Of a stretch of 64,000 nt of DNA, positions 1 through 64,000 are shown piece after piece (the stretch's first letter is position 1; every line of letters starts with the position of its first letter). Position numbers and translations under genes: made by a program. The notes under the pieces were generated by a model. The model had not been told where the DNA came from, searched no databases, and was given only the letters and a program-made list of their open reading frames with translations. Source of the DNA: a virus; the IMG/VR virus record IMGVR_UViG_3300025141_000025, positions 32,001 to 96,000 of that record; one strand, 5' to 3'.

Positions 1-3000
1 CTTGAATTAAATAAAAGACTTGAAAATAAATCGGCGAACATGTCAGCAGCACCGAAGCTTAATGGTAGAAAATCAACGTGCTGTACCCATGCCTCTGCCC
101 GAAGAGACACCCCGGTTAAACCCATCAGTTTCGTGGGCTTGTATTCTGTTCCGGTTCGTTTTCCTTTTGGTGGATCAAAAACTTTTGAGAAATCGAGGTT
201 TTTTATTTTTGATACTTTTGCAAATAAATTGGCAAGATCTCGTGATCCTGGGTCTCTTTCATTGTAATTAAAATCAACTAAGTCATGCGCAAAAAAATTG
301 CCTGCACAAATTATAGAAAACATTTTTTTACAAAGATGAGAATTTACTTCGTTTGTTAACATTTCCCTTGCCTTGTCAGGTGCAATGGCGGCTTTTATAA
401 ACTGGTGCCCGAATAATCCATTTTTTAATTTAACAGCATCAACTATATTCTCAAACGTCATATCAGGCTGTAAGTTCTTAAAGCTATTTGAATCAATCAA
501 CCTTTCCGCACTAAATGTTTTTGACAAATTTGATCTTGCTGAACTGGAAAATACATCATATGATTTTATTGTTACATCAATCGATGCATACTCAGGTGCT
601 GTATCAAAGCCGTTTATGAGATGAAATTTTGGTAAAATAATTTCCCTGTAAAAATCAGCAGGTAGCCCAATAAATGAAAAAACAACGCTTTCTGATGTGA
701 GGCTTGCAATTTTCGATATTAAAACCTGTATTGCATTCATTTCACCGGTGGTTATTTTGGCATTTCGATAAACAGGGCTATTTTTTGCTTCAAGAACACG
801 TGCCATTCTTTCCTTGGCAATTGTAAGTGAAGAATCAGTAAAGCTAGGAATAAAATTTTCGCCTACTGCGGTTTTTACAAATGTCGTGAAATCAACAAGC
901 TCGTCTCTTGGTGTTACTGATTTTCTTAATTCATTTCCAATAGTAATCAAGCTATTTTGTGAGTCACAGCAATATTTTATAAAGCCTGCATTACTAAGAA
1001 GCAGAGCGAATGGAATTTCACGCTCAAGGGCCAGGTCCGTAAAGATACGCTCAATCGTCCTATAAGTTACGTCATGTACAACAGGGTAACCACTCGAAAC
1101 CACGGTTTGATGGGTTGCGTCCGTTCCCAGTGCTGGAATATTATCGTTATCGTCGTAAGCAGAGGTAAAATCATTTGTCTCTGAACAGTTTATTAAGGTA
1201 TTTAATGCCGAATGTATATTCGTCCCTGGTTCACCGACCAGTTGCAAGTTGAGCCACATCCCGTTGAGTATGTTTGCGACTTCATCGGCCTTCGTTTGGC
1301 TGACGCCGCCGAGGAGGAAGCCGGAGGGGAATGGGTCTCCATATTTCCAGGCCATATCAACCATAGGAATCATTAGATCATGCAACACATCCGATTGGTC
1401 ACGGTCTCCACCGAGGGAGAGGCGGCCCCACCCATGGGTTACTGGGGAAAATTGAAACGCCAGTGCTGCTGCTGTTTCAAAAATCATTCCCATAAGTGTT
1501 CCTGCGTCTAAACCAGATGCTCTGGTGTATCGATTACCATTCAAAAAATTAGATTTCGATGGGCCTGATTTTGCTATTTCGCGAGCTTCTTCATGACATT
1601 CAATAAAAACATCGGCAAGCCTTTTGCATAGGGAAGCCGCGGCGGGAGAAGTCAGGAATTCCGTATATAAGTCCATTATATTGTCTAGACCGGCGCCGTG
1701 TTCGCCACCGGATGACCTCTGTAAAGTCCCTAGATTACCTTCCTTTCCCCACGGTACCGTCATCGTGTTACTTTGGTTGCCCATCCCCTTGGTAACGTGC
1801 TCCAGTCCAGCACAATAAGCCACCATCGCGATGGCAGGTAATTGGCCATTTTCAAAAAAATCAGCGTCATCGGTGCTAAATGCAATAGTATCTGATACTT
1901 CGACACCTTTTTCTTCATGGCCTTTTTTATCAGATGAGGATTTTATTACAAATGTGTCCTGTGGCCCACCATTCTTTTTTACTTTAACTGTCGTAGTCGT
2001 TTCATTTTGTACCCCCGCTACATAATCCGGAGAAGATCCCCACACATTTGAATCAGTCCCTGATAGTTCCTTGTACGCATGTGTACATGCTAGCTTAAAA
2101 AGCATCATTCTTGCCATGTTTGTGTGTGTTTGATGATCATCATTTTCAAAGTGTTCACCGACCTTGGCAAACATTGCCAATTCCTGCAATGCAAAATGTC
2201 CCGAAGCACTGATATTGGTCATGGAGTGGCCTAGTTTTCCAATTGATTCATTAACTTCCTTTAGTATTCTAGTGAAAAGTTTTTTAGGTGTCAAAATTTT
2301 CAGATCATTATCACGATTGTGAAGTTGTTGAAAAAATTCTAAACCTTCTGCAATTTTACTGCTTGCGTTTTGTAAAGATTCATCGTAGTTTGACATTCTA
2401 TTTTTCAACGGGCCTCGGGCTACGGCTTTTGCAAAATAATCTGTTGCGCTCCAAACACCTTTGTTTTTTGCATTACTGGGGATCGGGATCGTATTTCCAT
2501 CGAATATTTTTATTTTTGACCCTTTCGATTGATAGGAAGTTGGATTGCCGCCTGAATCGACTATAAAGATGCTGGACAGGCTTTGGCCGGTGTTGCCAGC
2601 ATGGTCATGATGGTTACCCGGTGAACCCGTGAAAGTTTCCATTACATGTGCCAAAGTGTTGTTTCCGGCAACACCATACTGCTTACCTAATTCTGTGTTA
2701 TCCAGGCGACCCATGCCGGCTGATATCAACATTTCATTAACAAACTGTGTGACCAACATTTTTGAACGTTTTAAAGGTAGCTTTTCTTTCATGTGAAAAA
2801 ATGGAGCGCATTTTGGAATAAACCCAAACGACAAGATCCTGAGTAGTGCCGAGGAGGAGGTGGCGCTGGGGCCTACTCTTACTGTTACAACGCCGGTGCG
2901 ATCATACGGCCCCCCTCTTGTAACAATATCTTTTCCTGTATGCTCATTACTGGGGGTGGTCTTATACGTTGTTTGGGCAGCAATATAAGAACTTTTCTTT

Positions 3001-3854
3001 TTTGTTCCTTTTTGCTGCCCAGCATGAAATAATTTTTTCTTCATTTCAGGGGTTAAATCATAAGAATATCCACGTGTCATATATTCATGAAATGACCTAA
3101 GGTTCATGCCGAGTATTGCTGTGTTCGTCTTTCCCTTTATGTATTCTTCATCCTCGGGGTGGGCTGGGCTGGCACAGATATTTTTGCACATTGTGACGTG
3201 ATCAGTTATGTATGAACCGCCATTTAAATTAAATAAAAACTCATCAAGTCCTCCATACTCTTCCGCAATTTCCCTAGCGTTGAGTGCAATTTGATTAGCG
3301 CCGGTGCCGGGAACAAGGTTTTTGTCAAAATGCCTAACTTCCCTAAGAATAGTATCAAGGGCATTCAGTGTATTTTTAGCAGATACAACATTGTTTTCAA
3401 TTGCCTCTTCAGCAGCCATGACTGCATCAGGGTCTTCTGCTTTTAGCTTTTCAATCAAACTGTTGGAGTATGCTGTTGACACTGCATCTTCAACAACGCA
3501 TGTTTTTAAAATGCTAAGAATAGGAGAATTATGTCCCCCAGAATTGTAAAAATCTAAAGTTCTCGATGTCACCACTGCCAGGGGTTCAGGTCTGTCATTT
3601 ATAAGCCCGACTTTTTCAGCAGGTGTTGAAGATGAATCTTCATTACCACCTTTGTTGCTTTTAGGATTAGGTTCTATGACCTCTATTACATCATCCTCAG
3701 TTTCTCGCGCTTCTTCCTTTGTATTTTTAGTAGGGGATTTATTTACAATTGGTTTTTGATCACGCTTATCAAAAGATTTTTCTTTTGTGGTTGTTTCACC
3801 TGCTTTGTGTTGTGCCTGTGATCCGACATTGGCCTGTATATCTCTTAATGCCAT
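1..3854 (-). CDS. Large hypothetical (probably virion-associated) protein, >1280 aa, 3' end outside window; missed by ORF track
   Basis: ATG at 3854-3852, 10 nt after the previous stop, reads MALRDIQANVGSQAQHKAGETTTKEK. Spot translations near 1250-1450 and at the left edge (..MFADLFSSLLFNS) are open, and the track reports no minus-strand fragments here, consistent with no internal stop. Confidence 0.8.
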   Translation of the reverse strand, partial: MALRDIQANVGSQAQHKAGETTTKEKSFDKRDQKPIVNKSPTKNTKEEARETEDDVIEVIEPNPKSNKGGNEDSSSTPAEKVGLINDRPEPLAVVTSRTLDFYNSGGHNSPILSILKTCVVEDAVSTAYSNSLIEKLKAEDPDAVMAAEEAIENNVVSAKNTLNALDTILREVRHFDKNLVPGTGANQIALNAREIAEEYGGLDEFLFNLNGGSYITDHVTMCKNICASPAHPEDEEYIKGKTNTAILGMNLRSFHEYMTRGYSYDLTPEMKKKLFHAGQQKGTKKKSSYIAAQTTYKTTPSNEHTGKDIVTRGGPYDRTGVVTVRVGPSATSSSALLRILSFGFIPKCAPFFHMKEKLPLKRSKMLVTQFVNEMLISAGMGRLDNTELGKQYGVAGNNTLAHVMETFTGSPGNHHDHAGNTGQSLSSIFIVDSGGNPTSYQSKGSKIKIFDGNTIPIPSNAKNKGVWSATDYFAKAVARGPLKNRMSNYDESLQNASSKIAEGLEFFQQLHNRDNDLKILTPKKLFTRILKEVNESIGKLGHSMTNISASGHFALQELAMFAKVGEHFENDDHQTHTNMARMMLFKLACTHAYKELSGTDSNVWGSSPDYVAGVQNETTTTVKVKKNGGPQDTFVIKSSSDKKGHEEKGVEVSDTIAFSTDDADFFENGQLPAIAMVAYCAGLEHVTKGMGNQSNTMTVPWGKEGNLGTLQRSSGGEHGAGLDNIMDLYTEFLTSPAAASLCKRLADVFIECHEEAREIAKSGPSKSNFLNGNRYTRASGLDAGTLMGMIFETAAALAFQFSPVTHGWGRLSLGGDRDQSDVLHDLMIPMVDMAWKYGDPFPSGFLLGGVSQTKADEVANILNGMWLNLQLVGEPGTNIHSALNTLINCSETNDFTSAYDDNDNIPALGTDATHQTVVSSGYPVVHDVTYRTIERIFTDLALEREIPFALLLSNAGFIKYCCDSQNSLITIGNELRKSVTPRDELVDFTTFVKTAVGENFIPSFTDSSLTIAKERMARVLEAKNSPVYRNAKITTGEMNAIQVLISKIASLTSESVVFSFIGLPADFYREIILPKFHLINGFDTAPEYASIDVTIKSYDVFSSSARSNLSKTFSAERLIDSNSFKNLQPDMTFENIVDAVKLKNGLFGHQFIKAAIAPDKAREMLTNEVNSHLCKKMFSIICAGNFFAHDLVDFNYNERDPGSRDLANLFAKVSKIKNLDFSKVFDPPKGKRTGTEYKPTKLMGLTGVSLRAEAWVQHVDFLPLSFGAADMFADLFSSLLFNS

Positions 3855-3864
3855 AATTTAATTC

Positions 3865-6800
3865 CTAAAATATGCTCTTGAATCCAAACGCCGAGCCAAG
3901 GCCCGGATTACTATTGTTCGCTGCACTGTTATCGGCTTCATAATCTGTGTAATTTTCATTCACGTCCATTTGTAAACCTGCATTTTGTGCTGCAGGTGCA
4001 TTTGCTGCCTGCGCTGTGGGCTGAACTGAATCCGTGAAGGCATTTGCAGCTGCACTTACATTTACATTATTTCCAATATTATTAAAGGCGGAACCTGCCG
4101 TCACTGATACATTCGTATATGGTGATGACAATACATCACCTCCAAAATTTGGTAAATTCACTTTAGTTGCCTCGTTACCAGGCCCAAATAATGCTGATCC
4201 AATATTTTGTAATCCACTAACTAAGGAGTGGTCAATGTTAGCGTAATCAAATACGGTAGGATTAATTTGAGGTGTCGGTTTACTAAGGTGGTTCTCGAGA
4301 TGTTGTGACAGCGCGCTCAGTGCGTCACCTGTTCCATCGCCACCATCATGCTCTTTTGGTGGCATGATTTTTTTATGTTGCCCGCGGGCGGGAGCAACAG
4401 GAATAATTTTGCTTTTTTTACCAAAAGAACCAAAAATTGCACCTACAATCATATTTTCAGGAATAGAAAATGTTTTTTGCTGGGAAGCAGTTGGTGAAGG
4501 CCCTAATTTTTCATCTGAATAGGTCACAGGTGTCACAAAATAAGATTTTGTTCCAACATCCCGATGGTACCTGGTATCCTTAAACGTGTATGAATTTATG
4601 GATTTGGCTGCTGACACAGATCCTAGTAGATTTTTTTCTCCTTCAAAAGTACAATACACTAAAAAATAAGAAATGTCTGCAGTGTCGCCTGTCATTGACC
4701 ACTTTAGCATATTAAAATTAACATCTTCAATTATATCAAAGGCACCAACTTTTCCTATGCTTTTTGGTATTTGTGCATTCAATACAAATTCAAAACCTAA
4801 TTGAGATTCTGAAATTATTTGTTCCATTGAAACGCCATTCTTGATGTCTGACTCAGAAGGAAGAACGCCCATTCTGTCGTATATAAAACGACTAAACCTG
4901 GCCGCCTTTTTTTGGATTTCCTTTCCGAATTTATTAATCAAGCCTACGTTAGTGGTTTGTAAAAACGTCGCCGGATCTTGTAGGCAAACCTTAAAAATAT
5001 AAGAATATTTTTTTCCAGGTTCCAACGGTGAAACGCCCGCCAATTTTTGCGTTTCAGCATTGTCTGAAAAATCTGTTGTGGGATGTATACCAAACGTCTC
5101 TTTTCTTCCTGTTGTGACATCAAACCTTTCAATCAAAAATAAAACAAACTGCCGAGCTTTAATGTCGTCTTTTTGAAGTTCAGCAACAAATTGATCAGAG
5201 ATTCCTGCATCTTGCAGCGCTTTCTTTACAGTGTTGAATAAATTATCCACCTCGGCGGCATTTATTTTGAAGTTAACACTAATCCCATTTTGACCTTGAA
5301 CTGTCTGCGGCTGATCTATGGACAAAAGAACTGGAAGTTTTTGTGCCGCTGGTTTACGACAAACGATTATTTCATCTTCATCTGACATTATCTCTTGTGA
5401 CATTGCGGGTATCTGCAGTCTTGTTCCTGCTCGATACGCACAAAAATATCGATATTTTCTGCCATGAATGGCATTTAAATCCATAAAATGCACAGTACGC
5501 TTTCCATTACCCACGATGACCAACGGTTGTTGACCCTTTTGTGGTGGAACTTCGACCACTGTGTCAGAAAATTCTCCAAATTTTCCTATTTCTTGACGCA
5601 AAAGCCTCAAAGACAAAGTTTTGTCATTTAACGATTTCACGGTAATTTTTATTGCGCCACCTGAGTTTGATGCCAGTATACTGATCGGAATTGCCGTTGA
5701 TGAAAGTGGATCGCTAACTTTTTTAAAGCTTGGCAGGACAACTGAGGTGAACTCGCCCAAACTTTCATCAAAATTAACAACAGCAACCCTATAGATAAAT
5801 TGATTAGGTTTTACATTAGAAATAACATCATCAAAATTTATCACACCCTCACTATTAAATGAGTGTGTTCCCATATCTTTTATTTCATCTTTTTTCAGCG
5901 CTGGATTTTTTCTAATTCTTAGAATATGACATGCGACAAGTGTAGGGTCATCTTTTAAAATTCTAATTTTAACCCTGCGATAATTGACATATACCACAGA
6001 AACATTTGGAGGTTCCGGATTTAGAAGCCAGTTGGCAAGTGATTCTTGGTGTTCAATAGTTACTTTTTTTCTTTTAGTGCTAAGACTAAATTCACTTTCA
6101 GCACCTTTCACATTTCTATTATTTTTTATAAGAGCCGCTATCTGCACATAAATTTTTTGATACCCGTACACCTGCGCCTTGGAAAGAAAAAAATCCTGTG
6201 ACATCAATCTTTTTGTTGGCACTAAGCTAATGGCTGTGGCACCTGATTTTGTATTTCCGATAGAATTTGTGTCATCTTGTCGGGTAATTAAATTGTCTTG
6301 ACTCCCCTGTCTTTTGTTTCGTAAATCATATCTTAGATTTTTTATGCTGATTCCTGATTGGGGAGACGCAGTGGCTACCCGAGGTGGTAAACCATACTCA
6401 CCTTGTAAGCCTGCATCACTATAGGCGCTAAGTGACATTGCTGTTGCCAAACCTATTGTTGCATAATTTCCTTTGGAGGCTAGCTCCGCAGGATCCCTGT
6501 TGTTTATCCATGCTGTGTTTGAAACAGTCTCAAATCCTGGCTGGGGAGGTGCGTTTTCGGTATTCGGTACAGACATCTCGTCAGGAAGTGCTTTTCTTCC
6601 TCCTTGAGTAGACATTAATACACGTTTTTCACCCCCAGCAAATCCGGTAAGTGAAACGAATCCACCACGTTTAGGAAGTTTTGTAATTTTTTTATTAACT
6701 AAATCGTGACTAGGAAAAATTATTGTTGCTGTTTCAATTGCATCATTTTCAAAAAGGTTATTTGTATCAGGATCATCCAAAAAAAATAAAAACCTAACAC

Positions 6801-7017
6801 CAGCCACACCCTGGAGTTCTGCCATCCTTTGATTTACAACAAATTCAGAATTATAAACATAGTTACCCTGACTTTTTAAAGCAGCGGCTACCACACCTTT
6901 TTCTTCTGTCTCATTTATTATATCTTTTAGGCCAAAAGCAGGCTGACCTATTGCAAATTCAAAAAATGAACCAAGAGAAACATCACGTTTTTTTACTTTT
7001 ACTGAAGATATGCCCAT
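3865..7017 (-). CDS. Hypothetical virion structural protein (1050 aa), possible Ig/Fn3-like beta modules, low-complexity N/A-rich C-terminus
   Basis: Long ORF in a structural operon; YxYRV / YxYxV patterns reminiscent of Fn3-like strands. Confidence 0.6.
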   Translation of the reverse strand: MGISSVKVKKRDVSLGSFFEFAIGQPAFGLKDIINETEEKGVVAAALKSQGNYVYNSEFVVNQRMAELQGVAGVRFLFFLDDPDTNNLFENDAIETATIIFPSHDLVNKKITKLPKRGGFVSLTGFAGGEKRVLMSTQGGRKALPDEMSVPNTENAPPQPGFETVSNTAWINNRDPAELASKGNYATIGLATAMSLSAYSDAGLQGEYGLPPRVATASPQSGISIKNLRYDLRNKRQGSQDNLITRQDDTNSIGNTKSGATAISLVPTKRLMSQDFFLSKAQVYGYQKIYVQIAALIKNNRNVKGAESEFSLSTKRKKVTIEHQESLANWLLNPEPPNVSVVYVNYRRVKIRILKDDPTLVACHILRIRKNPALKKDEIKDMGTHSFNSEGVINFDDVISNVKPNQFIYRVAVVNFDESLGEFTSVVLPSFKKVSDPLSSTAIPISILASNSGGAIKITVKSLNDKTLSLRLLRQEIGKFGEFSDTVVEVPPQKGQQPLVIVGNGKRTVHFMDLNAIHGRKYRYFCAYRAGTRLQIPAMSQEIMSDEDEIIVCRKPAAQKLPVLLSIDQPQTVQGQNGISVNFKINAAEVDNLFNTVKKALQDAGISDQFVAELQKDDIKARQFVLFLIERFDVTTGRKETFGIHPTTDFSDNAETQKLAGVSPLEPGKKYSYIFKVCLQDPATFLQTTNVGLINKFGKEIQKKAARFSRFIYDRMGVLPSESDIKNGVSMEQIISESQLGFEFVLNAQIPKSIGKVGAFDIIEDVNFNMLKWSMTGDTADISYFLVYCTFEGEKNLLGSVSAAKSINSYTFKDTRYHRDVGTKSYFVTPVTYSDEKLGPSPTASQQKTFSIPENMIVGAIFGSFGKKSKIIPVAPARGQHKKIMPPKEHDGGDGTGDALSALSQHLENHLSKPTPQINPTVFDYANIDHSLVSGLQNIGSALFGPGNEATKVNLPNFGGDVLSSPYTNVSVTAGSAFNNIGNNVNVSAAANAFTDSVQPTAQAANAPAAQNAGLQMDVNENYTDYEADNSAANNSNPGLGSAFGFKSIF

Positions 7018-7027
7018 GTTAATACCC

Positions 7028-7987
7028 CTAATCCATTACGACAGTAAAAACATTGCAAAACGTCTCAGCACCAAATTTATCACGCAATATTTTACCTATA
7101 AAAAACACTCTAATTCCTGGACTTAATGGATCATCATCTATAAATTCTCCAAAATCTATAATTGATAGTTTATCAATGCCGGAAACATCTTGTTCAAAAA
7201 ATTGCACCACTAAATTATTCGACCTGGATGTTTTGCTAAAAGTAAATTCGCGATGTTGTTTGCCTTTTAGCGATGCTAAAATACCGTCTAGGGTGATAAT
7301 TTCTTTTTCATTTAATTTTGGATAATTTCCAATTTTATTCCCAATATCAGTACCGGGAATTGGCTTATTTACCGGAGGTAAATATTTGAAATTTGGAAAA
7401 TGCGAAAAACGCCTATCATTAAAAATGCTTGGTATTTCATCTAAAAACACTTTTCCTGTGCTGTCCGCACGGAAAAAATCTTTAAAGTTCTCGGTCGCTG
7501 TAAATGTACCTGTCACAGGAGATATAACAACCTCCTGATAAAGCGAAAACTCGTCTGTCGTTCCAATGATTCTTTGGTCAGTGAAATTTGTTGTTATCCC
7601 TTCTAGCATTGCCTCCATGGCGGGGCCTATATCACTTCCTGACAGGACGTTTGGTCTGTCGCTCATTCCTTCTGTAAAAGTGCCTGAAGCGATTGTGCCA
7701 CCCATGATCTCAAAATCAGATGTCCTAAACGGTCGTAGAGAATACCCTGCCTCCAACTCAGGTACTATTACATCCTGGTACCTGTTGTATGTCTCAAAAT
7801 ATATTTTGCTTGAGGCATCATCAGCTAAGCTGGGATTTAATAGACTTCCCGACGTCGTATAATTTGCATGCAAATCCGTGAAGGAGGCGAATCGGATTCT
7901 CATTTCTCCGGTGCCTGCTTGACGTTTTCCTTCCTGCGTAACTGTAAAATCCATTACGCGTTCTTTATTGTCTAATATTCCTGCCAT
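7028..7987 (-). CDS. Tail/baseplate structural protein with tail-collar-fibre-like N-terminus
   Basis: N-terminal DFTVTQEGKRQAGTGEMRIRFASFTD resembles the LTxxGRxxLAxxxxxITxxAxGD pattern of phage tail-collar/baseplate-attachment domains; first gene after the late motif. Confidence 0.55.
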   Translation of the reverse strand: MAGILDNKERVMDFTVTQEGKRQAGTGEMRIRFASFTDLHANYTTSGSLLNPSLADDASSKIYFETYNRYQDVIVPELEAGYSLRPFRTSDFEIMGGTIASGTFTEGMSDRPNVLSGSDIGPAMEAMLEGITTNFTDQRIIGTTDEFSLYQEVVISPVTGTFTATENFKDFFRADSTGKVFLDEIPSIFNDRRFSHFPNFKYLPPVNKPIPGTDIGNKIGNYPKLNEKEIITLDGILASLKGKQHREFTFSKTSRSNNLVVQFFEQDVSGIDKLSIIDFGEFIDDDPLSPGIRVFFIGKILRDKFGAETFCNVFTVVMD

Positions 7988-7991
7988 CTTT

Positions 7992-8001
7992 ACTAAATAT
8001 C
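7992..8001 (-). promoter_or_regulatory. Putative phage late promoter GATATTTAGT (copy 1)
   Basis: Exact 10-mer 4 nt upstream of ATG 7987; identical copies at 21801-21810 and 56109-56118, all intergenic and ahead of structural operons. Confidence 0.65.
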
Positions 8002-8054
8002 AACATAGTTCGGTTCAAAAAATGTGTGATGTTATAAATTGCCCGCCGGCGGGA

Positions 8055-9074
8055 TCAATCTTCAACACTTATTACTTTCGATATCTTATTTGTATCCACA
8101 CCAGACACAGTTGTATATTGAAACTCATGCGCGCCCATGTCATTTGGGGTTGCGGCGGCATTAATGCCATTTACTTTTTTTGAGTATTTCCATGTAACAG
8201 ACCCACTAGTAATGTCTGTTGTCCTAGACGAACCATTGGCGGCTCCTAAACAGGGAGATCCATTTTCTAATCTAAAGCTACTAGAATTGATCAGAGGGTC
8301 GGTCTCAATGTCACCTGTACCGGCACCACCATAAAAATTTCCGTTTGTGGCGCCATCACTTCCTGAGACACAGTTATAGGTGTGAGTGTCAGCCCTAATT
8401 CCAGCAGCCTTTATGTGATGAAAAGGGTCAGCTACAATACAATATTTCACTGTCCCAAGCGTTGCAACTATTCCGTAGCCGCCAGCGCCTTCGCCAAAAC
8501 ACGAATTGTATACAGTGCAGTGTGTGACGGTTGTCCCTTGTTGTGTTGCTGCAATTCCGTCGTGTTGAATATCGTATATAAGACAATTATCAATAGCAAC
8601 GGGCTGCACACCAGCACTGATGGCCCGTGAAGATGTGCCCCTCACATTATAAATGGTACAATCGCTGATTATACTACCACTCTTTGGTCCAGTAATTGCG
8701 TGATCGGTCAGGTTGTGAAGGGTACAATTTTTTATGTGTACTACCCTGATACCTGCAACTGAGATTAAGCCGGCGCCGCTTGTTGCTGTTCCATCATAAT
8801 CTGTAATTGTGAGGTCTTCTATAACCCAATTATTATAAAACTTTATCGCGCAATCTAGGGTGCCGCCGCCATCGAGAGTGGGTGTGTATTTATTTCCATT
8901 AGAATCCGTTCCCGCTCTTATCGTGAGATCAGCAGTAATCTTTGAAAGGTTACCCTCATTGTAGGTACCGCTATCTTGTATTTCTATTATGTCATATCTA
9001 TTAGCAGCAGCTAGCGCGGTTGCGATTGTTGTATAATCACCAGAACCATCCTGCTTTACGACACGAATGGCCAT
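8055..9074 (-). CDS. Right-handed beta-helix (pectin-lyase/pectinesterase-like) protein, tailspike/depolymerase-like
   Basis: VKQDGSGDYTTIATAL..SGTYNE pectinesterase-type N-terminus, repeated IxNCxIxN rungs, C-terminal FRLENGSPCLGA..DMGAHEF. Confidence 0.75.
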   Translation of the reverse strand: MAIRVVKQDGSGDYTTIATALAAANRYDIIEIQDSGTYNEGNLSKITADLTIRAGTDSNGNKYTPTLDGGGTLDCAIKFYNNWVIEDLTITDYDGTATSGAGLISVAGIRVVHIKNCTLHNLTDHAITGPKSGSIISDCTIYNVRGTSSRAISAGVQPVAIDNCLIYDIQHDGIAATQQGTTVTHCTVYNSCFGEGAGGYGIVATLGTVKYCIVADPFHHIKAAGIRADTHTYNCVSGSDGATNGNFYGGAGTGDIETDPLINSSSFRLENGSPCLGAANGSSRTTDITSGSVTWKYSKKVNGINAAATPNDMGAHEFQYTTVSGVDTNKISKVISVED

Positions 9075-9862
9075 TATGAAATTTCAACCCATGTGGAATC
9101 AGGATTAAAATAAAGCAACATGTCCCTGGTGTGTGTGTCTAGACAGTAGCCAACTATTCTAACAAAATCATTAGCACCGCTTGGCGCTGTAAATGCATAT
9201 TCGCCAGCTGTTGTTGACACAAAAACAGGATATCCCACTGCTGCTGTTCCGTTTATTAAAGTGGAAGAAATTCTAACAAACCCTTTTAGTAGCATGCCGT
9301 GATCGGTTGGACTAGTTCCCATGGCCACGCCTAAAAACTGACTTCCTCCGGATGATGTGGCATTGGCATTGGCATCAGCCCAAGAACCGTCCGTGTGCAA
9401 ATAATAAAGTTCACCAGCCACCGTGGTTCCGGTGCCGTACTTTAAAATATCGCCGCCCCCTTCACCACCTGTCAGTTGATTTTCAAAAGTTGTTGCATTA
9501 TAATCGTGCACAACATCCAAAGAGGTTTTGGCGGCTCCGGAGGTTGAAATTCCGACTGAACCCGTCGTGAAAATTTTTCCGACTGCTGCCTCCGTGAACA
9601 ATGAGCTGCCGCCGACGCCTGCACCAGATCCGACTTCGGAACCTGCCCACATTAGTGTGCCGTTTTCGTTATAGAGCCTGTGATCTGTTTTTGTGGGTGC
9701 TGCCTTGGGTGGGATTGAAATAGCAGCGTCCTTCAGCATGTCTGTAGGTAATCCTACCTGTATTCCATTTGGAAACACAACTTTGAGAACACGATTGTCC
9801 TTTTTACTTCTAAGGACAATTTTATCTTCCTGTACAACCTTGTCTAGTTCTATCTTTGGCAT
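9074..9862 (-). CDS. Tail-fibre-like virion protein
   Basis: Fibre motifs (LYNENGTLMW, IFTTGSVGIST) and a C-terminal GxPVFVSTTAG..TAPSGANDFVRIVGY domain typical of phage fibre/cement proteins. Confidence 0.6.
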   Translation of the reverse strand: MPKIELDKVVQEDKIVLRSKKDNRVLKVVFPNGIQVGLPTDMLKDAAISIPPKAAPTKTDHRLYNENGTLMWAGSEVGSGAGVGGSSLFTEAAVGKIFTTGSVGISTSGAAKTSLDVVHDYNATTFENQLTGGEGGGDILKYGTGTTVAGELYYLHTDGSWADANANATSSGGSQFLGVAMGTSPTDHGMLLKGFVRISSTLINGTAAVGYPVFVSTTAGEYAFTAPSGANDFVRIVGYCLDTHTRDMLLYFNPDSTWVEIS

Positions 9863-9871
9863 TTTTACATC

Positions 9872-12800
9872 CTAAGACACATCAATGTTAACTTCAATAG
9901 GCTCAAGAACGATGTCAGGATTATCCAGCCTGTCTTTTACCTGCCCATCGTAGTAAGGCATTGTAGATGTTGCGTACGTATCCAAATTTTGGCTGTGGGT
10001 TTTTGCCGGATCAGTTGTTTCACCACTTTGACTGTCTTGAGGTACAAATATGATTTCAACAGGATAAGACAGACCTCCTTTACTGTCCAGAGTGACCGGA
10101 TATTTTCTCTGTTCCAGCATGTCTCTAAACTGTCCAAATCGATCCCTTCTCCACCTGCTATCAACTCTTGAACCAAAAATGCCCCCTAAGCCATACTTGT
10201 ATCCTCTCATGATTGGGGTAGAAATAAAAAAGCCGAATGCGGAGACCTTAAGGTCAGGTGTTGGTAAATTATAAGCGCCGTCTCCAAATCCCCACAACCA
10301 CCTGGTGGTATTTTTTCTAGCGCCTGGACTGTCAATGTAATTACCCCTTTCATCACTAGAGACGGTAGCAATTCCGTATGCTGAGCCGGATCCAAAAATA
10401 TATGCCGTATCTAACTGTTTAACTTCTCCGGCACCTTCCAGCTCGTTGTCACCGTCAAAAACTGACAATCGGGTACCTCTAAAACTTTGTGCCAGAAATC
10501 TCTGGTGCTTGATCTCATAGGCGGGGCGCATGTACCACTGCGTGTCGGATCCTGACAGGTCCTGTCCGCCGAGGGCATGAATATAATAGCTTCCCGTTGG
10601 TGCGCCAACTGCTATTGCTGCGTTTGAGAGGGCTGTTCCAAAAAGACCCTTACCCGATGCTTTTATCACCTCCAAGGCATTAGGGGGATAACTGTCATAA
10701 ACAGTTCCAATTGAGTCTGTCAATCTCACAAAACGCTGCAAAGAACCTGTCGTGCCAGCCTGCCCGCGGGCCACAGACGCAACGACCCCCCTAACATTAT
10801 CAACTGCCGGATTACCGTATGAACCATCGGCACCGGTAGCGAACATGGTGCCGGTAATGATGAGATCCACGTAAGAACCTGTTAGCGCCTGCTCGGGTTC
10901 CACATCCCACTGGTCATAGACAGGATTGTCGTAGTGCAGATCTTCGTGAATCGCGTCGGATGTGAGTGGTTGGTTACTTTTCTGTTCTACAGGTAAATTA
11001 TCCTGCAGCAAGGACCCAAAAAGTGTTAATGTGCCACCACCGGGCTCTAAATTATTCACGTATTCTTTGGCTATGTTTACTTCGGAGGGGGCGTTGGCGG
11101 AAGCTGGATCACCGACGGCACCCTGGTGGGAGTGCATTAAAACTAGTTTATCGCCAGGTAAAAGCACGAAAGGGCTCTCTCGGGACTCATGAAGATATGC
11201 ATCAAAAGGAATATATCCGCCTGCGGCCAGGGCCATGAATGAAACAGAGGAAGAAACTACCTGTGAGCCTATCACTGATCTTATGAAAGACCTGCCGTCC
11301 GCGCGATCTCGAAGATCTCGACCTCCTTTTTGTCGGCCGAAGAGCGTTCCCGGTGTGCCGGCGCCGTAGCCTCGTCCAAAAAATGCTGCTCCTACCCTGG
11401 GTTGTTTACACGGAATGTTTGGTGTACCGCGAAGAACAAACGAACCGGTGGGGTAGGCGCCGCCTTGAGGGAGCCATAAATCGGCCGCGGACCACGTTCC
11501 GGGAAAAGAAGAACTTAGAGCTGCTTCGGTTGCAAAACTATGTGTAAAGTATGTTCCAATTCGACCGTACCAGATAATACTCTTGTCGGTGTTTGAATCA
11601 AAAGTGGTTCCTGTCACCTCGAGTTTATCAACGTTATACCGATAAGTCTCAAAAAAAGTTTCTACTGATGCCGTGACTGGTTGTTCCCGTTGCAATACCA
11701 ACATAAATGTTGTAATCTGCATCTGCTCAGAGGCTGCGAGGACTGGGTACGTGCCGATAACACCCGAAAACCTCATTTCCACCTTTTCTAACAAAAATGG
11801 TGCCGTTATGGATGCTGTTGTATTATAAAGTTGCGAACTTGTGGCATTAAACTTTGTAGCATAGGGAAAACCTGCAACGTCAGTCGGGCCGCCTAGGCCA
11901 CCATTGAACGGTTGCATGTCCCAGGTCGCCAGATTCGTGCCGATATATTCAGCTGGAATTATGGAAAGCATGCTACCTGTGACAACCGCTTGGTCTTTGT
12001 TCAGGTAATCTACATTGCTTCCAGTCGTTAGATCTCCTACAATTTCCCACTTTTTTTGTTGAAAATTAAAATAAGCAAGACCCGAGTTGACACCTTCTGC
12101 AAGACCCTCAGCATTTGGCAAAGTCCCTGTGGATAAGGCCACACGAGTGGTTTCTGTTGGATTAATGTCGATTGTTAAGATGGTCTTCGATGACAACCGC
12201 TGGGCAAAACCCGGCAACGTGCCTGATGCCGTTCCTGTCGTATAAAATGCCGTCTCATTATCGAGGGTCACACGGCTTTCATTAAACGGCGTGATACTTT
12301 CACCGGGTGTGAAAGATATATGCGTGTCTGCAATACCCGCTGAGCACGAGCCAACTGTTTTCAAGCCTTGCAGGGCATTAGGTGTGGCGACGCCACCGGA
12401 AATAAATTTACTTCCTGGACCAGATTCTGGCAAACCTGTCGGGTAAATAATATTGCTGTCTGTCGAGAATACTATTGTGTTTGTGTCATCAAAACGCGAT
12501 GGATATGTTCCTAAAAAGTCAGGATCACCTGTTCTTGCCAGTGTCGGATAAGAACCGGTGTGATTGTCCTGGTCTTGTAACATTATCCTGGTAGGGTTGG
12601 AGATAATGCCCGAAACTGTTCCATTATCAAGTTTGGTAATATTATAAATTGCCTTGACATCTGCGGCACTCAGGGCATATCCCGACCACATCGCAAATTC
12701 TGAAATTTGTGCATCAGGTTCAGTGTCAGACTGATATGAAGCACCCACTTTCAGTGTATCATCATCATCTCTTTTCATCGACAGGTAACCCGAATCGCTA

Positions 12801-13465
12801 CTGTAATTCGAAGTTGTGTGTATTTCACCATTCAGGTATATTTTCATTCCTGCATATGCAGTATTCCCGCCGCTGCCGTCATATGTGAAAACAAGATGAT
12901 TCCACACTCCATTTAAATCACTTGTAGGGATATCTGAGGTTGATCGTATGCTTTGTGTTTTTGAGTTATCCTGATCATTTATGGCGAAGACTAATTGGTC
13001 GTAGTCAGCGTCCAGGTAAGCGTAGTACTCCGTAACGGAGGAAGTCCCCTTGCCAAAAAGATATGAAAGACCAGATGATGCGACGTTAGTAAAGTTTATC
13101 CACAAGCTTATCGAGAAAGCAGTATCGGAACCTGCTGCGGTCGTAGCTTCATCAGCTAAGCTAACATGTGATAGTATACCTGAACTTGGAGGTGTGACTG
13201 ACACATGCTGATTGGATGAATCGTTCGATGTGAATGTAAATCTAAGTGCGCCGCCCGGTGGATCCAGAGACTGGAGTTGACCGGCGGTTGGGCTATTTAG
13301 ATATATAGAAGTTAAATTATACGAAGCGTTGTCAGTCGGCGTTCCCGTTGTCATTTGTAACCACAAGACGAGACGCTCGGCAGCTGAGGCAGAGTAGCGA
13401 TTGCCTAAATTATCTTTAAACGGGCAATTAAGATCGTAATATTTTCCTTTTAGTTTTCTAGGCAT
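9872..13465 (-). CDS. Virion protein with concanavalin A/LamG lectin-like domain
   Basis: FSISLWIN..GVWNHLVFTYDGS..MKIYLNG..ISEFAMWS..ALSAADVKAIYN is a classic LamG_3 signature. Confidence 0.75.
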   Translation of the reverse strand: MPRKLKGKYYDLNCPFKDNLGNRYSASAAERLVLWLQMTTGTPTDNASYNLTSIYLNSPTAGQLQSLDPPGGALRFTFTSNDSSNQHVSVTPPSSGILSHVSLADEATTAAGSDTAFSISLWINFTNVASSGLSYLFGKGTSSVTEYYAYLDADYDQLVFAINDQDNSKTQSIRSTSDIPTSDLNGVWNHLVFTYDGSGGNTAYAGMKIYLNGEIHTTSNYSSDSGYLSMKRDDDDTLKVGASYQSDTEPDAQISEFAMWSGYALSAADVKAIYNITKLDNGTVSGIISNPTRIMLQDQDNHTGSYPTLARTGDPDFLGTYPSRFDDTNTIVFSTDSNIIYPTGLPESGPGSKFISGGVATPNALQGLKTVGSCSAGIADTHISFTPGESITPFNESRVTLDNETAFYTTGTASGTLPGFAQRLSSKTILTIDINPTETTRVALSTGTLPNAEGLAEGVNSGLAYFNFQQKKWEIVGDLTTGSNVDYLNKDQAVVTGSMLSIIPAEYIGTNLATWDMQPFNGGLGGPTDVAGFPYATKFNATSSQLYNTTASITAPFLLEKVEMRFSGVIGTYPVLAASEQMQITTFMLVLQREQPVTASVETFFETYRYNVDKLEVTGTTFDSNTDKSIIWYGRIGTYFTHSFATEAALSSSFPGTWSAADLWLPQGGAYPTGSFVLRGTPNIPCKQPRVGAAFFGRGYGAGTPGTLFGRQKGGRDLRDRADGRSFIRSVIGSQVVSSSVSFMALAAGGYIPFDAYLHESRESPFVLLPGDKLVLMHSHQGAVGDPASANAPSEVNIAKEYVNNLEPGGGTLTLFGSLLQDNLPVEQKSNQPLTSDAIHEDLHYDNPVYDQWDVEPEQALTGSYVDLIITGTMFATGADGSYGNPAVDNVRGVVASVARGQAGTTGSLQRFVRLTDSIGTVYDSYPPNALEVIKASGKGLFGTALSNAAIAVGAPTGSYYIHALGGQDLSGSDTQWYMRPAYEIKHQRFLAQSFRGTRLSVFDGDNELEGAGEVKQLDTAYIFGSGSAYGIATVSSDERGNYIDSPGARKNTTRWLWGFGDGAYNLPTPDLKVSAFGFFISTPIMRGYKYGLGGIFGSRVDSRWRRDRFGQFRDMLEQRKYPVTLDSKGGLSYPVEIIFVPQDSQSGETTDPAKTHSQNLDTYATSTMPYYDGQVKDRLDNPDIVLEPIEVNIDVS

Positions 13466-13466
13466 T

Positions 13467-14408
13467 TTATTTCTTTAACCCTCCATACACAATGGAATCA
13501 TACGTATAATTGTCATTTTGTGAAAAGACAAAACCGTGCCTGGCAATGATCTCATCTTCTCTTGTATTTTCAGTTCGAAACGCCTTGTAGGATGTGGAAG
13601 CACTTACGAAGCCGTCCACCAAGACGTGCCTAATTTCTGTGTCAAGTGTTCCCGAGGCATAAAAAAGCTCTCGCTGAGTTGTGTCAGTAAACGGCAACAT
13701 GTTGGAATCTGCATCAGAAAAAGCGCCTGGTAAATCAACACCACCGAATGCCTCTTGGCTGTCTAAAAATGGCCTAGTGGAGCTATTTTTTAGATTTTTT
13801 TTGTCGTCAAATACTAAGCTTTCTCTTTTTGCATTTGTAGCGCACATGTCGCCTTTTATTGAATGTGAAACATACGGAAGCTCTATTGATGACCTATCAA
13901 CAACTTTTCTAATATCCAGAGGTTCAATCACACCGTCCATCGTAAGCGGAGAAGCAGTAACCTGGACTAGGCTTATCGGTAGTGAAACCGCAAGCGGGTT
14001 TGTCATCATAAACTCTACAGGGCTAGATTCCAAGGAGGTGGCCTCGACAAACGGCGAGCTATCGTTGTATGATAAGGACTGCCCCAGGTCTCGCCTGTCA
14101 ACAGTGTGGTAAACAACCTGGCCCAGTTTACCTGTCGTGTCAATGTTTGCTAATGATCCGGTGCCACTCGTTCCTAGATTTTCAGATATTACTGATTCGT
14201 TAAAAAAATCCTGTGTTTGTGGAACCTCATTAAGTGTTGTAACAAGCCCGGTATTCGAACGAATTTTTACTATTGTGTAATTTGTTAATTGGTGTGGCTG
14301 GCGTAGATTTGTTCCCTGCAAAAAAGGAGAGTGCGAAGATGAATAGTGTAGGACACTGGTTTCGTCAGTTCCGTTTTGCCAAATTGATCCTGTTGTCGCG
14401 CTTGCCAT
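13467..14408 (-). CDS. Hypothetical virion structural protein
   Basis: Translationally coupled within the baseplate operon; S/T-G-S/T rich. Confidence 0.6.
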   Translation of the reverse strand: MASATTGSIWQNGTDETSVLHYSSSHSPFLQGTNLRQPHQLTNYTIVKIRSNTGLVTTLNEVPQTQDFFNESVISENLGTSGTGSLANIDTTGKLGQVVYHTVDRRDLGQSLSYNDSSPFVEATSLESSPVEFMMTNPLAVSLPISLVQVTASPLTMDGVIEPLDIRKVVDRSSIELPYVSHSIKGDMCATNAKRESLVFDDKKNLKNSSTRPFLDSQEAFGGVDLPGAFSDADSNMLPFTDTTQRELFYASGTLDTEIRHVLVDGFVSASTSYKAFRTENTREDEIIARHGFVFSQNDNYTYDSIVYGGLKK

Positions 14409-17400
14409 TAAAATTTCCTCACTGTGCCAACCAGTTGCTGCAGCAATATCACTTCCTTACCACCCCTGTCTTCTTCACCCAAGTACAGGTCATAATATTT
14501 ATATGAAAATTTTGCGCGCTCTAAGGCATGTGATTCAATCACATAAGATGTACCAGAAAATTTTGCATCGTGAGGAAGCATTTGTTCTAAAATATCCCCA
14601 ATGGTGTCATCAAAAAACTTAAAGAATTCAAAAAATGACTGTAAATTAACCTTGTCAGTTAGCCTGTTAAAGTAAATTCTGCGTAAATTTCTCATGTGTG
14701 GATAATTTTGTGAAAAAACCAACTCTGGACTTCCAATAACGTTGTCTAACTTATCTAGGGTCGCAAAAATATTCATTATATCTTCGTTCAATCCCTGTGT
14801 TGTTGAAATTTCTATCGCCACCCTTTTATCATCATTTGGTTGATCATTTTGTGGTATTTCGTACAGGGGTGCAGTCGCGGCGTCATGTGTGTCAATGTTA
14901 TTTTGCTGTTTATAACTACGAATCCTTATTTTATTTGGATTTTCACCTGATTGGAAATTTGAACTGAGAACTTCAAAATCGTATCTTTCAGGTTTTATGA
15001 TTCTTTTTGATACTTCAAATCCTGTTCCAGCAAAAGTTAAATAATTTTGACTAAAATCAAATGCAGTCAGACGCCCAGACACATTTGATTCTGTTGTTGG
15101 CTGATCCAATGATATATCCTGTCGCAGACACTGAAATGAGCCACTCATGTTCGTTACAAAATTAAAATTAACCTCGGGATCAGTGACACCTAAAGACTTG
15201 TAGTTTCTAACATGCGTCTTTGTCTCCTGTTCTGAAAGGCTTTTACTCCAAAATCTTAAATTTGCAACTTTACCCGTGAATGTTGTTGTACGACTGTTAC
15301 TTTCAATAGATGTGTTGTTTAGAAATTTTCCGCCAGAAGTATCCAAGCTTTGACTGCCGATTACCATGAATGACCCGCTAGCATTATAAGCCACTGATCG
15401 TCTTTGTAGCGAGTTTGGTGTTATGGAGTCGTCATATAAACTTGAAGTTGTATAATATTGCTCCATTCCCGCAGGGCTAAATTTGGCTGCCCTCAAAAAA
15501 TATGAAGACGAAACGTAAGATTCAAATAAATCATTTCTTTCGCGACCGAAAGAAACATACCACTTTCCACCGTCGAATATGTCCACACCTGTTAATATTA
15601 GTTGTAATGTAGGTGCTGCTGTGCTTGTTGTGGGATGTCCGTATAATGTTATTGAACCCGTTACACTAGAGGCAGGTTCTGGTTTTTTTGCCACACAATT
15701 AAATAATGTGCCATGCTTATTTGAAGGCGCTGTAGTGCCTGTGACATGCATTCTGGCCAAACTTTGATATTGTGGATGAATAAATTTAGCGTCAAATTTG
15801 TACCTACCTTCCCATGTCCAGGATCCTGATGTGAACAAGCCATCACTTGACTTGTCTGTACCTGTCACAGGATGAACTAACCCTGTTCCTCCATTTCCCC
15901 ACACCCTAGGTAAACCTGGCTCTGTCCTAGAACCTGACAAAAAGCTACCCTGTAAAAATGGCCGGCTACCATCTATTCCATGAAAATTTAATGTTCCCTG
16001 TGAACCAAATGTACCGCTCATGTCTAGCATAGCAGCTATTTCATTTCTTCTGATGTAAGAGTCACCGAGTGTTCTTAGTTTTGATCCGCCAAACTCTCTA
16101 ATTCTAATTGGTCCATTTGAAGAAATTCCCATACTGGCAAGTGTTGCCCTAATTGATTGATGGGTTCCACGTGTAGAAAATAAAAACGGCAATTCAGAAA
16201 AAATTCTTCTCCAAATTGTATTTTGAATTGTTTGTAATGATGTGGTTTGTGCCCTGTCCAGTCTCACGTCCTGACCCTCGAAAAATTGAACAATGTTGGC
16301 CGAGTCAAATAGGGACGGTAATTTTATACCATAATAGCGTGACAGCCATGGCAACATTTGATTGCTAACAGTTTCATTTGATAAATGATCTACCTTTAGC
16401 AATCTTTTAAATTCATCAACAAACATTTTTAGTTCATCAAATGTTTTAGCAAAAGTAAAGAGCATACCTGCAATAATCTGAGGTTGTCCAATTACAGCGC
16501 CCCCAGGTTGATCAATATTTGTTGCGACAGTATCTGATAAGTTTCCATTTTCTTGAGAAAAGCCTTCCGCGGCAGAGGCGTCAGTTAGGTAGTGAGGCGG
16601 AATTAATTTTGTCACCAAGTTTGGATTATTGGAATCATAAAGAGATGCAGACAATAAAAGCCTGGAACTAAGGTTTGTAATATCGCCAAAAGACGGAAAA
16701 AGGCATATTGTAGACATTCTCGACTCACCCAAAACAGGTGATGTCCCGAAAGAAGATGTGTTCCTCAATGACATAGAAAAATTAGAAATTGTTGAATGTA
16801 GCGCATTTCCACTTGAATCTAAAACTAAACTTTCACCAGAACCATCATAGCTTCCTGACGGTTCATTAAATCTAAAAAATAGTTTTAGTTTTGGATCGGC
16901 AAATATTTCATTGAATCTTTGCGTTTTAATTTCTGTTTGTGTCTTTGCCTTATGCCAAAATCTAAAATCATCAATGGCACCTGACAGTGTTTCTACAGGG
17001 GTAAAAATATATGAATTTTGTGAATGAACTGATCCGCTTCCTATGTAAGCGGGCGAAGTTTTGAAATCTATTTTACCTAAGTGACCAAACGATGATGATG
17101 CCTTTTGCACAGCATTATTATACATTTTAATTTGGCCGGGTCCTGCAGATCTATCGAATACAGCAGCAATATGTTGAAATTCGCCTTTTGTAACTTCTAA
17201 AGAAGCCGATAAATTTAATGATGATGAACTTATTAGACAAAAAAGATCCGCTGTTGCAGTTGATGTAGATTGCGATAAAAATAAAGTGACCCCGTTACTA
17301 CCACTTAATTTTTGTAATATTACCTGATTATCGTTAGCAGTTGTTGGCACAGAAAAATGAAATTCAACTGTAAACGGTTTTGTATCGGGATCTAGGACAC

Positions 17401-17890
17401 TTTCGCCTGTTGGACTTTTTGTCAGTGTCGGCTGTGTTGAACCTTTAAAATCATTTACCGTTATATAACTTCCGGGTTCTGTTGCTGAATTTGAACCGCT
17501 AAAAGACAAATATCCTACGTGCACAGGAAAATTATCATAAACATGCTTTTCAAAACCTGACAATTTGTCAACAAATGTTATTATTTCGCTTTTACTGTCA
17601 TCAAACGGCATTTGATTTATTATCTTGGAAAATGCCAGCTGTGTTTTCGCTTCTGCACTATTAAAGAATGTGTGGTTATGAAATTTTGAAAAATCTACAT
17701 TTAGTTGCTGAGTACTTTTTAGAGGCGAACCTGGAGCATCAAACCTAAAAGTTCCAGTCAACACCAACGCACTATTGTCAAGATCACTAAGGGAAACGTC
17801 TTTAATTGGTGACCCATTTTTCGAAGATCTTGTAATTCCTGCTTTAAACAACAGGGAATCATCGGCTAATGTATTTTTTTCTTTTGCCAT
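14408..17890 (-). CDS. Baseplate wedge-like protein (P2 gpI / T4 gp7-like segment) fused to LamG domains
   Basis: LPWLSRYYGIKLP..RGTHQSIRATLASMG is tail-protein-I-like; FQHIAAVFDR..GAIDDFRFW and WYVSFGR..GKVANLRFW are LamG-like. Confidence 0.7.
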   Translation of the reverse strand: MAKEKNTLADDSLLFKAGITRSSKNGSPIKDVSLSDLDNSALVLTGTFRFDAPGSPLKSTQQLNVDFSKFHNHTFFNSAEAKTQLAFSKIINQMPFDDSKSEIITFVDKLSGFEKHVYDNFPVHVGYLSFSGSNSATEPGSYITVNDFKGSTQPTLTKSPTGESVLDPDTKPFTVEFHFSVPTTANDNQVILQKLSGSNGVTLFLSQSTSTATADLFCLISSSSLNLSASLEVTKGEFQHIAAVFDRSAGPGQIKMYNNAVQKASSSFGHLGKIDFKTSPAYIGSGSVHSQNSYIFTPVETLSGAIDDFRFWHKAKTQTEIKTQRFNEIFADPKLKLFFRFNEPSGSYDGSGESLVLDSSGNALHSTISNFSMSLRNTSSFGTSPVLGESRMSTICLFPSFGDITNLSSRLLLSASLYDSNNPNLVTKLIPPHYLTDASAAEGFSQENGNLSDTVATNIDQPGGAVIGQPQIIAGMLFTFAKTFDELKMFVDEFKRLLKVDHLSNETVSNQMLPWLSRYYGIKLPSLFDSANIVQFFEGQDVRLDRAQTTSLQTIQNTIWRRIFSELPFLFSTRGTHQSIRATLASMGISSNGPIRIREFGGSKLRTLGDSYIRRNEIAAMLDMSGTFGSQGTLNFHGIDGSRPFLQGSFLSGSRTEPGLPRVWGNGGTGLVHPVTGTDKSSDGLFTSGSWTWEGRYKFDAKFIHPQYQSLARMHVTGTTAPSNKHGTLFNCVAKKPEPASSVTGSITLYGHPTTSTAAPTLQLILTGVDIFDGGKWYVSFGRERNDLFESYVSSSYFLRAAKFSPAGMEQYYTTSSLYDDSITPNSLQRRSVAYNASGSFMVIGSQSLDTSGGKFLNNTSIESNSRTTTFTGKVANLRFWSKSLSEQETKTHVRNYKSLGVTDPEVNFNFVTNMSGSFQCLRQDISLDQPTTESNVSGRLTAFDFSQNYLTFAGTGFEVSKRIIKPERYDFEVLSSNFQSGENPNKIRIRSYKQQNNIDTHDAATAPLYEIPQNDQPNDDKRVAIEISTTQGLNEDIMNIFATLDKLDNVIGSPELVFSQNYPHMRNLRRIYFNRLTDKVNLQSFFEFFKFFDDTIGDILEQMLPHDAKFSGTSYVIESHALERAKFSYKYYDLYLGEEDRGGKEVILLQQLVGTVRKF

Positions 17891-17896
17891 TTTATA

Positions 17897-19441
17897 TTAT
17901 CCATTAACCTTAAAGATAGTATCCCTATTTTGAACAAGGTAACTAACGCCCCTCTCTACTATATAGAAATCAAAGGCATATGACCTACCGACCACCAGAG
18001 CCTGCATTTTAAAATCAAAAAACATACCATCTGTGTCTGTTGAAACCTTGGTTGAATTAGTGGTATTGTCATATGGTATGATAATTTTGCCGGTAACACG
18101 ATCAACAACCTGATAATATAAATCGTCAAAAATTACCGATGGTCTGTTTATCGGGATTTTTACAGGGGCATTTTCCTCATTAATGAGATCACGACCATAC
18201 AATCTAAATTTAACAGTATCGTTCTTGTGATAACCTGTGTCAGCATTGGTCACAATAATCTGTGGTTCTCTAGATATAAATTCCCCACCCCTACGATCAG
18301 GTTTTTTCAATGTCACTGTCCCTGTGTGATATGTCACAGTTCCGTCAATAGAGTTCCAATAAGTGGTAAAATCAACCTCACCAGTATTGGTAAGTAATTT
18401 TGCAATAGATTCTGTTTTTGTATGTTTACCCGTTTCTACAGATGCCATGGCAAATGATGCCGAATAAAGACCTGTAACACCGGATCCATCAGTTCCTGCC
18501 GTATGCTGACTGCCTGTTACATAAAAATTGAACAATCCTTTATTTAGCTGCAAAATAAAACAGTTCTGTCCCGTGATTGCAGATAAACTTGATCCACTAA
18601 CTAGATTGGCGCGGGCTGACCTATCATACGAGTTCAAAAATAATGTTCCACTCGAGTCAAAATTAAAATTCTTATGACTATCAACAATGGAATCATCAAA
18701 CTTAACTACTAACCTAGGTCTCAGTAACGGATTTGCAACATGCCTAGACGCGAACCTTTTTACAAATCTAGATTTCTTATCATTTTCTTGTGATCCGCTA
18801 AAAGACAATCTAAAACCAACATCAGGAATTTGTGATGCGACTGTTGCAGATACGATATTTGTAACATCAATTGATAAATCCTCCGTACCAAGGGTAAATG
18901 CCTGTTTTTTCTCAAACGATGCAACACCATTTCCGTCGCTAAGGTTTCCTGAACTTATGTAATCAATATCAGCTGAACCTAATAGGCCACCCGCATTTGC
19001 ACCTGATGCAAACCAGACGTTGTTGTCGGTTGTATAAGATGCTGTGAGAAAATTGGCCACGTGAACATCATCGAATTTACCCGTATCGAAACCTTCACCT
19101 TCATCAAATGTCTGTGATAGTGGATAAACTGATAGTGTGAAATTCCTAGGAACTGCGTGCCCAGTCATAATATCCTTCATTTCTAACACAGCCCTAAAAT
19201 TACTTGAATTTAAATTTAATATCGTTCCTGTTAGCTGTGTAATGGGTTGAAGGTCAAACCTTACCATGGCTCTTGATAATTCCAACTGTGATGATGTTCC
19301 ATTTAGTGTTGTTTCATTATAAAGCTTAAAAAGATCCAATGTGGATGCCTGTCCTACATTGGCATCTGTAACCCTCAGGTTTCCGTCTATAATTTTATCT
19401 GTGATATAAGTGTCAGAACTAGCTGTGCATACAATAATCAT
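17897..19441 (-). CDS. Virion structural protein with DNRLRE-like N-terminal beta-sandwich
   Basis: ASSDTYI..ANVGQASTLDL..SRAMVRFDL..RFASR..RPRLVVKFDD pattern. Confidence 0.6.
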   Translation of the reverse strand: MIIVCTASSDTYITDKIIDGNLRVTDANVGQASTLDLFKLYNETTLNGTSSQLELSRAMVRFDLQPITQLTGTILNLNSSNFRAVLEMKDIMTGHAVPRNFTLSVYPLSQTFDEGEGFDTGKFDDVHVANFLTASYTTDNNVWFASGANAGGLLGSADIDYISSGNLSDGNGVASFEKKQAFTLGTEDLSIDVTNIVSATVASQIPDVGFRLSFSGSQENDKKSRFVKRFASRHVANPLLRPRLVVKFDDSIVDSHKNFNFDSSGTLFLNSYDRSARANLVSGSSLSAITGQNCFILQLNKGLFNFYVTGSQHTAGTDGSGVTGLYSASFAMASVETGKHTKTESIAKLLTNTGEVDFTTYWNSIDGTVTYHTGTVTLKKPDRRGGEFISREPQIIVTNADTGYHKNDTVKFRLYGRDLINEENAPVKIPINRPSVIFDDLYYQVVDRVTGKIIIPYDNTTNSTKVSTDTDGMFFDFKMQALVVGRSYAFDFYIVERGVSYLVQNRDTIFKVNG

Positions 19442-19450
19442 TATTTTCTC

Positions 19451-21295
19451 CTAAATTGCTGTGCCAATTACATCAAATGTAGGATATTTCAATTCAAAAA
19501 TTGCGCCTCTTTCAGGAACAATCAATCCCTTGGTTTGACTTTGTTTAAAATCAAAAACAGTAGTGTTGTAATTTCTATCTTCTATTACGCCTAACCTCGG
19601 AAAAATTTGCAAATCTATTAGAGAAATTACAAAATTTGTATTAATGATAATGTTGGTAATATCATCAATGACAATAGGTTGTCCAATATTGAAGAATTTT
19701 CTATCAAGGGCCGCAGCGATGGTGCTGTTAACAGTCGCAACAACCTGTGACTTGTTAGCGTTATCGGCAACATAAACGCTGTATTTTACAGCAAAATTTA
19801 TAACCCTTGTATCCAAAACGTCCACGGCGTCTCCAACTAGACGTAACTCATTGAGATAAACTTGTAAATTTTTCTTTAATGAATCGGGCGATGGGCCTAA
19901 GCTGCCATCTGCATTTTTTGATATTAGATAAAGAAGGGCAGAGTTGGGATTTACAGGATTATCCAAAATAGATGCCCTATAAACTCTTCCAAATTCACTA
20001 GGCAGGGAGTATATCCTAGCTAACAAGTCCTCCCTAGAAACAACTCTTCGTTGTGATTTTCTGGCTGACGTTATTCGTGTCTTTAGATCATCTAGGGTCG
20101 GAGCAACATCACCACCTGAGGAAGATAGGGGGTTTGTTACAAGAAGAGACTGCCTTACAGTTAGCGCATCCGTGGCCTCGGGGTTTCTTCTAAATGCGAT
20201 TGATAAAAAATCAACTGCCTCGATGGTATTTGATGCAACGTTATGTTCCAGTCCCCCGCCATGGCGATACCTGATTGAGAGGGTTACACCGCGTGGCGAA
20301 ATACCAAGTGTTTGTGTCTCCAATAAAGACTGTGGATCAATATTGAATCTAGGCATTACAGTTTTTCCAAATAGTTTTAATGACAAACTACTAGGGTCAG
20401 GAACAATATCGTTGTCAAGGGTCTCAGCATTACCTCCACCAAATCTAACAGTCGTTAGCTGCGTCATTGGATCATACCTTCTAAGGAACCTATAAGGTGC
20501 CGCGATCACACGTATAAAACTGGGAACCTGATTTGCGTCCTGGGTTATGTTTTTTGTCTTTAAGAAAATAGTGTCTTCAGCCAAGGATGACACCTCATAA
20601 TATGTGTTTGCCTCAGAATCAGTTATCGAAAGAACAGCAGTAATATTTTTTTCACTAAGCACTATTTCACGAAATGAAACAAACGTATCAGGAACTACAA
20701 CTGTCTCTGTCTTATCTTTTCCCGACACGGCGAAAACCTCAGCTGTCATTGTAAAAGTTTTTGGACTACCGTCTTCATTCGTAGACGCTATAATAAAATT
20801 AGCTTCAAAATTACCGTCTTCATCTTGCTCGGCAAAATCTAAGTCGTCTATGGTAGTAAATTCAACGCCTGAAATTGCTGACACTTGTGTGCCGGCCAAG
20901 ATAACAGGTAAGCAGTTTCTTTTTGGCAGATAGTTGCCGCTGATAAGTTCTGCGGGGGCTGTTATAGAAAACTTTAGAGAAACAACGGCAGGAGACGCGC
21001 CTACAATTTCAACACCTGAATTTCTCAAATGTGTTATGATGTTATCAGGCTCAACTGCCCTAACAGGGTCAAGTTCTCTAAATGCATGATCTAGGTAAAA
21101 GTTCAATGAGTCACCAACCGTGGCGACAAAATCTAAAAACATTCCTCCAACTGATGCTTCTGAAAAATCCTGTATCTTATCAGGAAAATAAACTCTTGCT
21201 GTATCCAAAAGTTGTGCACGGAGGGTTTCAAAATCGCGTGCCGTGAATGTTTTATTTTGCTCTTTTTTTATTTTCTTTTGTACTTGAAATGCCAT
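19451..21295 (-). CDS. Baseplate wedge subunit (T4 gp6 / baseplate J-like)
   Basis: RDFETLRAQL..DFSEASVGGMFLDFVATVGDSLNFYLD..VRFGGG..IRYRHGGG..SSGGD..QRRVVSREDL. Confidence 0.85.
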   Translation of the reverse strand: MAFQVQKKIKKEQNKTFTARDFETLRAQLLDTARVYFPDKIQDFSEASVGGMFLDFVATVGDSLNFYLDHAFRELDPVRAVEPDNIITHLRNSGVEIVGASPAVVSLKFSITAPAELISGNYLPKRNCLPVILAGTQVSAISGVEFTTIDDLDFAEQDEDGNFEANFIIASTNEDGSPKTFTMTAEVFAVSGKDKTETVVVPDTFVSFREIVLSEKNITAVLSITDSEANTYYEVSSLAEDTIFLKTKNITQDANQVPSFIRVIAAPYRFLRRYDPMTQLTTVRFGGGNAETLDNDIVPDPSSLSLKLFGKTVMPRFNIDPQSLLETQTLGISPRGVTLSIRYRHGGGLEHNVASNTIEAVDFLSIAFRRNPEATDALTVRQSLLVTNPLSSSGGDVAPTLDDLKTRITSARKSQRRVVSREDLLARIYSLPSEFGRVYRASILDNPVNPNSALLYLISKNADGSLGPSPDSLKKNLQVYLNELRLVGDAVDVLDTRVINFAVKYSVYVADNANKSQVVATVNSTIAAALDRKFFNIGQPIVIDDITNIIINTNFVISLIDLQIFPRLGVIEDRNYNTTVFDFKQSQTKGLIVPERGAIFELKYPTFDVIGTAI

Positions 21296-21786
21296 TAGCT
21301 AGTCACCACTAAAACAACTTTTACTTGTTGTCCCGTTACTTCAATTGAAGGAATGCTATATCCAACACGGATTGCAACCTGTATTATATCACCGGCTTCG
21401 GATTTTTCGATATTTGGTTCAAACTCTTGTAATTCTATAAACGGCATAAATTTATTAACTGCCGATGAAATTCTTGTTAACGCTTCCCCAATTCCAGCTT
21501 CGCTAGTTAATTCGAATGCCAAGGGTCGAAGATTTGCACCAAAATCAGTTAGCATCAAACGTTCACCGTGATTTGTTACCAATAAATTTCTTAAATTATC
21601 GGCAACTTGCACCTGTAAATCCTTTGACATTGCAAAAACTGAACCTGCGCCACCGTATTGTGCAAATGATACCGGCGTCAATATGCCAATAGGTGTTGAA
21701 GATGTTGTATCAAGAAAATTTTCTTCAAATTTATCTTGTTGCAAACCAACGGATTTAAAATCATATACTTTTGTCGCTTGCGCCAT
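21295..21786 (-). CDS. Baseplate wedge subunit, gp25/GPW family
   Basis: QVADNLRNLLVTNHGERLMLTDFGANLRPLAFE matches the gp25 TxxGERxxxPxFG motif. Confidence 0.9.
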   Translation of the reverse strand: MAQATKVYDFKSVGLQQDKFEENFLDTTSSTPIGILTPVSFAQYGGAGSVFAMSKDLQVQVADNLRNLLVTNHGERLMLTDFGANLRPLAFELTSEAGIGEALTRISSAVNKFMPFIELQEFEPNIEKSEAGDIIQVAIRVGYSIPSIEVTGQQVKVVLVVTS

Positions 21787-21800
21787 AATAAAGTCCTGAC

Positions 21801-21810
21801 ACTAAATATC
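21801..21810 (-). promoter_or_regulatory. Putative phage late promoter GATATTTAGT (copy 2)
   Basis: 14 nt upstream of the gp25 ATG, with an AGGA RBS between. Confidence 0.65.
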
Positions 21811-21832
21811 CAAAAAACCAGTTTAGCAGTTA

Positions 21833-22423
21833 CTAACCTTGTATATCTCCTAATGCGGTTCCGCCTGCTGGGTGATCTTGGCTAGTCGATGGAACTGGCG
21901 CAGTCGCAGGTGGAGGTGACAAATACCCCATGACAGTAACGCCAGCATGCACATCAAATATTAAGTCTATGATTCCTGTGAAGGCAAATTCATGAATTGC
22001 GTCTGCTATATCTTGAGCTTTTTGTTCAATAATGGCATCGGAATCGGCACCTTTTTTAGATCCGTCCTCCTTTGCTTTTTTCTTGGCTTCCTCTATTCCT
22101 ATTTTTAATTGCTCATTTGTTGGAAAAGAAAGGGCGCCGTCAGCATCATGTTCGCCGGAACCTTGACCGGGTGACACATATGTACCAGCGCCGGCGCCGG
22201 GGGCAGGACCTGCTGCTACAGCAGATTGACCAGCCTGAATTTCGTGTGATGTTATGACCTTGGCAGTTTCCATGTACTTGTGTATTGCATCAGCAAGGTC
22301 TTGGGCAAGGTCTGATATTATTTGATCCGGGTCTGCAGCACCTTTCATTCCCTCATCGCGGGCTTTTATGTGCGCATCGTAAAATTCTGTGTCTAAATCA
22401 AGTACGCCGTCTTCAAGTGCCAT
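21833..22423 (-). CDS. Hypothetical protein with two copies of a ~90-aa domain; candidate spike-tip component
   Basis: Internal repeat (KARDEGMKGAADPDQIISDLAQDLADAIHKY / KAKEDGSKKGADSDAIIEQKAQDIADAIHEF); lies between gp5 and gp25. Confidence 0.65.
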   Translation of the reverse strand: MALEDGVLDLDTEFYDAHIKARDEGMKGAADPDQIISDLAQDLADAIHKYMETAKVITSHEIQAGQSAVAAGPAPGAGAGTYVSPGQGSGEHDADGALSFPTNEQLKIGIEEAKKKAKEDGSKKGADSDAIIEQKAQDIADAIHEFAFTGIIDLIFDVHAGVTVMGYLSPPPATAPVPSTSQDHPAGGTALGDIQG

Positions 22424-22636
22424 CTTTACTCCAAAAATCCTTCACCGGTTCCACTACCAGGTGAAACAGTCATGCCTGAACAAGGAGCATCCATCTGACC
22501 GGAAGATATTGTATCATTTGTCTGAACTTTGGCTTCCAGGGTATATGTGTGCACAGCAGCTGATAGATCTGTGGCAAGGTCAGTTATTATTTGATCCGGG
22601 TCTGCCTCACCTTTCATTCCCTCATCACGGGCTTTT
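22304..22636. repeat. 64-bp imperfect direct repeat shared by two adjacent paralogues
   Basis: 22304-22367 vs 22573-22636, 59/64 identical by manual alignment. Confidence 0.85.
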
Positions 22637-22698
22637 TTGTATGCATCGCTGATTGCTGCTGCCAATGTTTCTTTTACTGCATCTAACCCTGCTGGCAT
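22426..22698 (-). CDS. Single-domain paralogue of the 196-aa protein; candidate spike-tip component
   Basis: KKARDEGMKGEADPDQIITDLATDLSAAVHTY; immediately downstream of the gp5-like gene. Confidence 0.65.
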   Translation of the reverse strand: MPAGLDAVKETLAAAISDAYKKARDEGMKGEADPDQIITDLATDLSAAVHTYTLEAKVQTNDTISSGQMDAPCSGMTVSPGSGTGEGFLE

Positions 22699-22701
22699 TT
22701 T

Positions 22702-24393
22702 TTATTCTCCAAATATTCTTTCAGACTTTACATTGGCGATATCAGGCTTAAGTTTGCTATCAATCTTTGCCTTTAGGTCAGCCGCTGCCTGTGTTAATTG
22801 TGGACTAGGGGCACCATATCCAGGTGTCACATGCCCGACAACAGTTTGACAAAATTTGCCGAGCTCTGTCATTGTGTCGTTCCACAAATCTTCCAATTCC
22901 TGGTATTTTACATACGGTTGGGACTCTCCTGCGCCTGGACCATTTCCAGCTCCGCCATCTACCTCCTTTGCCCTACCTAAATAAATTTTATTACCGCTAA
23001 TTTGAATTGTTCCATCTGGTTCAATATAAATGCATGCCAAATCCTCGGTTGGATTTCCTTCTTTGACAATTCTAATACTTCCGTTTGTTTTTCCATCGGC
23101 ATCAGCCTTGTCAGGAAGAATACTTTTTGTTGCATCAATTGGAACTTTTCTTGCTACGATCCTAATATGATCTGCTTTAACTGCAACAACAGGAGCCGCG
23201 GCTTGTGGATCGGGTTGTGTTTCAAACCCCTGTGCCTTTATCACATCCAGGCCTAATTTTTTATCAATTTCTGATTTTTCAGAAATGTAAATACGGGCTG
23301 CATCAACAAGAAAATCCGGGTCGCCTTCTGCTGGATTTGTTTTTTGATTTCCGGGATCAGAAGGGGCGCCTGTTCCCTCCTTTGCCAAATCAGATTCACT
23401 ATCCTGGTCTTGTGAAGCCGCAGGATCCTTGTCAACCTCAAATTTATCTAGTGAATTTTTAACTAAAAAAGGCGCTGTGCTGTTCTTCGGTCCGCCAACA
23501 TTTGCTTTTTTTCTTGGTTTTTTTATCTCGTTGTCGACAGTGTCAAAATACCTACCACGACCAGCGACAATATCAATAGACCCCGCTTTTTCCGACGCCG
23601 CGTCGCTAGAATTTGATGATTTTTGCTCAGACGGGCGTACTGCATGGTCAAAACCCCTGTCAATACCAAGACAGATGCTGGTATTATTCGAACCTTGTAA
23701 AACAAAATCACCTGGGCGTTTTGTCATTCTAGGGGTCGGCTCCATTATTACTTGTGCTGTTTCAACTGATTCCTTGACGATTCTTTTCATTTCGTCTTTT
23801 AGTTTTTCTTCAGTTGGAGGGGCTTTTGGATCAGCGGGCGGCGAAAGCACAAAAACACTTGGTGCTACTTCATTTGGAAAATCTTCCAACCTTTTGTCCG
23901 GGGCAACCGACGCTGTTAATAATAAATCACTTACATCTCTTGTTGGTGATGTATAGTTCACATCTTCAAGCGGCAGAATATCATGAATTCTAGAGATCCA
24001 ATAAGTTGTCGAATCACGAATATCACCAAATAAATCAGGTTTAAAAATCCAAACCTGCTCACCCGGTTTTACAGGAAGGGCAAGATGTGATGAGAAAAAA
24101 GGATAACTTACAATATCAGCATTTGTTGCTGTGCTGTTTTCATCATCAATAATTCTGGCGACAATTGAATTTCTTGGTGACTGGTAAAATAATTTTTCTG
24201 AAAACTCTGACAAAGATGTTGGTATTTCTTCAACAATTGATGGGTCGGATATTGTCTCTATCACGATTGCCCTGTTGAATATCCTAACTGCCTTTAGTGC
24301 CTCTAAATCATTTCTAATTGCTGAGGCGCCGCTGCCTTCAAACGGTGTGTTACTGACCGTCGCGTTTGCTGCGCCAATTGCGTCTTCACTCAT
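22702..24393 (-). CDS. Baseplate central spike protein (gp5/gpV/VgrG-like OB-fold plus beta-helix)
   Basis: YPFFSSHLALPVKPGEQVWIF..YW OB-fold motif; PGDFVLQGSNNTSICLG; IYIEPDGTIQISGNKIYLG; precedes gp25. Confidence 0.7.
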   Translation of the reverse strand: MSEDAIGAANATVSNTPFEGSGASAIRNDLEALKAVRIFNRAIVIETISDPSIVEEIPTSLSEFSEKLFYQSPRNSIVARIIDDENSTATNADIVSYPFFSSHLALPVKPGEQVWIFKPDLFGDIRDSTTYWISRIHDILPLEDVNYTSPTRDVSDLLLTASVAPDKRLEDFPNEVAPSVFVLSPPADPKAPPTEEKLKDEMKRIVKESVETAQVIMEPTPRMTKRPGDFVLQGSNNTSICLGIDRGFDHAVRPSEQKSSNSSDAASEKAGSIDIVAGRGRYFDTVDNEIKKPRKKANVGGPKNSTAPFLVKNSLDKFEVDKDPAASQDQDSESDLAKEGTGAPSDPGNQKTNPAEGDPDFLVDAARIYISEKSEIDKKLGLDVIKAQGFETQPDPQAAAPVVAVKADHIRIVARKVPIDATKSILPDKADADGKTNGSIRIVKEGNPTEDLACIYIEPDGTIQISGNKIYLGRAKEVDGGAGNGPGAGESQPYVKYQELEDLWNDTMTELGKFCQTVVGHVTPGYGAPSPQLTQAAADLKAKIDSKLKPDIANVKSERIFGE

Positions 24394-24771
24394 TTATTCC
24401 TCTATTTGCGAAAAAATAATGTCAGCATCGACTGTGCTTGCTTTTTCTATTTCTTTGGTGACTAGACCAGCCAAAGAAATTAATTGGTCGTTTGCCTTTG
24501 TCATCCTTTCAAGATATTTTACCAATGTAGGTCCCATCGTCACATGCTCAGATGCGCTTCCGCCTAGCTGGGCAAATGCCTGCGTAAACAAAGCACTAGC
24601 ACAAACCCTGTCATTTTTTGCATTATTATAAATTTCTAACCATAAAAATAATTTTCTTCTGTCTAGGTCTTCAATTTCAGATAATATTTCTTCAAATTCG
24701 GATATTTTTTTTGCAGCAACCTTGTCGTTTTCTAGCATTTTTTCTATTTTTTTAATTTCGTTTGCTTTCAT
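24394..24771 (-). CDS. Hypothetical helical protein
   Basis: Coupled ORF between sigma factor and spike gene. Confidence 0.6.
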   Translation of the reverse strand: MKANEIKKIEKMLENDKVAAKKISEFEEILSEIEDLDRRKLFLWLEIYNNAKNDRVCASALFTQAFAQLGGSASEHVTMGPTLVKYLERMTKANDQLISLAGLVTKEIEKASTVDADIIFSQIEE

Positions 24772-25508
24772 AGGGTGCCGCCTTTTTCCTCAACCACAAT
24801 TCTGGCATAAATTTTTCTAATTTTGCTCATTGATTTTGCAATATGTTTCTTTTCTAGGCCTGATATTTCGACCAAATAAACATAAATCGATTGCTTATTA
24901 ATAAAATCTAGTTCTTTTGCATGATCAAATAATCTTTCAACTGCACTTATCGTTATCAAATCTCGATCATCAGTCAAGTGCTCTCTGATTTTTTTAACCC
25001 TTGCGATATTTTCGGCGCGGCGCTCTGCATTTATTATAAGTTCTTCAGTTGACGGAAGCTCTATATAAGAATCGATCTGTTGCTTGAGAAGTGAGTCACC
25101 TTTTCTTGCCGTCACCTCGTCTAGATAAACGTGCTTAAAATATTTTTTTCGGTGACTATTCGTTGTATTGATTAGAAAGTTTTTTGCAACAACATTGAAG
25201 TAGCTAAATGCTTTCGAGCCCTTGGCAGGATTCCACTTATGAAGTGAATTATAAAGAAAATAACAACCCTCTTCAATTAGTTCCTGCGTATTCATAAGAG
25301 GCGATTTAAAACCATAAACATAAATGAGACTTTCAACAAGTTTCTTCATGGCCGGTAATATTTCATTGCCGTAGACTGTTTCACGTTGTTTTCGTTCTGT
25401 AGATTCTAAAAAAGTGATAATTGATACCTCAGTGTCTTTGGTAAAATACATTACACTTTTTTGACCAGGCCTACGCTTTATTCTTTTTCTTCCTTTTTTG
25501 ACTGCCAC
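24768..25508 (-). CDS. Phage RNA polymerase sigma factor (late-sigma-like, sigma70 region 2)
   Basis: QELIEEGCYFLYNSLHKWNPAKGSKAFSYFNVVAKN aligns with sigma70 region 2.2-2.3 (DLIQEG..KFDPxKGxKFSTYA) and gp55-type phage sigmas. Confidence 0.75.
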   Translation of the reverse strand: MAVKKGRKRIKRRPGQKSVMYFTKDTEVSIITFLESTERKQRETVYGNEILPAMKKLVESLIYVYGFKSPLMNTQELIEEGCYFLYNSLHKWNPAKGSKAFSYFNVVAKNFLINTTNSHRKKYFKHVYLDEVTARKGDSLLKQQIDSYIELPSTEELIINAERRAENIARVKKIREHLTDDRDLITISAVERLFDHAKELDFINKQSIYVYLVEISGLEKKHIAKSMSKIRKIYARIVVEEKGGTL

Positions 25509-25795
25509 TATTCATTTTCCTCTTTAAGTTCTGTGATATTTGATGCCAATGCTACAGCAACAGAATGAATAGAATCGCGGACAGAATCAATATCCCTTAC
25601 GACAGCTTTTACCTCAGGGCTGTCATAAAATAAGGGGCGTTCTAATATTTCCGACATTTTTTGATATTTTTCATCTATTGTGTCTAAGCACTCTTCAATT
25701 GTGTCTTCCATTCTTAAAATAGTAATGCCTAGCCTAACGTTTTTGTATAACGACAAGCACAACAACAATGCAAGAACCAAAGATACGTATATCAT
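25508..25795 (-). CDS. Small membrane-anchored coiled-coil protein
   Basis: N-terminal hydrophobic helix MIYVSLVLALLLCLSLY. Confidence 0.6.
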   Translation of the reverse strand: MIYVSLVLALLLCLSLYKNVRLGITILRMEDTIEECLDTIDEKYQKMSEILERPLFYDSPEVKAVVRDIDSVRDSIHSVAVALASNITELKEENE

Positions 25796-26970
25796 TTATC
25801 TACATGTTCCATAACTATTTGTTGAAATTTTTCCTGTAAAGCCTCATGACTATGAGACTTTTTCAAACGTTCAGATAATTCAGCAGCTGCAGTCAATAGT
25901 TTTTGATTCTCATTTACCGCTAGCTTGAGTTTTCTACAAAAATTTCCTTCCCTGGCTTGAGCCCAACTAGAGCCTGTAACAAATATTGTTCCGTCTATTC
26001 TACTGCCTGGAATTGGCATCATGTCACACGCAACCGAAGAAAAACTTTTGCCACTTAGAAATTCAGTGTGCGCTGACCAGTCTGTGGCCACTATTGGAAT
26101 TCCGGCTACAGCAGCTTCAAGTAGTGGCAGGCCAAACCCCTCACCTCGTGTTGCAGTCGCAAATACACATAATTTTGGACTTTTGTAAAGATTATTCATC
26201 TCCTCTCGCGTCATAGCACCGTGGAGCAGGTAAACTTTCGGTGACTTTGCCGGATCCTGTTTAGACATATTTTTTACTTGTCGAAGCATTTTTCTAACCA
26301 GTTCACGATCAATCGTGGTATCACGTCCTTTAGACGTTTTTACAACCAATCCAACATCAGGATTTCCTTTAAACGCCTTCATAAACCACAAAATACTACT
26401 AAGGAGATTTTTCCTATCACTTTCTGGGTTTTCACTTGTCAAGGTCCCCACCATTAAAACATTTTTAGTCGTTACAACATCCTGTAAAGGATCGGCCGAC
26501 GGTTCGTCTAACAATTGGGGAAAATATGCTTCAGGTAAAACAACTATTGGTGTTTTTTCAGTACCGTTGCCTGATCTTTCTAATGTATTTTTTGTAAATT
26601 TACTTGGGACAATTATTAGGTTCATTTTTTCACGATGAACTGTTGCCCAATCAGATGAGCACCTTGTTGTTTCTACGCCGGCTGTAACACCAATATTAAA
26701 CTTTGCCAGCGATGTATTCCACTCGTGGGGTAATTGCACTTGAAAAGATATGTCATATTGCTGTTTTGGTGTTGTAACCTTTTGCAGGATTTTATCATAC
26801 AGGCCATTTTCATAATTAGAACCTAAAATCCACGGTGTAATTCCCCAAGGCAGTGCCTCAACATCTACTTGCCAATCCGGTTGATTCATACAAAATTCAA
26901 ATATTTGCCTAGCATGAACACCGTATCCTGACTGTGTCAACAACGGGCCCCTTACCAACACTCTTTTCAT
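25792..26970 (-). CDS. Glycosyltransferase, GT4 family
   Basis: SGYGVHAR; TRGEGFGLPLLEAAVAGIPIVATDWSAHTEF (EX7E). Confidence 0.9.
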   Translation of the reverse strand: MKRVLVRGPLLTQSGYGVHARQIFEFCMNQPDWQVDVEALPWGITPWILGSNYENGLYDKILQKVTTPKQQYDISFQVQLPHEWNTSLAKFNIGVTAGVETTRCSSDWATVHREKMNLIIVPSKFTKNTLERSGNGTEKTPIVVLPEAYFPQLLDEPSADPLQDVVTTKNVLMVGTLTSENPESDRKNLLSSILWFMKAFKGNPDVGLVVKTSKGRDTTIDRELVRKMLRQVKNMSKQDPAKSPKVYLLHGAMTREEMNNLYKSPKLCVFATATRGEGFGLPLLEAAVAGIPIVATDWSAHTEFLSGKSFSSVACDMMPIPGSRIDGTIFVTGSSWAQAREGNFCRKLKLAVNENQKLLTAAAELSERLKKSHSHEALQEKFQQIVMEHVDK

Positions 26971-28247
26971 TAAATTTCCTCCAGGATAAACTTTTTATCC
27001 AGCGTATAATTTTCACACAAATCCCACAAAGACTCATGCCATTTATCAATGGTACTTTGAAGGGAAAATTCTGATTGGACATATTGGCGGGCTTTCTCAC
27101 CTAGCTTTCTTCTTTCATCAGCACCCATTTTGTACATTTTATAAAGTGCGTCGGCAACTGTGTCGGTACAGACATAATCCTCATAAATGTATGGAACCAT
27201 TTGTGACCCTACCATTGACCTCATTTCAACAGGTAATGCAATTCCATTTTCCGAGCCATCTCGATGATCAACCACCTGCCTTGTTAGACCACCCGTCTTT
27301 AGGGCAATTATGGGATTGCCACATTGCATAGATTCTAATGTACCCAGGCCAAAACCTTCGGCGTAGGCAATGTTGATGCACGAATCAGTGATATTATGCA
27401 ACACATTCATTTGTTCAAATTCCACCCTTTGGTTTGAAAATACTGTGTTTTCTACAATATCAAATGCCTCGGCACAGATTAACAAATTAGGGCCTTCAGG
27501 ATCATTGGGGTCTGTATGTAAAAGCAAAGTTGCGTCATTTTTTCCCTCTGCCTTGATTTTTTTCATGAATTTTGACCACGCCTCCATAACATCGGCAGGT
27601 CGTTTCCGGCGGGCATTTCTATTTACCCACATTACCGTAAAATGATCTTCTCGTTCCTTACCTAAAATTTGAATTTTATGTGCTTTTCTTTCCTCTAGGC
27701 TAAGAGGAAAAAACATTTCGTTTGGAAGCGCATGGGGTACAAAGTTTGCTTTGCCAGGAATTATCTCGTTAACCAGTTCATACGTAAGATGACTGTGGCA
27801 GTTCATAAGATCGGTCGCTTCATATAGAACTTTATTAAATTCCGGTGCCGGCTTGTTATCCCAAACATGCCAATAGGCAATTGGGCAAACCTTGTTTATT
27901 TCATCATGCATTTCCCACACATAAATGAAAAAACGTGGATCAGTAAAAAGCAATAATACGTCAGGTTTTTCCGCTGCGATAGCCTGTAACAGCATGTCGC
28001 GATTGCCAAAGCCGTCAATAGGCTTAATAATGAAATCAGGATTAACAACGACTGTGTCGTAATTGTTGTGCTTTACAGCAGCGCCAAACTGTCTAACAGT
28101 CCAGCATCCTTTTTCCACCAAGCCGTTGATAAGAAATCGACTTTGACAGCCCACGCCTGACGTACTAAGGGCATGGTCGGCTAGCATTAGAATTTTTTTC
28201 TTTGATTTTGTGTGTTGTACTTGCATCATAGAAATACTATCGCTCAT
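26970..28247 (-). CDS. Glycosyltransferase, GT4 family
   Basis: NRNARRKR; AEGFGLGTLESMQCGNPIIA (EX7E). Confidence 0.9.
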   Translation of the reverse strand: MSDSISMMQVQHTKSKKKILMLADHALSTSGVGCQSRFLINGLVEKGCWTVRQFGAAVKHNNYDTVVVNPDFIIKPIDGFGNRDMLLQAIAAEKPDVLLLFTDPRFFIYVWEMHDEINKVCPIAYWHVWDNKPAPEFNKVLYEATDLMNCHSHLTYELVNEIIPGKANFVPHALPNEMFFPLSLEERKAHKIQILGKEREDHFTVMWVNRNARRKRPADVMEAWSKFMKKIKAEGKNDATLLLHTDPNDPEGPNLLICAEAFDIVENTVFSNQRVEFEQMNVLHNITDSCINIAYAEGFGLGTLESMQCGNPIIALKTGGLTRQVVDHRDGSENGIALPVEMRSMVGSQMVPYIYEDYVCTDTVADALYKMYKMGADERRKLGEKARQYVQSEFSLQSTIDKWHESLWDLCENYTLDKKFILEEI

Positions 28248-28259
28248 TTAGCGACAGTA

Positions 28260-28288
28260 AAACTAACAATACAAATAATCAGGTGCAA
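28260..28288 (-). promoter_or_regulatory. Sigma70-type promoter TTGCAC-N17-TAGTTT (extended -10)
   Basis: -35 at 28288-28283, 17-nt spacer ending TGT, -10 at 28265-28260, 12 nt before ATG 28247. Confidence 0.45.
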
Positions 28289-29145
28289 TATTGCGTATTT
28301 GCAAACTCACAAAATTTACAAGACATTCTATTTTTAATGGAAAATCCCGAGTTCATTCCCTTTAGCATCCCGCTTACCATCTTATTCGCCTTTTCACGGG
28401 CTTGGGGTCCAGCGGAAACCTTGACAATAGAAACTGATTTTCCAGGTTTGCTATCTCTCTTCAGTAAAACAAAGGCAGTCTTAATTTGATGACTAGCCTT
28501 TCCTGATTCTTTCATCCAGTAATGCTTGTACAATACAAGCTGTGCCTGTACCAGGAAATCTCGCTGTTTATCGCGGTGCCATCCTCTTGGTCCTGCCGTC
28601 TTCCAATCAATGACAACATGACGACCATTTGGAAGCTCCAAAACACAGTCAATAAATCCCTTGAACTTACCTGTTTCCGTACCGTCGACATCTTCGTATA
28701 GATAATGCTCAGCAGACACAGGTTTCCATCCAGGGAACTCTTCTTCTAAGAATAAGGGTAACTGTTCTAAACTGTTTTTGGCCGACTCTAGCCACCCAGA
28801 AAGGGACACGTGTCGATACTTCCAGCCCTGTGATTCAGCTTTTTTAGTTTGTTTTTCCACAAACTCAGGTGTATCGAATCCTTTCTTTTTCCACGCGGCA
28901 CGAATTTTATCGTGAACCAAATCAATGTCAATTGGCGTTCCGTTTAAAAAGGACTCAGCTGCATCATGGACAATTGTCCCATAGTCCAAATATGGACTGT
29001 CCTCAAATGTAGAAACTTTATCAATATAAGTTAATTTATGTTTCCATGGGCATGCTTGCCACATACTAACTTCAGAATATGAAACATGTGGCTTTCCATT
29101 TTTTAAATTTGGAAGATTTTTCGAATTTTTTTCACTGGTTTCCAT
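28279..29145 (-). CDS. PD-(D/E)XK / Cas4-like (RecB-family) exonuclease with Fe-S cysteines
   Basis: SYS..ACPWKH, GTIVH, GFIDCV..IDWKT, QLVLY, C-terminal CKFCEF..C. Confidence 0.85.
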   Translation of the reverse strand: METSEKNSKNLPNLKNGKPHVSYSEVSMWQACPWKHKLTYIDKVSTFEDSPYLDYGTIVHDAAESFLNGTPIDIDLVHDKIRAAWKKKGFDTPEFVEKQTKKAESQGWKYRHVSLSGWLESAKNSLEQLPLFLEEEFPGWKPVSAEHYLYEDVDGTETGKFKGFIDCVLELPNGRHVVIDWKTAGPRGWHRDKQRDFLVQAQLVLYKHYWMKESGKASHQIKTAFVLLKRDSKPGKSVSIVKVSAGPQAREKANKMVSGMLKGMNSGFSIKNRMSCKFCEFANTQYCT

Positions 29146-30047
29146 TGTAATATTGTACCATTATTACAGGAAATTTGCACATTTTTTACAAATTTATTTA
29201 CATAATTTTCCAAATTTTTTGTTACTTTCCAATGCGTGTGTTCAGCTAGCAATGAGTTATCTGCCAAGGTGTTTCTTGCTTCGCCCGGGCGTGCAGGAAT
29301 ATACTTCTTTTCCCCTCCAAACATCACCGCTAATTCATTTATTGAATAATTGATACCTGTTCCAATATTAAAAATCCATGTTGTCTCATTTTCGCTCCAA
29401 TCTTTTTCCCCTAGTGCAGCAAAACCTAAAACTATGTCATCTACATGCGTAAAATCGCGGCGTTGTTCACCGTCACCGGTGATAGTCAGTGGTTCACCGG
29501 TTTCATATTGTCTTTCAAACACACCAACAACTGTTGCGTATGCCCCTGTTGTTGGTTGTCTATCACCATAAACATTAAAAAACCTGGCAACAACTGTGCT
29601 CATGCCATAAACCTCATGATATAATTGACACACCTGTTCACCGGTATATTTTGCAAAAGCGTACGGATTTAAAAAATGACCACCATATGCCGATGATGAA
29701 CCAGCGTATACTAGCCTGGCGCCGGCTCTGCGCGTAAATTCACAGACTTCTGCTGTACCCATTACATCAATTGACAAGTATCTCAATGGGTCATCAAATG
29801 ATGGTTGAATTCTTGCAAGAGCAGCCAGATGATACACTACATCAAATTCTTCATTTGCATATTTGACATGACTTAAATTTCTCACATCATCAATCCAGTA
29901 CCTAACGTCTTCTCTCATGTATTTTTTAGAAGATGACTCAGAACACAAGTTGTCAATCACGGTTATTTCGTACTTTTTTGTACCTGCCAAATAGTCGACA
30001 AGATTACTACCAACAAAGCCTAGGCCACCTGTTACCAATATTTTCAT
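29103..30047 (-). CDS. NAD-dependent epimerase/dehydratase (UDP-hexose 4-epimerase-like, extended SDR)
   Basis: TGGLGFVGSNL; HLAALA; SSSAYG; YAFAK (YxxxK); RFFNVYG; GDGEQRRDFTHVDD. Confidence 0.9.
   Translation of the reverse strand: MKILVTGGLGFVGSNLVDYLAGTKKYEITVIDNLCSESSSKKYMREDVRYWIDDVRNLSHVKYANEEFDVVYHLAALARIQPSFDDPLRYLSIDVMGTAEVCEFTRRAGARLVYAGSSSAYGGHFLNPYAFAKYTGEQVCQLYHEVYGMSTVVARFFNVYGDRQPTTGAYATVVGVFERQYETGEPLTITGDGEQRRDFTHVDDIVLGFAALGEKDWSENETTWIFNIGTGINYSINELAVMFGGEKKYIPARPGEARNTLADNSLLAEHTHWKVTKNLENYVNKFVKNVQISCNNGTILQWKPVKKIRKIFQI
29152..29180 (-). promoter_or_regulatory. Sigma70-type promoter GTGCAA-N17-TACAAT with extended -10, likely leaderless
   Basis: TG-G-TACAAT ends 6 nt before ATG 29145, no RBS; embedded in the 3' end of the epimerase gene. 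Confidence 0.5.
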
Positions 30048-30048
30048 T

Positions 30049-30999
30049 TTATTCCTCTGAAATTGCTCTGCCTTTTAATTTTTCCCAATCCCTTTGAGGC
30101 CTTACTTCTAAATTCTTTTGCCAAGCACCGGTCATGACCTTTGGATCTACCCCCAGGACCCTTGCCTGATACATCAGAGCGTTTATATCCTTCACGAAAC
30201 AAGAACCACCAAACCCTAATGCGGGATCACCCGTGTCATCGGCAGGCATCGGTCCTGGAACTCGCCAGTGAGAACCACCCAACCTTTTGTCGAATGTTGC
30301 ATATTCAATCACCTTATCATAATCAATATTGCCGCCGTTTTGGTCGAGCGCATTACAAATTTGATAAAATTCATTAGCAAGAGCAACTTTCGTTGCCAAA
30401 TGAACGTTTGTAACATATTTTACCATTTCAGCTGTTGTAGATGATGTTTTAATAATTGGAACATCAGGAAAGGCTCGTTGAAAAATATTTCTCACTTTAT
30501 TTATTTGTGGACGGGGGCCGCCCAGAATAATCCTGTCTTGATTTCTCATATCATTTAAAGCATTTGCCTCTGTCAAAAACTCAGGATTAAAAACAACTGT
30601 AAGGTTGTCAAGATCATGATTCCACTGTTGCGTGCTTCCCGGTGGCACTGTTGATTTTACTACCGCTATTCTGTGTTCTTTTGCAGGAATATCACTAAGT
30701 TCCTTCAACACACTATCGACTATTGAAAGATCTGCTTCGCCCGACGTTTTCATTGGTGTAGGTAAGCAAATAAAATAAATTCCAGAAAATTTTTCTGTAT
30801 TTTCACATGCCGACACAAATTGTGCCAAATTTTCTGGTTTTCCCATTACTTTCCATGCGCCTGGAACTTCAGCCCCTTCCGATAGTTTTCCGGCCTTGTC
30901 ATATGCAAAGACTCGGAGACCTCGTTCATTCATGACTGTTGATAGGGAGCCACCTACAAATCCCTGCCCTATTACCGCTATACTTTTGCGCCCTGACAT
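30049..30999 (-). CDS. ugd: UDP-glucose/GDP-mannose dehydrogenase family (short form lacking the C-terminal domain)
   Basis: GQGFVG; CLPTP; KSTVPPG; FNPEFLTE; AEMVKY; GFGGSCFVKD catalytic motif. Confidence 0.85.
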   Translation of the reverse strand: MSGRKSIAVIGQGFVGGSLSTVMNERGLRVFAYDKAGKLSEGAEVPGAWKVMGKPENLAQFVSACENTEKFSGIYFICLPTPMKTSGEADLSIVDSVLKELSDIPAKEHRIAVVKSTVPPGSTQQWNHDLDNLTVVFNPEFLTEANALNDMRNQDRIILGGPRPQINKVRNIFQRAFPDVPIIKTSSTTAEMVKYVTNVHLATKVALANEFYQICNALDQNGGNIDYDKVIEYATFDKRLGGSHWRVPGPMPADDTGDPALGFGGSCFVKDINALMYQARVLGVDPKVMTGAWQKNLEVRPQRDWEKLKGRAISEE

Positions 31000-31001
31000 C
31001 T

Positions 31002-32645
31002 TTACTCCTTGTTACGTTGCGCTAATACATTATACTCAGGAAAGAACAAATAATCGATTTCTGTACCTAAAAAACAGTTCACGGCATGCTCAACATTTTC
31101 GCAAATTGGTTCTCTGTCATTAAAACTCGTGTTCAAAATAATTGGCACACCTGTTTTTTCTTTCCAAGCTTGAAGAAAATTATAATACCACAAATTATCT
31201 TCTTGTCTCACTGTCTGCAACCTCGCGGTTCCGTCAAAGTGAACCACAGCCGGCACCAAAGAAGCCTTTTCTTTTTTAAACTTTAAGACAAACTGCATAT
31301 AAGGACTTTCCTGATATGTCGTAAACCACTCTTCCACGTGTTCGTTCAAGATAGAAGGTGCAAATGGTCTAAACCATTGCCGATGCTTTACTTTTTCATT
31401 AATAATATCCTTCATTTTAGGATTTCTTGGATCGGCAAGAATACTTCTATTTCCTAGAGCACGACGACCAGATTCAGATTTTTCATTAAAGACAGAAACT
31501 ATATTTCCGTCCGACAGGAGATCTACAATTTTATCTAAAGTACACTCTTCTAATTTTAGATTATTTTTATTAATTACTTCATCAAAGTGAGCTTTGTCCC
31601 AATTTTCGCCTAGGTACGGGGTAAAATTATGTTTCCATTCTATACGAGGGTTTCCCAAAACTTCATGCCAAACTATCTGTGCGGCGCCAATGGGTAATCC
31701 GCCGTCGTAAGGAACCGGAGGTATGTATACCTGGTCTATTCTTTCTCCAAATACTTCCTTGACTTTTCCCATTGCAACTGAATTTAATACGACACCGCCT
31801 GACATACAAATATTTTTTATGTTTGGGTTTGTACGTAATGCAAAATCTATAATTGCAAAAATTACAGCCTCAGTTGCCTTTTGTAAGCCGGCAGCGAGGT
31901 CAAACTTGTCTTGTTCACTTTTTCTAGCGATTGCTGCCCATGGCTCTAAATAGGGATGTTTTGGATCTTTATCTGATGTTGCTCCGGGCGGTTGACCTGG
32001 TGGTTTAAATCCAGAAGGAAGAATATCCTGCGTTAGCATTTTATAAAAATCATCACAATATTTTTCCGAATCTCCCATGGCAGCCATGGCCATTACAGAC
32101 CCTTCTTGGCCACCTCGAGGCCAGCCATTCTGTAGTTTGAAAATATATCTCGTAATTCTAGACCACACACCCCCAATATTGATTTCATTTGGCCTGAATG
32201 TTTTTACATGTTGCATTGAATTTTGTTTTCCATGCCAAATAGTACATGCTGATTCTCCGGCATTGGCATCTTCGACACCTCCACCGTCCATTGTTAAAAC
32301 AATTGCCTCATCAATATTACTTGAATAAAAAGCATTCGCGGCATGTGCCCTATGATGTGAGAAAAAATGAAACTTTCCACCATTTTCTTTTACCAACTGT
32401 TGCGCTTTTTTATAGGACTCTTCATACCCCTCGGCTTTTCTTTTTGGATACACAGATGCAATGTGTGTAACCTCACATGCATCTTCATTCGCCCTGTCAA
32501 ACATAAAAGAAATTGCATCTCCAGGAGGACATTTTTCTCTATTGTATCTTTCATACTCAGCATGAATAAGCGGTTTACCATCGTCTAAAATTACAAATGA
32601 GCTGTCGTGCCCACACCAAATTCCTGCTATTTTCATATTAATCAC
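31002..32645 (-). CDS. Carbamoyltransferase, NodU/CmcH family
   Basis: GHDSS..ERYNREK; HHRAHAANAFY; DGGG; SGGVVLNSV; ESGRRALGNRSILADP; KHRQWFRPFAPS; HFDGTARLQTV; LNTSFN. Confidence 0.92.
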   Translation of the reverse strand: MINMKIAGIWCGHDSSFVILDDGKPLIHAEYERYNREKCPPGDAISFMFDRANEDACEVTHIASVYPKRKAEGYEESYKKAQQLVKENGGKFHFFSHHRAHAANAFYSSNIDEAIVLTMDGGGVEDANAGESACTIWHGKQNSMQHVKTFRPNEINIGGVWSRITRYIFKLQNGWPRGGQEGSVMAMAAMGDSEKYCDDFYKMLTQDILPSGFKPPGQPPGATSDKDPKHPYLEPWAAIARKSEQDKFDLAAGLQKATEAVIFAIIDFALRTNPNIKNICMSGGVVLNSVAMGKVKEVFGERIDQVYIPPVPYDGGLPIGAAQIVWHEVLGNPRIEWKHNFTPYLGENWDKAHFDEVINKNNLKLEECTLDKIVDLLSDGNIVSVFNEKSESGRRALGNRSILADPRNPKMKDIINEKVKHRQWFRPFAPSILNEHVEEWFTTYQESPYMQFVLKFKKEKASLVPAVVHFDGTARLQTVRQEDNLWYYNFLQAWKEKTGVPIILNTSFNDREPICENVEHAVNCFLGTEIDYLFFPEYNVLAQRNKE

Positions 32646-33009
32646 CTTTTATAATTCTATAACTGTCTTCATCAAAATGTTTTGTTGAAAATTCAAAAAG
32701 TTCAGTGTCTTGAAGGGCAATCATTTGATGCCGCAATCCTTTGTACACATGAAAATTATCGCCTTGTTCTAAGATAACAGACTCAGCTTTTTCAATGTCA
32801 TCCTGTTCTGAAAACAGAACTTTAATTTTTCCTGTTTGTACATAAAATACTTCATCTTTAATTTTATGATAATGCCAAGAGCATTTTTTTCCTTTCACAA
32901 AATAAAGTAGTTTTCCACAGTATTCATCACAATTAACGATCCATTTTTCGAAACCCCACCCCTTCGAAACAAAATGTATGTTTATTTTTGTTTTATCAAA
33001 GCATTTCAT
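32638..33009 (-). CDS. Cupin (sugar isomerase-like)
   Basis: KGWGFEKWI..CSWHYHKIKDEVFYVQTG..HQM..EFST..DSYR. Confidence 0.8.
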   Translation of the reverse strand: MKCFDKTKINIHFVSKGWGFEKWIVNCDEYCGKLLYFVKGKKCSWHYHKIKDEVFYVQTGKIKVLFSEQDDIEKAESVILEQGDNFHVYKGLRHQMIALQDTELFEFSTKHFDEDSYRIIKGD

Positions 33010-33778
33010 TTTTTAGATCCTCTAATGAAACATTATACACACCTAGGTGACGAACTGAAATTCCTGCACAAACATTTGCAAACTTAATAGCCTCTTCCAC
33101 ATCATCACATGATAAAAGCTTTACCGCAAACGATGCCAAAAAAGAATCTCCAGCGCCACAGACATCAAAAACATCTTGAATCTGGGAAGCAGGAAATACC
33201 TTTCCATTCCACATCGCCCCTTTCTCCCCAAGTGTTGTGATTAATTGACTCGATGACGGTATAGATTCAGCTTTTTGTGTTTCCTGTTCATTAATTTTTA
33301 TAAAACAATTCTCGTAACAAGATAAATCTTTCTTTTTGCTATCAACAAAAATTGGTTTTGGTAAAATAGGTAGTAGATTACTAAGCAGATTTGCGGGTAA
33401 AAATCCCTTATTATAATCTGATATTACTGTTGCATCAAATGTATTTTGAGATAAGTGGTTCTCAATTGCTTTTATTTCAGCTGGATCACAACTATCGTTA
33501 GAATCAACCCTTAAAATTTGTTGTGAAAAGCGCTCATCAATAAATCTTTCTTTTATAATTTTGTTTGTGTTAGAAATTACAGTTACGCCATGGCCTAGGC
33601 TTTTTATGTTTAAAGCAACATTCGTTGCCATTCCAGGCTTTGACATGACCCTAGACTGTTTCAATATTGGAACAGGGGCTTCAACACTCATTCTTTCACA
33701 CCTACCAAACCTATACAGGTCTATGCAGGTCTCACCGAGGACCAATATGTTTAATAATTTTTGTTGTTGAGTATCCAT
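32996..33778 (-). CDS. rfaE1: PfkB-family kinase, HldE/RfaE domain I-like (heptose-7-phosphate kinase-like)
   Basis: G..RMSVEAPVP; PGMATNVALN; ISDYNKGFL; VDSK; DVCGAGDSF. Confidence 0.8.
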   Translation of the reverse strand: MDTQQQKLLNILVLGETCIDLYRFGRCERMSVEAPVPILKQSRVMSKPGMATNVALNIKSLGHGVTVISNTNKIIKERFIDERFSQQILRVDSNDSCDPAEIKAIENHLSQNTFDATVISDYNKGFLPANLLSNLLPILPKPIFVDSKKKDLSCYENCFIKINEQETQKAESIPSSSQLITTLGEKGAMWNGKVFPASQIQDVFDVCGAGDSFLASFAVKLLSCDDVEEAIKFANVCAGISVRHLGVYNVSLEDLKNEML

Positions 33779-34133
33779 CTATAAATCCAAAAATTCTAAC
33801 CTCGGCCAAATCTGAACCAATTACATCCTCGGGTTTGTAATCACCGCCTTTTACAATGATGTCAGGTTTGATTTGTTTTATTAATTTATGCGGGGTATCT
33901 TCATCAAAAATCACCACCTCATCTACACACCTTAGCTCTTCTAAGATTGCTCTTCTGTCATTTTGCGATATTATAGGCCTCTTTGACCCCTTTAGGCGCC
34001 GGACGCTTTCATCGCTATTAAGGCCAACAATTACCCACCGACCGATACTTCTGCAGTACTTTAAAAGTTCAATATGTCCCCTGTGGAGAATATCAAAACA
34101 GCCGTTGGTAAATATGATTTTTATATCATTCAA
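33732..34133 (-). CDS. rfaE2: Heptose-1-phosphate adenylyltransferase, HldE/RfaE domain II-like
   Basis: FTNGCFDILHRGH; GLNSDESVRRLKG; VKGGDY; GYSTT. Confidence 0.9.
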   Translation of the reverse strand: MNDIKIIFTNGCFDILHRGHIELLKYCRSIGRWVIVGLNSDESVRRLKGSKRPIISQNDRRAILEELRCVDEVVIFDEDTPHKLIKQIKPDIIVKGGDYKPEDVIGSDLAEVRIFGFIDGYSTTKIIKHIGPR

Positions 34134-35104
34134 ATTTTCTCAATCCAATATTGCAATAAACCCTGTAATGTATCATCAATCGCAACCTCTGGGTGCCAGC
34201 CTGTTAACTCTGACAATTCTGTTGAATCGCCATGCTGGTAATGTATATCAATTGGCCTGTAAAACGGTGCATGAATTTCCTGCTTGACATCTTTTAGACC
34301 TGATAGTTCTATTAGTTTATCGGCAAAATATTGCATTTTTCTGGGTGTGTCGCCACAAACATTAAACACCTTTCCCATACAATCATCATTTTTCATTGCC
34401 AAATAATACGCACGAACTGTGTCTTTTACGTCAATTACGACTCTTACCGATTCCAAATTACCGATAAGCAATGTCTTTTCCTGTAATCCTTTAACCATTC
34501 TAGCAATCTGGTATGCATCGGAAGATATTGAAAAATTCTTGCCGCGGCGTGTTCCTGTATGACTAAATGCCCGGGTAATAAAGCCTGTAATTTTCCCGTT
34601 CTCCATCCTTTCTTGCATGTACAAATCTATTGCTGCCTTGGATGCACCGTATGGGTTGGCTGGTAAAATCGTGTCTGTTATCTGAATTTTTCTTCCATCT
34701 TGTCCAACATTACCATACACTTCTGATGTTGAACAAAACATTAGCCTACAATCGGGTTGATAATCTTCAATTGCCTGTATCAGATTCATGGATCCCATTA
34801 CATTAGTTTCAAATGTTCCTAATGGATCGATAAAACTAGTTGGTGGATGTGACTGGGCTGCTAGGTGAAAAACTCCGTCAAACTTATCTTGACGAAAAAC
34901 ATTATTTATGGCGCGATAATGAGTCAAATCAGCATAAATAAATTTTATTGCAGAGAAAACTTCGTCATTTACCACATCCCTAATGTCATTCTCTGTTCCA
35001 TTGCTACAGCGAACCAGTCCATATACCTCATGCCCCTCAGCATGCAGTAGGTTTGCCAAATGAGGACCTGCAAAACCTGTAATACCGGTTATCAAATACT
35101 TCAA
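34130..35104 (-). CDS. gmd: GDP-mannose 4,6-dehydratase / Rmd-like SDR
   Basis: LITGITGFAG; HLAAQSH; STSEVYG; PYGASK; GNLESVR. Likely start is TTG at 35104 after a GGAG RBS, not 35137. Confidence 0.8.
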   Translation of the reverse strand: MKYLITGITGFAGPHLANLLHAEGHEVYGLVRCSNGTENDIRDVVNDEVFSAIKFIYADLTHYRAINNVFRQDKFDGVFHLAAQSHPPTSFIDPLGTFETNVMGSMNLIQAIEDYQPDCRLMFCSTSEVYGNVGQDGRKIQITDTILPANPYGASKAAIDLYMQERMENGKITGFITRAFSHTGTRRGKNFSISSDAYQIARMVKGLQEKTLLIGNLESVRVVIDVKDTVRAYYLAMKNDDCMGKVFNVCGDTPRKMQYFADKLIELSGLKDVKQEIHAPFYRPIDIHYQHGDSTELSELTGWHPEVAIDDTLQGLLQYWIEKI

Positions 35105-35105
35105 T

Positions 35106-35954
35106 TTAAATCTCCAAAACTTTGTTAATTCTAACAACTATCTCTTCATAATATAACGATTTAGAGTCAGCTGTACATTGCTCACAGTGGACTTTCATAC
35201 CGCAAGGGCCATGGCCACTGTCGTTAGCCCAAATTACCTCATGACCGTTGTAACTAGTTAATCTTGGGTGTATAAATCCGCTTACAACTATTACACACGG
35301 CGTGTCAAATGCTGTTGCGGCGTGAACTAGGCCACCCTCTGAACCTATAAAACATTTCGATTTACCTACTACACCTGCCGCCTGCCTAAATGTTGTTGTG
35401 CCTGTTAAATTAACAACCCCATCAAGTACAGGTGCTCCTGCAGATCCTAATTGCACAACTTTCACCTTATCCCGGATTGAATTAACTACCTTTTGCCAAG
35501 TTTCAAATTGATCAAATTTATTTTTGGTATACTCTTTGTTGCAGGACGGATCTATTGTCACAAATGGTACATCTATTTTATAAGATTCCAAAAGCTCTTC
35601 AATAAAAACTTCTTCATTTTCTGTTAGAAAAATATCACAGCGCAATTCTGGATTATCAATCCCAAACTTTTCACAAATTTGTTCAATGATGTGCCTGTCA
35701 TACCTATGATACGCACGTTCTGGAGTGTCTTTTTTACAGTAGTTTGTATCAGGGTGATTTAATTGAAGAGGAAAACAAAACGTAGCCGCATCAGGAAAAC
35801 TTTGTAAAAAATTAGGATTATTATGAAATATTTCTGACTTTATTGGTTTTATCAATTGACCGTGTTGTTCAAAAGGAAAAACTTTAATTCCTTGTATTCT
35901 TGCACAAATCTCCCGCGCCGCAGCTGTCCAAGTAAGGTACCCACCCAATCCCAT
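35106..35954 (-). CDS. Glycosyltransferase, GT9 (ADP-heptose heptosyltransferase-like)
   Basis: N-terminal GLGG; VNLTGTTTFRQAAGVV..FIGSEGGLVHAATAFDTPCV (cf. GT9 NDSGxxHxAAAxxxP); C-terminal HGPC..CEQC. Confidence 0.8.
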   Translation of the reverse strand: MGLGGYLTWTAAAREICARIQGIKVFPFEQHGQLIKPIKSEIFHNNPNFLQSFPDAATFCFPLQLNHPDTNYCKKDTPERAYHRYDRHIIEQICEKFGIDNPELRCDIFLTENEEVFIEELLESYKIDVPFVTIDPSCNKEYTKNKFDQFETWQKVVNSIRDKVKVVQLGSAGAPVLDGVVNLTGTTTFRQAAGVVGKSKCFIGSEGGLVHAATAFDTPCVIVVSGFIHPRLTSYNGHEVIWANDSGHGPCGMKVHCEQCTADSKSLYYEEIVVRINKVLEI

Positions 35955-35955
35955 G

Positions 35956-36585
35956 TTATTTTTCCTCTTTTATTTGTATGACAATGCCCTCCCAATCAGA
36001 CAATACCTGAAACTGTGTATTTGGGTATAAAGTTCCTGGAGGCATGCCAATATAAGAGACTGTGTATTGTGTATTTTTATCTTCTAAGCTTGAAATAAAA
36101 TCATCAACTGCCTTTTTTACGCCAGCGAATGCGCCATAATCATCAAACACAAAAGTCTTGACACCTGCATTAATGCAATTTTGAATATCTATATTTGCGT
36201 GATGTTCATCGTGAATGGCATCTATCACTGCGGCATCGAAATTATTTTTCTTCATATAATCTTCAAATTTTGAAGAATACAAATCCCAATCTGCCACAGT
36301 TACATTTTCATGACCAAGCCCTTCTATCATTTCACAGTTTTTCTTATCTATGTCAATAGAAAAAATTGTTTTCGCCATTGAAGATAAAAAATGAGTTGTA
36401 TGGCCCTGGGCAGCACCAATTTCAATCCATTTTAGCTTATTTTTTCCCGACAGCACTTGAGCTAATCCTAGCTTGAAAACATGACTAGTTGTTGTTTTCC
36501 ACTGCGATTTATCCGGAATTTCAGAAAATTTTGCAACTGCATTTGCGACATCTTGTAAATTAATCATTGTCATTTTTAACCTCAT
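35956..36585 (-). CDS. Class I SAM-dependent methyltransferase (Methyltransf_24-like)
   Basis: IEIGAAQGHTT; SIDID; IDAIH; FDDYG..GVKKAVD. Confidence 0.8.
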   Translation of the reverse strand: MRLKMTMINLQDVANAVAKFSEIPDKSQWKTTTSHVFKLGLAQVLSGKNKLKWIEIGAAQGHTTHFLSSMAKTIFSIDIDKKNCEMIEGLGHENVTVADWDLYSSKFEDYMKKNNFDAAVIDAIHDEHHANIDIQNCINAGVKTFVFDDYGAFAGVKKAVDDFISSLEDKNTQYTVSYIGMPPGTLYPNTQFQVLSDWEGIVIQIKEEK

Positions 36586-37483
36586 TCAAAAAATTTTCAT
36601 AAACCTGTCCCACCGTGTCAATACACAAATAATCGGATTCTATGTCAATTTTTTTTAGTTCAATTTTTGGATAATTTATATTTGGAGGATTTTCATAATC
36701 CAACAAAGAAAAATCATAGTCCCACTGTTCGGCAATTTCTATGCCATTTTTTCTCACAACTTCCCTTGTGCCTCCTGAATTCGTGTGAATCACCGGAACA
36801 CCTTTGGAAATTGCCTCAACAACCGTATTTGGAAAATGATCCAACCACGCTAAATGAATCATCCAGTTAGACATTGCGTATACCTGCATTAGAATATCAT
36901 GTGATAAATCACCAAAATAAAAAATGCCAGGATGATTAATTACGTAATCCGGATTTCCACCACACACAAGTAGGCATGAATTCGTGTTTGTATTTTGTAA
37001 TTGCAAAAACAGCTCTACATTTTCTTTTAGCCTTTTTTGCCTATGCCAGTTTGCTGCACACACAAATATTGTCTTGAATCTATTTTTAATTTCTAACAAT
37101 TTGGGATGTGCTACAGGTGTCTCAGCGATTATAATACCATTTCCGATTACACTTCCATGTTTGTCACCCCAACACTTAGTAATCATTGTCTTGTCAAACT
37201 GTGTTTGCCAGATAACGGCGGTGGCGGCATCATATGTTCTTTTTATTCCCGCATTCTTTTCTAGGAATTCCTCAGGTTTGAACCAAATGCCATCTAGGCG
37301 CTGAATTAGTTTGGCATTTTTATTTTTTTGATGCTGCTGTTCTATAAATGCCAAGTGTATATCACATTCATTTGGACCGCAAATTTCATGACCCTTTTTG
37401 TTCAAATTTTCAGCCAACCTGAAGGCGAAAGAATTAGGGCCTGATCTGCTAGAAAAATTTACATTATCAAAAAATATCTTCAT
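36560..37483 (-). CDS. Glycosyltransferase, GT4-like
   Basis: SGPNSF; QRLDG; DHFPNTVVEAISKGVPVIHTNSGGTREVV. Confidence 0.85.
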   Translation of the reverse strand: MKIFFDNVNFSSRSGPNSFAFRLAENLNKKGHEICGPNECDIHLAFIEQQHQKNKNAKLIQRLDGIWFKPEEFLEKNAGIKRTYDAATAVIWQTQFDKTMITKCWGDKHGSVIGNGIIIAETPVAHPKLLEIKNRFKTIFVCAANWHRQKRLKENVELFLQLQNTNTNSCLLVCGGNPDYVINHPGIFYFGDLSHDILMQVYAMSNWMIHLAWLDHFPNTVVEAISKGVPVIHTNSGGTREVVRKNGIEIAEQWDYDFSLLDYENPPNINYPKIELKKIDIESDYLCIDTVGQVYENFLNEVKNDND

Positions 37484-37484
37484 G

Positions 37485-38534
37485 CTATTCCATTTCCGCG
37501 ATTATATTTTTAGCAGACATTGCTGCTTTTACGCATGTATCAATTTTTCCTGAAAATATATTAATAATTTTTGGACCCACCTTCGATACAATCGTAGGAC
37601 GACCGTCAGTATCATCCATGTGAGGAAGTACAGCACGGACAGTAAACATGGATCCTTGATATTTTGCGAATTCTAAACTTGGAATATATTCTTTACCTGT
37701 TTCTATAAATTTATTCCAATTTGTCACTGTTGGATTTTCAACAATACCCATATTCAAATCCTTTTTTATCTTTGTCGAAACACGTGGTTTTTTACCTATA
37801 TTAGTAGAGTGAATCGCATGCACAACATTTCCCAAAAGTGACAATCCTGATTTTCCATATGGATCTACACACATAAAAGGACCATCCATCACAACTATAC
37901 TTTTGTTGATCATAGGTTCAGGCATTTTAACTAAAATTTTTTCACAAACTTCAAACTGGTATGTTCTCCTACGGGTCCTTTCTAGGAGTTCATTAATATT
38001 GGCATATGTGCAATTCAAAACAACATCAAAATGATTGATGTCTTTTTTTGTGAACCTTTTCATAAAATGATAATCTACGCTAGAAGTTGTAAGCTTCTTC
38101 CAGCAAATATCATATACGCTACTGTAGTCAAGTATACTTTCCTTTACCTTGACAGTAAGGGCAATTTTTTCATTATTTACATGCGAAAAATTATCAACTA
38201 TTTCATGTTCTAACTTGAATTTATTACAAAAATTCAAATACTCTTCTGCGGAGGTCATGCTATTTTCTTTAGAAATACAATAAAAATGTTCATGGCATTT
38301 CACAACTGCATCTTGATATTCACTTTCAAAAAAATCAATTGAATCTAGCAGGTCTTTTACTGTGTCAGGACTTCTTGGGTAATGATAACCCCTGTGTAAC
38401 CTTAATTGATTTACACGGCTGGCGGCTGTCATAATACCACTACGCTCTTCATAAAGAGATACTTCATGGTTTTTAGACAACCTAATGGCTGCAGTCAAGC
38501 CAAATATTCCTGCGCCGACGACCGCTATTTTCAT
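37485..38534 (-). CDS. FAD-dependent oxidoreductase (DAO-like)
   Basis: VVGAGIFG Rossmann motif; ASRVNQLRLHRGYHYPRS. Confidence 0.85.
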   Translation of the reverse strand: MKIAVVGAGIFGLTAAIRLSKNHEVSLYEERSGIMTAASRVNQLRLHRGYHYPRSPDTVKDLLDSIDFFESEYQDAVVKCHEHFYCISKENSMTSAEEYLNFCNKFKLEHEIVDNFSHVNNEKIALTVKVKESILDYSSVYDICWKKLTTSSVDYHFMKRFTKKDINHFDVVLNCTYANINELLERTRRRTYQFEVCEKILVKMPEPMINKSIVVMDGPFMCVDPYGKSGLSLLGNVVHAIHSTNIGKKPRVSTKIKKDLNMGIVENPTVTNWNKFIETGKEYIPSLEFAKYQGSMFTVRAVLPHMDDTDGRPTIVSKVGPKIINIFSGKIDTCVKAAMSAKNIIAEME

Positions 38535-39382
38535 TTGTGCACCTTTTTAATGTCAGAGATGGTATTGTTGACTAACTCAACAATAGAAAAATTTGTGTCA
38601 TGGTTCGAATCTATTATTATAGATTCCATTTTTTTTATTTGCCTAGACAATAAATCACCTGTATCCGTAAAAATTACTGTATTTTTATATGTAATTTTTC
38701 CTGGTTCCCATTCGTAGGTTCCATTTTGTGTCTCAGCTAACATTTTTAAGCTTTTATCAACCTTAGAAACCCTATTTGTGTTAATTGTTATATTTGTAGC
38801 TGCTGATTTACAATTTGCGCTAAATATATTTTCTGAAATGTCAACGTCATTAATTTCGATGGGATACTTGAGCAATTTCAAAAGAATTGATAATTGGTGT
38901 GAGACTAAATTATCAATGATATTATTATCAAAGGAGCCCCACTTATTCCAATTTAATTGAATACTGGTAATTTTTTTTGTACGTAATTCACGTGCTAAAA
39001 AACACAGTGCCCTGTCTTCTGAATAGATATAATTCACATAACAGGCAAGACCTGTAGATCTCGCTAAATTTTTTAGTTCATGAATTTCATGTATGTTTGT
39101 TGCGCCAGGCTTTTCAATGAAAACATTTTTACCTGCTAGGATAGCATTTTTGGCATTATGGAATAGGTCATTTATTGGAACAGCAACAGCAACTATATCA
39201 ATATTTTTGTCTGCCAGCATTTCTTTAGTACTACATGCATGAACATTCATTTCATGATGAATTAATTCATTTTTTGTTTTTTCAATATTACGAGATGTAA
39301 CTGCAACTAATACGGCATTTTTATCAATTGATTTTGCTAGTTTTTTGCCCCACTTACCAAATCCAAGAATCCCCCATTTCAT
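38531..39382 (-). CDS. Gfo/Idh/MocA-family oxidoreductase
   Basis: GILGFGKWG; GKNVFIEKP. Confidence 0.85.
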   Translation of the reverse strand: MKWGILGFGKWGKKLAKSIDKNAVLVAVTSRNIEKTKNELIHHEMNVHACSTKEMLADKNIDIVAVAVPINDLFHNAKNAILAGKNVFIEKPGATNIHEIHELKNLARSTGLACYVNYIYSEDRALCFLARELRTKKITSIQLNWNKWGSFDNNIIDNLVSHQLSILLKLLKYPIEINDVDISENIFSANCKSAATNITINTNRVSKVDKSLKMLAETQNGTYEWEPGKITYKNTVIFTDTGDLLSRQIKKMESIIIDSNHDTNFSIVELVNNTISDIKKVHK

Positions 39383-40287
39383 GAAATTTCACAAATCGAT
39401 TCAAAATATTTTTTCATACATTCTTTCCAATTATCAGGTGCCAGACCTTCATCATTATTATGAAATTGTTTTGCACGTAATATCTCTGTTAAAGAATCAA
39501 ACGAATCGTATACATGCGTATTACCAACCATTTCAACAGCACCCCCTGATTCGATATGGGCATATGTAGGAAGTTTGCACGCTAAGCTTTCAATGATGTG
39601 ATTTGGGCCAGGATCAAACCTGGAAGCAGAAATATACACATCATACCTACCGAGCTTTTCTCCTAAGTCTTTTCCAAAAGTTGGTGGTAGCAAAATGGAA
39701 TTTTTAAAATTAGCCTTTGTCCTACCAATGTATGAAAAAGTAAAATCCTTATTCTCAGCGATCCAAGTATCTAACATTTCATAAATGTCTTGACCCTTAT
39801 AGGGATTATCAGACCAGTGATGAGTTACAAGATTAATTTTTCCATTATGTATTTTCTCCTGTGGTGAAAAATGAGATTTATTAGTACCTGAATATATTAC
39901 CATATTATCATGGCACATCCAACCTAGGTTACAGTGATAATTCATAATCCATTCTGAAATAAACACTGCTAAATCTACATGTTTACTCGCATAAGAAATA
40001 ATAGGATCTATCGTATTAATATCGCCTTTTCTAGCATCACACTCGTTGATTCTATAAACGATCTTTGTGTTTGGTTTTGCAGTTTTAAAAGCCTCTATTT
40101 CACGAATTGACACACCGGTTTGGTCATACCTGGGATCTATCATGAATATGATGTCAACGTCATCAGTAAGTTTATTTGTTGGGTTGATTTCATAATCGGG
40201 CGCATATTGATACAGTGCCTTGACAAAATTATTACCTCCGCCCCAGGGTCCCGAAACAGGTGCACGATTAATGTACATTTTTTTCAT
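39379..40287 (-). CDS. Glycosyltransferase, GT4-like
   Basis: GPWGGGNNF; SRFDPGPNHIIESLACKLP..SGGAVEMV. Confidence 0.8.
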   Translation of the reverse strand: MKKMYINRAPVSGPWGGGNNFVKALYQYAPDYEINPTNKLTDDVDIIFMIDPRYDQTGVSIREIEAFKTAKPNTKIVYRINECDARKGDINTIDPIISYASKHVDLAVFISEWIMNYHCNLGWMCHDNMVIYSGTNKSHFSPQEKIHNGKINLVTHHWSDNPYKGQDIYEMLDTWIAENKDFTFSYIGRTKANFKNSILLPPTFGKDLGEKLGRYDVYISASRFDPGPNHIIESLACKLPTYAHIESGGAVEMVGNTHVYDSFDSLTEILRAKQFHNNDEGLAPDNWKECMKKYFESICEIS

Positions 40288-40296
40288 TGTAAAGAT

Positions 40297-41304
40297 TTAC
40301 CTCACACCAAAAGGTTTAGTGATCTTGCCGTTAACATCAAGTAGAAAAGATAGCTTTTTATTGATTTGTGAGCAGATCTTTTTGTCAAATTCAGGATCAT
40401 TCGTTGCCTCTTTAATTGACTGGAATTTCTGGGTTGCAAAATTATAGTGTCCACAAATTTTTGTCGCATCAAGTTGCGTTGGCTTTTTCTTTACCCACTT
40501 CTTCCATTTTTTAGACTCATAACAAAGCTTGATAAATTCTTTTTTTAGTTCTGGGTGATCTTGTAAAATATCCAACACACAGCTGGTTTCAATGACCCCA
40601 AACTCCGGAGCAATATTAAAACTGTCGACACCACAGTTAGCACGTAATTCAAAGTCCTCTAACATCAAGTAATCGCTATTATGTTCTTTTGCACGTAAAC
40701 CAAAATCATGTACTATATTGCACATTTCAGTTGAAATTTTTTCATCAAATTTTCCAATATTTCCGCTAGCTAAAACCTGGGTACCTGATTGGACAACACC
40801 ATACACAACTCGCTTAAACAGGTTTGGCGACTTTTTTCTAACGCCTTCTAAGAAATTATGAAGCTCCGTAGGTGTATACGGAAATATTGCCGACTCAGTT
40901 CCAATTTCAAAAAAGGCGTTACCATTATCTACGGCAAATTTCATTAAATCATGTGTTTTTATGATTGCCTCATCTACATTTTTGACCTCTTTCCATGGAT
41001 CGATATGAATAAAAATAATTCCTGATTTGAGGTCTGCCTTTATAGATTGCAAACCATCATCTTTTTCTTTTCCTTGGCCCGGGCCTGCATGATCCCTCAA
41101 TATCGTTGGACCCTTGCACGCTTTTGAAAATTCTTCCGTGGTCCAATTATTCACATATCCACCACCTAATTCAACAGTTTCTATTTGTCGTCTTGAAGGG
41201 ACAAAACCGAAAATGTTCAATTTTCTATTAGCACGCATAACACATGCGGCCACGTTTTTGGTCATCGGACCGATAAAAAAGCGTTTGTGTAGTTTATTTT
41301 TCAT
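40297..41304 (-). CDS. TIM-barrel protein, tagatose-bisphosphate aldolase/GatZ-KbaZ-like
   Basis: SRRQI..GGYV; RDHAGPGQG; IHIDPW; EIGTE; KEHNSDY; NIAPEFG. Confidence 0.65.
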   Translation of the reverse strand: MKNKLHKRFFIGPMTKNVAACVMRANRKLNIFGFVPSRRQIETVELGGGYVNNWTTEEFSKACKGPTILRDHAGPGQGKEKDDGLQSIKADLKSGIIFIHIDPWKEVKNVDEAIIKTHDLMKFAVDNGNAFFEIGTESAIFPYTPTELHNFLEGVRKKSPNLFKRVVYGVVQSGTQVLASGNIGKFDEKISTEMCNIVHDFGLRAKEHNSDYLMLEDFELRANCGVDSFNIAPEFGVIETSCVLDILQDHPELKKEFIKLCYESKKWKKWVKKKPTQLDATKICGHYNFATQKFQSIKEATNDPEFDKKICSQINKKLSFLLDVNGKITKPFGVR

Positions 41305-42901
41305 TTATTGCCTCATAAAGCTTTAGTTTTCCAAAATGAAATAAAAAATCACCTAATCTTTTGTCATGTAAGGGTGACATGTTTATCCATATAATGCCTG
41401 TAAGCATTTCAATTTTTCTCATAGAAAAGTCATAAATTTTGCAAAAATCAACAAGCGCGCTTTTGACTTTTATTAATTTATGCGAACAAAGTAGATCTAC
41501 AGAAATATCATTCTTCTCGTTAATTTTATAGGTACATCCACCGTTTCTAACAATGTCGTGATTAAAGTGAAGATTATGATTTAATTTTGCCAAATCGTAA
41601 TAGACATCACCATTCATAATTTGTCCTGCAAAATCCTGTCGCCAGTCTATGAATGTAAATTTGTGACCATCATACACAATATTTTCTAGAATAAAATCAC
41701 CATGAAAAAGAGCCATGTTACCTTCTAAGATCCCTAAGTCACATGAATCAACTAATAAATCTTTGACAGTCTTGACAGTTTTTCCATTGATATTTTGAAC
41801 GCTGTCTTTATCATTTCTTTCATGGAAAAACTGTGCAACACGCTTCAGGGTTTTATCAACATAAAATTTCCTGCACAGATCCTTGGCAGTTTCTCTATCA
41901 CATGTGACTGACTTGCTCCACATGCTATTTTTAGCGTACTGTAGTAAATCTTCTAACATTTTGCTATCTAAATTATCGTAACGACATAAAATTTCACCTG
42001 GTGTAAAGTCATATTTCATGAAATTTGTGGTGTGCGCCGTAACGGCAGGGGTACACCCTGTCAATATTGTACCTCGTTCAACCCTGTTTTTTAGTATTTC
42101 TTCATTCGCAAAAAATTTGATAACACTGTCATTCATAAAAAATATTGATTCGTCATGCTTGTCTAGTACGTTAATATTCTTTCCTAAATGGCTTCTTGTT
42201 CTTTTTAGATCATCTAGGTTACCAACATCATACCAAACTTTTGCTTTGTATATTTCAAATGTCTTTTTATCTGTAAGCAACATTTCATTTATCACATGAC
42301 AATCCGACAAATCTGATGTGGGGGATTGTAGAATATTTTCCAAATTTTTCCAAAAAATATCCGCGTCTTTAATATAGCACTTACCAATATAAATTGGATC
42401 ATCGGCAAACGATTCACCTTTTTCTAGGATTGCCCTTACCATCTTTCCGGAATTTTGAACAGTCCTGTAATGCGAACGATTTCTTTTCTCATTAGAAACC
42501 CACAGTTTGTTAGCACTACTATTTTTTGGAATATCACCATCAGTGATGGTATCACATGCGTTGAATACAAATGAACCAGGTATTTCTTCTTTCGCACACA
42601 ACAAAGACATGCCTAGTGAAGATCCAGGACCTTGATAATTTTCTACTTCAACAAAACGAACATCTAGATCAGGATGAGCAATTTGAATATACTGCCTTAC
42701 ATGGTCACCAAAATGCCCCAATGTAATTACATACGATGTTCCTGCAGAGTAAGAATCAATAATATGACTGAGCACTGCCTTGTTGCCCACTCTTACCAAA
42801 GATTTATTGGTGTACTTGGTGGATTCCCCTAGGCGACTACCTAATCCACTGCAGGTAATAACAACTTTAGTCTTTTGAGTGACCAGACGATAATCTTCCA
42901 T
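41294..42901 (-). CDS. Bifunctional nucleotidyltransferase (GT-A fold) plus APH/choline-kinase-like phosphotransferase
   Basis: N-terminal SGLGSRL..NKSL..WYDVGN; C-terminal FHGDFILENI..FIDWRQDF..YDLAKL. Confidence 0.85.
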   Translation of the reverse strand: MEDYRLVTQKTKVVITCSGLGSRLGESTKYTNKSLVRVGNKAVLSHIIDSYSAGTSYVITLGHFGDHVRQYIQIAHPDLDVRFVEVENYQGPGSSLGMSLLCAKEEIPGSFVFNACDTITDGDIPKNSSANKLWVSNEKRNRSHYRTVQNSGKMVRAILEKGESFADDPIYIGKCYIKDADIFWKNLENILQSPTSDLSDCHVINEMLLTDKKTFEIYKAKVWYDVGNLDDLKRTRSHLGKNINVLDKHDESIFFMNDSVIKFFANEEILKNRVERGTILTGCTPAVTAHTTNFMKYDFTPGEILCRYDNLDSKMLEDLLQYAKNSMWSKSVTCDRETAKDLCRKFYVDKTLKRVAQFFHERNDKDSVQNINGKTVKTVKDLLVDSCDLGILEGNMALFHGDFILENIVYDGHKFTFIDWRQDFAGQIMNGDVYYDLAKLNHNLHFNHDIVRNGGCTYKINEKNDISVDLLCSHKLIKVKSALVDFCKIYDFSMRKIEMLTGIIWINMSPLHDKRLGDFLFHFGKLKLYEAINEK

Positions 42902-43232
42902 AGCTGTCCTCTAATCTTACAATGTCATCCTCACCAAAATATGTGCCTGTTTGTACTTCAATAAAAATTAGGTCATCAGCTTCAGACGTGTTTTTTATTC
43001 TGTGTTTTTGTCCAATTTCTACAAAAACATAATCGCCGGCATCAATTTTTCTAATTTCATCATCAATTGTTACCTCGCCAGTGCCCTTAACAATAACCCA
43101 GTGCTCAGCACGTTTGTGATGATACTGGTAGCTCGGCTGCTGACCCGGTTTCACGGTTATTGTTTTTACTTTACAAAAATCTACATCGAGAATGTTTGTA
43201 TATGAGCCCCATGGCCTGTTTTCACCTTTCAT
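42867..43232 (-). CDS. Mannose-6-phosphate isomerase type II cupin (ManC C-terminal domain, stand-alone)
   Basis: RPWGSY..SYQYHHKRAEHWVIVKG..IEVQTGTYFGEDDIVRLEDSYGR. Confidence 0.9.
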   Translation of the reverse strand: MKGENRPWGSYTNILDVDFCKVKTITVKPGQQPSYQYHHKRAEHWVIVKGTGEVTIDDEIRKIDAGDYVFVEIGQKHRIKNTSEADDLIFIEVQTGTYFGEDDIVRLEDSYGRLSSGHSKD

Positions 43233-43571
43233 TTAATTTCCCCTGTAAGCCGTAATAGAAGTAATTTTTTCTTGATCACCAAATTCAATAATGTCAACAA
43301 CAGGTATTTCATCATCATTTGCCACCACAACAATTTCAGCAAAAATTCTGTTATTCACCTGTGATAAAGACTTAACTCTTACATCTAAATTTTCAACACT
43401 TTCAAATATAGAAGCGTTAGCATCCAAAACATCATTTTTTCCGTGACATAAAAGATTCCAATCCTGTAGCCTGACTTCATCGGCAAAGAATGAAGCCAAC
43501 TTCTCAATATTTTTATTTGACCATGCAATAAAATAATTTTTGGCATGGTCGGTTAGATTTTTATATTTCAT
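43233..43571 (-). CDS. SnoaL/NTF2-like protein
   Basis: YFIAWSNKNIEKLASFFADEV..VVDIIEF..ITSITAY. Confidence 0.75.
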   Translation of the reverse strand: MKYKNLTDHAKNYFIAWSNKNIEKLASFFADEVRLQDWNLLCHGKNDVLDANASIFESVENLDVRVKSLSQVNNRIFAEIVVVANDDEIPVVDIIEFGDQEKITSITAYRGN

Positions 43572-43942
43572 ATTTCGACCCCAACAACTCCGGAATTTCT
43601 TTCAAGACATATGGCTCTGGCAGTTCTGTTTTTCTTATCACTAAGATGATGTAGTTTCTTACCCGTCTTTAAATCGTTAATTACGATTCTTTCCCCATTA
43701 GGTAGTCCCATAACCATGTGATCCCAAAATATGCCTAGTTCTTTTAACTGCTGTTCTGTTTGTAATCGCTGTGATTCTCTGCGACCGGTTGTCAGGACAA
43801 TTGTAAAACCGCTAGCCTGCCATTCATTTAATTTATCGATAACACCCGGAAGTATCTGGGCTTGATACGTAAATTGTCCGGACAGGCCCCTACCGTGATG
43901 AAATAACAGTGTGCCGTCTATATCACAAAATATTGTTTTCAT
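43568..43942 (-). CDS. HAD-family phosphatase (capsule-biosynthesis phosphatase-like)
   Basis: FCDIDGTL (DxD motif); LTTGR; RIVIND. Confidence 0.85.
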   Translation of the reverse strand: MKTIFCDIDGTLLFHHGRGLSGQFTYQAQILPGVIDKLNEWQASGFTIVLTTGRRESQRLQTEQQLKELGIFWDHMVMGLPNGERIVINDLKTGKKLHHLSDKKNRTARAICLERNSGVVGVEI

Positions 43943-44808
43943 TTATCCCTCATTTCACTGTATTTTCTATATTTCGTATTTGCTAAATTTCGCATTTCAT
44001 CAATTTTGCGAAACTCCATTGGATCATCTTTTTTAATTTTTACTAAATCGTAGTGATCACGTACTAACGGTGCTGGACCGGTCTTGGCTCCCTGCTTTCC
44101 TGCATCCCACAACCTGTTCGGACCAAAAAATTCCAAATTTCTTTCGCCTATTTTATCGGCAATCCAACCCCGGGTTAAGAAATGACTGTGAATATTCCAA
44201 TTTGGAAAGCGACTAATACCTGATATAAAATCAAACATATCACACAGGACATTCATGAACTTAGGACCACTAATAAAAAACAAATCATGGATTCCATGAT
44301 TACTCAATGGAGGAATTACATGTAATTTTTGTAAGTCTAATTTTTCAAATGCAATAGGCATGTTGTATGCTAAATCGAATCTGGTTAGCAAAATTACATC
44401 GTATTCAAAACCCTTAGAAGACTCATAGTCCTTTCTTAGTTTATTTGCTACTTTTGCGCTATACCACCTACTAAACAACGAGTGAAATCTTATATTTTGC
44501 ATTCCTAGGAATACACCGTTTTCTGTCTTTCCGGCATTCATGGGTAAATTTGGGTCACCTACAACATATTCAAAATCAAAATGTATCTGCTCTTCAAAAA
44601 GGTGTGCCTTTGGATTATATAATTCAACTAATTGGTCTTTACTTTCTTCAGACCAGGTATGCATAAAAACATCTATTTCATGGCTGCTGTTAGCTTCCGT
44701 AATATTCTTTACAAAATGATCATGTGACAACTTTAAATTTAAACACTCACCGGTTCCATACTTGTTGGTATTACCGGCAAGGCCATGCATCAATACGGCA
44801 ATTTTCAT
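43939..44808 (-). CDS. Putative glycan-modifying/glycosyltransferase-like protein
   Basis: MKIAVLMHG..DVFMHTW..SRWYS..YDVILLTRFDL..DLFF pattern seen in polysaccharide loci. Confidence 0.55.
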   Translation of the reverse strand: MKIAVLMHGLAGNTNKYGTGECLNLKLSHDHFVKNITEANSSHEIDVFMHTWSEESKDQLVELYNPKAHLFEEQIHFDFEYVVGDPNLPMNAGKTENGVFLGMQNIRFHSLFSRWYSAKVANKLRKDYESSKGFEYDVILLTRFDLAYNMPIAFEKLDLQKLHVIPPLSNHGIHDLFFISGPKFMNVLCDMFDFISGISRFPNWNIHSHFLTRGWIADKIGERNLEFFGPNRLWDAGKQGAKTGPAPLVRDHYDLVKIKKDDPMEFRKIDEMRNLANTKYRKYSEMRDK

Positions 44809-45530
44809 GATCCTACAAATCCCCTTTCACGAAGGTAAAGTGCCTCTGCTTGTTGAAATTTTGCATCTTCACTTTGAAATGTCTCAGGCTCCATTTTAAT
44901 GGTATAATGATAAGCAACTATTGGTTCAAAATGCCAATTACCAGCTGCCTGGTGTAAAATAGGAAGATAAATTGCTTGATCGCCTATTCTTTTAAAATAT
45001 TCGCCATCCTGGGCTTTGAAATTTTCATCCGGAACATTATTGATTAGTTTTTTCCGGAAAGTTTTTAAGTGTGAACTTACCCATGGGTGGGAATAAACAT
45101 TGGCATCTTTGGGTAAAGGTCCTGATATATTTTGATTTGTAAATGACCACCTATGTGCTGTCCACAATGCATCAACCCCCAATGTGTCATATCTATGATT
45201 AATAATAGATAATGCATCACAGTCACATAACCAATCATCACCATCCAAACGACAGACTATGTCATCATCATGACAATGCTCGAGAAGTTCTAGAATATTT
45301 CTGACTTCCCATTTCTTTGTTGTGTTTGTTTCAATAAATAATTTTTCATCCGGTATTGACAGGTACTCTTTTACGCCTGCCACAACATCAACAGTCGCAT
45401 CAGTTGACATATCATCACGAATCAATATCTTCCAATTATCATGTGTCTGAGACCAAACTGATAAAATTGTCCTAGCGATCGTGTCCTTTGCGTTATACGC
45501 CGGCATGATAAAAACGAATCTGTTGCTCAT
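44805..45530 (-). CDS. Glycosyltransferase, GT2 family
   Basis: MPAYNA; DDMSTD; LDGDDWL. Confidence 0.9.
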   Translation of the reverse strand: MSNRFVFIMPAYNAKDTIARTILSVWSQTHDNWKILIRDDMSTDATVDVVAGVKEYLSIPDEKLFIETNTTKKWEVRNILELLEHCHDDDIVCRLDGDDWLCDCDALSIINHRYDTLGVDALWTAHRWSFTNQNISGPLPKDANVYSHPWVSSHLKTFRKKLINNVPDENFKAQDGEYFKRIGDQAIYLPILHQAAGNWHFEPIVAYHYTIKMEPETFQSEDAKFQQAEALYLRERGFVGS

Positions 45531-47419
45531 GATATCCTGATGCTAGGTGTCGGATTGTTAAAGTCAACTTTACTGTGAAAAACATGACCACCTGTTTTTT
45601 GCTTAAGCATTTCAGCCATTTCGGTAATTTCTTTTTCTGAAACCTCTGACCATGGTTTATCAAAAAACATATTGTTTTCAGCGGTATCTTCCTGCTTGAT
45701 ATTGTACAAGCTTTCCCAGTGCTTTTGCCAATAATTTTTGTATGTCTTTATTTTTCTGTTAATATCCATCCATGAATAATGTTTTACCGCAGGTAAAAGA
45801 TTTACACAATTTTGCAACCATTGTTCATAAACATGTAAAGCATTTTTATCACCTGTCAATGCCAATGCCCGGGCTTTGTGTGCCTCTTCATTATAGAATG
45901 ATGCATGGGGAATTCTATGACCGGTATCTACATGAACATAATCACACCCATCGGAACCTGGTGCTGAATAAAGGTCACCATTTTCATCATAAAGTCGTAA
46001 CTCAGCCGGAATGCCATGGGTAATATGAGGCATGTTTTTGCTTAATCTCCACTTCCATGGATTTACATCGACCCTTACCTTGTCTTCACTTCCCCAGAAT
46101 TCCACAACTGGAAATGAAACCAAATCTACTGTGGCCGGCCACGACCTATAAAAAGAAACAATTTTTTCCCTCATACCTGGGCATGCAACTTCATCAGCAT
46201 CCTGCTGCCAACAAAGATCTTTGGTACACAATTTTCTGGCCGCTGCTTTTTGTGCTCCGTCAAAAACAGCAAACCTATTATGGTTCCAATCACGGGCAAC
46301 CTTTTGAATTACCAACTTTTCTTCTCGTTCAGCCCAATTTTCTAGATTTTCAAGGGTGCCGTCCGTTGATCCACCATCAACAACAACAACCTCATCGCAG
46401 AAATCCAACATAGAATTAATACACGACTCATAATCATATTCCTGATCATGACAATTAAGTGTCGTTGTATATCCGGATATTGTTGGTTCATGATTGGCAT
46501 CTTGCATAATTTGCCTCCAGAATAAATCACGTGACCCATAAAGATATTGTTCAATTTCTAAAAGGTCATCGGTTGAAAACCATTCTTCATTTTTGTGTTG
46601 CACGTAATCATTAAGCACTAAATCACAACCCAGAAGCTTGGCCTCAATTACCATCCTAGGACATGTATCATTTCCTTCAGGCAAATAAACAAAACCCTCA
46701 GCTGTACTGAGTTTTTCTAGTACTTCTAGGTAGGGTATACCCCAAACAACTTCGTAATTTAATTCGTTATCTTCACAATATTGCTCTGCCTTTGAAGCCC
46801 CCTTGATCCAACTATTGGATCCTAGGACTATCCAGCCCTTTCTTTCTTTACCTTCGGCCATGGCTCTTAGGTTTTTAACATGCATAAAAAAGCTGTCATC
46901 AAAAACTGATGAAAGCACTGTATTATTCTTTTCGGCCAAGAAAGAAAATTTTTCTATGTAATGCTCGAGCTGCCCTTCACTCATCCAAAAAAGTGATGTA
47001 GCACCATAATAAAAAGCAGAAATCATTTTACCATGTTGAGTATTTTCACATTGACATGCTTCTTGTTCCGCCAATTCATGCTTTTCAGTGGATCTATACT
47101 TGCAATATTTGTAATCATACTCTAGAACTGAGTATTTCATATTTGCAACAATCGATGGAATTAATTGCTGATGCATTGAAGCAAAGTTTCCAAAAATCCA
47201 ATATCGATCATGGCCTTGCTCTAATAGGTCTAAATTTAAATCCTTAGCCAGGATTTTTTGAAATGGAACCGGACACTTTGATATAAGTGCCTCTGTCGTA
47301 AGTTCAGCTCCACCAACATATTGATCTACAAACATGTCTGAGACAAAGATTATTTGTGCATCATCTCTTATGGAAACTAATCCCATATTTGAAGATTCAA
47401 AAGGACTGTTCAGGTTCAT
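45527..47419 (-). CDS. Fused glycosyltransferase (GT-B/GT4-like plus GT2)
   Basis: GGAELT and DTCPRMVIEAKLLG in the N-terminal half; VVVDGGSTDGT and QDADE in the C-terminal half. Confidence 0.85.
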   Translation of the reverse strand: MNLNSPFESSNMGLVSIRDDAQIIFVSDMFVDQYVGGAELTTEALISKCPVPFQKILAKDLNLDLLEQGHDRYWIFGNFASMHQQLIPSIVANMKYSVLEYDYKYCKYRSTEKHELAEQEACQCENTQHGKMISAFYYGATSLFWMSEGQLEHYIEKFSFLAEKNNTVLSSVFDDSFFMHVKNLRAMAEGKERKGWIVLGSNSWIKGASKAEQYCEDNELNYEVVWGIPYLEVLEKLSTAEGFVYLPEGNDTCPRMVIEAKLLGCDLVLNDYVQHKNEEWFSTDDLLEIEQYLYGSRDLFWRQIMQDANHEPTISGYTTTLNCHDQEYDYESCINSMLDFCDEVVVVDGGSTDGTLENLENWAEREEKLVIQKVARDWNHNRFAVFDGAQKAAARKLCTKDLCWQQDADEVACPGMREKIVSFYRSWPATVDLVSFPVVEFWGSEDKVRVDVNPWKWRLSKNMPHITHGIPAELRLYDENGDLYSAPGSDGCDYVHVDTGHRIPHASFYNEEAHKARALALTGDKNALHVYEQWLQNCVNLLPAVKHYSWMDINRKIKTYKNYWQKHWESLYNIKQEDTAENNMFFDKPWSEVSEKEITEMAEMLKQKTGGHVFHSKVDFNNPTPSIRIS

Positions 47420-47606
47420 ACTATATCTCCATTATCTGCTCTAGAGATAATAGAAACATTAAAGAAGAAGTTTATAAAAATGATTTAAATTTAATGATAT
47501 ATCAGATAATCTGTAGAACTGAATCTGAATTAAAGATATACTCTATTTTTGGTATGTTCAAAAAAAAATGAAAAAACTTGTGTTTTGAACAAAAAGAGGC
47601 GAGATA
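47420..47606. other. AT-rich intergenic region dense in inverted repeats
   Basis: ATTATCT/AGATAAT (47431-47451), TGATATATCA, CAGATAATCTG, TGTTCAAAA/TTTTGAACA (47555-47591); longest non-coding gap in the window. Confidence 0.6.
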
Positions 47607-49799
47607 TTATGATTCTAAATCAGATATTTTCTGCTTCAGTTGTTGTACTTCTGAGTTCAGTTCTTTGACAGCTTCAATCAGCACTGCGGTTAGCTTAGAA
47701 TAATCAACCGATAACATGCCATTGTGATTTTCCACCACCACTTCAGGTATTAAAGGTTGAATATCCTGAGCGATCACACCAATATGCCTAGGACCACCAT
47801 AAGTTTCGCGATATTCAAAGCTAACGCCTTGGCACTGGGTTATTTTTTCCAAACTGTCTTCAAGTGGCTCTATATTCTTTTTAAGATTCCAGTCGGATGA
47901 GTCATAAAATAACTTACCTGTCATGTCGATCTTTATCGCAGCACCACTTCCAGTACCACCCATTCCGGGATTGTATAAAGATCCGGAGGTAACAGTATCA
48001 CCGCCAAATACAGTCACGCCTTCAACAGACCCATTTTTTGCCCCTGTGGAACCAGAAACTGAAAGGAATATGTCATTTCCGCTTGGTCCGGTGGTCTGTG
48101 CATATGCGCTTATATGTACAACGCTTGCCCACAAGCGTGCCTGACCCTGGCCCTCTGCACCTCCAAAAAGACTTAATGTATTTGCGCCGCTATCACCCCA
48201 CCAATTACCAGCTCCAATCAATGAACCAGATATGACTGTATCACCACCTAGGCATGTGTACCTGTTGTCAATACTGTCACCAGCCAGTGGGTTAATTGTT
48301 CCGGAAATGTGAAATTTACAATCACTTCCTACAAATTCTTCCTGTCCATCATCACCATATGATGCAATTTTTATCTGGCCCTCATCACCATCAATAACAA
48401 AAAGGGCACCGTTATCTTTACCGTTAACAACAAAGTCCTGCGTAGAACCATCAGCTGACTCGGTTGGCGCGCCGCCAATAACCAACCCTCCGCTAACGAC
48501 CATGTCGCCACCAAAGACTGCAACACCTCCGGAATCTTTTCCGCCAGTTGTTCCTGATACGTGAAAGAATGTATCCTCACCTATGGAGATGTCTTGACCC
48601 TCATCTGTCGAGCCAATTATAACCCTGTCATTAGCACCGTCAACTTTGAATGCTGCAGTTATATTTTTAGTGTTGACAATAAAGTCTTCTTCGCTGCCAT
48701 CTTCCACGTCGGAAGGTGCGAATCCAACTGTCATACCCCCACTAACGAAAAGATCATTTTCAATCAAAGCTGATCCAGAGATGGCCAATTTATGTGTGCC
48801 TGGCACGTAGTTGGGGCCGACTGAAAAATTGCCGTTTTGATCCATTTGCATTCTAACGGCCGAAGCATACCTGAAAGTCATATTTGTGCCGGCAGCGGTG
48901 TTGAGATCAGTTTGTCCAGTGCTTCGGTGCGCAATACAATAAGCTGTGGTGGTGGCTTTATCCTGGTGGGCAAAAGCTGCAAAATCAGAGCTGCCGACAT
49001 AACCAATGTGTGCACGTCCTATTTGTGCCGCCCCTCTTTCATCATCTAAAACAAACATATTTGCTGGGCCAGAATCACCATGACCAGAACTGGAAACGAT
49101 ATGTAATGCGCCAGAAACGACAACATCACCACCAAATGCTGCTACACCATCATGACCTTTTCGACCGATAGAACCTGATACACTAAAGAATATATCATCA
49201 CCTGTAGGCCCACCAGGACTGGAAAAATTTGTAACCGCGTGATAACCGGCCATGCTCATTATTCTGCCAGTGGCATTATTTCCACCAAACAGGTTCAATG
49301 TTGCATGCCCGCCTACCGCAGATGGCATACCAGACACACCAACAATTGCACCGGATACATATGTGTCGCCCTCAAATAGCGTAACCTTCTGTCCGGACAG
49401 AGGCATTGTGGTATTGAGTGGATGCTTTGTACCAGAGACGTATAAAAACACATCCCCAATATCATGCTCAGTACTACCGGAGGTTATTTGTACAGAGTTG
49501 TCGCTGGTGCTTGGTACAATATATGATGCCGACAACGCATTTGTGGCGTGAATATTGGTTGCAAAAACGCAATTAGATGCTTCTATAAACATCAATCCTG
49601 AATCGCCACCAAAATCTCCACCATCGTTGTATTGTATTTGTGTATTACTACCGCCGGGAGACCCGGAACCACCTGCTGCTGTAATGGTTACAGCACCAGA
49701 CGAACCGGTAGCAAGAGTTATATTTGATCCGGCAACCAAAAACGCGTTCCCGTCGGAAAGCGTTGTAAGAGATCCGGATATAGGTCCTATAAGTGCCAT
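47607..49799 (-). CDS. Tail fibre with C-terminal intramolecular chaperone (peptidase S74)
   Basis: SSDWNLKKNI..GVIAQDI..PEVV..LSVDYSKLTAVLIEAVKEL; repeated FGGDxxxSG fibre motif. Confidence 0.9.
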   Translation of the reverse strand: MALIGPISGSLTTLSDGNAFLVAGSNITLATGSSGAVTITAAGGSGSPGGSNTQIQYNDGGDFGGDSGLMFIEASNCVFATNIHATNALSASYIVPSTSDNSVQITSGSTEHDIGDVFLYVSGTKHPLNTTMPLSGQKVTLFEGDTYVSGAIVGVSGMPSAVGGHATLNLFGGNNATGRIMSMAGYHAVTNFSSPGGPTGDDIFFSVSGSIGRKGHDGVAAFGGDVVVSGALHIVSSSGHGDSGPANMFVLDDERGAAQIGRAHIGYVGSSDFAAFAHQDKATTTAYCIAHRSTGQTDLNTAAGTNMTFRYASAVRMQMDQNGNFSVGPNYVPGTHKLAISGSALIENDLFVSGGMTVGFAPSDVEDGSEEDFIVNTKNITAAFKVDGANDRVIIGSTDEGQDISIGEDTFFHVSGTTGGKDSGGVAVFGGDMVVSGGLVIGGAPTESADGSTQDFVVNGKDNGALFVIDGDEGQIKIASYGDDGQEEFVGSDCKFHISGTINPLAGDSIDNRYTCLGGDTVISGSLIGAGNWWGDSGANTLSLFGGAEGQGQARLWASVVHISAYAQTTGPSGNDIFLSVSGSTGAKNGSVEGVTVFGGDTVTSGSLYNPGMGGTGSGAAIKIDMTGKLFYDSSDWNLKKNIEPLEDSLEKITQCQGVSFEYRETYGGPRHIGVIAQDIQPLIPEVVVENHNGMLSVDYSKLTAVLIEAVKELNSEVQQLKQKISDLES

Positions 49800-49819
49800 A
49801 TGTCCTCTAGAGTGTCAGT

Positions 49820-51955
49820 TTAATCAGTAACCTCTTCCATAAGTATCCGATAAACCTTACCCGTCGCATTGTTTCTAAGGCTTAGGTATGATGGTTCCTC
49901 GATCATGGTCCAGTTACCTCTTTCATTCTGTAAGTGGAGGTCACCTGTATAAATGTTTGCCCAACGCTTAGATGCAGAACCTAGATTCCGAGTAGCGTCT
50001 CCATCAGGAAGCACATCGCCCCCGCCAGGTTTCAAGGTGATATCCCCAGACTCTGAAACCAGTGTGAGACCTGATGAACCTGAGATAAACGTCTCCGATG
50101 AGGCAACCGATATTGCGCTACCTGTAACCACCATGGTCCCATGGCCTGCACTTAGCATCACCCCGGTCGACCCAGAAACTGTTAGCATGCCATTTGTTGT
50201 TATATTACTAGTACCCACAGCATCAACCGAGAAAGAACTTCCGCCATCAATAGTTATTGCGCCGGAGGCATCGATATCTAGGGTTGAAGAATCAATGTCG
50301 ATAGCAACATCAGCCGCTGTACCAATATTAATTCCACTAGCACCATCGATAGAGGTAGTTCCCGCCGCATCAACGTCTATACCGCCACCGGAAGATGTAA
50401 TCGCGATTGCTCCTGATGCATCAACATCCACCTGTGTTCCGGAAGCAACTAGTGTTCCTCCAGTGGAGTGGATGCTTATACCGGTTGAACCAGAAAGGGT
50501 CAAAGCACCGTTTGTAGTAATATTAGAAGCACCCACTGCATCAATTGAAAAGGTTGAAGTGCCATCAATAGTGATCGCACCTGAAGAATCGATATCAAGT
50601 GCAGCTGTATCAATATCGAATGCAACATCCGCTGCTTTACCAATATTGATGCCGCCGGCACCATCGATATCCACGGTTGATGATGCATCAATGTTTACTG
50701 CTGTTCCTGAAGCAACAAGAGTTCCTCCAGTGGAGTGAATGTTGACACCACTCGATCCGGACAGTGTCAAAGCACCTTTTGTGGTGACGTTTGAAGCACC
50801 GACTGCATCCACTGAGAATGTGCTGGTACCATCAATTGTAATAGCACCTGAGGCATCAATATCTAATGCAGCGGAATCTATATCTATAGCGACGTCAGCC
50901 GCTGTTCCAATATTGATTCCACTAGCACCATCAATAGAAGTAGCTCCTGATGCATCAACATCCACCGCAGAACCTGATAAAACAATGTTTCCGTCCGTGG
51001 TATGTACCTTGACACCGACAGAGCCTGATAATGTCAATTCACCGTTTGTTGTCACATTAGACGCACCAACACCGTCAATTGAAAATGTTGATGTTGTATC
51101 AAGTGTAAACGTAGTAGAATCTACATCAAGAGCCGGCGCACCATTAAGATCTCCGGTAAACATTGATCCTGCGTAAAGCGCTCCAGACACACATGTGTCA
51201 CCACCAAAAACCGCTGTACCGGTAGAATCGCTGTATCCTTTCGAGCCGATCGCACCCGATACATAGAAGTTCATGTCTGTGGCGTTAGACGGATCGACGC
51301 TGGTTGCTGCACCACCAGAAAGAATCAAGACCAGATCGTCCGATCCTTCCACGAAAATTGCATGCGTTTTATTATTAGATTCAACTCGGAAATCAACACT
51401 AGCACCTTGTTCATTAAACACGGCACCACCAGATGAGCTTAAGAAAATATCCGCATCACCCGGTGTTGCAGAAGTTGTACCTATGTTCAAAGAACCTGTA
51501 GTTGCAATAAACGTATTTGCTGGTCCGGACCAACCCACAGCATCAGCACTTCCCCCGCCGCCGGCGGCTACAAACGTAACCTGACCGTTGGAAGCCGATG
51601 TTATTGTCATGTTGGTACCAGCAACAAGATATGAAAGTCCGTCCGTTGTTTGGTGGATGGAACCAGAAATACTACCGCCATTCACATCATAGTTTTCAAC
51701 TACCAACGCGCCTGAAATATAAGTGTCTCCACCAAATACAGAAACACCAATTCCTGTACCGGAGTCAGGACCCGAATCCCCTCGTCCTCCAATTGCACCG
51801 GACACAAAGAGAACCGCATCGGGGGCTACTTCGCTTGCATCAGGTAAGTGTTGATTACTAGCTACAGAAGGCGGTCGCCCCACAATAACTGTACCTGTCA
51901 TATAAATTTGGAAGTCTGTGTCTGCTGAACCAGATATGTTTCCAATTAAAGCCAT
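49820..51955 (-). CDS. Tail fibre with ~90-aa internal beta-repeats
   Basis: FGGD motif, IDGASGINIGTAADVAIDID repeats, C-terminal NLGSASKRWANIYTGDLHL domain. Confidence 0.85.
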   Translation of the reverse strand: MALIGNISGSADTDFQIYMTGTVIVGRPPSVASNQHLPDASEVAPDAVLFVSGAIGGRGDSGPDSGTGIGVSVFGGDTYISGALVVENYDVNGGSISGSIHQTTDGLSYLVAGTNMTITSASNGQVTFVAAGGGGSADAVGWSGPANTFIATTGSLNIGTTSATPGDADIFLSSSGGAVFNEQGASVDFRVESNNKTHAIFVEGSDDLVLILSGGAATSVDPSNATDMNFYVSGAIGSKGYSDSTGTAVFGGDTCVSGALYAGSMFTGDLNGAPALDVDSTTFTLDTTSTFSIDGVGASNVTTNGELTLSGSVGVKVHTTDGNIVLSGSAVDVDASGATSIDGASGINIGTAADVAIDIDSAALDIDASGAITIDGTSTFSVDAVGASNVTTKGALTLSGSSGVNIHSTGGTLVASGTAVNIDASSTVDIDGAGGINIGKAADVAFDIDTAALDIDSSGAITIDGTSTFSIDAVGASNITTNGALTLSGSTGISIHSTGGTLVASGTQVDVDASGAIAITSSGGGIDVDAAGTTSIDGASGINIGTAADVAIDIDSSTLDIDASGAITIDGGSSFSVDAVGTSNITTNGMLTVSGSTGVMLSAGHGTMVVTGSAISVASSETFISGSSGLTLVSESGDITLKPGGGDVLPDGDATRNLGSASKRWANIYTGDLHLQNERGNWTMIEEPSYLSLRNNATGKVYRILMEEVTD
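50150..51130 (-). repeat. Tandem intragenic repeats of ~270-300 bp (3 full plus partial) encoding beta-strand repeats
   Basis: Recurrent GINIGxAADVAxDIDxxxLDIDxSGAITIDGxSxFSxDAVGxSNxTTxGxLTxSGS units; boundaries approximate. Confidence 0.8.
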
Positions 51956-51975
51956 TTTTTACTCTCCTTGATTAT

Positions 51976-54900
51976 TCATTCGTCTAATGGGATGAGCGCC
52001 ATTTTAAACTTTTTGCCGCTCTTATTATTGACAACACAGAGGTAATCCTCTTCCTCCACGATTGTCCAATCTCCCCTTTCGTTCTTGAGATGTAAATCTC
52101 CAGTATAAATATTAGCAAATCTTCGAGTTGGTGAACCTAAATTAGAACCGTGATCAGCCCCCGGCAGGAACGACCCACTGGTCACTAAATCACCTCCAAA
52201 GAGGGCAGCACCCTTCACCGAGGATCCTGCAGCGCCAACTGTACCTGAAACGAAGAAATTAACATCTGTTCCATTAGCCTCATTGGAGCTGGTCGCTGCC
52301 CCGCCCGAAAGTATCAGAACCTGGTCTGTTGATCCGTTGACAAAGATACCTGTCTTATTATTAGTATTGACTGTAAAGTCCCAGCCTTGACTAGAAACAT
52401 CAAATACTACGTTACCCTTGGTATTGATTGCCCCCTGCGGCGCGTATAATGACAATGTGTTAGAGGCTTGCTGCCAATTGATGTAGTTGTTTGAGTCTTC
52501 TCCATAAACCTGAAAGTCTACACCGTGATCATCTTGTCCTAGTGTTAGTTTACCGTGATCACCACCATCAGCATCCCATTGGAGCCCGATAGCACTCGAG
52601 TCTTCTCCGTAGAATATAACATCCTGACCCGCGCCTGGAGTGCTGACATAAAGTGCTCCGGATATAACAGCATCACCACCAAAAACTGTAGTGCCTCTCG
52701 CAGAAGTTCCTCTAGATCCGACTGTTCCTGAAACATAGAAGTTAACATCAGCACCAGAGGCTTCATTATATGAAGTTGCTCCCCCTCCAGAAAGTATTAG
52801 AACTTGATCTGTTGATCCATCAACAAATAGAGCATTTTCTTTATTATCAGACTCAACTCTAAAATCGACTGCAGCACCTTGCTCATTGAATACTGCCCCG
52901 CCATCTGAAGCGAAGTAGATGTCAGCATTACCAGGAGTTGCAGAATTTGTACCTACACTCAAAGAACCGGTGGTTGCAATAATTTCGTTAGCTGGACCGC
53001 TCCACCCAACTGCATCAGCCGCTCCACCACCAGATGAAGCTATTGTTACCTGTCCATTTGTGCCGGATGCGATCGTAATGTTGGCTCCAGCAACAAGATA
53101 AGATAGACCGGCGGATGTTTGGTGAATGGATCCAGAAATTGAACCGCCGTTTACGTTGTAGTTTTCTACAGTCAGAGAACCGCTTGTTAGAACGTCACCA
53201 CCGAAGAGGGCAGTTCCTTTTGCGCCGGCGCCTCTTGACCCTACGGCACCAGAAACGAATAAATTAACATCAGTTCCGTTTGCCTCATTTGGGCTAGTTG
53301 CTGCCGACAATGCGCCTGATAGGATCAGCACCTGTGATCCGCTTAGGAATACCTGTCCTTCTGCTCCTAAATTAATGCCGCCCTTTGTGTCTAGGTGAAT
53401 GGAGTCAGCATCAGATGACTCAACATCTACATGGAATTTTTTTCCGCTAGTGGCATCTACGTCAAATAACATACCGCCGGCGGTTGATTTTAATTTTATA
53501 GAATCAGCATCATTTGCAGTCGTTGCTTGGATGAGTACTGTTCCGTATCCATTGGCACCATCTGCGTCTAATCGTATACCACCCTCATCAGTTGCCATCC
53601 ATATAGAGGTAGCAGATTGTGATTCGTCAACAGAAAGATAGAACGTTGGGTTCGTTGCAACAGTACCACAAATCCTTGTATCCAAACCCCTTCCGCCGAT
53701 ATACCGTGACATACCTGCAGTCGCAACCGGAGTAGACAAGTCATATCCAGCGTCTATGTGTATTATACCCTTGTTTGCAGAAAGTTGTATTGCCCTGTCA
53801 GAAGATGTTCCCGACTCTTTATCCGATTTTAGTTCAATCATCGGACTGTTCGTGCCGTCATCACCAGAAGCGCCGAGGTAAATGGGCACTGACATAGCTG
53901 TCGTTCCGCTTACGTATAAACCTCCTGACACCATCAGGTCTCCACCAAAAACCGATGAACCTCTTACGGAGGTACCCCTGGAACCAACAGAACCTGAAAC
54001 AAAGAAACTAGAATCAGCACCCGGAATGGGGGGTGCCGCTGACGAAAATTCTGCGCTAGTACTACCAACAACAACTTGAGATGATGTAACAGTAAGTTGA
54101 CCCGTACCAGAATTGAGACCTAAACCCATAGCCCCAGCGGCTATAACCAAACCGGCAGCTCCGTTGGTAGCTAACAAAAAAGCTTGCTGGTCAGTTTCAT
54201 CTGGGTCTAATATAATTCTACCGGCATTAATAGTCAGGTCATTGTCACCATCCTCACTTATTGTAGAATTGCCAACCTTAAGTGAACTTGATGCGTATAA
54301 AGTTCCACTAGTAAATAAATCACCACCGAACACCGCGGTGCCCTTTGCCGAAGTACCCTTGGAACCAATTGAACCAGAAACATAAAAAGCGATGTCCGGC
54401 TTTGCGGATTCATCTACAGAAGTAGCCGCTCCACCAGATAGAATTAAAACCTGTTCATTGGAAGGCTGGGCAATACCGTAGATTAGCTTTTTCCCGGTCG
54501 TATCTGCATAAACGTTAAAGTCAACGTCGTTAGCGCTGTTATTAATATTAATTTCTTTTTGGGAAGAAGCCTGATCAAGTTGCAATGTTACGGTGCCACC
54601 CGCCTCCAAGGTCATAACATTGTCAGTTAAATTAATTCTTGTATGTGTATCATTAATGTGGCTGATGTATTGAGAAACAAACAACCCATCAGAACCAGAA
54701 ATTGCAAGAGATCCCGTTGATGAAATCCACCCTGCGCCTTCTCCACCACCTGGGGTATTCCCTGCCGAACCTGTAAACCACCCAGTGACTTCTCCGATTC
54801 CACTTCCGCCTCCAAGGCCGTGAACCGTTCCGGAAATTACGACGTCGCCACCAAAGACTGCTGTTCCTCGGACAGATGTACCCCGAGAGCCGGCTGTACC

Positions 54901-55434
54901 AGAAACATAGAAATTGATATCAGCCGCAGCTGCCTCATTATATGAAGTTGCCCCTCCACCCGAAAGAATTAGGACCTGGTCTGTACTAGCATCAACAAAA
55001 ATTGAATGAGTCTTTGTGTTGGACTCTACCCTAAAGTCGTTTTCAGATCCACCCTCACCAGATTCGTTAACTACTAATCCCTCGTGGATGGTTGCACTTT
55101 GAGAAACGACCAGTGATCCTGAAACCATCAGGGATCCTGTCGTTACTTGATTAACCTCAGCAACCAGTTTTTCTGCGTACATTGTACCGGAAATTACGAC
55201 GTCTCCACCAAAAAGTGTGACCGCTTCGCGGGTGCTTTTACTACCGGTGACAAACATGAATACATCAGTACCCACATCAGCAAGGAGTGTGGCATTTGAT
55301 AAAGCCTCCCCTTCATAGTTTGCAGAATCCGAAGCAGAAACTATTAGTATGCTTGGTTTATTTCCGACACCTGAACCGGATGCAATTATCTGTGAAAGCC
55401 TAACCTGACTAGCTCTAAAATCTTTAGTTGCCAT
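51976..55434 (-). CDS. Long tail fibre protein
   Basis: Multiple QVLILSGG..NFYVSGxxGSxG..FGGDxxxSG repeats; C-terminal NLGSPTRRFANIYTGDLHL domain. Confidence 0.85.
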   Translation of the reverse strand: MATKDFRASQVRLSQIIASGSGVGNKPSILIVSASDSANYEGEALSNATLLADVGTDVFMFVTGSKSTREAVTLFGGDVVISGTMYAEKLVAEVNQVTTGSLMVSGSLVVSQSATIHEGLVVNESGEGGSENDFRVESNTKTHSIFVDASTDQVLILSGGGATSYNEAAAADINFYVSGTAGSRGTSVRGTAVFGGDVVISGTVHGLGGGSGIGEVTGWFTGSAGNTPGGGEGAGWISSTGSLAISGSDGLFVSQYISHINDTHTRINLTDNVMTLEAGGTVTLQLDQASSQKEININNSANDVDFNVYADTTGKKLIYGIAQPSNEQVLILSGGAATSVDESAKPDIAFYVSGSIGSKGTSAKGTAVFGGDLFTSGTLYASSSLKVGNSTISEDGDNDLTINAGRIILDPDETDQQAFLLATNGAAGLVIAAGAMGLGLNSGTGQLTVTSSQVVVGSTSAEFSSAAPPIPGADSSFFVSGSVGSRGTSVRGSSVFGGDLMVSGGLYVSGTTAMSVPIYLGASGDDGTNSPMIELKSDKESGTSSDRAIQLSANKGIIHIDAGYDLSTPVATAGMSRYIGGRGLDTRICGTVATNPTFYLSVDESQSATSIWMATDEGGIRLDADGANGYGTVLIQATTANDADSIKLKSTAGGMLFDVDATSGKKFHVDVESSDADSIHLDTKGGINLGAEGQVFLSGSQVLILSGALSAATSPNEANGTDVNLFVSGAVGSRGAGAKGTALFGGDVLTSGSLTVENYNVNGGSISGSIHQTSAGLSYLVAGANITIASGTNGQVTIASSGGGAADAVGWSGPANEIIATTGSLSVGTNSATPGNADIYFASDGGAVFNEQGAAVDFRVESDNKENALFVDGSTDQVLILSGGGATSYNEASGADVNFYVSGTVGSRGTSARGTTVFGGDAVISGALYVSTPGAGQDVIFYGEDSSAIGLQWDADGGDHGKLTLGQDDHGVDFQVYGEDSNNYINWQQASNTLSLYAPQGAINTKGNVVFDVSSQGWDFTVNTNNKTGIFVNGSTDQVLILSGGAATSSNEANGTDVNFFVSGTVGAAGSSVKGAALFGGDLVTSGSFLPGADHGSNLGSPTRRFANIYTGDLHLKNERGDWTIVEEEDYLCVVNNKSGKKFKMALIPLDE

Positions 55435-55435
55435 C

Positions 55436-55750
55436 TTATCCTCTATAGTTCTTTTCTATCACAAACAGAAAACTACCCTGCGCCGAACCGGTGATAGGGC
55501 CACCAACTGATTGTGAAAGCACCAATTTTGTATCTGTGTTGACATGCGAACCACTAAAAAAATTCACATTCCCATATGGATTTTCGGTGGTGTCATTACC
55601 AAAATGAGTCATAAATCCATAAAATTTACCCTTTGAATCTAGGTTTGTAACTTCGGCCCCTGATGATCCTGACAACAGGTGTACATTAGTTTCTATATTT
55701 GTCACCGTAACAGTAGGTCCTGTTAAAATTGAGAAATTAGATAACCTCAC
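55436..55750 (-). CDS. Small virion/fibre-associated protein
   Basis: Coupled ORF in the fibre operon; three S/T-G-S motifs. Confidence 0.6.
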   Translation of the reverse strand: MRLSNFSILTGPTVTVTNIETNVHLLSGSSGAEVTNLDSKGKFYGFMTHFGNDTTENPYGNVNFFSGSHVNTDTKLVLSQSVGGPITGSAQGSFLFVIEKNYRG

Positions 55751-56094
55751 GAGCCCAACCTTACTGCTAAAATGTCGACATAACCTGTAAAGGGTGCGGA
55801 TGCCTTTATTGTCGCCTGCACTGAGTTTGTGTTATTTCCGTCTATGTAAATGTTTACATTCGGCCCACCAACATCGCCACCATCCCGCAAGAGGGCAATC
55901 AATTGATAACTAGCATCAGGAAATTGCACCTCGTATGTAAGGGTTGCTGTGGCGGTATTGTCAAAATATAAAGATCCAACTTCAATAGCTAGATACTCAT
56001 CACCCTGGTAGGTCATTCTTTTTGGTGCCCTTACCAGAGGGTATCTTTTTGAATATCTATTTCTATCAAATAATCTCGCTCTCAGACTTCCCAT
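55747..56094 (-). CDS. Small beta-sandwich virion protein
   Basis: First gene after the late motif; all-beta C-terminus (ATIKASAPFTGYVDILAV). Confidence 0.6.
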   Translation of the reverse strand: MGSLRARLFDRNRYSKRYPLVRAPKRMTYQGDEYLAIEVGSLYFDNTATATLTYEVQFPDASYQLIALLRDGGDVGGPNVNIYIDGNNTNSVQATIKASAPFTGYVDILAVRLGS

Positions 56095-56108
56095 TACACA
56101 CCTCTGGG

Positions 56109-56118
56109 ACTAAATATC
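56109..56118 (-). promoter_or_regulatory. Putative phage late promoter GATATTTAGT (copy 3)
   Basis: 14 nt upstream of ATG 56094, with an AGAGGTG RBS between. Confidence 0.65.
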
Positions 56119-56134
56119 TGAATGCGTGAGGATT

Positions 56135-57439
56135 TTATAGTAAATGCGAAGCTTCCGACGCAATAGTTGATCTAATTCCGATTGGTAAGTTTACATGTGA
56201 AGTGTTTAAAGATTCACGTAATTTTTTTGTTACCAGCGAAAGACCGTTAGTGTGCTTGTTAATGTAGGGGGTGTCTATTTGATCTGTATCACCCATGAGT
56301 ACTATTTTAGAACCTTCGCCAACCCGAGTAATTACAGTCTTTAATTCGTGAATTGTTGCATTCTGTGCCTCATCAAGGATAATATAAGAATTCGTGAAAG
56401 TTCTACCCCTAATGAAACTCATAGGCGCAATTTCAATTAATCCATTTACCCGCATGAGCTCAAACATACTTTTATCTTTAAAATGGTTTCTTAGATTGTC
56501 CATAACAGGAGCCATCCACGGCATCATTTTTTCATTCATGTCACCAGGGAGGTATCCAATTTCTTTTCCAACAGGTTGAATATTTCTAGTAATAACAATT
56601 CTTTCATACTTTCCTTGCTGTACTTGGCTAATTCCGGCCACCAAACTAAGAAAAGTCTTGCCTGATCCTGCCAAACCGGTCATTGTGACTAATGGAATTT
56701 TATCATTTAATAGCGCCCATAACGCAAATTTTTGTTCCTTATTTTTACCAGTCACGCCAAATGTTCCGCCTAATTTAACTTCATTATCAGGCACATGTAC
56801 CAACTGGCTGTTGAACGCATCGAATGCACATAATGCTGACTGGCCATCCTGCGATTTCATTAGCACAAAAGTATTGGGACTTAAATCACACTCATAATCT
56901 ATTTTTTTATCCTTGTACATTTGATCAATTTGATCCGCTTCTGGGATTATTTCTACAACACCAGGCCAATTATCTTCAGGAACATCTATGTAGTCAGTAT
57001 AGTAATCATCTGACATTAAACCTACTGCATCGCACTTGACGCGAAGGTTAATATCCTTGGAAACAACCACGATTGTCCTGTGAGGCTCACACGTATTCAT
57101 CTGGAGGGCTTCTAACAAAATCCTATTGTCACCATTATCTACGTTCAAAGGGAAGTTCTGGGGTACCTCTGGATAGGTCAGACGTACTGATACAGTGGCG
57201 CCGTTATCTAAGGGTGCCCCGGCATGCAATGGACCTTTTTCCCTAAGGGAGTCTAACAGCCTGTTAATGTATCTTGCATTTTCCCCAAGTGAACCTGGTT
57301 TTTCCTTGAATCTATCTAGCTCATCTATAACAACTAGTGGAAGTACTATGTCACAATTTTGAAAACTTTCTAGCGACATTTTATCATACAGCATTACGCT
57401 GGTGTCTAGAACAATTGTCTTACGTTTATTTTTTGTCAT
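56135..57439 (-). CDS. phoH: PIN-domain PhoH-family ATPase (PhoH2-like)
   Basis: VLDTSV..ELD..NGDNRIL..VSKDINLRVK (PIN); GLAGSGKT; GYLPG; RGRTF; DEAQN; TRVGEGSK; GDTDQID. Confidence 0.92.
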   Translation of the reverse strand: MTKNKRKTIVLDTSVMLYDKMSLESFQNCDIVLPLVVIDELDRFKEKPGSLGENARYINRLLDSLREKGPLHAGAPLDNGATVSVRLTYPEVPQNFPLNVDNGDNRILLEALQMNTCEPHRTIVVVSKDINLRVKCDAVGLMSDDYYTDYIDVPEDNWPGVVEIIPEADQIDQMYKDKKIDYECDLSPNTFVLMKSQDGQSALCAFDAFNSQLVHVPDNEVKLGGTFGVTGKNKEQKFALWALLNDKIPLVTMTGLAGSGKTFLSLVAGISQVQQGKYERIVITRNIQPVGKEIGYLPGDMNEKMMPWMAPVMDNLRNHFKDKSMFELMRVNGLIEIAPMSFIRGRTFTNSYIILDEAQNATIHELKTVITRVGEGSKIVLMGDTDQIDTPYINKHTNGLSLVTKKLRESLNTSHVNLPIGIRSTIASEASHLL

Positions 57440-57457
57440 TGAAAATCCGAATGTTAA

Positions 57458-57486
57458 AAATTACATTACAGATAATAAGTAGGCAA
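57458..57486 (-). promoter_or_regulatory. Sigma70-type promoter TTGCCT-N17-TAATTT for phoH; overlaps a plus-strand late-like motif GATAATAAGT (57471-57480)
   Basis: Divergent intergenic region with exact 17-nt spacing; the plus-strand motif is 8/10 identical to GATATTTAGT and lies 13 nt before ATG 57494. Confidence 0.4.
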
Positions 57487-57493
57487 AAAGTAT

Positions 57494-57670
57494 ATGAAAA
57501 GTAAAGAAGAAGAAAATAAGCCATCGCAGGTGATAAAAAAAACAATGAGAGAAGCTTCATTGCAAGAAATAGGTGATAAGCTTGGATTGACTAGAATGCG
57601 AATCTGTCAAATAGAAAAACTAATTCTGGAAAAAATTAGAGATAGCAAAGAATTGGAAGAGTTTAAATAA
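57494..57670 (+). CDS. Stand-alone sigma70 region-4 HTH protein (58 aa), missed by ORF track
   Basis: MKSKEEENKPSQVIKKTMREASLQEIGDKLGLTRMRICQIEKLILEKIRDSKELEEFK matches the region 4.2 consensus TLxEIGxxLGxTRERIRQIExxALxKLR. Confidence 0.85.
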   Translation: MKSKEEENKPSQVIKKTMREASLQEIGDKLGLTRMRICQIEKLILEKIRDSKELEEFK

Positions 57671-57701
57671 AAAATGCGGTGAATAAAATATTCACCGCAT
57701 T
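57665..57701 (-). terminator. Intrinsic terminator between convergent genes
   Basis: Perfect 13-bp stem AATGCGGTGAATA (57673-57685) / TATTCACCGCATT (57689-57701), followed by a U-rich tract on the minus strand. Confidence 0.85.
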
Positions 57702-57724
57702 GTGAGCTTGCAAGCTAGTGTGTA

Positions 57725-57931
57725 TCACACACCTTTTCTTGATTTTTCTTCTGAGATTGTTAACTTAACAAGGTCAGCAGATCTTCCTTTTAAAATTCGT
57801 AGTGCTCTTCTAGCTCTCACTCCGGCCGCTGAATTTCCATTTGCATTCTTAACGACATCGACCTCTGCCGCTTCGACGAGTGCTTTTACCTCACTCCATG
57901 CCTCTAAAATTGAATTTGACGTGTCACTCAT
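57725..57931 (-). CDS. Histone H1-like Hc1-family protein (N-terminal domain only)
   Basis: DVVKNANGNSAAGVRARRAL matches the Hc1 family KxxxGNKAAGxRxR motif; AGGAG RBS. Confidence 0.8.
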   Translation of the reverse strand: MSDTSNSILEAWSEVKALVEAAEVDVVKNANGNSAAGVRARRALRILKGRSADLVKLTISEEKSRKGV

Positions 57932-57942
57932 TTTTTAAACTC

Positions 57943-58290
57943 CTAGGTGTAAATTTTTGTCTTATCGTTGACGTCTGATATTTTTGCCGTTGCTTCATTG
58001 TGAAATCTTTCACTCTCTTCTACAAAGGCATTAATTTTGTTCATGACATGAACATCCTCTAATTCTAGTGCAAGAAGCCTTATAATGTAAATAATTTGTG
58101 ACTGACTTACACCAAAATCCATTATCTCTTTCACAATTTCGCGAGCTTTTGAACGATTTAAAAGATCACTTCTTTCTTCTTGCGAAAGAGCTTTAACTTT
58201 GTCGTTTTTATTTTTTTCTACTTTTGATTGTGTCTTTTTCGGTTTTGTTGGAAATGAAACCTCGAATGTTACATTGTCTTTTTTGTTCAT
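57943..58290 (-). CDS. Hypothetical protein
   Basis: Coupled ORF, helical. Confidence 0.6.
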   Translation of the reverse strand: MNKKDNVTFEVSFPTKPKKTQSKVEKNKNDKVKALSQEERSDLLNRSKAREIVKEIMDFGVSQSQIIYIIRLLALELEDVHVMNKINAFVEESERFHNEATAKISDVNDKTKIYT

Positions 58291-58748
58291 AGGTATTCCT
58301 TTCTAGAAAATGATTCTACACGAAATTTACGCTCATTTACTATTCTAAGTATCTTTCCTGTTTTGTCACCATCAGTTGATTCAGTTGATAATACTATGAC
58401 GGAATCCCATGCTTTATTTTCTAGAATAGATCTAGCATATTGATAATCAGGAATTTCCAAGTCATAATTTTGAAATAATTCGACTAATTCACTAGGTAAT
58501 GATATTGCTACATCGTTAATTTTTTCAATGGCGGCAGATTCATCTTTTCCTGCCACAATTTCCGATTTACAAATGTCATAAACCTTATGAATTGTCCCAC
58601 AATTATTACACTGAGAAAAACTTGGCACAACAGTATCTGATTTATCTATGGCGCTAAATACCACAAATTTATGATAAACCGTCTCACTTCTTTCTCTGTA
58701 TTGGGGCAAAACGCAGTGACATTCAATAATGTGCTTTGTTCCGTGCAT
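58287..58748 (-). CDS. Hypothetical Cys/His-rich (putative Zn-binding) protein
   Basis: ECHC and QCNNCGTIH motifs. Confidence 0.6.
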   Translation of the reverse strand: MHGTKHIIECHCVLPQYRERSETVYHKFVVFSAIDKSDTVVPSFSQCNNCGTIHKVYDICKSEIVAGKDESAAIEKINDVAISLPSELVELFQNYDLEIPDYQYARSILENKAWDSVIVLSTESTDGDKTGKILRIVNERKFRVESFSRKEYL

Positions 58749-58967
58749 TTATTTTGAGTATAAATTACTGATATATCCAACTAATCCATCGGTGTTGGTT
58801 GTGACCAATGAATTAATTTTAGATCTTAATTCTGATAATTTTTCGTTGCTTAGCGTTTCGTTCTTTTCTTCAACTAACACTTGAAATATTTGCTGCGCTA
58901 ATACAGCATTTCTATCTAATACTGCACGACAAACTGTGCCTTCACTAGGACTATTTGTTTTTTTCAT
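58749..58967 (-). CDS. Hypothetical protein
   Basis: Coupled ORF with AGGAG RBS. Confidence 0.55.
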   Translation of the reverse strand: MKKTNSPSEGTVCRAVLDRNAVLAQQIFQVLVEEKNETLSNEKLSELRSKINSLVTTNTDGLVGYISNLYSK

Positions 58968-60184
58968 TTGTGACTCCTATTGTCAGATGTGATAACTGCA
59001 CCTAGGTTTTGTAAAATTTCATCAATGCTTTTAATACTCTTCTTTGCTGACAAATATGAAGAAATTGCAATGGGTAATGTACATTTTTCAAATTCTATTT
59101 GCATAATGCCTGACCTTGATGAAAACCTTGAAATTGCTAATAGCGTTTTTACCCTATCAATTGTTAGGCCGGCCATGTTTCCGAGATCTCGCCCTAGGCT
59201 TATTTTTATTTTTCTCTCATTTGATGAATTCGATGATTGAATTATAATTTTGTTTGCAGAAACTGATACATTTATTGTTTCTTCTAGTTTGATATTCCTT
59301 AATTCGCTTCCTATTATTGAAGAAGCACATGTAACATTTTGATTTTCTAAAGATAGAAAATTTTCATAACCCCAATCACTTGCGACAAAAGGAATAACTC
59401 GTAATTTTTTATTTTTATAATTTGAACTTAGGGTATTTGCAACATCCGGCAAAAATCCATTTGCTGCAATGATTACATGTTGTTGGTTTGATTTTTCTAA
59501 AATATGGTGAATTTGTGAAACGTTTTCAATAATACCATCTATCGCCAATACATGGGATTTTCCTGAATATTCAAAATCTTCGCCTAAAGATGAAGCAAAA
59601 AGACTGTCTATGTTCCCTTTTATTGAATGCCCTGTAATAACTGACACATGGCTTCCAAAATGTTTTCCTTCACTAACGTTCACTTCGCAACCGTTGCTGC
59701 CAATAGTAAAAGCATGCTTTGCAATGCTCGTTGCCAATCCATTGGAACCCCAATTGACTAAAAGATTTTCAACATCTTTTTTTTGTACTCGTGGGCTGCT
59801 AGATAAGTTTTTAATGTTTCCAACAAACATCATACACGTGATAATTCCTGATCCACCTTGTTTTACTTCGGCGGAAAAGAAACAACTTAATAAAATATTT
59901 CTTACTGCATGGTCAATACTTGAACTTCTGGACCAATAAGAAATAATTCTATGAAAATCTAACAAACAAGCGTTGTTTATCTTGTCTGCATAGTGAATCG
60001 TATGTTTGCCACTCAATAAATCAATCAATATTTTTCTCAACTCTTCTCGAGCTTTAATAATTGAACGATTTATTGAATTTACATCTGCATAAACTCTAGT
60101 GTACGTTTTTTGAGTTGAAGTGCTGCATTGGGTCAATGTGTTCCGCCGCCGCAGCAACCTTTTCGATAAAATTTCCTGCTGCAT
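58964..60184 (-). CDS. Highly divergent GroEL/Cpn60-like protein lacking ATPase motifs (start possibly TTG 60136)
   Basis: HVLAIDGIIENVSQIHHILEK..VIIAANGFLPDVANTLSSNYKNKKLRVIPFVA aligns by eye with the GroEL apical domain; flanking intermediate-domain segments also align. Confidence 0.6.
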   Translation of the reverse strand: MQQEILSKRLLRRRNTLTQCSTSTQKTYTRVYADVNSINRSIIKAREELRKILIDLLSGKHTIHYADKINNACLLDFHRIISYWSRSSSIDHAVRNILLSCFFSAEVKQGGSGIITCMMFVGNIKNLSSSPRVQKKDVENLLVNWGSNGLATSIAKHAFTIGSNGCEVNVSEGKHFGSHVSVITGHSIKGNIDSLFASSLGEDFEYSGKSHVLAIDGIIENVSQIHHILEKSNQQHVIIAANGFLPDVANTLSSNYKNKKLRVIPFVASDWGYENFLSLENQNVTCASSIIGSELRNIKLEETINVSVSANKIIIQSSNSSNERKIKISLGRDLGNMAGLTIDRVKTLLAISRFSSRSGIMQIEFEKCTLPIAISSYLSAKKSIKSIDEILQNLGAVITSDNRSHK

Positions 60185-60344
60185 TAAAGAACATCTCTTT
60201 TTTCTGGTTTTTGTTAATTTCTATGCCAATTCTAAAAATTGCGCCAAGTATACCTAATACCAACAAAGTAATTGATAAACCGAAACTAGTGGAGTTCAGA
60301 AACACCCCACTCAAAATTAAAACCTCAGAGGCAAATCCACGCAT
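60096..60344 (-). CDS. Small two-TM membrane protein
   Basis: ATG 60344 after GGAGG; hydrophobic VLILSGVFL and ITLLVLGILGAIF segments. Confidence 0.6.
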   Translation of the reverse strand: MRGFASEVLILSGVFLNSTSFGLSITLLVLGILGAIFRIGIEINKNQKKEMFFNAAGNFIEKVAAAAEHIDPMQHFNSKNVH

Positions 60345-60346
60345 CT

Positions 60347-62278
60347 TTAACTGTCCCTCCACAAATTGTTGCTAGCATAAGTAAGAATTTCTTCAGCACT
60401 ATCTTCATTGTATCCGTACTGTTCAATCATTACTTTCACCATTTCATTATATTTCTTTTGCTGGTCTTTATCACGTGTTTTTGACTTGGTCACAATCCTA
60501 GAAATATCTCTGACAGAGTTTATGAGGTATGATTCAATCGCCTCCTTGAGCGGTTCATAAGATCTAAAATCTACATTTTCCCCGCGACGCATTTTTGCAA
60601 ACATATAAGCTGTTACATCACTTCTAAAACCGTCACGTGATGAACCTGTCACGCCTATCTGTTCCTCAATTGAGGTCATAAACCTCTCATCGGGCTTTCT
60701 TTCTTCTTTAGTAACACGATCTTTCATCTTTTGTTTAGTCGTGTATGCCTCTGCATTATCTAGATACGTGTCGAATAGTGACTGTGCTTGCTCTTCGTAT
60801 GCAGATATAAATGCCTTGGCAATTTCCGTATCCAGCATTTTGAGATATTCTTCTCGTAAAACTTTACCAATTAGTTCAAGGCACCTTTCTTTAAATTCCT
60901 CATCCGGGATTTGTTCTTTTACACAAACCGTCAATGATTCCATTAGAGATACAGGTGTAATCATATTCTTGTCACTTTTTGCCAGAGAAGCATCTAGTGC
61001 CTTTGTAATAAATCTAGTTGAAATCCCGCTCATCCCCTCTCTTCTAGCTTCTTCTTTGAGGTCTTTTATGTCTATTTTTTTAACACGACCTTTTTCAACA
61101 ACTTCATCTCCATTATAGATCTTCATTTTTGTGACAAGATCACACTTGGCAGATTGCTTAAGCCTAGACATAATGCTAAACATGGAGGCAACACGAAGAG
61201 TGTGGGGTGCTATGTGAGCGTCAAAATCTGATTGTCCTAGCATTTTTTCATAAATTTTTATTTCTTGATCTAGCTCTAGGCAATACGGTACATCAACCTT
61301 TACCACCCTGTCTAGGATTGCTTCATTTGTATGTTCTGATTGGAATCTATTCCACTCTGCTTCATTGCAGTGTGCTAAAATAACGCCGTCAAAGTGAAGC
61401 ATATCGCTCTTGCCAGGTGAGGGGATTCTTTTCTCCTGCGTCGCGGTAATAATTGTGTGCAAGAATTCAATTTCATTCTTAAACACCTCAACCATTTCTA
61501 CGAGACCACGATTGCCGACATTAAATGCACCGTTCAATGAAAGGGCTCGAGGATCATCTTCTGAGAATTTGTCTAATTTAGAAATATCTACAGAGCCTAT
61601 TAGTACAGAAACATCCTGACTATTAGCATCCATGGGAGGAACCGAGGCTACGCCACGACGACCGCGCTGGGAAAATGTCGTCTGCTCAACCTCGAATTCC
61701 TCGTACTTGCCATCCAGTTGTTCTAGCAAAATGTGGCGTGCAACTGGGCTAATGTCTCCACGAATGCGGACACCAAGTTCTTTTTCAAATGTTTCTCTTA
61801 GTTTTCTAGGAACAAGCTGCAGAGGTTCACCTCTGTGTGGATCGCCTTTAAGGTGATAATACTTGTGTCCCTCTAGGACATTTTTAACATGTTCTGTTAG
61901 TGCTGATTTACCGGCACCTACTGGACCCATGAGTAGCAACACCTGCCTGCTTTCTTCACCGTTATGGGCAGAGCTGTGTAAAAAGCTCATGACTTTTTCC
62001 AACACAGGTTCCATTCCAAAAAAATGGTTTTCAAAATATTTGTAAATCTTCACAGAATCATTATTAAAAATCCTGCTTTTTCTTGGATTTGAATCTGGCA
62101 TTTTTTCAACACCATGATCAATAACGGCCTCATATAATCTCCTATGCGCCGTTTTTACAATACTTGAATCTTTGGAAACAAGTTCAAGGTAATCAGAGAA
62201 GGTTCCTTTAAACTTTTCTTTTTTTGAACCTTCTTCTCTTTGGCTTTGAATAGCCTTTAGCAATTTGTTTACTGACAT
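60347..62278 (-). CDS. prkA: PrkA/YeaG family AAA+ serine protein kinase
   Basis: FFGME..LMGPVGAGKS (Walker A); SQDVSVLIGSVDISKL; GAFNVGNRGLVEMVEVFK; TATQE; PYCLE; REGMSGISTRF. Confidence 0.93.
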   Translation of the reverse strand: MSVNKLLKAIQSQREEGSKKEKFKGTFSDYLELVSKDSSIVKTAHRRLYEAVIDHGVEKMPDSNPRKSRIFNNDSVKIYKYFENHFFGMEPVLEKVMSFLHSSAHNGEESRQVLLLMGPVGAGKSALTEHVKNVLEGHKYYHLKGDPHRGEPLQLVPRKLRETFEKELGVRIRGDISPVARHILLEQLDGKYEEFEVEQTTFSQRGRRGVASVPPMDANSQDVSVLIGSVDISKLDKFSEDDPRALSLNGAFNVGNRGLVEMVEVFKNEIEFLHTIITATQEKRIPSPGKSDMLHFDGVILAHCNEAEWNRFQSEHTNEAILDRVVKVDVPYCLELDQEIKIYEKMLGQSDFDAHIAPHTLRVASMFSIMSRLKQSAKCDLVTKMKIYNGDEVVEKGRVKKIDIKDLKEEARREGMSGISTRFITKALDASLAKSDKNMITPVSLMESLTVCVKEQIPDEEFKERCLELIGKVLREEYLKMLDTEIAKAFISAYEEQAQSLFDTYLDNAEAYTTKQKMKDRVTKEERKPDERFMTSIEEQIGVTGSSRDGFRSDVTAYMFAKMRRGENVDFRSYEPLKEAIESYLINSVRDISRIVTKSKTRDKDQQKKYNEMVKVMIEQYGYNEDSAEEILTYASNNLWRDS

Positions 62279-62339
62279 AATTTATCTCCAGCGCATTTAC
62301 ATTCTACTACGCGTTAGAAAGTAATAAAATACCTATGGG

Positions 62340-63641
62340 TTAAATTTCCCAAGGTTCTCCTTCAATAATCGTGTGAAGTATAACATTGTTGCCCCATAGG
62401 CACTTTGTATGATCCACAGTTTTATCGGCATAGTCAAGTTCTAAGTCTCTCTTGTCGTGTTCATGTCGAAGAACTAAAGTTCCATCTGATTCCACTTCTT
62501 CTACTTTAATTACAGGAATTTTTGCGTCTGCAATTGATTCACACATGTGTGTTCTTACTTTTTTCCAACCATCATCATCAGAAATTTCATCAACTGTAAA
62601 AGCTTCCTTTTTTTCACTCCAGCTAAAAAGACCTAGGTCTTCACATAATTCCTGCGTCAAATATTGCCTAATAAAAGCAATATCATTGCAAGATTCCCTA
62701 GCAATAAAGCATTCCTCTAATCCATGTTTTTCTTTAATGTTTTGAAAAATTACAAAACCTAAATGATATGGATTAAGTCCTCCCATGTGTGGACGAATCA
62801 CCGCATTGTGCATTCTCAAAAATGGAAGATGGTATTCGTCCGGTAAATTTAAATCATGGCAAATTGTATAATGCCAAAGAGATGCCCACCCCTCATTCAT
62901 AATTTTAGTTTGAATCTGTGGCATAAAATAATATGCTTCATCTCTAACTATTTCAATAATGTCTCTTTTCCAGTCAGGCATTTTACCATGTTCAGCAATA
63001 AACCCCATAAGATCAGGATCAGGTTCAAGAGGCGGTTGATCTAAATCGTAAAACAACTGATTTCCAGCTGGGTCGTAATCAATTAGCCCCTTATAGTATT
63101 CTACCATTTCTTTGTGGTTTTTTCTTTGAGTTCCGTCTCTATGAATTTGATATTGAAGTGCGTGACAGCCGTCAATTACTTCTTCAACTTTCTCAATTCC
63201 AATGTACGGATCCTCAACATACTCTTGAATTCTTTTTTTAGCCTGCCTAAATCTTCCAATTACAGATTCGGGGCGTGTATTTGCGAACATTCTATTATTT
63301 TTAAAGAAGTCACTGTGACCTACACAATGTGCCATGATTAGAATTTGAAGATACAGAGGATTCTCACGCATAAGATAGGCAATTGAAGGATTAGAATTAA
63401 TAATAAGTTCGTATGGTAATCCTTCAACCCCTGCATTATATGCCTGATGTGTTCTTTCAAATGATTTACCGTATGACCAGTGATCGTAATGTGTTGGCAT
63501 ACCGTGATAAGACATGTGGCCAATCATCGAGTAATAATCACAAACTTCATATGAAATTGGAAACCAATCTAATCCGTAGCCCTTGGCCACTTCTATGATT
63601 TTATCATCCCATGTTTTAAGATCATCAACACTCCATGTCAT
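62340..63641 (-). CDS. spoVR: SpoVR/YcgB family protein
   Basis: GMPTHYDHWSYGKSF; YELIINSNPSIAYLM; AHCVGHSDFFKNN; YFMPQIQTKIMNEGWASLWH; NPYHLG. Confidence 0.93.
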   Translation of the reverse strand: MTWSVDDLKTWDDKIIEVAKGYGLDWFPISYEVCDYYSMIGHMSYHGMPTHYDHWSYGKSFERTHQAYNAGVEGLPYELIINSNPSIAYLMRENPLYLQILIMAHCVGHSDFFKNNRMFANTRPESVIGRFRQAKKRIQEYVEDPYIGIEKVEEVIDGCHALQYQIHRDGTQRKNHKEMVEYYKGLIDYDPAGNQLFYDLDQPPLEPDPDLMGFIAEHGKMPDWKRDIIEIVRDEAYYFMPQIQTKIMNEGWASLWHYTICHDLNLPDEYHLPFLRMHNAVIRPHMGGLNPYHLGFVIFQNIKEKHGLEECFIARESCNDIAFIRQYLTQELCEDLGLFSWSEKKEAFTVDEISDDDGWKKVRTHMCESIADAKIPVIKVEEVESDGTLVLRHEHDKRDLELDYADKTVDHTKCLWGNNVILHTIIEGEPWEI

Positions 63642-64000
63642 GATTCCCCTCCATAGTTTCCAAACATTACCTTAAATGCTTTCCAAACATCTTCCCTTTC
63701 AGAGATTGCCACCGACTTCATGGTTCTGCACAATAATTGTTGTAAGTGATTTGAAAGCCTCTCGCTGTCTGCCCATGAAGGTTCATCAACAGGCGTAATT
63801 TCACAGTATCCAAATAACTGACACATGTTTGTAAGTTTTTGTGCTGCTGTTAACATGTCATTTGTATCATAAGACCAATTGTCCCCATCTGAACAGTGAA
63901 AAGCATAAACATTCCATGCGCTTGGATGAAATCTTTTTGAAATAACGTCTAACGCTTCATTATATGCTGACGATACCAATGTTCCTCCGGATGAACCTCT
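63638..64000 (-). CDS. yeaH: YeaH/YhbH (DUF444, VWA-like) protein, C-terminal part; 5' end outside window
   Basis: RGSSGGTLVSSAY..WNVYAFHCSDGDNW..LFGYCEI; frame open to the right edge. Confidence 0.88.
   Translation of the reverse strand, partial: RGSSGGTLVSSAYNEALDVISKRFHPSAWNVYAFHCSDGDNWSYDTNDMLTAAQKLTNMCQLFGYCEITPVDEPSWADSERLSNHLQQLLCRTMKSVAISEREDVWKAFKVMFGNYGGES

What the first reader, a model, noticed from the sequence alone, without database searches (positions are those of the whole stretch)
7028..55750. Candidate virion O-glycosylation system: an [S/T]-G-[S/T] motif recurs across unrelated outer virion proteins that flank a glycosyltransferase island
Seen: approximate manual counts of [ST]G[ST] are ~24 in the 1152-aa fibre, ~15 in the 711-aa fibre, ~13 in the 730-aa fibre, ~15 in the 1197-aa LamG protein, ~13 in the 1160-aa wedge/LamG protein, 6 in the 514-aa protein, 4 each in the 313- and 319-aa proteins and 3 in the 104-aa protein, plus many SAS/TAS/SSS. 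I found none in the core gp6-like (614 aa), gp5-like (563 aa) or 1050-aa proteins and one in PrkA (643 aa). The motif occurs in different folds, so shared ancestry alone does not explain it. The two motif-rich gene blocks lie on either side of a sugar/GT island. Known: some mycobacteriophages O-glycosylate virion proteins with their own GTs, and Aah/TibC heptosylate Ser in xSGG repeats. Inference: the tripeptide is an acceptor sequon for the phage GTs, giving a glycan coat on fibres and outer baseplate.
Basis: partly seen in the sequence, partly recalled or inferred. Interest (0 to 1): 0.88.

Follow-up and report, generated by a model that had tools for sequence, protein, structure and literature searches.

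The report
Ser/Thr-Gly-Ser/Thr tag on phage tail surface
The outer baseplate proteins of this uncultured marine phage and its thousands of relatives carry the tripeptide Ser/Thr-Gly-Ser/Thr three to five times more often than chance, at exposed, selectively maintained sites; this may be where a phage-made sugar coat attaches, but no chemistry shows it and the link to the phage's sugar-transferase genes is only circumstantial.

Summary
It survives 10-residue local shuffles, SGS is the top tripeptide of 8000, sibling tripeptides are flat, and codons are diverse. One correction: half of the fibre sites lie in internal repeats (1.4x after collapsing). The solid signal is the eight non-fibre proteins, with 51 unrelated contexts (3.6x).

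The trait is lineage-specific. It is absent from T4 and weak in five other GT4-less phages. It is strong in Mel-JY01, immuto and 60-70 orthologues of each of two families (7.0 vs 1.4; 14.1 vs 3.1). Sites are conserved at short range with free S/T exchange, toggle with charged tripeptides, turn over at depth, avoid gp6, and are dispensable for folding in one subclade. This fits a density-selected surface motif, not a structural turn.

The glycosylation link is circumstantial. An adjacent GT4 pair is clade-core and syntenic with the baseplate genes, beside a hypervariable sugar cassette. But the pair persists where baseplate motifs were lost, resembles no known protein O-GT, and could modify DNA or host glycans. 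The GT9/Aah analogy is not supported.

This scan found the same phenomenon earlier in other genomes. Probability that it is an O-glycosylation sequon: about 0.4.

The parts
17897..19441 (-). 514-aa outer baseplate protein, a string of Ig/FN3/CBM-like beta-sandwiches; 6 motifs
   Evidence: 6 vs 1.4 expected. 73 orthologues average 7.0 vs 1.4, with 4 fixed sites showing free S/T exchange and about 9 toggling sites. AlphaFold pLDDT 84.7. Fold matches multi-beta-sandwich proteins and CBMs.
14408..17890 (-). 1160-aa LamG-domain baseplate protein; 14 motifs
   Evidence: 14 vs 3.5. Laminin_G_3. 64 orthologues average 14.1 vs 3.1 over 86 motif columns. Two sister orthologues have only 2-3. AlphaFold pLDDT 77.2.
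13467..14408 (-). 313-aa protein; 4 motifs
   Evidence: 4 vs 1.0; orthologues carry 1-7 at shifting positions.
9872..13465 (-). 1197-aa LamG-domain protein; 15 motifs
   Evidence: 15 vs 4.5, z 5.1; Laminin_G_3; 7 of 19 motif columns shared by all three sequences compared.
8055..9862 (-). 262-aa and 339-aa (right-handed beta-helix) proteins; weak or no enrichment
   Evidence: 2 vs 1.1 and 4 vs 1.4; Beta_helix PF13229 in the 339-aa protein.
7028..7987 (-). 319-aa protein; 4 motifs, preceded by a candidate late promoter
   Evidence: 4 vs 0.6; GATATTTAGT at 7993-8000.
47607..55750 (-). Fibre operon: 104-aa protein and three fibres (1152, 711, 730 aa); 55 motifs, about half in internal repeats
   Evidence: 24, 15, 13 and 3 motifs. 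In the three fibres, 50 sites collapse to 25 clusters, 1.43x after collapsing. Peptidase_S74 and End_tail_spike C-termini. Repeat units are visible.
19451..21786 (-). Inner baseplate wedge: gp6/Baseplate_J-like (614 aa) and gp25-like (163 aa); no motifs
   Evidence: 0 motifs each. PF04865, PF04965, phrog_6. The gp6 family pooled over 10 phages has 2 vs 8.8 expected.
25792..28247 (-). Clade-core pair of adjacent GT4 glycosyltransferases (GT4b 26970-28247, then GT4a 25792-26970); candidate enzymes
   Evidence: PF00534 and PF13692 above cut-off. Both keep the E-x7-E motif. Same order and adjacency in Mel-JY01 and immuto at 30-34% identity, and in L004, L089, L090, L092 and L096.
28279..30999 (-). 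Recurrent neighbours of the GT4 pair: PD-(D/E)XK nuclease, NAD-dependent sugar epimerase/dehydratase, UDP-sugar dehydrogenase
   Evidence: Pfam. PD-(D/E)XK lies directly upstream of the GT4 pair in every relative viewed. The epimerase and dehydrogenase recur in L094, L097 and L098 but are absent in L095.
31002..47419 (-). Variable sugar cassette: carbamoyltransferase, HldE-like kinase and cytidylyltransferase, GDP-Man-dehydratase-like, GT9-like (35106-35954), methyltransferase, GT4c (36560-37483), oxidoreductases, NTP-transferase/kinase, cupins, HAD, GT2 (44805-45530 and 45527-47419)
   Evidence: Pfam and NCBIfam. The members compared (carbamoyltransferase, GT9, GT4c, both GT2s, three unassigned ORFs) have no counterpart in the fetched Mel-JY01 and immuto regions. 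The cassette is replaced by NeuB/CMP-sugar or phosphonate pathways in closer relatives.
56110..56117 (-). Candidate late-promoter element (G)ATATTTAG(T) ahead of the fibre operon; further copies at 21802-21809 and 7993-8000
   Evidence: Four copies in the window, all on the coding strand, three in short intergenic gaps directly upstream of virion gene blocks. The total count is not above chance (4 vs 3.4); placement is the only argument.

Best explanation
[ST]-G-[ST], usually flanked by hydrophobic residues, is a surface motif whose density selection maintains on the exposed virion proteins of this 'Far-T4-like' marine phage clade (outer baseplate, fibres and, in relatives, the outer sheath domains). 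The most likely purpose is to act as the acceptor site for O-linked glycosylation of folded virion proteins in the infected cell by phage-encoded glycosyltransferases.

Proposed mechanism. The conserved GT4b-GT4a pair, fed by the neighbouring UDP-sugar dehydrogenase and epimerase, lays down a core sugar on one or both hydroxyls. The hypervariable downstream cassette (heptose and carbamoyl enzymes here; nonulosonic-acid or phosphonate pathways in relatives) decorates it. The result would be a strain-variable glycan coat.

Shown: the motif is real, specific, selected at the protein level, lineage-restricted, tied to exposure and dispensable for folding; and the GT4 pair is clade-core and syntenic with the baseplate genes.

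Inferred: that the motif is modified at all, that the modification is a sugar, and which enzyme does it.
For: **The motif is real and specific.**; 51 unrelated contexts in the non-fibre proteins.

**It holds across the family.** 7.0 vs 1.4 in 73 orthologues and 14.1 vs 3.1 in 64 orthologues.

**Selection acts on the hydroxyls.**
- Motif S/T keep a hydroxyl in 89% of comparisons against 64% for other S/T.
- S/T swaps are 20% against 11%; motif Gly is 92% conserved against 76%.
- One site occupied in 73 of 73 sequences uses SGS, SGT, TGS and TGT freely.

**Sites turn over while density is kept.**
- 86 motif columns occur in one family.
- Only 1 of about 17 sites coincides with 25%-identity homologues in Mel-JY01 and immuto, which are themselves 3-9x enriched.

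**Exposure.**
- Alternative residues at toggling sites are K, E, D and N.
- All 11 motifs of immuto's sheath lie in residues 62-345 (11 vs 2.4 expected); none lies in the gp18-core-homologous part.
- Immuto's tape measure protein is flat.
- The gp6 family has 2 vs 8.8.

**Dispensable for folding.** The P0229/P0237 subclade has 2-3 sites instead of 9-20.

**Not generic to phages.** T4 0.95x; Syn9, S-WAM2, P-SSP3, HTVC008M and phiKZ 1.26-1.6x with 0-3 significant ORFs; the clade 2.1-2.5x with 7-11.

**GT link.**
- Every motif-rich phage has the GT4 pair.
- The pair is syntenic with the baseplate block.
- Cassette cargo such as NeuB or PEP mutase is typical of surface glycans.
- In Mel-JY01 a GT4+GT9 fusion gene is flanked by motif-rich fibre-like genes.
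Against: - There is no chemical evidence anywhere.
- Co-occurrence of the motif and the GT4 pair is a single clade-level event, so it is phylogenetically one data point. RM378 is at best a weak second: 1.87x overall, with one gene cluster at 25 vs about 7.
- The subclade that lost the motif from three baseplate proteins keeps both GT4 genes with intact E-x7-E. Other proteins there remain enriched, so this neither supports nor refutes the link.
- L094, which is motif-poor in its baseplate, still has the dehydrogenase, epimerases and GT4 core.
- GT4a and GT4b show only generic GT4 similarity: GtfA TIGR02918 scores 15 bits against a 575-bit cut-off, and PDB hits are BshA, TreT and similar.
- The GT4 pair always sits next to a PD-(D/E)XK/Dna2-like nuclease, and GT4a matches the 'GT4-conflict' family. 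Both are compatible with DNA glycosylation instead.
- No candidate late promoter precedes the pair.
- TJE1 has a distant GT4b homologue and no enrichment.
- After collapsing repeats the fibres are not above background.
- The secondary-structure context does not differ from that of ordinary Gly.
Confidence: 0.4

Rival explanations
1. The motif is an unmodified surface or biophysical feature. A Gly flanked by two small hydroxyl residues at exposed strand ends and loops would be selected for solubility, hydration, flexibility, low stickiness or resistance to proteases in seawater. The glycosyltransferases would serve something else.
For: - The secondary-structure distribution is the same as for other Gly triplets.
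- There is a hydrophobic preference at -1 and +3, consistent with amphipathic surface strands.
- A mild 1.3-2x excess also occurs in long fibres of GT-less phages: HTVC008M 17 vs 7.5, S-WAM2 17 vs 8.0, phiKZ 8 vs 2.4.
- The GT4 pair is retained where baseplate motifs were lost.
Against: - The specificity is hard to explain biophysically: [ST]A[ST], [ST]N[ST], [ST]G[^ST] and [^ST]G[ST] are all flat.
- T4's homologous machinery has none.
- Whole sets of sites can be swapped for charged residues without losing the proteins.
- The requirement is for the hydroxyl on both sides, with free S/T exchange.
Confidence: 0.3
2. The motif is an acceptor for a different O-linked modification (phosphorylation, acylation, ADP-ribosylation or another), made by a phage or host enzyme other than the island GTs.
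For: - Selection is for the hydroxyl itself.
- The GT link is only circumstantial.
- The genome encodes PrkA-family and other modifying enzymes: PrkA at 60347-62278; ART-like cargos are noted elsewhere in the genome by earlier first-stage readers (unverified).
Against: No enzyme of this kind co-varies with the motif in the data gathered. PrkA has 1 motif and is not known to act on virion proteins. The sugar cassettes sit between the two virion gene blocks.
Confidence: 0.1
3. The excess is a structural repeat or fold signature: a beta-helix or beta-sandwich turn motif inherited with the domains. The GT island modifies phage DNA or host surface glycans.
For: - This is true for about half of the fibre sites. 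Repeated units such as FGGDxVxSGS and TTNGxLTLSGSxGV account for them.
- L095's long fibre has one cluster of 8 repeat-borne sites.
- Phage GTs are well known to hypermodify DNA (Pyle et al. 2024, cited in PMC12619734).
Against: - The 51 non-fibre sites have no flank similarity.
- Positions are not conserved at deep divergence.
- One subclade dispenses with them.
- Secondary-structure contexts are heterogeneous.
- T4 homologues lack them.
Confidence: 0.15

Closest known systems
Mycobacteriophage virion glycosylation by phage-encoded glycosyltransferases (Freeman et al. 2023, Cell Host Microbe 31:1216; known here through its description in PMC12619734; the paper itself was not readable)
   Same: Phage-encoded GTs next to structural genes, with exposed virion proteins proposed as targets.
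   Different: There, glycans sit on the C-termini of the capsid and tail-tube subunits and were shown chemically. Here the candidate sites are a dispersed tripeptide on baseplate, fibre and sheath surfaces. The phage clade (marine myoviruses) and the enzymes (a conserved GT4 pair) are different, and nothing has been shown chemically.
Aah/TibC autotransporter heptosyltransferases (BAHT family; NCBIfam TIGR04414 'autotransporter strand-loop-strand O-heptosyltransferase'; Yao et al. 2014, PMC4358343)
   Same: Cytoplasmic O-glycosylation of many Ser residues on short loops of a folded beta-rich protein, with the enzyme gene next to the substrate gene. The window has a GT9-family gene plus HldE-like heptose-activation genes.
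   Different: The GT9-like protein scores 21.6 bits against a 200-bit cut-off and scores equally against LPS heptosyltransferases. It is absent from immuto and was not among the called genes in the regions viewed of L097 and L098, so it cannot explain a clade-wide motif.
GtfA/GtfB two-protein O-GlcNAc transferase of streptococcal serine-rich-repeat adhesins
   Same: Two adjacent GT-B/GT4-like genes, with cytoplasmic modification of many Ser residues on a surface protein.
   Different: No significant similarity (TIGR02918 15.2 bits against a 574.6-bit cut-off; PDB 4PQG and 5E9T at E about 0.1). Both phage proteins keep the catalytic E-x7-E, whereas GtfB is a non-catalytic partner (the latter from my own knowledge). 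The targets are not Ser-rich repeats.
Virus-encoded glycosyltransferases that hypermodify DNA (Pyle et al. 2024, cited in PMC12619734)
   Same: Phage GT-B enzymes with nucleotide-sugar supply genes. The GT4 pair is adjacent to a nuclease and matches the 'GT4-conflict' Pfam family.
   Different: DNA modification would not explain a protein motif. Cassette cargo such as nonulosonic-acid or phosphonate pathways is, to my knowledge, typical of surface glycans rather than DNA modification.

Membership tests
CAZy GT4 / Pfam Glycos_transf_1 (for 25792-26970 and 26970-28247) | Pfam PF00534/PF13692 match above the gathering score | tested here: met
   32.5 and 35.9 bits against a 26.4-bit cut-off.
CAZy GT4 / Pfam Glycos_transf_1 (for 25792-26970 and 26970-28247) | Catalytic E-x7-E motif in the C-terminal Rossmann domain | tested here: met
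   EGFGLPLLE (GT4a) and EGFGLGTLE (GT4b), conserved in L004, in Mel-JY01 (GT4a only), in immuto (GT4b only), and in L089, L090 and L092.
BAHT (Aah/TibC) protein O-heptosyltransferases (for 35106-35954) | Match to TIGR04414 at or above its cut-off (200 bits) | tested here: not met
   21.6 bits. LPS heptosyltransferase II and III models score 23.6 and 22.9. Pfam GT9 scores 24.7 bits, just over its 22-bit cut-off.
BAHT (Aah/TibC) protein O-heptosyltransferases (for 35106-35954) | Co-inheritance with its substrate; here, presence in the motif-rich relatives | tested here: not met
   No counterpart in the fetched GT-bearing regions of Mel-JY01 and immuto. PF01075 is absent from immuto and present in Mel-JY01 only as part of a different 1226-aa fusion. 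No GT9 gene was called within 10 kb upstream of the GT4 pair in L097 or L098.
BAHT (Aah/TibC) protein O-heptosyltransferases (for 35106-35954) | ADP-heptose donor supply | tested here: inconclusive
   A PfkB kinase (32996-33778), a cytidylyltransferase-like protein (33732-34133) and a HAD phosphatase (43568-43942) resemble a split HldE plus GmhB, but no GmhA isomerase was identified.
GtfA/GtfB accessory-Sec O-GlcNAc transferase | Match to the GtfA equivalog TIGR02918; one catalytic and one non-catalytic subunit | tested here: not met
   15.2 bits against a 574.6-bit cut-off. Both phage subunits retain E-x7-E.
Phage virion glycosylation system (mycobacteriophage type) | Phage-encoded GTs adjacent to virion genes | tested here: met
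   The GT4 pair lies 1.4 kb upstream of the hub and baseplate genes, and the island lies between the fibre and baseplate blocks. This arrangement is conserved in relatives.
Phage virion glycosylation system (mycobacteriophage type) | Glycans demonstrated on virion proteins | not testable with these tools
   Needs mass spectrometry or glycostaining of virions. No paper on this clade reporting it was found.
Phage virion glycosylation system (mycobacteriophage type) | Acceptor region is a C-terminal extension of the capsid or tail-tube subunit | tested here: not met
   Sites are dispersed along baseplate, fibre and sheath proteins.
DNA-hypermodifying phage glycosyltransferases | Co-occurrence with base-hydroxymethylation genes; modified DNA | not tested
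   Only the 64-kb window is held. Nothing of this kind was found in the window. The adjacency to PD-(D/E)XK is the only hint.

The most novel reading that the evidence does not exclude
An abundant, globally distributed clade of marine and freshwater 'Far-T4-like' myoviruses (over 1,500 family members in public metagenomes) coats the exposed faces of its baseplate, fibres and sheath with O-linked glycans. The glycans would attach at a defined minimal sequon, [ST]-G-[ST], through a clade-core pair of GT4 enzymes, and would be diversified by an O-antigen-like hypervariable cassette (heptose/carbamoyl, nonulosonic acid or phosphonate). This would be the first defined O-glycosylation sequon in phages, and a virion 'serotype' system.
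Probability: 0.3. Interest if true: 0.9.

Novelty: new variant of a known kind. Interest (0 to 1): 0.7.

Why it matters
If the motif is a glycan attachment site, several things follow.

- Virion glycosylation would extend from a few actinobacteriophages to a very abundant aquatic phage clade.
- It would supply a simple, predictive sequon.
- It would imply that phage particles carry strain-variable glycan coats, with consequences for host recognition, grazing or adsorption losses, and particle stability in seawater.
- It would reassign the frequently seen 'LPS/capsule-like auxiliary metabolic genes' of marine phages to a virion function.

Even if the sites are unmodified, a three-residue motif under density selection on exposed virion surfaces, and avoided by inner proteins, is an unexplained rule of phage protein evolution. 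It is directly testable in two cultured relatives.

Tried and rejected
- **DNA-level cause:** rejected. There are 73 distinct 9-mers for 104 sites, and Ser codon usage is normal.
- **Local composition:** rejected (10-, 20- and 40-residue shuffles).
- **Generic property of phage fibres and baseplates:** rejected for the non-fibre proteins (T4 flat; six more phages). Accepted for roughly half of the fibre sites.
- **Single structural turn type:** rejected.
- **Ancestral positional conservation:** rejected.
- **GT9/Aah-TibC as the enzyme:** rejected as the clade-wide explanation.
- **GtfA/GtfB-like active-plus-inactive pair:** rejected.
- **T4-type late promoter TATAAATA:** not present above chance.
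- **Natural experiment on the motif-poor subclade:** inconclusive. The two low lineages are one sister clade. They keep the GT4 pair, and they keep motif-rich proteins elsewhere.
- **PDB sequence search with the 1152-aa fibre:** nothing found.
- **Whole-record searches of the metagenome contigs:** not possible. No whole genome is held for the window.
- **Literature:** Freeman et al. 2023 was not readable. No paper on Mel-JY01 was found.
- **Sheath core versus outer split:** on its own not significant once composition is allowed for (P = 0.12). Only the 11 vs 2.4 excess in the outer part is.
- **Complex prediction:** not used. I make no claim that the two GT4 proteins bind each other.


Full report
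**Anatomy.** All genes in the window are on the minus strand. Read in the direction of transcription (high to low coordinates), the order is:
- PrkA/SpoVR and a PIN-PhoH protein.
- A fibre operon: 115 aa, 104 aa, then fibres of 1152, 711 and 730 aa (55747 down to 47607).
- A ~19-kb sugar island (47419 down to 28279).
- Two adjacent GT4 glycosyltransferases: GT4b (26970-28247), then GT4a (25792-26970).
- A small ORF, a late-sigma-like protein (phrog_234), and hub-side proteins.
- A gp25-like protein and a gp6/Baseplate_J-like protein.
- A run of large proteins (514, 1160, 313, 1197, 262, 339, 319, 1050 and >1284 aa).

- Pooled over the 11 proteins, [ST]G[ST] occurs 104 times against 32.0 expected (z 12.7).
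- Shuffling only within 10-residue windows still expects 36.5 (z 12.2), so local S/G/T-rich patches are not the cause.
- The signal is specific. [ST]A[ST], [ST]N[ST], [ST]D[ST], [ST][ST][ST], G[ST]G, [ST]G[^ST] and [^ST]G[ST] all lie between 0.7x and 1.2x.
- Forms flanked by a hydrophobic residue reach about 6x.
- In an unbiased scan of all tripeptides, SGS ranks first in the pooled outer set and, independently, in the non-fibre set, where TGS and TGT rank second and fourth. In the fibres alone SGS ranks second, behind the overlapping VSG.
- The 104 sites are written with 73 different 9-mers, so selection acts on the protein.

**A correction on the fibres.** Many fibre sites sit in obvious internal repeats. 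Clustering sites by flank similarity collapses 50 fibre sites to 25 clusters, which leaves 1.43x. The 51 sites in the eight non-fibre proteins have no flank similarity at all, which gives 3.58x. The claim that 'shared ancestry does not explain it' is therefore right for the baseplate-side block but not for much of the fibre count.

**The trait is lineage-specific.**
- T4's fibres and baseplate are flat: gp34 5 vs 3.3, gp37 4 vs 4.2, gp12 1 vs 2.0, gp10 0 vs 1.3, gp7 1 vs 0.9, and 36 vs 38 overall.
- Five more phages, searched and found to lack GT4 and GT2 genes, have genome-wide ratios of 1.26-1.60 and 0-3 individually significant ORFs. T4, which was not searched for these families, is flat with 1.
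- The only cultured relatives found by the gp6-like protein (28-29% identity) are Microcystis phage Mel-JY01, the Flavobacterium immuto phages and the 484-kb uncultured phage LR756508.
- Mel-JY01 and immuto show the same pattern as the window. Their gp6 homologues have 0-1 motifs. The proteins downstream are 3-9x enriched. Genome-wide ratios are 2.2 and 2.1, with 11 and 10 significant ORFs. LR756508 is weaker.
- In immuto the tail sheath is enriched (11 vs 2.6) and the tape measure protein is not (2 vs 1.8).

**How the sites evolve.**
- The 514-aa and 1160-aa proteins belong to very large metagenomic families: 1,591 hits at E <= 1e-5 and 662 at E <= 1e-20.
- 73 orthologues of the first (49-91% identity) average 7.0 motifs against 1.4 expected. 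64 orthologues of the second (42-67%) average 14.1 against 3.1.
- Against ~60-70% orthologues, motif Ser/Thr keep a hydroxyl in 89% of comparisons (64% for other Ser/Thr), swap S/T twice as often, and the motif Gly is 92% conserved against 76%.
- A few sites are fixed yet use all four variants freely; one column reads SGS 33, SGT 27, TGS 10, TGT 3.
- Many other sites toggle between the motif and KGE, EKE, NKR, KGL or DGA.
- The 1160-aa family uses 86 different alignment columns.
- In the segments alignable with Mel-JY01 and immuto at ~25% identity, only 1 of about 17 sites coincides, although all three lineages keep the excess.
- One subclade (P0229 and P0237, sisters on the tree) has 2-3 sites where all others have 9-20. 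The former sites are now acidic or polar.
- Together this shows short-range conservation of the hydroxyls, long-range turnover, maintained density and dispensability for the fold. That is the behaviour of a density-selected surface motif such as a modification sequon, not of a fold-determining turn.

**Structure.**
- AlphaFold models (pLDDT 84.7 and 77.2) place the 20 sites at strand edges (11), loops (4), mid-strand (3) and helix edges (2). Other Gly-centred triplets in the same proteins have essentially the same distribution. There is no stereotyped structural niche, but this test cannot measure exposure.
- The 514-aa protein is a string of Ig/FN3/CBM-like beta-sandwiches.
- On a scaffold of known architecture, immuto's sheath, all 11 sites lie in residues 62-345 (11 vs 2.4 expected). 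None lies in residues 418-708, which align with the conserved C-terminal part of T4 gp18 (0 vs 0.5).
- From established knowledge of gp18 (Aksyuk et al. 2009, recalled, not checked here), the N-terminal and middle domains protrude outward.
- The outer-versus-core split alone is not significant once composition is allowed for (P = 0.12).
- The inner baseplate protein gp6 has 2 motifs against 8.8 expected, pooled over ten related phages. These sequences are related, so they are not independent.

**The glycosyltransferases.**
- The island encodes three GT4, two GT2 and one weak GT9 protein. It also encodes sugar-nucleotide enzymes, a carbamoyltransferase and a methyltransferase.
- Only the GT4b-GT4a pair is conserved. 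It keeps the same order and adjacency in Mel-JY01 and immuto at 30-34% identity, as deep as gp6 itself. Of the other eight island genes compared, none had a counterpart in the regions fetched from them.
- In the phage collection, GT4b homologues occur in exactly the gp6-sharing set, plus RM378 and TJE1.
- In the closer relatives examined, the block PD-(D/E)XK, GT4b, GT4a, small ORF, sigma-like and baseplate is syntenic. A UDP-sugar dehydrogenase and an epimerase usually precede it.
- Both GT4s keep E-x7-E.
- Upstream of this core, the cassette differs completely between relatives: NeuB, CMP-sugar synthetase and a TylF methyltransferase in one, and PEP mutase, a TPP decarboxylase and a radical-SAM enzyme in another. 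This resembles an O-antigen-like variable locus.
- RM378 has a single GT4b homologue and a moderate excess: 1.87x overall, with one cluster at 25 vs about 7. TJE1, with a 24.5% homologue, has none.

**Limits of the glycosylation reading.**
- The motif and the GT4 pair are both clade traits, so their co-occurrence is essentially one evolutionary observation.
- The motif-poor subclade keeps the GT4 pair intact. Those phages still have motif-rich proteins with unrelated contexts: a 1923-aa LamG/RCC1 protein (12 vs 4.2) and a 540-aa fibre (7 vs 1.9). The test therefore decides nothing.
- The GT4s resemble no characterised protein O-glycosyltransferase.
- They always sit next to a Dna2/Cas4-like nuclease, and GT4a matches 'GT4-conflict'. 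DNA glycosylation (Pyle et al. 2024) or host-glycan remodelling remain open roles.
But the GT9-like gene fails the family test and is not conserved.
- A candidate late-promoter element, GATATTTAGT, precedes the fibre operon, the gp25/gp6 block and the 319-aa block, but not the GT4 pair.

**Earlier scan notes.** The same phenomenon was flagged and followed up on several other genomes of this clade and on the preceding window of this genome. I treated those as leads. The conserved GT pair and the sheath localisation were re-tested here and hold. The claim that a lineage lacking the island lost the motif is only partly echoed by my data: L095 has a nearly empty island and motif-poor baseplate proteins, but its fibres are still motif-rich.

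**Verdict.** I put about 0.4 on O-glycosylation by phage GTs, 0.3 on an unmodified surface motif, 0.1 on another O-linked modification, and 0.15 on a purely structural or repeat origin with the GTs doing something else. Mass spectrometry on immuto or Mel-JY01 virions would settle it.

Noticed in passing
window 7993-8000, 21802-21809, 56110-56117 (minus strand); also 38820-38827: The element (G)ATATTTAG(T) sits 5-25 nt upstream of the start codons of three virion gene blocks. It is a candidate late promoter of this lineage, which lacks T4's TATAAATA. A fourth copy lies inside an island gene. The total count is not above chance; only the placement is notable.
   Followed up: partly
L097:720-6070 and L098:1-4695 (relatives), compared with window 31002-47419: The sugar cassette upstream of the conserved GT4 core is swapped wholesale between related phages. 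One carries a nonulosonic-acid pathway (NeuB, CMP-sugar synthetase). Another carries a phosphonate pathway (PEP mutase, TPP decarboxylase, B12/radical-SAM enzyme). The window carries heptose and carbamoyl enzymes.
   Followed up: partly
L013:3442-4933 (Mel-JY01 record about 83.4-84.9 kb): In Mel-JY01 the GT4b orthologue is split into two ORFs (190 and 302 aa) that correspond to the N- and C-terminal Rossmann domains. This could be a genuine split GT-B enzyme, a frameshift or a sequencing error.
   Followed up: no
Mel-JY01 record 2234-9986 (L012): A 1226-aa GT4+GT9 fusion protein is flanked by fibre-like ORFs. One is a 508-aa protein with FGDTxDDTHxFTGSxxxSGS repeats. Another is a 180-aa protein with a collagen-like GSS/GTS run.
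   Followed up: partly
window 49776-49799 and 51932-51955 (N-termini of the 730- and 711-aa fibres); L095:87-4244 and 4367-5989: Fibre paralogues share an N-terminal MALIGxISGS / xGLxVSNISGS module, which is probably the baseplate-attachment end. It is conserved even in the subclade with motif-poor baseplate proteins.
   Followed up: no
L090:14544-20315: In the motif-poor subclade, the LamG protein downstream of the baseplate has grown to 1923 aa and acquired RCC1/WD40-like beta-propeller repeats. It might cover the proteins that lost their motifs.
   Followed up: no
window 56135-57439 and 60347-63641: A PIN-PhoH fusion and a PrkA-SpoVR pair (stress or sporulation-type host-like genes) lie just upstream of the fibre operon.
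   Followed up: no
window 3-7017: Two very large proteins (1050 aa and over 1284 aa) at the end of the baseplate operon have no Pfam or PHROG match and no motif excess (0 vs 1.5; 3 vs 2.3). Their place in the virion is unknown.
   Followed up: partly
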